In this document: positions 1 through 29,884 of the stretch, piece by piece | Layout of the letters: the number at the start of each line of letters is the position of its first letter | How positions within the stretch are numbered: the first letter of the stretch is position 1 | Source of the DNA: Salpingoeca rosetta | Taxonomy: Eukaryota; Protista; Choanoflagellata | Assembly (NCBI GenBank): GCA_033442325.1 | Contig: JAWQFM010000030.1 | Coordinates: 52,802-82,685, forward strand | Reading direction: 5' to 3' | Length of the DNA stretch: 29,884 nt | Translations under genes and position numbers: made by a program | The notes under the pieces: generated by a model | What the model was told of the DNA's origin: nothing | Databases searched by the model: none | Seen by the model: the letters and a program-made list of their open reading frames with translations, nothing else

Positions 1-519
1 ATGTGTGTTGGACTGGGGCGTTGTTTGTGGGTTGTGTGGCGGACCTGTTCTTTCCTCAGTAAATGGCTCGATGAAGATGATGAGACCCGCTTGACGGTGG
101 TGATGGTGGAGCGGCGGTGATGTTTGTGGTGTTGGTGTGGCTACAGACATTGGTGTGTTGTGCCAACCAGGCAAGACCAAAGAAGCGAGGAGGGCGCGGC
201 TGTTGTTCCTTTCGGCGACAAAGAGCGTCGGGTTGTTTTGCTGGCTGGCTGGAGGCTCTTCATCCTGTTTGTTTGTTGTGTTCCTGTCGACATGAGATTG
301 TTGACGAACATCTTCCACGGAAGCGCTGCTGTGCGGATAACCTCTGCAAGGTTTTGCGAATCGTCCAATGGCCGAGTCGCAAAACAACAACACACAAAAC
401 AAAGGAAACAAACAAAGCAGCGCGTTGAGTTGTTGTCCTCCATTTTGTCGTCGTCTTCTTCCAACCACTTACGAACACGTCACAACAAGCCACAAGGAGA
501 AAGACGACGCGCCGTCGCC

Positions 520-3500
520 ATGTCCGGCGGAGAGAAGAGAGCAAGGGAGGAGGTGGAGGCGTTGCTGGCGCAGACGAAGGTGAAGGATGGGGTGAAGAAC
601 AAGATCAGGGCCATCGCCAACAACACGTGTCCGGGGGGAATAGAGTGAGTGCAAAAGCAACCAAAACGACGTGTTGCAACATGCATGCATGTGTTGGACA
701 CTAGGCCACAAGGACACTTCTTGTGGTTGTACTCGTGCTTATTCTCCCCCTCCCTCTCTGCTTGGCTTGTCCTTGTGTTGCAATGGGTGTGGTGTGGCTT
801 GCTGTTGGGTGTTCACGTGTGCGTGTCCTGTCCCCTCGCACCGCCTGGACACATCAACAGAGAGAGAGTGTGTGTGTGTGTGTTTGTGGCAGGTTGTGAC
901 TGACACCCTCATGTTTTTGCTGTCTCGATCCTCAGTCTTCTTGCTCATTTCATGACACACACCATTCATTTGTAATTACAGCTTGGGTGGTTATGGCCTC
1001 GGCGTCATTGAGGCGCGTGCGGTGGCCGAGGCGCTCAAGGACAACACCTGCCTCGAAACGCTCGAGTGCGTGGTGATGATGAATCTGCATCGTGTGATAT
1101 GCATGGTTGATTGGGATGGCGGTGTTGCATGTTGCACCCCTTTCTCCTCCCCTGCTTGCGCATGTTTGGACGTGTGTTCACCTTCGCTCCCTGCGTTTCC
1201 TTGTGTGCCTGCACAGCCTGGCAGTCAATTCCATCGGCGATGAGGGCGCTGTGGCGTTGGCGGAGATGCTGAAGCACAACACGGCCCTCAAACAACTCTA
1301 GTGAGTGTGTACACGCACACATGCACACATGTATGCTGCGTCACTGCCATTGCACCTTATCACGTGCACATGTGTGGTTGATGGGGTGGGGTTCAACGAC
1401 TGTGTTGACACCCACAACAATCATCATGACGCACGCATGTGGCATCATCCCCCTGTGTGGCATCCACCATACCGTCTTGACAGCCTGAGTGAGAACTCCA
1501 TCGGCCCTGAGGGCGCCGTGGCGTTGGCGGAGATGCTGAAGCACAACACGACCCTCACAGCACTCGAGTGAGTGGAAGCTCCTCTTTGCAATGTGTGTCT
1601 TTAGGCGCTTCTTCCGCAATACCCGTGTGCAGATGGAGGCACCGCAAGCCACCCACGATGTCTGTGCGACTTGCTTGTTTGACCAACAAATGCTTCCATC
1701 CTTCATATGTGCCACAAGTGCTGCCACATCCTGTGCAATTTGCATTTGCCCCCTTTGCTTCCGCCATTGTGACTTCAATGTCGTAGGACCTGATGTGCGA
1801 GCGAGTCCGCGTGCACGTGGTCCATCTGCAACCCACTTTTATCCATGACACTGACACGTGTTGCTTGCCCACCCGTTCCCCTGCTCTTCCAACATGCACT
1901 TCTTGCCACTTGCAGCTTGCGTAACAACTCCATCACCCCAGTTGGCGGTGCGGCGCTGGGTGCCGCACTGGACGAAAACCGCACGCTGGAAACACTCTGG
2001 TTTGTCGCTTGTGCTGCGCCTGCCTCATGAACGCCTGTGTCCTGTTGTGGATTTGTGTGACCAATCGCCACTCTTTTGAGTGCACGCCACACTGTGTGTT
2101 CCTCTTTACTTGCTTGCATTTCTCCACAACCCTCCTGACCAACCCTCCTGACGCACACACCACACTTGCTGCTTGTTCCCAACCACACACTACCACCACG
2201 TGTCCTCGTTCAGTATTCGGAAGAACTCCACCGCCACCGCCCGCGCCTTTGGTGCCGCGCTGCCCGTCGACCGAGAACTCATCACAGACTGGTCAGTCAA
2301 TGCGTGCTTCCACTCTAGTCGTTCGCTCCTTGCCTTCTCTCTACCCTTCACCTCACGCACACACGCTGCGTGATGCTTGCATCCAATGTCGCGTGGGATC
2401 ACAGGTTTGGCGACGATGAGGGCAACGCCGCCTTCGACGAAGCACGCGCGGAGAAGAAGCGGCAGCATGAGCAACTGTTTTCCGCCTGCAGGGATGGCGA
2501 CGCTCCCGCTGTCACGTCCCTCATCGAGCAGGACAATACAGACATCAACCAACAGGACAAGCAGGTATGTTCATTATGTGTGTGTGTGTGCTGTGCTTGT
2601 ATGTGAACGGCGCTCGCTCATGGTTGCACCGGCCGTGCGTTCGTTTCCAACAGATCCTCACCACACGTGCCATGCCCCTTGCTGCCCCCACCCATCCACA
2701 GGGCGACACGCCACTGCACGTTGCCTGCAGGCACAACCATCCCGCCGTCGTGGAGCTACTCCTGAAGAAGGGCGCAGACACTGCCGTCAAGAACAAGAAG
2801 GTGTGCTTCGCGTCGTGTTGCTGTTTCTGAAGACGTGACACGACTGCTTCTTTGCTTTGCGCTGTCCTCCCCCTCTCCCTGCTTCCCTCCTTCCTCAACT
2901 CATGCGTTTTACCTTTCCAACACACGCAGGGAGAGACGCCCTACGATGCGGCACAAGCCAGCGGCCACGCTGCCATCACCAGCATCCAAGGGCTGAAACC
3001 AGGCGGCAAGCCTTCGGAGCAACCACAGCAACAACAGCAGCAGCCAAAACAAGAGCCACCTGCGCCCACTCCTGCCGCCGGACCGAAGCAAGAAGAACAA
3101 GCAGCGCAAGACGTGAGTGATCAGAAGAGTGCTTGCTTGCAACGCACAAGCATATGCATCACGTCACCCATGCCATTCCTTCATCACGCTCTCCGTGGTC
3201 TCGTATCAAGCATAATCATGATGTCTCACACAACCATCACCACCACCACCACCAGCAGCAGCCCGAGCAGGCGCGCAGGGAGCGTCTCCAGCAGCGCATG
3301 CGGGAGGTCATAGCACGCTTCAACGCGACCATGGCGGGCAGGGCCAAACTCATCTTTATTGGTCAGGGGCGCGCCGGCAAGACTTCCACGTTCCACTCGC
3401 TCATGGGTCACATGTTCAACAAGCATGAGCACTCCACCCTTGGCGCCACCTCAACCGACCTCGCCGTCATTGTCGAATCAATGGACGTTCACGACTGGCA

Positions 3501-3650
3501 GGTGTGTACCCTTGTCTGGTGCGAGCATGTGATGTGTGCGACGCATGGGTGTGAAGAGAGGTGTTGTGAGTGACTCGATGACACGCACACACACACACGC
3601 ACGTACACACACACACACACACACACACATCCGCACACACACATACACAT

Positions 3651-3684
<34 letters not shown>

Positions 3685-6600
3685 CCTTTGCAGGAGCTGG
3701 ATGCGGAGATCTCGGAGTTGATGCGCAGCCTCTGCGGAACGGCGCTGGCGCAGGAATCTGGCGTGGACTTGCAGATGAAGCAGGCGATGATGAAGGCGAA
3801 GGCCGACTTGGGGAGCCGCGTTGCCCAGCACCAGCACCAACAGCGGCAACAAGAAGCCGAGAAGGCAGAGAAGGCAGCTGCTGCCAAACTGAAGCAAAGA
3901 CAGTCACAGCAGTCAATGGAGACGCGGTCACGGCCATCCTCCCGCACGTCATCATCGACCGTCCCAAAGCCCAGCAAGACGTCTCAGATGTCAGCATCTG
4001 CGCCCACGAAGCAGGCCACCCTAACCCCTTCCAGCCAAAGTGATGCTGCTGCGCGTGACAACAGCAGCAGCACCACGCCCGGCATGTCTGCTGAGGAAAT
4101 GGAGAAAGCGATCAAGGAGTTCAACATGGATGCCGTCATGGGCGAGGGCAAAGCACGGGTAACGTTCAAGATCTTTGACCTGGGCGGCCAGTCCACCTTC
4201 TACATCTTTCACCCTTTCTTCCTCACCAAGTGAGTACTTCTGTGTGTTGTGTGTGTGTGTGTGCGTGTGTGTGCGTGTGCGTGTGTGTGCGCATATCAGT
4301 CCCAGTGCACGTGTAATTGCTGTCACCCTAGATTCGGCACCCTCCACCTCACGGCCCCCCCACCCTACCTTCAACTCACACCCCCCCACCACACATACAA
4401 CCCACACCAGGTACGCGGTGTACCTGCTGGTGTTCTCCATGGAGGACCTGTTGCACGAAGACGAGAGCCATCGGGCAGAGGCGTGGGAGTTTATGGAGCA
4501 CTGGCTCTCCTCCCTCCACCTCCACGCAAAGGGCGCACCCGTCATCATCGTCGGCACCTTCGCTGATGTGGTCAGTCAGCGGAAGCAGCACGAGAACATC
4601 TCGCGTCACATCTACAGTCGCCTGCGCCACAATCCCGCCTTCCCTGGCGTCATCCACAACGACAAGCATGGGCTGTGGTTCTGGCCCGTCGACAACACCA
4701 AGTCCATCAATGACCCCATGATCCAGGACCTGCGCCAGACCATCTCCTCCACAGCACTGGCGCAGGAGTACGTGAGCCAGGAGGTGGCTGTGCCATATCT
4801 CCACCTCTACGACAAGCTCAACGCCATCGCCCGCGATGAAAAGCGGCCGCTGCTCACGTTTGATGAGGTGGTGCAGATTGCGCGCACATGTGGGCTGCGC
4901 ACACGTGAGGAGACAAGAGCCTGCCTGCAGTTCCTGCACTTGTACTCCATGGTGCTGTACTACGACAGCGTGCCTGGCATGGAGGACTGTGTGATCCTGA
5001 GTCCGCAGTGGGCGGTGGACATGATGACGCGCGTCATCCGCAACTTTGATCTGCACCACGACGTGCGTGATGGCAAGGCGAGGGCCGTTGGTGCCGACGT
5101 GTGGGACGACCTGGTTGACCGCGGCATCCTGCACCGCCGTCTACTTGATGTGCTGTGGAGGGACTTGGAAGGTGGCATGGTTGACCCGTTCCTCCAACTC
5201 ATGATGGAGTACGGGTTGTGTATCCGGTACACGGCACCAACGGTGCTGCTGCCCGGTCCTCAACAGCAACAACAACACCACCAACAGTACCTCGTCCCAG
5301 CCATCCTGCCGATGACGCTGGAGGACGAACAGGCGTCCTCGTCGGTGACTCTGAGCACGGCAGCAGCACAGCAAGCAAATCCGTATGTTGGATATGAGGA
5401 GAAGACAGCCTACGTCGCCTTCAGCCTGAGGGAGTTCAAGAGGGGTGTAAGCGCCAAGATTGCAGACACGCAGCAAGCCTCCTTCCTGCCAGAGGGCCTG
5501 TTCCCGATGGTTCTGGCACGCGTGATGGCACACATGCAACACGGTGCAGCAGAACCGCCCATGTTGAGCCGCACAGACGCCGTGATCTTCATGGACGTGG
5601 CTGAGATCGAGATGCAGCTCGTGCCGGCTGTTGGCGGCATCAAGATCAAGGTCATGACTGCACGTCCTCGCACGCTGCTGCACATGCTGTACGACACCAT
5701 CACTACAGCTGTCACGCAGCGCTACCCCGAGCTCAAGGCCACGTTGCTGCTGCCATTTAATGACACAAGGCTGCTGTTCTTCGAGGACGTGCACACCCAC
5801 CACACGAACAAGAAAGCGCTTCGCGTTGGCCGCTCACAGCTGCTGTCACCAGAGGATCTGGTCGCCAAATATGGTCCACTCTTGCCAGTTATGGGTCAGC
5901 AGGACAAATACGACGCCTTCATCAGTTACAGGTGGGACATGTGTGTGTGTGTATGTGTGTGTGTGTGCGTGCATGAGTGTGTGCATGAATGTATGGTGCG
6001 ATCTGGGTGTCTTTCCTTCCCTCTCTCTTCCTTTCTTATTTCGACATTCACCACCACGCCACAGGCAACGCGGCAACCGGGGTTTGGTGATGACCTTGTC
6101 CCCTAAGTTGGAACAGCACGGACTGGTGACCTTTGTGGACAGCAACAACTTGGAGACAGGCGTCAACTTCAAGTACGCGTGCATGGCAGCTCTTCAGCAC
6201 AGCGTGGTCGCCTGTCCCATCGTGTCTGTCGGTGCCATCCATCAGATGCAGCATCGCTCGGCCACACTGGACACTAGAGTGGACCCTGCGGTCACGGTCC
6301 CCGCGCCCCTAAGACTGACTTTGAATGGGTTTACATGCAACAATCCGTCTGATAATTTCCGCATGAGCCGCGGCCTGTGTTAAGAACTTGAGTACGATTG
6401 CAATCGTTCCGAGGGGTAACGTCTTGTTGGAGTGGATGCCGATGCTGGAGCTGCAGCAGCTTGCTCGCCCAGCATCCAGACAAGGTCCACCTCCGCCCGC
6501 ATCGTTCCGCTCTTCCTCGGCAGTGGCTGGCACGACAGCAGTCACCATGTTATGAGCGCGGGCGGAGGGTGAGCGAGTACGACTCGTTTGACCGCCTGAA

Positions 6601-6906
6601 GAGACTGGCAACGAAGTTGCCGGATGTTGTGAGCAAGAACACGGCGGCAGCGCTGGACCAGTTCTTTTCACAGGTGCTGCGATTGCCACCGCCCCAGCAG
6701 CACAAAGAGCGTGCGGGAAGTGGTGCTGTCGCTATTTGACATTGATGCGGTGATTGCGGTGGATGCCGGTGTGGACCGCACGTCGCAGCTGCGCGACATT
6801 GCGGAGAAGGTGCGCCAGGTCGTCGTCTCTGCCGGCAACGAGGAGCAAGCAGCACTGGGGCCAGGCACAGCGCGTGCATCCAAGAAGGTATGCGCGCTGT
6901 GCTGTG

Positions 6907-6965
<59 letters not shown>

Positions 6966-6978
6966 GGTGGGTGGGTGG

Positions 6979-7014
<36 letters not shown>

Positions 7015-7411
7015 GTGTATGCAGGCGCACTCTTTCCTCTCATCCACTTGGCGTGCGTGGTGTGTCTTGCTCAACCCCGCCAACTTGTCTGCCGTGCAGT
7101 CCTTCTTCTCCTCCTTCTCCACCTCCTTCTCCTCCACAACACCTGTTACACCGCTGCCCGCCACCCCTTCCTCCTCGTCCTCAAACTCATTCGAGCCGGC
7201 GCTGACTGCATGGCTCAAACGCCACTCGCTGCTACCGCACGTTAAGTCCGCGCTGATAGAACACAGCATCGACACGTTGGAGGTGCTGGTGGTGTCCATA
7301 CAAGAGGGTGACCTGACCAAGGAGGTACTCAGGGAAGCCGGTGTGAAAATTGGACCGGCAATCAAGCTGATTCGGGAGGCAAAGAAGTGTGACGTGGACA
7401 GTTTTGTGTAG
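520..7411 (+). CDS. Roco-family protein A (LRR-ankyrin-ROC-COR-TIR-SAM), multi-exon; TIR exon disrupted in this sequence (possible pseudogene or sequence error)
   Basis: Hand-spliced GT-AG exons with consistent phases: 520-644, 982-1065, 1217-1300, 1484-1567, 1916-1999, 2214-2291, 2405-2564, 2702-2800, 2930-3112, 3256-3501, 3694-4229, 4411-5931, 6065-6887 (disrupted), 7100-7411. Recognisable LRR, ankyrin (GDTPLHVAC), P-loop (GQGRAGKTS), COR-like, TIR-like (YDAFISYR) and SAM-like motifs. Confidence 0.85.
982..2291 (+). repeat. LRR exon array of Roco A: four 84-nt phase-2 exons plus one 78-nt capping exon
   Basis: Exons 982-1065, 1217-1300, 1484-1567 and 1916-1999 are each exactly 84 nt and encode one 28-aa ribonuclease-inhibitor-type LRR (e.g. 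[27 protein letters not shown]). Exon 2214-2291 is a degenerate 78-nt unit. Confidence 0.9.
2405..2990 (+). other. Ankyrin repeat region of Roco A (~2.5-3 repeats)
   Basis: [30 protein letters not shown] | [33 protein letters not shown] | [13 protein letters not shown]; the middle repeat is a 99-nt (33-aa) phase-0 exon at 2702-2800. Confidence 0.9.
3340..5880 (+). other. ROC GTPase plus COR domain of Roco A
   Basis: G1 GQGRAGKTS (3361-3387), G2 STLG, G3 FDLGGQ (DLGGQ at 4177-4191), YLLVF, G4-like VIIVGTFAD (GTFAD at 4553-4567). These are followed by COR-like motifs [41 protein letters not shown] and [13 protein letters not shown]. Confidence 0.85.
3581..3683. repeat. Intronic imperfect (CA)n microsatellite
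   Basis: Direct reading; lies in the intron that splits the ROC domain. Confidence 0.95.
5909..6760 (+). other. TIR-like domain of Roco A (interrupted and frameshifted)
   Basis: YDAFISYR|[54 protein letters not shown] matches TIR_2-type motifs. After an unrelated segment, NVLLEW (Glu codon 6430-6432) and, in shifted frames, RIVPLFLG continue the domain. Confidence 0.75.
6910..7018. repeat. Intronic (GT)n/(GGGT)n microsatellite
   Basis: Direct reading. Confidence 0.95.
7190..7390 (+). other. C-terminal SAM-like domain of Roco A
   Basis: [29 protein letters not shown]...[25 protein letters not shown] fits the SAM pattern WL..L..Y/V...F/L....ID...L...LT...L...G+..G....L. The exon at 7100 is in frame with the phase-0 donor at 6888. 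Confidence 0.7.
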
Positions 7412-7929
7412 TGTAACGAGTTATCGTTCTGTTTCCTCTCATGTTTGCCGTCGTTGTTCTGCGCTGAGTTACTTCTGCCCTTCCGTCTTTAAGTTCGACG
7501 CCTTTCATCCAGTCCTAGCGCCCGACTGTCGTAGACCACCACTTGCACCGCTTCTGTCCCTTGTTGCTCCTCAACTCGTCAAGACGTGCTTCGTTCTGCT
7601 TGTACACTGTTCTGTACCTTCCGTGCTTTCATTGCCCTGTGTCATGCCACCACTTCTTGCTTCACCTTTGTTCCACAACACATCCTCCTTGGATTCAGAA
7701 CACACATGCACATCACCCACTTCCCATGGGTTTTCATCCACGTCAGCCATCCACTTCACACCACCACACACTCACAAGTGTGAACGCGTCAACTGACTTT
7801 TTGATGTGAATGTGTACATGACCATGACACGTCAACAAAGCAAATGCATAACCCTTCCGCCACCCAACATGATAACCCCCCCCCCCCCAGCCACCTGATC
7901 ACACGCGCTCAGGCCTCCTTCCACTGTCC

Positions 7930-10140
7930 TTAGAAGCGGTTCACCAGCGAGACGTCAGGCCACCGCCAATGGTAGTTTGTGGAGTAGCAGTTGCGCAGCA
8001 CAACGCAGCCAATGTCTGACAGCCCGTGCATGTTGTCAAAGGCGCAACTCTGCAGAACAAGCCGCTGAATGCCTTGGAAGCAATCAAATTCCATGATGGC
8101 ACACTTGTGAAGGTGGCAATTGAATACTTCTCGACAGCCTGTGATTGACAGGCTGCCAGGACCATCCGACACAACATTGGAGGGGGCAATAATGGGCACA
8201 TGCTGAGCAGGAGCGGCCCTCACAGTCAATTCGTCAAGAAAAAGCGTGCCAATGGAGGTGAAGCCAACCCGCCCACAACAACTGTGTAGCGAGGCCCTGT
8301 GGCAGCGCGCAATGTCTTGATCGAGCGTGCAGGACGTGAGGCGAAGGTATTGTCGGTCAGAAAGCAGGTGGATGCCGTGCATTGGGTACTGGAATCGCCC
8401 GTGGAGAGTTAACGACTGCACCGCCGGCCCGACCCATTCGCAGTGAAGCTCGCCTTTGACAAGGCCATGCAGCTCTTTCACACAGGGCGGCACCGGCCCA
8501 TCCACGTTGACGCCATCGACACAAACGTGCACATGGTCAGGGATACCATTCAGGGCACTGACATTCCTCACACAGTCCTTGAGCACGAGCTTGTCGGTGC
8601 GCCGGCCGAGGTCCACAAGAAACTCGCGTGACAACGCTCTACGAAACAACTTGAGTGCCAGCACATTGGCGTGCACAAAGTCGGGCAGCTGCGGCATCGT
8701 GAAGGGTGTTTCATCGGCAATCACAATTCTGTCAACGCGAGTGGGGCAAGTGAACTTCTTCACTTTTGATTGCAGTCGCAACTCAATGTGGGTGGCGTTT
8801 GGCAAGTGCAGCAGTCTTGGCACTGCCAGCATGTGTGCGAGCGTAATACGGGTGCCATCGAGTTTGTCATTCTGCAACTGCACCTGACGGAGGCTGAGGT
8901 GTTGCGCCGCGGTCACCACCGCGTCATCGCCGCTCAGGTGTGCGCCAACAACGCCGAGCTTTTCCACCCCGAGCAGCGGCGACAGGTCCAACGAGCGGCC
9001 GTACAAGCGAGCAAGCCTGATTTCCGGAATGCCCGCGTTCAACATGCCCAAGTCGGAGATGGAGGTGCTGTCGCTCAGTTCAAACCGCTGCACGTCTTGA
9101 ATATCGCCACGAAGGGTCCGCTGATTTCGAGCACACCACGTCACACGTTTCACGTCATGGATTGTAACGTGGCCAATCTCAGTGGATTGGATGTCAAGGA
9201 AATCGATGTGACACGCGCTGAGCGACTCCAACGGACTTTGAATGACCAGGTTCACGTCAACCCCACGCGAGTTGGCGAGCAGCGACGTGCGGAGCTCATG
9301 CCACCGATCAGCATCACCCTGGCACATGAATTCAGCCGTGAGCGAAAACAGTGCTGGGGCGAACGCAGCGGTGACTGTGACCCTGTCACCAACGTGCTGT
9401 TGCTGCTTCTGAGAGTGCTGTGGTTGGGCGCTTCGGGTGCTTGTCCCTCCTGCATCCGTGGACGTGCTGGTGCCTCCTTCTTGCTTGCTTGCATCTGCAC
9501 CGTGCACACTGCTGTCGTGCTCACTGGCGTCGAGTGCCTGATTCACGTCTGCGGCCCACGACTCGACGTCTTCAAGGGACGTGTACGTCACGTGTCCAGA
9601 GCGTGCGAACCGGTGCCAGAAGCCCTGCGTCTGTGGAGGAGACTGGAGCCTGGAGCGGAGAAAGGTGCACGTGCTTTTCCACGCCACACCCAGCCAACAA
9701 TACGCGAGGAAGCGGTTCTCCAACCACACGACGACATGCGCAGTGTCGTCTTCTTGTAAAGGGAGCGCGGTGGCTGGCATGGCCATCGCGAGGGCCATCA
9801 TTGCCGAGGTGGTCGCTGCGTGGGCGGGCACAAGAAGGTCCCGTTGGAACGCGTCAACCCAGTGCTCAGTCGTTCGGCTCTGGCGATTCCACACGTTTGT
9901 GCTCTTTGTGAACACGGTGGACAGGCACCACTTGGGCATGGCCCACGGCAGGTCATGGTACAGCTCGCGGCAAGTCAACATGAGGTTGAAGTACGCGCGC
10001 GCCACGTCGCGAGGAGGGCACTCCTGGGGCTTGCTGTCCAGCTGTCCCCCGAACACCCCGGTGCCCTTGTACTTTGCTTCCTGCTCTGCTTCCAACACCA
10101 ACGTCTCCGCCACCAGCGCCCACGCTGCGCCGTCGTTCAT
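7930..10140 (-). CDS. Intronless 736-aa hypothetical protein; degenerate LRR-like C-terminal region, possible divergent F-box-like N-terminus
   Basis: Uninterrupted ORF from ATG at 10140 (MNDGAAWALV) to stop at 7930. The upstream in-frame extension to 10329 is CAA/CACAA low-complexity sequence and probably leader. The C-terminal half shows recurring LxL motifs (LSPLLGVEKL, LPNATHIEL, VQSLTLHG, FQGIQRLVLQSC, LSDIGCVVLRNC). Confidence 0.8.
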   Translation of the reverse strand: MNDGAAWALVAETLVLEAEQEAKYKGTGVFGGQLDSKPQECPPRDVARAYFNLMLTCRELYHDLPWAMPKWCLSTVFTKSTNVWNRQSRTTEHWVDAFQRDLLVPAHAATTSAMMALAMAMPATALPLQEDDTAHVVVWLENRFLAYCWLGVAWKSTCTFLRSRLQSPPQTQGFWHRFARSGHVTYTSLEDVESWAADVNQALDASEHDSSVHGADASKQEGGTSTSTDAGGTSTRSAQPQHSQKQQQHVGDRVTVTAAFAPALFSLTAEFMCQGDADRWHELRTSLLANSRGVDVNLVIQSPLESLSACHIDFLDIQSTEIGHVTIHDVKRVTWCARNQRTLRGDIQDVQRFELSDSTSISDLGMLNAGIPEIRLARLYGRSLDLSPLLGVEKLGVVGAHLSGDDAVVTAAQHLSLRQVQLQNDKLDGTRITLAHMLAVPRLLHLPNATHIELRLQSKVKKFTCPTRVDRIVIADETPFTMPQLPDFVHANVLALKLFRRALSREFLVDLGRRTDKLVLKDCVRNVSALNGIPDHVHVCVDGVNVDGPVPPCVKELHGLVKGELHCEWVGPAVQSLTLHGRFQYPMHGIHLLSDRQYLRLTSCTLDQDIARCHRASLHSCCGRVGFTSIGTLFLDELTVRAAPAQHVPIIAPSNVVSDGPGSLSITGCREVFNCHLHKCAIMEFDCFQGIQRLVLQSCAFDNMHGLSDIGCVVLRNCYSTNYHWRWPDVSLVNRF

Positions 10141-10403
10141 GGTGAGAGTTGTGCTGTGTTGTGTTGTGTTGTGTTGTCTTGCTTGTTGTCTTGTGTTGTT
10201 GTGTTGTTGTGTTGCAGTGGAAAGTTGTTGCATATCTTTAGTCGCTGTTCCGCCTTGTTGCTTGCAAGCAAACACTCGCCGTCCGATTTGGTGTTGTGTC
10301 AAACAAACAGCAGTGTCCTGTTCACGCACTGCACGCTCTCACGCTCCCACACACTTAACCAACTGTTGTCCTGCCTGTTGTTCGTCTCTCAGCTCAACGT
10401 TGA
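10141..10403. promoter_or_regulatory. Short divergent (bidirectional) intergenic region
   Basis: Only 263 bp separate the minus-strand ATG (10140) from the plus-strand ATG (10404). The region is rich in GTT/GTGTT repeats. No specific motif was identified. Confidence 0.5.
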
Positions 10404-13400
10404 ATGGCCATTTTCCTCTCGCTGCTGACCGTCGCGTCAGTGTTGCTGGTGCGTGTGAGGCCGGCGTGCATGTGTGTATGTTCTTCCACTTTGACTCTGA
10501 GGCTCTTGGCTTCTTGTCTCGCGCTCAGCACTTGTTTTCTTGCTTTGTACTCCTATTGCGCGGCGTGCATGCGGACATGTGTTGTTGTACACACACTGAC
10601 TTTCTTGTCTTATTCTTTCTAGGTGGCCACTGGACAGCCGTCCGGCTTTCATGGCTGGTGCGTGCGTGTGCTGATGCTCATGTGACGTGGAGGGTGGTGG
10701 TGGTGGTGGTGGTCACGCATGTATGCGCTTGCAGCATTGTTCTCTGTGTCTTGGCAGCGTGTGTTCCCTCGTGGCGCAGTCTGCCTGCCTGAACAGTTTT
10801 CCCATGGCAAACACCACCGCTGCACACTGCACACTTCACACTGCTTGCTGCACATTGGACAAGTGCACACGTTCACCTTCCTTCTTCTGCGCTGCCTTAC
10901 ATTCACACGCCAACACAAAACAAACTCGTGCATGATTTGTGTCTGTTTGCAGGGCCAACAACTTTGGTGGCTATCTGAGTTTCACCTGCCCTTCCAACCA
11001 GGTCCTTGACGGCTGGTATGGCGTCTTCAGCAACAGCCGTCGTAAGTGCCTGCTTGGGGTTTGCTTGTTGTGATAGATTGCAATTGTGCCGTCCTGTTTG
11101 TTTGTTTGTCCTGCGTGCTTGTTGAATCAGCATCTCACCAACATGTATCTCTGTGTGTTGATGTGCACCCGCGTGACAGTTGACCGTCGCTACTCTTTCC
11201 GATGCACCAACGGTGAGACATGACAGCGAAGATGTGCCTTTGTGTGTGCGTGTGCGTGTGCGTGTGCCTATGCGATGGGTGCGGCCACATAGATGCCTGC
11301 TTCCATACGAACGCACCATCACCATTCTCATCCCCCACCTTCTGACCCCACCTCGTTTCCCTCCTGCCTTCAGTCAACTCCATCACGTACCGCAGCTTTG
11401 GTGGCTATGAGAACAGCTACTATGGCGGGTTCACAAAGACATACCCCAACGGTCAGGCCATCTACCGCATTCAGGCTGGCCACTCCGATGGCTACCGCGA
11501 TCGGTGAGAGAGAGAGTGTGTGTGTGTGTGTCTGGGCCGTTTGGTACACCTGTGTATCCCTTGTTATTGCTGCAGCCACGCTTCGGTCACTGTGTGTGCT
11601 TGCTCTTATGTGATCAGCGTGTCAGCAAACTGCTGACCCAAGTTGCTGGTCCATCTGTGTGCATTGCACCCTGTACACATGCTGATTAACGTGCACACCA
11701 CGATCGTCTGCTGCTGTCCCCCCCACACACACACACAGTCGTTGGCGCATTGGCTGTGCAGACCACACAAACAACAACGGCCCGTACCACAGCAGCTGCT
11801 CGTGGAGTGGATGGACCAACAACTGGCCCAGCTACTACCCATACTACTACTGGTTCCCCTTCTACTACGTAAGTAGTGAATGCTGTTATGTGTGAGTGAG
11901 TGTGTGCGTTCGGGGCAGGGGGTGGACAATCGTGCAAGGGAGGCTGTGATCATGACTACATGCACCACCACCCACACATACATATACACGCTTAGCTGTG
12001 TGAATGTTCATGACCTGTCTGGACCAACTCACCATGTGTTTGTGCGATGCTTGCTTGTGGTGTAGTACTTCTACTACTTCTACTCCCCCTTCTACTACTA
12101 CCACGTAAGACGCCCTGTTTTGTGCTTGCCCGTCGTTTGTACTGTGCATGCATGTGTGCACATGTGAACGCCTTCTTTGTGTCGCTGCCCCACAATCCCA
12201 TGTGACACAAGCTCTTCCACTCAACTCACATGACCGTCCTCCTCCTCCTGCCCGCGCCTGCGCCTGACTCTTGCAGTACCCCACGACCAGCTTCACGGCA
12301 AACAGCAAGTATGTGATCCACGGTGTGCAGTCCGACTTCAGCTACACCTTCCGTGACCGCCGCTGGCGCTTCTACCAGTGCCGCGTCTCCTGCCGCAGGT
12401 ACATGACTGCATACGTGTGTGTGCGCGCGTGTGTGTGTGGTTTTGTGTGTATAAATGTCTGCGCCTCCTCTGCTCACTCACCCACTCACTTATTGACATA
12501 CTCACGCCCGCGTCCACAACAGCGGATGGGTCCAGTCTGGTACCGAGTGCACGTGCCCAAGTGGTTCGTACCAGAGGGGCAACGATTGCGTCAGCAGCCG
12601 CAAGTGTGGCCGTGGCCAATACGCCGCCTCGTGAGTCAAAACCGCACGCGTGTCCTCTGCTTGAGCCTGCCTCCCTTGCAGAAGTGCACTGCACTGCGTT
12701 TCGCCGTGCATCGCTGCGCCGCCTCGTGAACACACATTTATTCACACACATTTATTCACACACGCACACACACACACACACTCACACACGCACACACATT
12801 CATGCACACACGCACACTCTCAATCCCTCTCACCTCTTAGCCTCTTCCCTCCCCGCTCTCCAAAACTCAGGTCCAGCAACAACCGCTACTGCTACGACTG
12901 CCGCCCTGGCACGTTCCAGTCTGACTCGTCACATACGGACACAACGTGCTCCTCCTGCCCCGCCGGCAAGTTCCAGGACGACTATGGCCGTGCCGACTGC
13001 GAGACCTGCCCCAGCTCCCAGTACAACCCATACACCGGACGCTCGTCGTGCCGTGACTGCTCCTCCGGCTACTACCGCAGCAGCCCCAGCACGCAGACGC
13101 GCTGCCAACCCGGATACCGCTGCCCTGGCTCGTGCTCCCGCATTGCATGCTCCCCAGGCACATACCAGAACAGCTACCGCCAGGTGTCGTGCAAGTCCTG
13201 CGAGGCTGGCAAGTACCAGACCGAGTCTGGCGCGTCCAGCTGCAACAACTGCGCCAACGGCTACTACACCACCTCTGCCGCGTCTGCCCCCAGGCGCTGT
13301 CAGCCCGGCTTTGCCTGCAGCTCGTGCAACCGCCGCGCGTGCAACGGCGAATTCTACCAGAATGCGGCCGGCGAATCCGAGTAAGTTCATCAAGCATACG

Positions 13401-16400
13401 AGTTAGTGTCGTTGGATGCACCACAACTGTGAGTGTGTGTACTTGTTGTGCACTTGTGTCAACCCTGGAGATGACGTGATATGGCTGTGTGTGCATGAGC
13501 CACCAAAGTGTCAAGCAGTGCGCTGTTGTTGTCTCCCCTGCCTTTGTTTTGCTTTCGTACCCTTACGCTTCCACTCACCACAACCTCACAACCCTACAAC
13601 CTCCTCCACCGAACCCCTCCACCAACCCCTTTATTCAGCTGCAAGCGCGCAAGCCAGTGTGGTGCTGGCCAGTACGTGAGCCGTGGCCCGTCACAGACAA
13701 CGGACCGCGTGTGCGGCTCGTGCTCTCTGGGCCGCACGTACCAGGACGCCAGCTCCCACACCTTTGGCAGCTGCAAGCCCGTGCGCAACTGCCCTGCTGG
13801 TACCTTTGTCGCCGCGGACCCCACCCTCAGCTCCGACCGCGTGTGCGGCAAGTGCCAGGAAGGCACATACTCCTCGGGCGTCAACGCGAAGCAGTGCGAG
13901 GACATTGGCACGTGCGATGCTGGCGAGTACGCCTTCTTCGCCTCGTCCACCTCGGGCGTGGACTGCCGCGCCTGCGCGCTTGGCTCCACCTACCAGGATG
14001 AGACAAACCACAACCGCCAGTCCTGCAAGACTGTGTCTCCCGAGTGCCCGGCGGGCCAGTTTCAGGCCGTTGCTCCAACCCGCTCCAACGACCGCGTCTG
14101 CAACGACTGTCACCCAGGTACCTTCTCTGATCGCCCTGGCGGTGACGAGTGCGACCCTCACACGCAGTGCGGTGCCGGTTTCATCGAGACCAGCCCCGCC
14201 ACGCCGACCTCCGACCGCGCCTGCCGTCGCTGCAACGGCGTCACGCAGTACCAGGACGAACTGCACCAGGCCTCGTGCAAGACCGTGCGCACGTGCTCTT
14301 CCACCCAGTACGAGACCACGGCGCCCAGCCCCTCCAACAACAGGGTGTGCGCCTCTTGCACCACCTCCTGCCCCAGCGGCAAGGTGCTTGTCGGCACCTG
14401 CGGTCCCACCACCGACAAGCGGTGCGAGTCGTGCCACCCGTCGTGCGCCACGTGTGACGGCACCACGGAGAACGACTGCCTCTCTTGCGCCGACTCAAGC
14501 CTCACCCTTCTGGACGGCCGCTGTGTCAACCCTGACTGCGGCGAAGGCGAATACCGCGACGGCGCAACCTGCAAGCCGTGTGACTCCTCTTGCGCCGAGT
14601 GTGACGGTGTGTGTGTGTTGTGTGCCGTGTTGTTGCTGTGTTGCGTGTGGGCGTGTGTTTGTTGCGTTGCTCGGTCTGCGTTGGGGGTTGCTGACGTCGC
14701 CCAGCTTGTTCCTGGTTCACTACTGATCACATATCACATGACTCCACACGTCAACACACAAAACACCACGCCCCAACACGACCACTCCAACCACTGACTC
14801 ACTCACTCTTTTTTGAACCACTCACCTCCCTCACCCCTTCCCTTTGTAGGCGCCGGTTCGAACCGCTGCATCTCGTGCAAGGGCGATCGCTACCTTGATG
14901 GCAACTCGTGCGTGACCAAGTGTCCGACTGGGTACTTCAAGTTCACCAACAGCGAGCGCGACAACGTCTGCCGCCGCTGCACCAGCTGTGATGACGGTAC
15001 GTTTGCCTCGACCCCTTGCGATGGCAGCACCTTCACCGACACGCAGTGCAGCCCATGGAGCACGTGCGACGAGGGCGAGGAGGAGGACACTCCACCCAAC
15101 AGCGTTCGCGACCGCGTGTGCCGCAAATGCGAGGCGGACAAGGAATACCAGGACCAGCCTGGCAAGCTCTTCTGCAAGTCTGTCAGCGTGTGCCAGCACG
15201 GCCAGTACGTGTCAACCGAACCCACCCTGACCACCGACCGCCAGTGTTCCGCTTGTGGCACGGGCACCTTCACCAATTCGGAGAACGCCGCGCGCTGCCT
15301 GCCCTGTGCTGCAGGTTCATTCCAGGACGAGACAAACTCCCCAAGCTGCCAGGAATGCGGCATCGGCATGTACGAGCCCGAGCAGGGCCAGACGCAGTGC
15401 GCGGAGATCCCGCCCGGCTACTACGGCGTCGGCGGCACCATCTCCACCCGCACGGGCATTGCCGAGTGCCCGCGTGGCTACTACTGCCTCGGCGGCTCCC
15501 ACGACAAGCAGGCCTGCCCGCCCAACCAGTACCAGTCCGAGACCGGCCAGAGCCAGTGCGTGGACCTCACCGTGTGCGGCGATGGCGAGCTTGTCTCCAA
15601 GGAGCCCACCAGCATCAGCGACCGCGAGTGCTCCCCTTGCCCCGACGGCACGTACCAGGACGACAACGACCACGACATGACCGAGTGCATTCCCTGGACC
15701 ACCTGTCCCGTCGGCACCCACATCTCTACCACAGGCAACGCTCGCCGCGACCAGTCGTGTGCCAGCTGCGACGCCCCGGAGACGTTCCAGGATAAGGAGA
15801 ACCAGCGCACGTGCAGGCCCGTCTCAGACTGCCCCGTCGGCACGGCTGAGCTTGTTGGCCCCACCCCCACCTCCGACCGCAAGTGCCGCGCTTGCCAGGT
15901 CGGTACCAACTACGCCGATGACACGGGCCTGGAGATTTGCAAGCCCGTCACCAACTGCCGCCCCGGCACGCGCGAGGTGGCCGCCCCAACAGCCAGCTCG
16001 GACCGCGTGTGCCAGGCCTGTGAGCCCAACACGTACACAGAGTCAGAGAACGAGAAGACGTGCCGTCCACACACGCTGTGCGGCGCCAGCGAGAAGGAGG
16101 TGGAGGAGCCCACCACTTCCAGCAACCGCCGCTGCGTGCGTTCTCAAGTAGGATATTCAGTGTAATAACTATGTGCTTGTTGCCCCAACACCTCACAAAA
16201 ATGTGCTACCATTGCCTCACCTCCACAATACCCGTTCCCCCACCCACTCTATTCCCTCATGTCAATTCGAACAGGGCTGCACTGGACCGGCAATTGACGA
16301 GTGCACGGCCTGCGGACCCAACCTGCAGCTGCGCAACGGCCGCTGCATCAGTGAGTGCCCCGATGGCGAGTATGAGCTCGGCAATGGATGTGCTGAATGC

Positions 16401-19380
16401 CACTCCACGTGTGCCGACTGTGATGGCCCGGACGCCACCAACTGCCTCCTGTGCGACGGCAACCTCAACCTCTGGGTCGACGAGCAAGGCCAGTCGTGCA
16501 TTGCCGATTGCCCTCCCGGCTACTACGCCAAGGACCACCGCTGCGTGCCATGCACCTCATGTGGCATGGGCACCTGGGCCTCCACCCCATGCTCCGCGTC
16601 ATCCGACGCCGTCTGCTCTCCCTGGACCGAGTGCAAGCCTGGCCAGAAGGAGTCCGTCTGTCTCTGGCAACGCCGTGCGCGACCGCGCGTGCGTGAGCTG
16701 CACCCTCGGCATGGAGTACCAGCCGCTGCCGGGCCGCACCTCGTGCTTCCCCACCAGCGTGTGCGAGGAGCCCTTCATCGAGACCATCCCGCCCACGCTC
16801 ACCACGGACCGCCTGTGCTCCTGTGACACGCTCACCTGCAACAAGTTCATCACGCAGCTGTTTGAGGAGATGGTGTGCGCCGAGCCCACGGACAAGCAGT
16901 TCGACGTCGTGCTTGATGTGTGCTGCTCCGGCCAGGGCGAGGATGGCATCCGCGACACCATTCGCCAGATGGACGCCTACGAGGCACGCCGTTCCTGCCC
17001 GGGTTGCACAGACACGTGCGAGTGCAGCGCTGGCTTCATCCTTGTCTTCGACGCCGACTCGGCTGACTGCCGCCCGTGCGACGGCGTGACGGAGTTCTCC
17101 CCATCCATTGGTGGCAGCAAATGTGAGCCCATTGAGGAGTGCGAGCGCGGCCAAGAGGAGGTGTCCGCGCCAACCTGCTGCTCCTCGGACCGCGTGTGCC
17201 GCGACTGCCTAGCCGGCACCATCGACAAAGACAGCGCCGGCTCCACGGGTTGTCAGATGTGCCCCGCCGGCCACTACACGGAGGCGGGCTTCCACGGCTC
17301 CTGCTCCAGCTTCACCTGCCGCGCAGGCACCCACGACCACGACAGCGACGCCGCCACGCCGTGCCAGCCGTGCGTCTTTGGTATCACGTACCAGGACGAG
17401 GAGGGCCAGACCACGTGCAAGGACGTGACAGAGTGCGCGCCCGGTTTTGAGGAAGTGCAAGCGATGACGCTTATCAGCGACCGCGTCTGCGACGAGTGCC
17501 CAGAGGGCACATACAAGGCTATCTCTGGCCAGGGCGTGCCCTGCCTCCCCGTCACCACGTGCGATGCTGGCGACGAAGAGACGGCCGAGCCCACCCCCAC
17601 GAGCGACCGCGTGTGCAGCCAGTGCGAGCTTGGCGCCACCTTCAAGCCCGTCGACGGCCAGGCCGAGTCGTGCCGCCCCGTCACGCAGTGCGGCCCGGAT
17701 GAGGAAGAGATTCGCGAGCCCACGCGCCAGCATGACCGCCTCTGCCGCAAGTGCGTCCAGGACATTACCTACCGCCCCGCCGGCTCAGACACGTGCGTGC
17801 CCGTGTCGCGTTGCGCGGCCTCAGAGTACAATTCCACGCACGCCACGCTCACCACGGATGTGGAGTGCACGGCCGTGAGCAACTGTGAGTTTTGGCACCT
17901 TCCAGAGCCAGGCGCCCACGCTCGACTCTGACCGCGAGTACGCTGGAGTGTTCCGAGTGCCCCAGTGGCCGCTACGAGATTCGCGCCTGCTCTGCGCTGG
18001 AGAACGTGCAGTGCGCCGGTTGCTCTGCGTGCCCGCCGAACACATACATCCTGCGCGCATGCGACTCGGAGAATGACGTGTCGTGCCAGCAGTGCAGCAC
18101 GTGCTCTGATGAGCAGTACCGCAGCGCACCATGCACCGCCACCAGCGACACGGAGTGCACGACGCTCGACGTGTGCGACCAGGACCAGTTTGAGCTGTTC
18201 CCCGCCACACCAACCACGGACCGCATCTGCCGCGACCTGAGCCAGCGCAACCCGACGACGGAGTACGAGCGCACCGCCTGTGCCACCTCATTTCCAAGTG
18301 CGACCCTGGCGAGCAGCGCATCCGCGCGCCCACCTCCACCTCCGACGCCAAGTGCGAGCCGTGCCCCATCGGCACCACCGACCACGACCGCAACCCGCTC
18401 ACCGCCTGCCAGCCGTGTCCCTATGGCCACTATGTGCCTACGGGATCCATCGGCTCCTGCGAGCAGTTCCTGTGCCCAGCCGGCACCGCCGACCTGGACC
18501 GCAACGCCAGCACGCCGTGCACGCCGTGCCAGGCTGGCGTGGACTTTGCCGCCCTCTCTGGCCAACGCGATTGCACGCCTGTGACGGAGTGCGACCTCAG
18601 CTGTCATCAGGGGGTGCGCCCTACCATGCACCCCACCATCTTCACGGACCGCCAGTGCCGCCGCTGCATCGAGGGCCTGTTCTACCGCGACAGCAACATG
18701 GACTTCTGCACACGCGAGTGTCGCCCTGTGAGCCTGGCTCGTTTGAGACGGCAGCGCCCACCACCATCAGCACGGACCGCGAGTGCCAGATGGGCCACAC
18801 GTGCCCCAACAACACCACGTTCATCTCGCGCCCGCTCACGCCCACGACGTAGAACCACAGGCATCTGCTCGCCGTGCACGCAGTGCCTGTGCAACAAAGT
18901 ACGAACTCGTTGCGCCGTCGCTGGTCAACGACCGTGAGTGCCAGCGAGTATGCGCTCGTGCCAGGACACGGAGTGCGAGGTGTCGGCGCCCACAGCCACG
19001 ACGGACCGCCTCTGGGCCACCATCAGCACCTGCCCCATGGAGCAGTTTGAGGTGCTCCCGCCCACCACCACCTCGGACCGTGCGTGCGCGCCCGCGTACT
19101 CTGTCTCGCTCATCTTTGATGCCAAGTTCAACGCCCTTGCCGGCACACAGTCGCGCCGCGAGGCGTTTGAGGCCGCGCTGGTGCAGTCCATCAACACGAC
19201 GCAGGACGCGTCGCAGATTCATTCTGCGCATCGACCTGCGCCAGGGCTCCATCATTGCTACCATCCCCTCCCTGAACGAGGACATTACGGCGTGCCTCTT
19301 CAACCGGTCCGTCTCTTGTGACATGACCGTCATGGCCTTCACCGCATCGCCGTGCGAGGCCGACGCGTTCCTGGAACCTC
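10404..19380 (+). CDS. Large secreted/cell-surface cysteine-rich protein (signal peptide, dermatopontin-like domain, TNFR/furin-like Cys repeats, SEA-like domain); 3' part frameshifted and end unresolved
   Basis: Phase-consistent exons: 10404-10448 (MAIFLSLLTVASVLL), 10623-10657, 10953-11041, 11180-11212, 11374-11503, 11739-11868, 12066-12104, 12277-12398, 12523-12630, 12871-13380, 13639-14606, 14850-~16135, 16275-~19380. Apparent frameshifts near 16660, 17890-17950, 18245-18300, 18590-18960 and 19215. Confidence 0.8.
10623..12398 (+). other. Dermatopontin-like three-repeat domain
   Basis: The spliced product has three repeats: GWANNFGGYLSFTCPSNQVLDGWYGVFSNSRLDRRYSFRC; GYENSYYGGFTKTYPNGQAIYRIQAGHSDGYRDRRWRIGC; WSGWTNNW...SFTANSKYVIHGVQSDFSYTFRDRRWRFYQC. 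The DRxW/YxFxC motif is characteristic of dermatopontin and amebocyte aggregation factor proteins. Confidence 0.7.
12523..19095 (+). repeat. Tandem Cys-rich protein repeats (TNFR-like / ephrin-receptor-like / furin-like)
   Basis: Dozens of units of the form C..G......PT.TSDR.C..C..G.YQD......C, interspersed with furin-like units such as CHPSCATCDGTTENDCLSC, CDSSCAECDG and CHSTCADCDGPDATNCLLC. Confidence 0.85.
19096..19330 (+). other. SEA-like module with GSII motif
   Basis: YSVSLIFDAKFNALAGTQSRREAFEAALVQSINTT followed, after a frameshift, by FILRIDLRQGSIIATI (GS at 19245-19250). This resembles the SEA beta-alpha-beta fold and its GSVVV motif. Confidence 0.5.
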
Positions 19381-19479
19381 GTCTTTTTGATTGTACGCGT
19401 GCACACGTAATCGCACCCATCACGCACACACCAACTGCTGCAGCCACTCACACGCACGCACGCTTGCAATTTCACGTGG

Positions 19480-21340
19480 ACGCCACATCCCGACATCAAC
19501 CACAACAGCAGCCGCCACCATTGCACCTGTTGTGATCGCGTGCTGCCAGTACACACCACCTTCACCTCCCACATCATCATCATCATCATCGTCCCAGCAC
19601 TGCTGCCACCACTACCCACCACCAACGACAGCAACGAGCTCAGGGCATCTAATGCTGTTGGCTCTTGGACCATCACGGCGCTGTTGGAAGAAACGCTAGC
19701 AGCAGCAGTGGTTGTGGTGGTCGTGGTGCACGCCATGGCAACAGCAGCGACAGCTGATGAGGTGGTGGTGGTGAATGTGGTGGTGCTTGCATTCCTCACG
19801 AGTTCCAGCAACAGCAAGGAGGTGGCCATCGTGCTTCTGGTGAGCACGCATGTGCTGGGTGTTGTTGGTGCCACCGCTGACAACAGCAGTTGTTGCGGTG
19901 AGCGACAACGGCGATGAAGAAGAAGATGGATGTATGTGGTGGGGCATGGTACGCAGCCAACCTTCCTTTGTGGTTGGCTGTGCAATTGGCGTGCGCACAC
20001 AGATAGTGGCGATGACGAGACGGCTGCCAATCAAATCACTTCCCACCTGAGAAACCACCGCATCGTGGCTCATGCACGCGTGCACGTCGTTCTTCCTTCA
20101 GACCAGCCATCGACAGTGCAGCGTTGCTGTGTGCCACGCGGTGCTTGATGATGCGTCGTTGTTGTTGTCACTGCGTCGGCTGTTTGTTAACACGTATGCC
20201 GTGCATGCCCACCTTCCTTCCTCCCTCCCTTCCTTCCTTCCTTGCTGTTCTCTGCTCTGCCATTCTCCCTTGCCAGTGTGTGTTTGGTCGCTGGTTGCAG
20301 TGTTGTGATGATTCTACCTTGCATGTTCAATCGTTCTCCAACAACAATACATTGGAACAGAGCAAAGACATGAAGAGATGACAACAGCCCTCACACACGG
20401 GCACACACGCAACACCAACACGCACATCCAAGCAAGAGAGGAAGGCAGAACCAGAGACACAGCACAGCTCAAGATAACAGCCACATCGCATGGTGCCACT
20501 TGCAGTGCAGCCAAACAGCCAAGTGCAAGGGGGTCTGCAACAACGACAACAAGGGCGCAGTCATCCACAAGCCACCACTGTGTGTCAGGAGTGCTGCAGG
20601 GCACAGAAGACCCACAACGCAGGTCAGTCGACGACGCTATTGTTGCTGCGGCTGCTCTTGAACGCCTCGCACCAGTCCTTCAAGCAAGTCCCTCCAGTGT
20701 CAGCTGCACTTGGTTGCCGTCCTTGTCTGCTGGTGGTGCTGTCATCTGCACCGTGTCTCGTGGATGGCCTGCGTGATGAAGCAGAACGCGTCCAGCACCA
20801 CCACGACGGTGTCAGAGGGAAAGAAGTCGACGCTGCCGCGCACATCCATCAAGCCTGTTTGTGTGGTTCACAACACGAATCCACGCACGCGCAAGGCAGT
20901 ACCAGCAAGAGTGAGTGAGCGAGGTGTGTATGTGGGTGTGTGTGTGTGCGTGAGTGTGCGTGCATCAACGCAGGTGATGTGGAGAACACGCATGAGGAGC
21001 TGCAAGCGTGCCATCACATGGAAGCAAACCATCATCAGGAGGCAAAACACGCATGGACTCACTCACAAGCAAGGATGACGCAGCCACTTGCCACTGCCAT
21101 GGCCTCATGCATCGACGATGCCGTCGCCAGGCAGTGAGCCAGCTAGCCAGCTTTCAGTCAGGAAGGGAGTGTCCAACATCGTCGTGGGGGCAGCAGGCTA
21201 AGGGGGATCTTGCACGACTCTTCTCATGTGATTCGCACCACTGCCACCACACCCTTGTCGTTGTCAGCGCATGCTGCTGGTGCTGCTGCTGCTGCTGTGT
21301 TGGCGAGCAAGGCGAGGGAGATGGTCATTCATTCTGGTTG
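19480..21340 (-). pseudogene. Possible degenerate spliced gene on the minus strand, product unknown
   Basis: Coding-like minus-strand fragments: LMDVRGSVDFFPSDTVVVVLDAFCFITQAIHETRCR then a stop; CLLMMVCFHVMARLQLLMRVLHITC; and an S/T/A-rich tract at 19560-19900. There is a GTGAGT donor at 21066-21061, but no coherent model could be built. Confidence 0.25.
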
Positions 21341-22225
21341 CCACCGCGTTGGTGAGCGTAGCCACTACCGCTGATCCATGCATGGAGTGCAATGGTGGCT
21401 GGTGGTTGGTTGAGTGTGGTTGGTTGGTTGAGTGAGATGTGAGTGAGTGTTGGAGAGGGAAGGGGAACACGGGCTGAGGGGACGGAGGAAGGAAGGAGGA
21501 AGGAGGGTGGAAAGAAGGGAAATGGTGCTGTGGGTGGTGGAGGTTGTGTAGTCACACCAGTCGCACCAGTCAGTCAGTGGGAGAGAGAAGAGAGGGAAAG
21601 GAAAGGAAGTGGTGCACACTTCTGCACGTGGCATGGAGCAGCAGCACTCTCACCAGAGCAGAGAAGAGAGAGGAGAGAGGAGGGGAGAGGAGGGGAGAGA
21701 CTGAGAGAGGAGAGGGGAGAGGAGGCACTGCAGCACAGTCAATTCATCCACTGGCTGGTTGGGTGGTTTGTTGAGAGTGGTGGTTGTTGTGGGGAAAAAC
21801 AAACAAAGGAGAAGGAAGGAAAGGACAGCTGGCTGGCTGCATTGTGGAGGAAGATATGGGGAGTTTTCGTGGCTGGCGAGAGAGGAATGGTGGTGGAAGT
21901 CTTGATGTACTTTTCGTGGGGTGCGCCCAAGAAAGGCACACAGCAAGCAACACAAGAAGAGAAGGGAATCAGCAAGCACTGCAAGCAGGCGTGGGTTGTT
22001 TGGTTTGTGGTGTGTCCTCTCCAACTCCATTTCTAGATTTCTGCGTCGTTCCAGGTCTCACAGCACCCCAGCCACAACAAACAACAAGCAAGGGACAGAA
22101 GAGGGCAGAGAGGGAGGAGGAGAACAGACAAGGAGGAGACAGGGGAGATGGGTGACACCCACAGCAAGGCAGAGGGAGAGGGAAGAGAACCTGCCAACGC
22201 AAAGAACGCAAAAACAACAACAGCC

Positions 22226-23346
22226 ATGTCCGGCGGAGAGAAGTGGACGAGGGAGGAGCTGGAAGCCTTGCTGGCACAGACGAAGATGTGGCAAAGGGTG
22301 AAGGACAAGATCAGGGCCATCGCCAACAACACGTGTGGGGAAGCTGTCGAGTGAGTGCGAGCAACAACGACATGACATGTGTGTGCATGTTGGAGAAAAG
22401 AAAGAAGAGCACTCGCTGTGCTTCTTGACCACCCTGCTTCGCACGTCCTTGTCTTGCTTGAGTTGTTGTGTGTTGCTTGGCGTTCCTGTGCTTGCGTGTC
22501 CGATCGCACAACCTGGCCACATAAACGGAGAGTGTGTTTGTGGCAGTTTGTGACCTGCACCCTCACGTTTGCTCTCTTTCACTCTCATGACACACGATTT
22601 TGAATCACAGCTTCATGGGTGCTTCCTTTGACGCCGTTGGGGCGCGTGCAGTGGCCGAGGCGCTCAAGGACAACACCTGCGTCAAACGACTCTTGTACGC
22701 GGTGATGTGAGCTGCATTGTATGACACGCATGGTTGATTGTGTTGGTGTTGCATGCTCCTCCTCATTCATGTCTCTTCTTCTTCACACTTTGGATGTGCT
22801 CAACTTTGCTGCCTGCATTCTTGTGTGCACAGCCTGCGTGACAACTCCATCGGCCCTGAAGGCGCCGTAGCGTTGGCGGAGATGCTGAAGCACAACACAA
22901 CCATCACAGTACTTTTGTGAGTGTGAGCGCACACGTGCATTGAAAGACACTTGCTTTGAACATATGCTTGTGTGTGCTTGTATGGTTTTGTGTGTGCAGG
23001 TTCAACGGCTGTTTGCCACCCACTGTGCCCGTCACCCACTCATCACTCATCACCACCGCGTATGCTGTCATCCACCTCCTCCTCTCTCGTGTGTGTGTGT
23101 ACAGCCTGGATAGCAACTCCATCGGCGACGAGGGCGCCATGGCGTTGGCGGAGGTGCTGAAGCACAGCACGCCCCTTAAAGGACTTTAGTAAGTGTGGGC
23201 ATGTACATGCATTGCGAGACATTCGCTTGGAGCATGCGTGCGTGTGTGTTCCTGTGTGCAGACTCAACGACTGTTCACCACCTACTGTGCCCGTCACCCA
23301 CTCATCCCTCCTCATCACCGGGTATGTCATCAACCACTCGCTCCTA

Positions 23347-23423
<77 letters not shown>

Positions 23424-24627
23424 ACCGATTAAGCAATTGGTCGGAATTTCCATTAACGAAGAAACAAATTTTACCACATACCCAACCCACCGGCGTGTAC
23501 GTAGACTGCGGTTTTACACCGTTAACTGATAGGACTGACTGTGGTGGAGTCAGAATCACGTCAGGCCACGTACGGAAAAGTCTGCTCTTGCTACCGTGGA
23601 ACACTGGTGGGGACACACAATCTTTACGGTGGCTTACCAAAGGATGAGATGAAGCACAACGCGACCCTCAAGACATTCGAGTGAGTGAAGACATGCACGT
23701 GCGTCGGAGTCACTTGGTTTGAGCGTGTGATCATGAGCTTTGTGTGTGGTTTGCTGTGCAGCAAGTTCAACGGCTGTTCGCTACCCGAATGTAGTTATCA
23801 CCACTCATCACTCCTCACCACTACGTACGCTGTCATCAACCGCTCACTCCCAGCCTGGGGAGCAACGGCATTTGTGACCAGGGTGCTGTGGCGTTAGCGG
23901 AGATGCTAAAGCACAACACAGCCATCACACGACTCGTGTAAGAGCCGGCACGCACATGTATTGAAGGACATGGAGCGTGTGCGTGTTTGGTTTTTGATGC
24001 ACAGGCTCAACGGATGCTTGTCACTCACCGTGTGTCCGTCACTCATCACCCCTCAACCCCACGTACGCTACCATCAACTTCCACTCCTCCCATCTTATCT
24101 CTTGTGTGCACAGCCTGCGTGACAACTCCATCGGCCCTGAAGGCGCCGTAGCGTTGGCGGAGATGCTGAAGCACAACACAACCATCACAGTACTTTTGTG
24201 AGTGTGAGCGCACACGTGCATTGAAAGACACTTGCTTTGAACATATGCTTGTGTGTGCTTGTATGGTTTTGTGTGTGCAGGTTCAACGGCTGTTTGCCAC
24301 CCACTGTGCCCGTCACCCACTCATCACTCATCACCACCGCGTATGCTGTCATCCACCTCCTCCTCTCTCGTGTGTGTGTGTACAGCCTGGATAGCAACTC
24401 CATCGGCGACGAGGGCGCCATGGCGTTGGCGGAGGTGCTGAAGCACAGCACGCCCCTTAAAGGACTTTAGTAAGTGTGGGCATGTACATGCATTGCGAGA
24501 CATTCGCTTGGAGCATGCGTGCGTGTGTGTTCCTGTGTGCAGACTCAACGACTGTTCACCACCTACTGTGCCCGTCACCCACTCATCCCTCCTCATCACC
24601 GGGTATGTCATCAACCACTCGCTCCTA

Positions 24628-24698
<71 letters not shown>

Positions 24699-27102
24699 CC
24701 CCTCTCCCTCTCTCTTCTCTTGTGTGCACAGCCTGGGCGACAATGGCATCGGTGACCAGGGTGCTGTGGCACTGATGGAGATGCTGAAGCACAACACGAC
24801 CCTCGAAGAGCTGTTGTGAGAGTTTCATTCAAGGCGCCCACTCTGAGCGTGTGCTTGTTTAGTTGCGTTTGCTTTTGTTGTGCAGGAGGCTCAACGGCTG
24901 TTTGCCACCGTGTGCTCGTCATTCACTCATCACTCCTCACCACCGTGTATGCTCTCGTCGACCTCCCACTCCTCTCTGTCTCTCTCACACACTCCCTCAC
25001 ACATGCACACACTCACTCTCCCCCCCCACACACACACACTCTCTCTCTTGTGTGTCCACAGCCTGTACCGCAACTCCATCTACGATGAGGGTGCCGTGGC
25101 GCTGGCGGAGATGCTGAAGCACAACACAACCCTCACATATCTCGAGTGAGTCAGACATGCACATGCATTGAAGGCGCCAGCTTTGAGCGTGTGCTTGTTT
25201 GGTTGTGTTTGGTTTCGTGTGCAGCAGGCTCAACGGCTGTTTGCCGCTCACCATTTGCTCGTCACCCACTCATCACTCATCACCACCGCGTGTGCTGTCA
25301 TTCACCTCCTTCTCTCTCTTGTATGTGCGCAGCCTGGGTGGCAATTCCATCAGCGATGAGGGTGTTGTGGCGTTGGTGGAGATGAAGCACAACGCGACCC
25401 TCAAGACATTCGAGTGAGTGAAGACATGCACGTGCGTCGGAGTCACTTGGTTTGAGCGTGTGATCATGAGCTTTGTGTGTGGTTTGCTGTGCAGCAAGTT
25501 CAACGGCTGTTCGCTACCCGAATGTAGTTATCACCACTCATCACTCCTCACCACTACGTACGCTGTCATCAACCGCTCACTCCCAGCCTGGGGAGCAACG
25601 GCATTTGTGACCAGGGTGCTGTGGCGTTAGCGGAGATGCTAAAGCACAACACAGCCATCACACGACTCGTGTAAGAGCCGGCACGCACATGTATTGAAGG
25701 ACATGGAGCGTGTGCGTGTTTGGTTTTTGATGCACAGGCTCAACGGATGCTTGTCACTCACCGTGTGTCCGTCACTCATCACCCCTCAACCCCACGTACG
25801 CTACCATCAACTTNNNNNNNNNNNNNNNNNNNNNNNNNNNNNNNNNNNNNNNNNNNNNNNNNNNNNNNNNNNNNNNNNNNNNNNNNNNNNNNNNNNNNNN
25901 NNNNNNNNNNNNNNNNNNNNNNNNNNNNNNNNNNNNNNNNNNNNNNNNNNNNNNNNNNNNNNNNNNNNNNNNNNNNNNNNNNNNNNNNNNNNNNNNNNNN
26001 NNNNNNNNNNNNNNNNNNNNNNNNNNNNNNNNNNNNNNNNNNNNNNNNNNNNNNNNNNNNNNNNNNNNNNNNNNNNNNNNNNNNNNNNNNNNNNNNNNNN
26101 NNNNNNNNNNNNNNNNNNNNNNNNNNNNNNNNNNNNNNNNNNNNNNNNNNNNNNNNNNNNNNNNNNNNNNNNNNNNNNNNNNNNNNNNNNNNNNNNNNNN
26201 NNNNNNNNNNNNNNNNNNNNNNNNNNNNNNNNNNNNNNNNNNNNNNNNNNNNNNNNNNNNNNNNNNNNNNNNNNNNNNNNNNNNNNNNNNNNNNNNNNNN
26301 NNNNNNNNNNNNNNNNNNNNNNNNNNNNNNNNNNNNNNNNNNNNNNNNNNNNNNNNNNNNNNNNNNNNNNNNNNNNNNNNNNNNNNNNNNNNNNNNNNNN
26401 NNNNNNNNNNNNNNNNNNNNNNNNNNNNNNNNNNNNNNNNNNNNNNNNNNNNNNNNNNNNNNNNNNNNNNNNNNNNNNNNNNNNNNNNNNNNNNNNNNNN
26501 NNNNNNNNNNNNNNNNNNNNNNNNNNNNNNNNNNNNNNNNNNNNNNNNNNNNNNNNNNNNNNNNNNNNNNNNNNNNNNNNNNNNNNNNNNNNNNNNNNNN
26601 NNNNNNNNNNNNNNNNNNNNNNNNNNNNNNNNNNNNNNNNNNNNNNNNNNNNNNNNNNNNNNNNNNNNNNNNNNNNNNNNNNNNNNNNNNNNNCAGCGGC
26701 AGCAGGAAGCCGACAAGGCAGAGAAAGCAGCAGCTGCCAAACTGAAGCAAAGACAGTTGCAGAATGCAAAGGAGACACAGCCACGGCCATCATCCAAGAA
26801 GCCACCACCGACCGTCCCCAAACCCACCAAGGCATCTCATGACTCAGCATCTGCGCCCACGAAGCAGGCCACCCTAAACCCTTCCAGCCAAAGTGATTCT
26901 GCTGCCGGCAATTACAACAACACCGCCACCGCCACGACCGGCATGTCTGCGGAGGAGATGGAGAAGGCGATCAAAGAATTCAACGTGGACGCCGTCATGG
27001 GCGAGGGCAAAGCGCGTGTCACGTTCAAGGTGTTTGACCTGGGCGGTCAGTCCACCTTCTACATCTTCCACCCTTTCTTCCTCACCAAGTGAGTAGGATG
27101 CA

Positions 27103-27146
<44 letters not shown>

Positions 27147-27159
27147 CTTGCGTGCGTGT

Positions 27160-27206
<47 letters not shown>

Positions 27207-28694
27207 ATCACCGCTCCCCTCAACAACCCCACTTCCGCTCACCCTCCCCTCCTTACCCCCATCTTCACCCACCCGCAAACAGGTACGCGGTGTACCTGCT
27301 GGTGTTCTCAATGGAGGACCTGTTGCACCAAGACAAGAGCAAGCGGGCTGAATCGTGGGAGTTTATGGAGCACTGGCTCTCCGCCCTCCACCTCCACGCC
27401 AAGGGCGCACCCGTCCTCATCGTCGGCACCTTCGCTGACAAGATCAACGAGAGGAAGCAGCATGAGCAGATATCACGCGACATCTACAGCCGCCTGCGCC
27501 ACAACCCGGCCTTCCCTGGCGTCGTCCACAACGACAAGCATGGTCTGTGGTTCTGGCCCGTCGACAACACCAAGTCCATCAATGACCCCATGATTCAGGA
27601 CTTGCGCCAGTCCATCTCCTCCACAGCCTTAGCGCAGGAGTACGTGAGCCAGGAGGTGGCTGTGCCATACCTCCATCTCTACGACAAACTGATGGCACTG
27701 AGCAAGGACGACAAACGGCCGCTGCTCACCTTTGATGAGGTGGTGGATATTGGACGCACGTGTGGGCTGCGCACACGTGAGGAGACGAGGGCCTGCCTGC
27801 AGTTCCTGCACCTGTACTCCATGGTGTTGTACTACGACAGCGTGCCTGGCATGGAAGATTATGTGATCCTGAGCCCGCAGTGGGCGGTGGACACGATGAC
27901 GCGCGTCATCCGAAACTTTGATCTGCATCACGACGTGCGTGATGGTGCGGCAAGGGCCATTGGCGCGCAGCTGTGGGACGACCTGGTTGACCGCGGTATC
28001 CTGCACCGCCGTCTACTTGATGTGCTGTGGAGGGGCTTGGAAGGTGGCATGGTTGAGCCCTTTCTCCAACTCATGATGGAGTACGGGTTGTGTATCCAGT
28101 ACACGGCGCCAATGGTGCTGCTGCCCGGTCCTCAACAGCAACAACAACACCACCAACAGTACCTCGTCCCAGCCATCCTGCCGATGACGCTGGAGGACGA
28201 ACAGGCGTCCTCGTCGGTGACTCTGAGCACGGCAGCAGCACAGCAAGCAAATCCGTATGTTGGATATGAGGAGAAGACAGCCTACGTCGCCTTCAGCCTG
28301 AGGGAGTTCAAGAGGGGTGTAAGCGCCAAGATTGCAGACACGCAGCAAGCCTCCTTCCTGCCAGAGGGCCTGTTCCCGATGGTTCTGGCACGCGTGATGG
28401 CACACATGCAGCACGGTGCAACGGAACCGCCCATGTTGAGCCGCACAGACGCCGTGATCTTCATGGATGCTGCTGAGATCGAGATGCAGCTCGTGCCGGC
28501 TGTTGGCGGCATCAAGATCAAGGTCATGACTGCACGTCCTCGCACGCTGCTGCACATGCTGTACGACACCATCACTACAGCTGTCATGCAGCGCTACCCC
28601 GAGCTCAAGGCCACGTTGCTGCTGCCATTCAATGACACGAGACTGCTGTTCTTCGAGGACGTGCACACCCACCACACGAACAAGAAAGCGCTTC
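22226..28694 (+). CDS. Roco-family protein B, paralog of A with an expanded LRR array; incomplete because of assembly gaps
   Basis: Exon 1 at 22226-22350 (125 nt, [20 protein letters not shown]...[10 protein letters not shown]) matches A exon 1. LRR exons lie at 22611-25670. After the gap, the ROC exon (26694-27088, [19 protein letters not shown]) and the ROC-COR exon (27283-28694+) are colinear with A. Linking the two halves across the gap is an inference. Confidence 0.75.
22611..25813 (+). repeat. LRR exon-cassette array of Roco B with a ~1733-bp six-exon higher-order repeat
   Basis: Exons: 22611-22694 (cap), A 22833-22916, B 23105-23188, partial E ~23646-23680, F 23854-23937, A' 24114-24197, B' 24386-24469, C 24732-24815, D 25062-25145, E' 25333-25413 (81 nt), F' 25587-25670. 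A/A' and B/B' are offset by 1281 bp and F/F' by 1733 bp. The copies look identical, introns included. Confidence 0.9.
23350..23420. repeat. (CT)n microsatellite in the LRR-B intron
   Basis: Direct reading; homologous tracts at ~24631-24720 and ~29474-29617 differ in length. Confidence 0.95.
25814..26693. other. Assembly gap (880 N)
   Basis: Run of N. Confidence 1.
27106..27202. repeat. Intronic (GT)n microsatellite
   Basis: Direct reading; the homologous intron in gene A has a shorter GT-rich tract at ~4240-4290. Confidence 0.95.
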
Positions 28695-29113
28695 NNNNNN
28701 NNNNNNNNNNNNNNNNNNNNNNNNNNNNNNNNNNNNNNNNNNNNNNNNNNNNNNNNNNNNNNNNNNNNNNNNNNNNNNNNNNNNNNNNNNNNNNNNNNNN
28801 NNNNNNNNNNNNNNNNNNNNNNNNNNNNNNNNNNNNNNNNNNNNNNNNNNNNNNNNNNNNNNNNNNNNNNNNNNNNNNNNNNNNNNNNNNNNNNNNNNNN
28901 NNNNNNNNNNNNNNNNNNNNNNNNNNNNNNNNNNNNNNNNNNNNNNNNNNNNNNNNNNNNNNNNNNNNNNNNNNNNNNNNNNNNNNNNNNNNNNNNNNNN
29001 NNNNNNNNNNNNNNNNNNNNNNNNNNNNNNNNNNNNNNNNNNNNNNNNNNNNNNNNNNNNNNNNNNNNNNNNNNNNNNNNNNNNNNNNNNNNNNNNNNNN
29101 NNNNNNNNNNNNN
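28695..29113. other. Assembly gap (419 N)
   Basis: Run of N. Confidence 1.
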
Positions 29114-29600
<487 letters not shown>

Positions 29601-29884
29601 CTCTCTCTCTCTCTCTCCCGGTCTCTAAACAAGCAGTCACACACTCTCGATGGCACTGGCACGAGCTGGGGGACACATATGCTTTGATAGAGTTGATATA
29701 CCTATTTAAATCGCGGCTACCAGGAGGAAGAAATACGAGGACACGAGCTGTGTGTTATTCCCTGGTTATAATTAACTTGATTATTTAGTTCAGTGGGGAA
29801 ATTGGTGTGGGAAAGTAAACTGTGGTTTTTGTTGTCGTTTTTTTTTTTTTTTGTTTTTTTTTTTTTTTTTTTTTGTGTTGATGT

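Follow-up and report, generated by a model that had tools for sequence, protein, structure and literature searches.

The closest known case to the genes described here is the family of brown-algal (Ectocarpus, kelp) LRR-ROCO candidate immune receptors (Zambounis et al. 2012, PMC3341825; 2024, PMC11378527). In that family, as in Salpingoeca rosetta, a Roc-COR GTPase carries an LRR sensor, each LRR has an exon to itself, all introns are in phase 2, the number of exons varies among paralogs and exon shuffling has been inferred. The S. rosetta genes are analogues and not members of this family; their exons are 84 nt (28 residues, RI/NLR-type) compared to 72 nt (24 residues) in the brown algae, they add ankyrin repeats and an NAD+-using TIR-SAM or PARP to what is otherwise a plain LRR-ROCO, and the use of one sensor module on two effector scaffolds is a feature of S. 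rosetta. In the brown-algal genes positive selection acts on the concave face, while the corresponding value for S. rosetta is an omega of 1.55 at variable (V) codons, from a parsimony count. The lineages, Opisthokonta and Stramenopiles, are unrelated and common descent is an unlikely cause of the exon structure.

When comparing with NLRs the tripartite logic of sensor, switch and effector is shared, as are the RI-type LRR (in a PDB search the LRR part matches NOD2 at E=2e-38 and also ribonuclease inhibitor), the multigene families, the hypervariable LRR faces and, in the case of plant TNLs, an enzymatic TIR. The differences are that the switch in S. rosetta is a Roc-COR small GTPase and not a STAND ATPase (NACHT/NB-ARC), and that the LRR is N-terminal and the TIR C-terminal. 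SARM1 is an ARM-SAM-SAM-TIR NADase, with which the S. rosetta proteins share the catalytic glutamate of TIR, a weak similarity (PDB match, E=0.005), the formation of cADPR by the TIR of one paralog and a SAM-like domain in the same protein; they differ in the order, TIR then SAM, in having a single weak SAM and in that LRR-ANK-Roc-COR replaces ARM. The VLRs of lamprey and hagfish likewise use LRR cassettes as the unit of diversification with hypervariable residues on the concave face, but are assembled somatically in lymphocytes in a gene-conversion-like manner whereas the S. rosetta arrays are germline genes with introns. In choanoflagellates an LRR-containing NLR family was undetected, while TIR proteins that also carry Ank or further domains and have no known function are listed (Richter et al. 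2018). A search of the literature on choanoflagellates or Salpingoeca together with ROCO found no description of the present family.

Two ROCO paralogs and their reference assembly

The window, i.e. the whole stretch of 29,884 nt that was analysed (S. rosetta C30:52802-82685, JAWQFM010000030.1), holds two paralogs on the + strand, gene A (PTSG_10524, 520-7411) and gene B (PTSG_13066, 22226-28694), the latter incomplete in the reference; directly downstream, C30:82686-86685 is all N. The first-pass annotation, made without knowledge of the source, had proposed a probable choanoflagellate, which agrees with S. rosetta. Genes of this type consist of exon 1, a cap LRR, one RI/NLR-type LRR per 84-nt phase-2 exon, ANK, Roc-COR, TIR and SAM. 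In gene A Roc (Pfam, E=1.4e-6) is directly followed by COR-A (E=3.1e-19) and COR-B (E=1e-4), the arrangement that defines ROCO proteins, and gene B contains COR-A (E=5e-18). That exon 1, cap LRR and ROC-COR are common to both genes, as had been noted, was confirmed by nucleotide identities of 87%, 83% and 93% (Roc-COR exon), respectively. Ank matches in PDB were obtained for the paralog P0011. Pfam gave no NACHT or NB-ARC, neither when the window was scanned nor among the precomputed domain lists of ~30 paralogs. The ROC-COR-TIR-SAM scaffold that had been proposed thus stands as an LRR-ANK-Roc-COR-TIR-SAM architecture by Pfam, but only paralogs located elsewhere in the genome show it intact, since the TIR frame of gene A is broken in the reference and the TIR-SAM part of gene B is unassembled.

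Gene A begins with an exon 1 of 125 nt ending in phase 2 (520-644; the spliced model is identical to the annotated protein P0007), followed by the cap LRR exon (982-1065, 84 nt, AG/GT-flanked, phase 2-2), whose core is kept in the paralogs. Two variable LRR cassette exons of 84 nt each with an intron between them (1217-1300 and 1484-1567) and a terminal LRR exon of the "NSITPVGG" type (1916-1999, 84 nt; type A, kept in all TIR-SAM-type paralogs) are AG/GT-flanked and in phase 2-2. Further downstream are a degenerate LRR-like exon of 78 nt (2214-2291), ankyrin-repeat exons (2405-2564, 2702-2800 and 2930-3112; Pfam Ank E=2.9e-11 for 2702-2800), an exon with the Roc P-loop (3256-3501), a Roc exon with a long low-complexity insert and DxxG (3694-4229), and an exon with the end of Roc, COR-A, COR-B and the start of TIR, YDAFISY (4411-5931), the last three assigned by Pfam.

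The splice model of gene A equals the annotated PTSG_10524 protein as far as TIR. In the TIR exon (6065-6887; Pfam TIR_2 weak, E=0.0042) an alignment with nine in-frame paralogs revealed that the frame is broken by five insertions of 1-2 nt and by an insert of ~137-154 nt (~6262-6415) that is unique in the genome. The catalytic LLEW core is skipped by the annotated protein; the DNA does contain the motif, though the reference places it out of frame. The last exon (7100-7411) contains the stop codon and a SAM-like domain (Pfam SAM_2 E=0.0023; 18.5 bits, under the Pfam curated cut-off of 20.5) and is the most divergent segment among the paralogs.

In gene B exon 1 is located at 22226-22350, while the annotation starts at an upstream in-frame ATG (22148), and the cap LRR exon after intron 1 lies at 22611-22694; both are covered by stranded RNA reads at low depth, many of them derived from paralogs. 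The array in the reference continues with block X (L1 22833-22916, L2 23105-23188), a foreign insert of 222 nt (23424-23645), an extra block Y (with the truncated exon 23646-23680 and the L4 copy 23854-23937), copies of L1 (24114-24197) and L2 (24386-24469), L5 (24732-24815), L6 (25062-25145), an L3' of 81 nt (25333-25413) and L4 (25587-25670). Gap 1 (25814-26693, 880 N) follows. To its right a Roc insert exon starts mid-exon (26694-27088), and the Roc-COR exon (27283-28694) enters gap 2 (28695-29113, N). An island of 771 nt (29114-29884) carries block X once more (L2 copy 29229-29312), continues with unique T-rich sequence and is followed by N only. The TIR-SAM end of gene B is absent from the assembly and its annotated model is chimeric.

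The array as assembled comprises the cap, eight 84-nt exons, one of 81 nt and one truncated, i.e. 10 complete exons, of which three fall inside 100%-identical blocks (22819-23420 = 24100-24700 = 29114-29600 and 23646-24099 = 25379-25813). In independent DNA runs the insert had zero depth (two runs), block Y showed single-copy and block X ~2x single-copy k-mer depth, and DNA contigs link 25378 to 23646-24129. An RNA contig reads 25104-25145|25333-25413|25587-25670|24114-24180 with GT..AG joints and shows two splice joints, 25145>25333 and 25413>25587, as well as the L4>L1 junction. Based on these data the insert and the surplus copy of block Y are probable reference artefacts, and the supported order of gene B is cap-L1-L2-L5-L6-L3'(81 nt)-L4-L1(-L2)-?, with nine exons supported plus the content of the gap. 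The earlier count of at least 10 complete LRR exons in gene B holds for the reference, the array being partly misassembled, and the independent reads support nine outside the gap. The left edge of gap 1 is an intron running on into another LRR block, and the gap hides at least one further LRR block together with the terminal LRR, the exons for ANK and the beginning of Roc; with gene A as yardstick at least ~2.5 kb is missing where the reference has 880 N. Gap 2 hides sequence as well, and gene B is a putative single gene across 25814-26693. The inserts at 23424-23645 and ~6262-6415 were considered as copies of one mobile element and rejected, their alignment being no better than shuffled (p=0.22) and both being unique in the genome. 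No Rfam match was found in the window. The gene models PTSG_13066, PTSG_10524 and PTSG_12359, together with the reference assembly, are unreliable within these arrays.

Cassette exons, their exchange and their variable positions

The family consists of some 40–50 LRR-Roc-COR genes in S. rosetta. At least 39 Roc-COR paralog loci were found in the genome, ~30 proteins of the family are annotated and a 27-nt cassette core gave 126 genome matches, compared to 0 for the reversed control, which puts the pattern well above chance. Cassettes were counted in 5-kb upstream pieces of the nine closest paralogs and in nine further arrays. All 94 variable cassettes (19 arrays) are 84 nt, AG/GT-flanked and in phase 2-2, in line with the symmetric 84-nt exon described earlier; the degenerate exon of gene A has 78 nt and L3' of gene B 81 nt. 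Each LRR exon is followed by an intron of ~180-200 nt, three splice joints were verified in the RNA contig and the arrays lack stop codons. Gap-free arrays hold two (A, p3, p7, p8), four (p4, p6), five (p10) or 8-9 (C27, C28, C34) cassettes, and overall the arrays range from 2 to at least 9. The unequal LRR numbers of A and B are real, and close paralogs with gap-free arrays vary in this respect too. The DNA runs are probably all from one strain. Exon skipping, suggested earlier as one source of variation, found no backing, as no skipping joints were seen among ~100 RNA reads (depth ~5). When LRR exons were looked for in another species, the contig of P0002 proved to begin at the Roc domain, with no sequence 5' of Roc.

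The arrays are spread over numerous scaffolds and are in most cases 13-80 kb away from a scaffold end. Such ends need not be telomeres, and the repeated genes may themselves terminate scaffolds. TTAGGG arrays gave 284 matches; among the matches listed these lie on only a few scaffolds, none adjoining the studied loci.

Most cassettes have their nearest relative in another array, 91-100% identical including introns; in gene A the exon at 1217, taken together with 100-nt flanks, has a 100% identical counterpart among the cassettes on scaffold C26, and for the exon at 1484 a cassette on C29 reaches 97% identity. The order of cassette types is permuted between arrays (B/J, N/C) while blocks such as D-P-Q are common to several arrays, and five segment trees reject one another (AU p<=0.011). 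The 5' module of gene A (exon 1, cap and cassettes) shows 93-96% nucleotide identity to genes on C34 and C27, in which Roc-COR is only 26% identical over 38 aa to that of gene A and the effector is PARP-like. These comparisons support a trade of cassettes between loci and an LRR history incongruent with that of Roc-COR. The diversification is evolutionary and takes place in the germline; nothing suggests somatic rearrangement, and the short-read contigs and ~100 RNA reads showed no rearranged joints other than those that repeat ambiguity would explain.

When analysing the variation within the 94 cassettes, an entropy above 3 bits was found at positions 2, 3, 26 and 28 only, clustered at the x positions of LxxLxLxxN. 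These x positions form the concave face of the LRR. At the four positions pN is 0.60, compared to a framework pS of 0.21 and an intron-flank distance of 0.36. By parsimony dN(V)/dS(framework) is ~3.7, with an omega of 1.55 (p=0.002) inside the V codons; these figures derive from an in-house count (parsimony and NG86) over units that are short and recombine, rather than from a codon-model test, and gene conversion homogenising framework and introns could inflate the contrast. The data support predicted contact residues changing faster than synonymous and intron sites. Four testable findings could have spoken against a diversifying family, namely few paralogs, a conserved LRR exon order congruent with Roc-COR, no positive selection and no variation in LRR number, and none of them was obtained; with respect to selection this relies on the parsimony count.

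TIR, SAM and PARP effectors

According to a 2026 preprint the isolated TIR of the paralog PTSG_12359 (F2UB80 in the table of the preprint) makes cADPR in E. coli. The fragment used is an exact match within paralog p5, with the catalytic Glu 1118 in LLEW; in P0014 E1118 lies in DNVLLEW, and it is this TIR that formed cADPR. In nine of ten young paralogs the TIR frame is open and includes the catalytic LLEW, and LLEW is kept in every annotated member except A and B. A cADPR-forming TIR of S. rosetta is hereby tied to a candidate sensor.

Proposed function and other explanations

We regard it as fairly probable that A and B belong to a germline multigene family of cytosolic LRR-ANK-Roc-COR-TIR-SAM receptors with a diversifying sensor and a presumed role in defence. 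As every cassette unit is symmetric, the frame stays intact when unequal crossing-over and gene conversion between arrays add, delete or replace repeats. A ligand bound to the LRR face might then free the Roc-COR GTPase switch, in the role that NACHT or NB-ARC has in NLRs, whereupon SAM-mediated oligomerisation would gather TIR domains that cleave NAD+ to cADPR, and the output may be signalling or NAD+ depletion directed against bacteria, viruses or other non-self. Repeats that come and go, move from gene to gene and vary mostly at predicted contact residues resemble those of immune receptors, and an immune role is presumed. A wider version, offered tentatively, is that a common pool of 84-nt cassettes near chromosome ends, swapped by ectopic recombination among Roco scaffolds with NAD+-consuming TIR-SAM or PARP, may constitute a germline non-self receptor system in a unicell without canonical NLRs.

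Roco proteins elsewhere, among them LRRK2 and those of Dictyostelium, have roles in signalling and trafficking, and lipids and enzymes of bacteria elicit responses in S. rosetta. Both the family and the turnover of its cassettes could be real and serve the sensing of environmental or bacterial cues, the recognition of self, mates or kin, or trafficking, an explanation we find rather unlikely but the strongest of the competing ones. The hypervariable face would then reflect a general diversification of ligands or partners. The roles of Roco proteins elsewhere fit, the choanoflagellate TIR proteins listed by Richter et al. 2018 come without a known function and expression is low yet present in ordinary cultures. 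On the other hand, NAD+-cleaving TIR or PARP, fast contact residues, copy turnover, a sensor pooled on two scaffolds and a location near scaffold ends make up the usual signature of non-self recognition, and the brown-algal analogue has been read as immune.

Neutral birth-and-death with concerted evolution at recombination-prone chromosome ends, where many copies would be pseudogenes and the variable sites merely unconstrained, appears improbable. It would account for the out-of-frame TIR of gene A in the reference, for the strong evidence of recombination and for a synonymous divergence of the framework below that of the introns, a sign of homogenisation or of constraint acting on the DNA itself. 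Relaxation alone, however, gives an omega of at most 1, whereas the four V codons exceed this and their nonsynonymous divergence is also above that of the introns; the open TIR frames with LLEW in young paralogs, the arrays free of stop codons and the existence of spliced RNA likewise argue against it. It is very improbable that assembly errors in a gapped reference rich in repeats explain most of the A/B difference in LRR number. In spite of the X..Y block and 222-nt insert lacking independent read support, the two gaps, the misplaced island and the chimeric annotation, gene B with the artefact removed keeps eight supported variable or cap-distal exons versus two in A, the RNA contig covers four of its LRR exons and gap-free arrays elsewhere span the same range.

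Choanoflagellates are a reference point for the pre-animal state. The idea of a diversifying receptor family is directly testable as S. rosetta is genetically tractable. If true, a large family with rapid turnover that combines NLR-type LRRs with a Roco switch and an enzymatic TIR or PARP output would represent an independent solution in a group where the LRR-containing NLR family was not detected. It would also be the second unrelated case, after brown algae, of Roco shuffling with one LRR per exon, and would speak for this design as a recurrent route to receptor diversity.

Architecture of the two window genes and their reference sequence

The window belongs to an S. rosetta genome assembly of 55.4 Mb in 68 scaffolds and its proteins find their best named matches exclusively among PTSG_ entries of Salpingoeca rosetta, bearing out the first-pass annotation, which had called the organism a probable choanoflagellate. 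Gene A (PTSG_10524, protein P0007) is situated on the forward strand at 520-7411, with a spliced model that is the same as the annotated one up to the TIR domain, and its paralog gene B (PTSG_13066, forward strand) starts at 22226 and enters the second of two N gaps (gap 1, 25814-26693; gap 2, 28695-29113) at 28694. Between the two lie a 799-aa candidate ORF on the reverse strand (7930-10329), for which Pfam gave no match, and a large cysteine-rich repeat gene on the forward strand (12378-19535) that contains numerous TNFR_c6 repeats (lowest E, 2e-38) as well as one repeat of ephrin-receptor-like type.

When the domains were analysed with Pfam, COR-A and COR-B were found in gene B, and gene A showed ankyrin repeats, Roc, COR-A and COR-B and, with weak matches, TIR_2 and SAM_2, a long low-complexity insert dividing the Roc domain. 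The proposed ROC-COR-TIR-SAM scaffold is seen intact only in paralogs outside the window, since the TIR frame of gene A is broken in the reference and the TIR-SAM end of gene B is missing from the assembly. Neither the window genes nor the Pfam lists of the ~30 annotated paralogs contain a NACHT or NB-ARC domain. In a PDB search the LRR part of an intact paralog matched the NOD2 LRR domain (E=2e-38) and ribonuclease inhibitor, and the LRRs are therefore 28-residue repeats of the RI/NLR type, while the TIR is weakly similar to the SARM1 TIR (E=0.005).

In gene A the first, conserved LRR exon (the cap) is followed by three more LRR exons, all exactly 84 nt long, bordered by AG/GT and in phase 2 at either end, and then by a degenerate 78-nt exon. 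Within 6230-6720 the TIR exon carries five homopolymer-type insertions of 1-2 nt, seen in gene A alone when aligned with nine paralogs, as well as an insert of some 137-154 nt, found nowhere else in the genome and absent from these nine, all of which keep the frame. The annotated PTSG_10524 spans the indels by means of spurious introns and so lacks the catalytic core; the indels reflect either a pseudogene or low quality of the reference here.

The LRR array of gene B in the reference comprises the cap, eight exons of 84 nt, one of 81 nt and a truncated one, and contains two blocks in 100% identical copies, X (22819-23420, 24100-24700 and 29114-29600) and Y (23646-24099 and 25379-25813). Two independent DNA runs were mapped on 22200-25813, together with a set of RNA contigs and the raw reads of a stranded RNA run. 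A 222-nt stretch (23424-23645), which takes the place of the 5' half of one LRR exon and occurs once in the genome, had a depth of zero in both DNA runs and is probably a chimera in the reference assembly; in the same runs block Y had single-copy depth and block X about double. DNA contigs of 601 nt link 25262-25378 straight to 23646-24129, and a 274-nt RNA contig joins 25104-25145, 25333-25413, 25587-25670 and 24114-24180 with GT..AG joints, RNA confirming the splice sites of three gene B LRR exons. Together, the insert at zero depth, the block depths and the contig joins therefore support the order cap-L1-L2-L5-L6-L3'-L4-L1(-L2)-? (L1-L6, LRR exons; L3', the 81-nt exon), and the reference holds one surplus X..Y copy around the chimeric insert. 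The difference in LRR number between genes A and B, pointed out in the first-pass annotation, is thus real, but the count for gene B needs correction.

The left edge of gap 1 is an intron, which independent data carry on into another LRR block, and the right edge falls mid-exon, in the Roc insert exon. Judged by comparison with gene A, the gap must hide at least about 2.5 kb, predicted to hold the terminal LRR and the 78-nt exon as well as three exons for ANK and the first one for Roc, and the continuity and frame between the 5' LRR array and the 3' Roc-COR part are putative. The annotated PTSG_13066 is an artefact, its model splicing over both gaps and ending in an island of 771 nt (29114-29884) that repeats block X, followed only by N.

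Number, variation and exchange of LRR cassettes

A search of the genome with the Roc-COR exon of gene A identified about 39 loci (65 matches), of which ten are at least 92% identical to gene A at the protein level and eight more about 75%, and the same architecture recurs in some 30 annotated proteins (900-1728 aa) of S. rosetta. A 27-nt core of the variable LRR exon (cassette) had 126 genomic matches at up to 3 mismatches, arranged in arrays that repeat about every 265-285 nt, against 0 for the reversed pattern, so that the large paralog family suspected from the window is present. Most of the proteins P0007-P0031 bear the UniRef name 'non-specific serine/threonine protein kinase' with no kinase domain in their Pfam lists; the name probably stems from LRRK similarity and is misleading.

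From 19 arrays 94 variable cassettes were collected, every one of 84 nt, open and AG/GT-flanked. In gap-free arrays, the cassettes that separate the cap from the terminal exon, conserved and of 'NSITPVGG' type, number two in gene A and its close paralogs p3, p7 and p8, four in p4 and p6, five in p10, and 8-9 in the arrays on scaffolds C27, C28 and C34. In p10 (C36:33893-43284) the terminal exon, otherwise single, occurs as two copies at a distance of 467 nt that share 99% identity, flanks included, which is a recent tandem duplication.

Variation within the cassette is concentrated at few sites. Amino-acid entropy rises above 3 bits (12-14 residues) at no more than four positions of the unit, namely 2, 3, 26 and 28 (a split codon), which are the x residues in the motif LxxLxLxxN; variability is moderate at positions 25, 5, 8 and 9, and the remainder is almost invariant. 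All-pairs nonsynonymous divergence at the four positions was 0.60, compared with a synonymous divergence of 0.21 in the framework and 0.36 in the flanking 90 nt of intron. A parsimony count of changes over an 86-unit tree put dN at these four sites at 3.7 times the framework dS, with an omega of 1.55 within the four codons (binomial p=0.002) and 0.45 in the framework. The fast change agrees with diversifying selection on the predicted ligand face, as the earlier proposal would have it, and is supportive rather than decisive, since the count is a home-made one on short recombining units.

For most cassettes the closest relative belongs to an array elsewhere, on a different scaffold, with 91-100% identity over the exon and 100 nt of intron on each side, and the three exons of gene A find their best matches in three different paralogs. 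Clustering of cassette types revealed the arrays as mosaics in which the first and last positions are anchored and the internal order differs: type B precedes J in p5 and follows it in the C15 array, N precedes C in p5 and follows it in the C27 array, and a block D-P-Q is common to p10 and the C32 array. In the non-repeat part of the gene the nearest paralog of gene A switches from one stretch of the alignment to the next; maximum-likelihood trees of five segments contain conflicting, well supported clades, and in AU tests every segment rejected the topologies obtained from the other four (p<=0.011, mostly <0.001). LRR exon order is accordingly neither conserved nor congruent with the Roc-COR history, in line with the shuffling first proposed.

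A shared sensor module and its genomic position

The arrays of two PARP-type genes (C34:8900-21600 and C27:1036000-1048500) have the same exon 1 and cap as gene A and 8-9 cassettes of the same kind, and are followed 3' by a Roc that is divergent, a COR-A and a PARP-like catalytic domain. The 5' module of gene A (UTR, exon 1, intron 1 and cap; about 700 nt) is 93% identical to that on C34 and 96% to that on C27, higher than the 82% to gene B, and BLASTP of the gene A Roc-COR exon against the PARP-type Roc-COR gave only 26% identity over 38 residues (E=0.004). Gene B cassettes, on the other hand, are 75-81% identical to those of any other array, yet its Roc-COR is 93% identical to that of gene A. 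With the gene A module on a PARP scaffold and a distant sensor on the Roc-COR of gene B, sensor and scaffold therefore have separate histories. The genome contains 13 PARP-type loci, several of which adjoin cassette arrays (C2, C20 and C28).

All ten loci of the young clade (eight independent places) are located 13-80 kb from scaffold ends, as are most cassette arrays and PARP-type loci, the scaffolds concerned being C4, C13, C14, C15, C23, C26, C27, C28, C29, C30, C32, C34, C35 and C36. About 20% of the genome is that near an end, giving a chance of about 2e-6 for eight out of eight. Telomeric TTAGGG arrays exist in the genome, with none beside family loci among the matches listed, and the placement may be accounted for by the repeated genes themselves ending scaffolds.

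TIR activity and relation to known LRR-ROCO genes

A 2026 preprint reports an S. rosetta TIR that makes cADPR in E. coli and sets off a Thoeris reporter, and its supplementary table places this TIR at residues 1034-1255 of a protein of 1352 aa, in which Glu 1118 is catalytic (10.64898/2026.04.20.719644). Two long fragments of it match paralog p5 on C13 (PTSG_12359, P0014) exactly, and residue 1118 of PTSG_12359 is the E of DNVLLEW, a catalytic motif kept in all annotated members except A and B. The annotated p5 protein begins inside the LRR array and the published 1352-aa model is therefore N-terminally truncated. The p5 locus (C13:1705251-1716000) has at least eight variable cassettes and 1871 N in gaps, with an identical cassette pair flanking the gaps.

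In brown algae, LRR-ROCO genes have been put forward as pathogen receptors; each of their LRRs is encoded by a single phase-2 exon of 72 nt, the exons are shuffled, and the concave face is under positive selection (PMC3341825, PMC11378527). An LRR-containing NLR family was not detected in choanoflagellates, where TIR proteins with Ank domains were mentioned (Richter et al. 2018), and our literature search found no description of a choanoflagellate LRR-Roc-COR family. The S. rosetta family is an analogue of the exon-shuffled type of brown algae, with one LRR per phase-2 exon as there, but its exons are of 84 nt instead of 72 nt. At the genomic level it is well supported as a diversifying, cassette-exchanging sensor-switch-effector family, with a candidate immune role. 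New compared with the brown-algal type are the NAD+-using effectors and one sensor module common to two effector scaffolds, and a variant of the exon-shuffled LRR-ROCO type is now found in the sister group of animals.

What the first reader, a model, noticed from the sequence alone, without database searches (positions are those of the whole stretch)
22611..25670. The intron splits the hypervariable LRR beta-strand, and every cassette is freely interchangeable
All full LRR exons begin with C after the AG and end two bases into a codon. The junction codon is therefore NN+C and can never be a stop, so any order stays in frame. Variation concentrates at the junction-spanning LxxLx|LxxN strand: VKRLF|LRDN, ITVLF|LDSN, LKGLY|LGDN, LEELF|LYRN, LTYLD|LGGN, LKTFD|LGSN, ITRLV|LRDN in B, and LETLD|LAVN, LKQLY|LSEN, LTALD|LRNN in A. 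The helix core ([13 protein letters not shown]) is much more conserved, also at DNA level. Each ligand-facing strand is built from two exons, so reordering or skipping creates new surfaces. 84-nt LRR exons are also known from animal NOD1/NOD2/NLRC-type genes.
Basis: partly seen in the sequence, partly recalled or inferred. Interest (0 to 1): 0.75.

Follow-up and report, generated by a model that had tools for sequence, protein, structure and literature searches.

The report
Hypervariable one-repeat-per-exon LRR sensor array
The stretch is the sensor end of a Salpingoeca rosetta Roco GTPase gene in which each 84-base exon encodes one NOD2-like leucine-rich repeat and only the ligand-facing codons around the splice junction evolve fast; this design is known from brown-algal Roco and animal NOD/NLRC genes, and I found no paper describing it in a choanoflagellate.

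Summary
In the window, 14 LRR exons are exactly 84 nt and one is 81 nt. All are flanked by AG and GT, start with C and end two bases into a codon. In 21 further arrays of the same genome, 155 of 160 cassettes have AG..GT and 151 of 155 start with C.

Amino-acid entropy is 3.1-3.7 bits at unit positions 2, 3, 26 and 28 (the junction codon) and at most 1.1 bits over positions 10-24, the helix and its C-terminal flank. pN exceeds the pooled pS (0.27) at positions 2, 3, 5, 8, 25, 26 and 28. An AlphaFold2 model places the strand on positions 26-28 plus 1-2, so the intron lies in its middle codon.

Frame safety is arithmetic and is already published for NOD/NLRC and brown-algal ROCO genes. Cis-splicing cannot reorder exons, and exon skipping is untested. 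The data point to germline patchwork exchange between near-identical exon-intron units under diversifying selection, in a mostly scaffold-end family of at least 23 Roco genes.

Part of array B is a near-identical duplicate that ends at microsatellites or N gaps, probably an assembly artefact.

The scan has already found this family on other DNA of this genome. I class it as a new member of a known kind.

The parts
22148..22350 (+). Gene B (public model PTSG_13066) first coding exon. It starts MGDTHSK and ends two bases into a codon.
   Evidence: The translation equals the N-terminus of P0001.
22611..22694 (+). N-cap LRR cassette of gene B (84 nt, AG|C...|GT).
22833..23188 (+). Two central cassettes (22833-22916 and 23105-23188) with their intron. 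This is copy 1 of a 99.8% identical duplicate of 24114-24469.
23421..23645 (+). 225-nt unique insert after a (CT)n run. It replaces 24699-25378 in copy 1 and joins into the middle of an exon.
   Evidence: the only match in the genome is itself.
23646..24080 (+). Truncated 3' end of the 81-nt exon, an intron, cassette 23854-23937 and part of the next intron. 100% identical to 25379-25813.
24114..25670 (+). The contiguous run of six cassettes: 24114-24197, 24386-24469, 24732-24815, 25062-25145, 25333-25413 (81 nt) and 25587-25670. Introns are 187-262 nt.
   Evidence: LRR_6 matches.
25814..26693 (.). Assembly gap (880 N) that cuts the LRR array off from the rest of gene B.
26694..28694 (+). Roc-COR part of gene B, 88% identical to 3841-5822 of gene A.
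   Evidence: Pfam on P0001 (Roc 3.2e-9, COR-A 2.1e-17).
29114..29564 (+). Stray third copy of intron-cassette-intron (cassette 29229-29312). It lies after a 419-N gap and out of gene order, and it ends in a (CT)n run.
   Evidence: The public model P0001 ends in it.
520..1999 (+). Gene A: first exon (520-644), N-cap cassette 982-1065, central cassettes 1217-1300 and 1484-1567, and C-cap cassette 1916-1999.
2471..7408 (+). Rest of gene A: ankyrin repeat, Roc, COR-A and COR-B, weak TIR_2 and weak SAM_2.
   Evidence: Ank 2.2e-10, Roc 2.3e-6, COR-A 5.7e-19, COR-B 1.5e-4, TIR_2 0.023, SAM_2 0.011. Paralogues reach TIR_2 4e-6.

Best explanation
The stretch is the N-terminal sensor domain of a Salpingoeca rosetta Roco gene (PTSG_13066). 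Gene A, in the same window, is a paralogue.

Anatomy (shown). The domain is a NOD2/ribonuclease-inhibitor-type LRR solenoid. Each 28-residue repeat is encoded by one 84-nt exon. The intron sits after the second base of the middle codon of the beta-strand. The gene belongs to a family of at least 23 arrays, each with an N-cap cassette and 1-9 central cassettes, most also with a C-cap cassette. Most of them lie within 100 kb of scaffold ends.

Mechanism (inferred). Diversity arises in the germline. The roughly 270-bp exon-plus-intron units are similar enough, introns included, to allow unequal crossing-over and short-tract exchange within and between arrays. Equal length, equal phase and a constant first base keep any gain, loss or swap of units in frame. 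Diversifying selection acts on seven outward-facing codons (25, 26, 28 | 2, 3, 5, 8), while the scaffold residues and the helix are held constant.

Function (inferred). The products are probably cytosolic, and possibly N-myristoylated in gene B. They would bind variable ligands on the concave face and signal through Roc-COR to TIR, PARP-like, PNP or SAM ends, like an innate immune or non-self receptor repertoire.
For: - Exon geometry.
- Domain content.
- NOD2 (5irm) is the best solved match to the repeats, E 6e-31.
- Organism and gene names.
- Entropy profile.
- Nei-Gojobori distances: dN at positions 2, 3, 26 and 28 is 1.20 against dS of the remaining codons 0.285, a ratio of 4.2.
- Bootstrapped pN exceeds pooled pS (0.271, interval 0.243-0.302) at positions 2, 3, 5, 8, 25, 26 and 28.
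- Mean pairwise difference is 0.66 at hypervariable first and second bases, against 0.31 in introns and 0.19 at fourfold sites.
- Introns align across 80 copies.
- Central cassette number varies from 1 to 9 among paralogues.
- Mosaic history. In pairs with near-identical introns, the hypervariable codons next to that intron are similar (0.21 and 0.14) while the distal ones are not (0.56 and 0.52). Upstream and downstream introns share a nearest relative for 1 of 60 exons.
- AF2 model of paralogue P0198: pLDDT 72-89 over the LRRs, strands on positions 26-28 plus 1-2, helix on positions 7-20.
- 18 of 21 arrays lie within 100 kb of a scaffold end, against 15% of scaffold length.
Against: - No expression, binding or population data exist here. 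The receptor role is inferred from architecture only.
- pS may be lowered by gene conversion or codon bias, which would overstate the pN/pS excess.
- The pairwise counts ignore phylogeny and recombination. No likelihood site model was run.
- Hypervariable sites are near saturation, so the rates are rough.
- The intron-centred tract result rests on 11 non-independent pairs. Whole-exon linkage is also above chance: 5 observed against 0.9 expected.
- Array B is interrupted by gaps and duplicates, so its true cassette order is uncertain.
Confidence: 0.72

Rival explanations
1. The cassettes are used combinatorially at RNA level: regulated or stochastic exon skipping of the frame-safe 84-nt exons yields many receptor isoforms per gene, each with new composite strands.
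For: - Every skip is in frame and stop-free.
- Three of ten public gene models omit cassettes in frame: P0175 skips cassettes 1 and 3, P0198 skips four and P0216 skips five.
- There are precedents in human NLRP3 (PMC6642158) and in Ectocarpus ROCO transcripts (PMC11378527).
Against: - No transcript reads were available.
- Six of ten public models keep every cassette in order.
- The skips in P0198 and P0216 join cassettes whose 3' ends are identical to those of the true upstream neighbour. That is what short-read or predictor ambiguity would produce.
- All splice sites are canonical and alike, with no visible selector element.
- Cis-splicing cannot reorder exons.
Confidence: 0.15
2. The variable codons are merely unconstrained surface positions drifting neutrally. 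Nothing selects for diversity.
For: The x positions of LxxLxLxxN are variable in most LRR proteins.
Against: - They differ far more than introns and fourfold sites of the same units: 0.66 against 0.31 and 0.19.
- pN exceeds pS with bootstrap support at seven sites.
- Other exposed helix positions (E16, M17, K19, H20) are nearly invariant.
- Trp and Tyr are strongly enriched at positions 2, 26 and 28.
Confidence: 0.05
3. The repeated block inside array B (22819-24080 against 24100-25813, plus 29114-29564) is a real, very recent higher-order tandem duplication and not an assembly artefact.
For: 99.8-100% identity over 599 and 435 nt. Tandem duplication is how the family grows.
Against: - The two matching blocks have different offsets (1281 and 1733 nt).
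- Every copy ends at a (CT)n run or at an N gap.
- Copy 1 carries a 225-nt sequence found nowhere else and joins mid-exon.
- Copy 3 lies after the Roc-COR exons, out of gene order.
Confidence: 0.3

Closest known systems
Brown-algal LRR-ROCO candidate receptors (Ectocarpus, Saccharina; PMC3341825, PMC11378527)
   Same: LRR-Roc-COR chassis. One LRR per exon, all exons of one length and in phase 2. Cassette number varies between paralogues. Positive selection acts on a few concave-face sites. The same proposal of shuffling and alternative splicing has been made.
   Different: - The algal exons are 72 nt (24-residue LRRs). Here they are 84 nt (28-residue RI/NOD2-type repeats).
- Algal ROCOs end after COR. 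These carry ankyrin repeats and TIR, PARP-like, PNP or SAM ends.
- Ectocarpus has inverted or inactivated LRR relics in its introns. None was seen among the 160 cassettes here: all were found on one strand per locus, the strand of the array.
- Here the introns themselves are alignable family-wide.
Vertebrate and cnidarian NOD1/NOD2/NLRC3-type LRR domains (PMC6642158; PDB 5irm)
   Same: RI-type 28-residue repeats. One repeat per 84-nt exon. The exon border lies at a fixed place inside the beta-strand. NOD2 is the best solved match (E 6e-31), and NLRC3-like NACHT proteins are among the best database matches.
   Different: The switch domain is Roc-COR, not NACHT. No NACHT was found in the scanned gene A segments, in gene B's public model (P0001) or in the paralogues. 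I did not compare the exact intron phase or codon with animal genes.
Lamprey variable lymphocyte receptors
   Same: LRR cassettes with a constant scaffold and a hypervariable concave face.
   Different: VLR genes are assembled somatically from flanking cassettes by gene conversion. Here complete arrays are germline encoded, and nothing points to somatic change.
LRRK2-type metazoan Roco proteins
   Same: Ank-LRR-Roc-COR order. The Roc domain of P0001 matches LRRK2 Roc structures (E about 4e-9).
   Different: The LRR type differs, there is no kinase in gene A or B, and the family is large and hypervariable.

Membership tests
Roco proteins | Roc GTPase domain directly followed by a COR domain | tested here: met
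   Gene A: Roc 2.3e-6, COR-A 5.7e-19, COR-B 1.5e-4. Gene B model P0001: Roc 3.2e-9, COR-A 2.1e-17.
RI-type (LRR_6) leucine-rich repeats | 28-29-residue period with strand LxxLxLxxN followed by a helix | tested here: met
   28-codon units. LRR_6 5.6e-17 on P0001. Matches to NOD2, NLRP3 and ribonuclease inhibitor. The AF2 model shows one strand and one helix per unit.
NLR (NACHT-LRR) receptors | NACHT or NB-ARC STAND ATPase next to the LRRs | tested here: not met
   No NACHT or NB-ARC hit in the scanned exons of gene A, in P0001 or in paralogues P0002-P0005. Roc-COR occupies that place.
Exon-shuffled LRR-ROCO receptors (brown-algal kind) | One LRR per exon, with exons of identical length and symmetric phase | tested here: met
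   155 of 160 cassettes are 84 nt with AG..GT, all in phase 2.
Exon-shuffled LRR-ROCO receptors (brown-algal kind) | Cassette number and content differ between paralogues, with signs of exchange | tested here: met
   1-9 central cassettes per array. Identical introns sit next to different exons, and the history is mosaic.
Exon-shuffled LRR-ROCO receptors (brown-algal kind) | Positive selection on concave-face residues | tested here: met
   pN exceeds pS at positions 2, 3, 5, 8, 25, 26 and 28, mapped to the strand and its flanks. This is a counting method only; no likelihood site model was run.
Exon-shuffled LRR-ROCO receptors (brown-algal kind) | Alternative splicing of LRR exons | not testable with these tools
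   No RNA reads were available. Public models that skip cassettes are ambiguous.
Exon-shuffled LRR-ROCO receptors (brown-algal kind) | Inverted or inactivated LRR relics inside introns | tested here: not met
   In each of the 21 sequences scanned on both strands, cassettes scoring 10 or more were found on one strand only, the strand of the array. Only 3 frame-damaged cassettes were seen: L013 2953, L021 2630 and L009 5246.

The most novel reading that the evidence does not exclude
S. rosetta may diversify these receptors within a clonal lineage. This could happen by stochastic in-frame skipping of the identical-phase LRR exons, or by mitotic ectopic recombination between scaffold-end arrays. 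Sister cells would then carry different receptor surfaces: a somatic-type repertoire generator in a unicellular relative of animals, built on NOD2-type repeats.
Probability: 0.08. Interest if true: 0.85.

Novelty: new member of a known kind. Interest (0 to 1): 0.5.

Why it matters
Choanoflagellates are the closest living relatives of animals. A large, fast-evolving family that joins NOD2/NLRC-type repeats (with the same one-repeat-per-exon layout) to a Roc-COR switch and TIR, PARP-like or PNP ends would have two consequences.

- The modular NLRC-type LRR sensor would predate animals or have arisen in parallel, and it can be mounted on a different switch.
- S. rosetta, which is genetically tractable, would offer an experimental system for asking what such hypervariable cytosolic receptors recognise.

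The specific point of this finding, frame-safe cassettes with the intron inside the strand, is already established for NLR and brown-algal ROCO genes.

Tried and rejected
1. A hidden 60-nt exon inside each intron. A block beginning YTCAACGRCTGT is flanked by AG and GT. I rejected it: its frame relative to the neighbouring exons is not conserved between units, and in one unit the junction would read TAA.
2. The same intron block as a selected element. Introns as a whole differ more (0.31) than fourfold sites (0.19), so common descent is enough to explain it.
3. The beta-strand (exon end, intron, next exon start) as the inherited module in place of the exon. Linkage is above chance both across the intron (9 observed against 1.2 expected) and within the exon (5 against 0.9). 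Neither is the exclusive unit.
4. Stop avoidance as the reason for the constant C. NNT is equally safe and synonymous, yet T occurs once in 155. The site is no more conserved than the third bases of H20 or N21.
5. The 225-nt insert as a repeat or transposon end. It is unique in the genome.
6. Literature searches for the choanoflagellate family found nothing specific.
7. Joined spliced protein. I did not build one for any search. Exons were searched one by one by reference, and public protein models returned by the tools stood in for the spliced product.
Full report
**What the window is**

The window is G000:C30:52802-82685 of a 55.4-Mb eukaryotic assembly. Paralogues of its genes are named Salpingoeca rosetta in public records, and gene B is the public model PTSG_13066 (P0001). 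It is not human. Introns are of the GT..AG type and 130-450 nt long.

**Checking the observation**

Boundaries were read base by base.
- Gene B begins at ATG 22148. Its first exon, 22148-22350, ends two bases into a codon.
- It continues with an N-cap cassette at 22611 and central cassettes at 22833, 23105, 23854, 24114, 24386, 24732, 25062, 25333 (81 nt) and 25587.
- Gene A has cassettes at 982, 1217, 1484 and 1916.
- Every cassette is preceded by cAG, starts with C and ends after the second base of a codon.

**Assembly problems in array B**

- 22819-23417 is 99.8% identical to 24100-24698. 23646-24080 is 100% identical to 25379-25813. 29114-29564 is 99% identical to 24271-24720.
- The two block offsets differ (1281 and 1733 nt).
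- Each copy ends in a (CT)n run or at an N gap.
- Copy 1 carries a 225-nt sequence found nowhere else in the genome and joins mid-exon.
- Copy 3 lies beyond the Roc-COR exons, after a gap.
- I take these as probable scaffolding artefacts, leaving 7 distinct cassettes in B. The public model reads through introns and jumps the gaps.

**What the genes are**

- Pfam on gene A, searched as stop-free stretches of the window by reference, gives LRR_6, Ank, Roc, COR-A and COR-B, with weak TIR_2 and SAM_2.
- Paralogue models show LRR_6, Ank, Roc and COR-A, then TIR_2 or a PNP_UDP_1 end. Precomputed Pfam annotation lists a PARP catalytic domain for a further paralogue, P0216. None has a NACHT domain.
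- The LRRs match rabbit NOD2 (5irm) best among solved structures, at E 6e-31. NLRP3 and ribonuclease inhibitor follow.
- NLRC3-like NACHT proteins of cnidarians and vertebrates are among the best database matches.
- A Salpingoeca infusionum transcript has the same LRR_6-Roc-COR-TIR layout.

**The family**

- A DNA search of the genome found many similar arrays. I fetched 20 regions and found 160 cassettes. Of these, 155 have AG..GT and 151 of those start with C.
- They form 23 arrays. Each has an N-cap cassette and 1-9 central cassettes, and most also have a distinct C-cap cassette.
- 18 of 21 arrays outside the window lie within 100 kb of a scaffold end, where 15% of the sequence lies. The window itself lies 53-83 kb from the start of C30.

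**Where variation sits**

I number the unit 1-27 for the exon's whole codons and 28 for the junction codon.

- The 105 distinct central cassettes have amino-acid entropy of 3.73, 3.18, 3.50 and 3.09 bits at positions 2, 3, 26 and 28.
- Entropy is 1.8-2.0 bits at positions 5, 8, 9 and 25, and at most 1.14 bits at positions 10-24.
- Third positions of the helix codons are also quiet, so the core is conserved at DNA level.
- Trp and Tyr are common at positions 2, 26 and 28.

**Rates**

- Nei-Gojobori counts give dN 1.20 at positions 2, 3, 26 and 28, against dS 0.285 for the conserved codons.
- With a bootstrap over cassettes, pN exceeds the pooled pS (0.271; interval 0.243-0.302) at positions 2, 3, 5, 8, 25, 26 and 28.
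- Introns between central cassettes align across 80 copies.
- Mean pairwise difference is 0.31 in introns, 0.19 at fourfold sites, 0.075 at first and second bases of conserved codons, and 0.66 at first and second bases of the hypervariable codons.
- Relaxed constraint alone cannot give more change than these neutral proxies.
- Caveat: gene conversion may lower the proxies, and no likelihood site model was run.

**Structure**

Instead I folded the public model of a paralogue (P0198) with four relatives as its alignment.

- The LRR part has pLDDT 72-89. The rest of the model is unreliable.
- DSSP puts the strand on unit positions 26-28 and, in the first repeats, positions 1-2 of the next unit. 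The helix covers positions 7-20.
- The intron therefore falls in the middle codon of the strand.
- By the alternation rule of LRR strands (established knowledge), L27 and L1 point into the core, and positions 26, 28 and 2 point to the concave face.

**How the cassettes change**

- Pairs of units with identical downstream introns often share the exon's 3' end but not its 5' end.
- For the 11 closest intron pairs, the hypervariable codons next to the intron differ at 0.21 and 0.14, and the distal ones at 0.56 and 0.52.
- Across 60 exons with both flanking introns, the nearest relative by upstream intron is also the nearest by downstream intron only once. Near-identical upstream introns go with downstream introns that differ by 0.146.
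- The history is thus a patchwork finer than one cassette. That fits short-tract exchange and unequal crossing-over between the similar units. The exon is not a discrete module.
- Linkage is above chance both within exons and across introns.

**The splicing idea**

- Frame safety follows from equal length and equal phase.
- Because the first base is constant, the junction residue is fixed by the upstream exon alone.
- Only three G-starting cassettes could make a stop, and only behind a TA-ending cassette.
- NNT would be as safe as NNC but is nearly absent, so stop avoidance does not explain the C.
- Cis-splicing cannot reorder exons.
- Of ten public models I could match to arrays, six keep all cassettes and three skip some in frame.
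  - Two of these skips, in P0198 and P0216, join cassettes with identical 3' ends, as repeat ambiguity would produce.
  - P0175 skips cassettes 1 and 3 without that excuse.
  - This is a lead, not evidence.

**What is known**

- Hoss et al. 2019 (PMC6642158) state three things. In NLR genes the exon border always lies at the same place in the beta-sheet. NOD and NLRC genes have one 28-residue LRR per exon. [quoted passage not shown]
- Zambounis et al. 2012 (PMC3341825) and Teng et al. 2024 (PMC11378527) describe brown-algal LRR-ROCO genes. These have one 72-nt phase-2 exon per LRR, exon shuffling, positive selection on four concave sites and splice variants.
- Searches for the choanoflagellate family found nothing.
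- The scan's own notes show that other agents reached the same reading for other arrays of this genome. One lead from there, the scaffold-end location, I checked myself.

**Verdict**

This is a new member of a known kind of receptor design. It is of moderate interest because of where choanoflagellates sit in the tree.

Noticed in passing
window 23421-23645: A 225-nt sequence follows a (CT)n run, replaces about 680 nt of the array in copy 1 and joins into the middle of an exon. It has no other copy in the genome.
   Followed up: partly
window 24816-25586 and 29229-29312 (public model P0001): The public gene model PTSG_13066 translates through two introns, jumps both N gaps and ends in the stray cassette at 29229. 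It needs re-annotation after the assembly is repaired.
   Followed up: partly
window 13499-18581 (+): A very GC-rich gene (62-67% GC) between the two Roco genes has many TNFR_c6 cysteine-rich repeats (E down to 2e-38) and an ephrin-receptor-like repeat.
   Followed up: partly
window 22148-22170; also P0198: Gene B and one paralogue start with MGDTHSK, which fits the MGxxxS/T N-myristoylation pattern. Most paralogues start with MSGGEKR instead, and gene B contains that start 26 residues further in.
   Followed up: no
L009-L028 (G000 scaffolds C2-C36): 18 of 21 further arrays lie within 100 kb of a scaffold end (median 32 kb). This suggests a subtelomeric family, where ectopic exchange is expected.
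   Followed up: yes
introns of array B, e.g. window 23010-23069, 24281-24340, 25228-25290: Each intron carries a block beginning YTCAACGRCTGT just after an internal AG, about 95 nt before the 3' splice site. An AG-free C/T-rich tract follows it. It is shared with gene A's intron at about 1392. It could be a distant branch-point region or only common descent.
   Followed up: partly
L013 2953-3036, L021 2630-2716, L009 5246-5329: Three damaged cassettes lie inside otherwise intact arrays: one frame-shifted, one lacking a codon and with a shifted acceptor, and one lacking the GT donor.
   Followed up: no
window 5909-7411: The C-terminal end of gene A starts a TIR-like domain right after COR (motif YDAFISYRW at the exon end), followed by a weak SAM_2 match. 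Paralogues give a clearer TIR_2 hit.
   Followed up: partly
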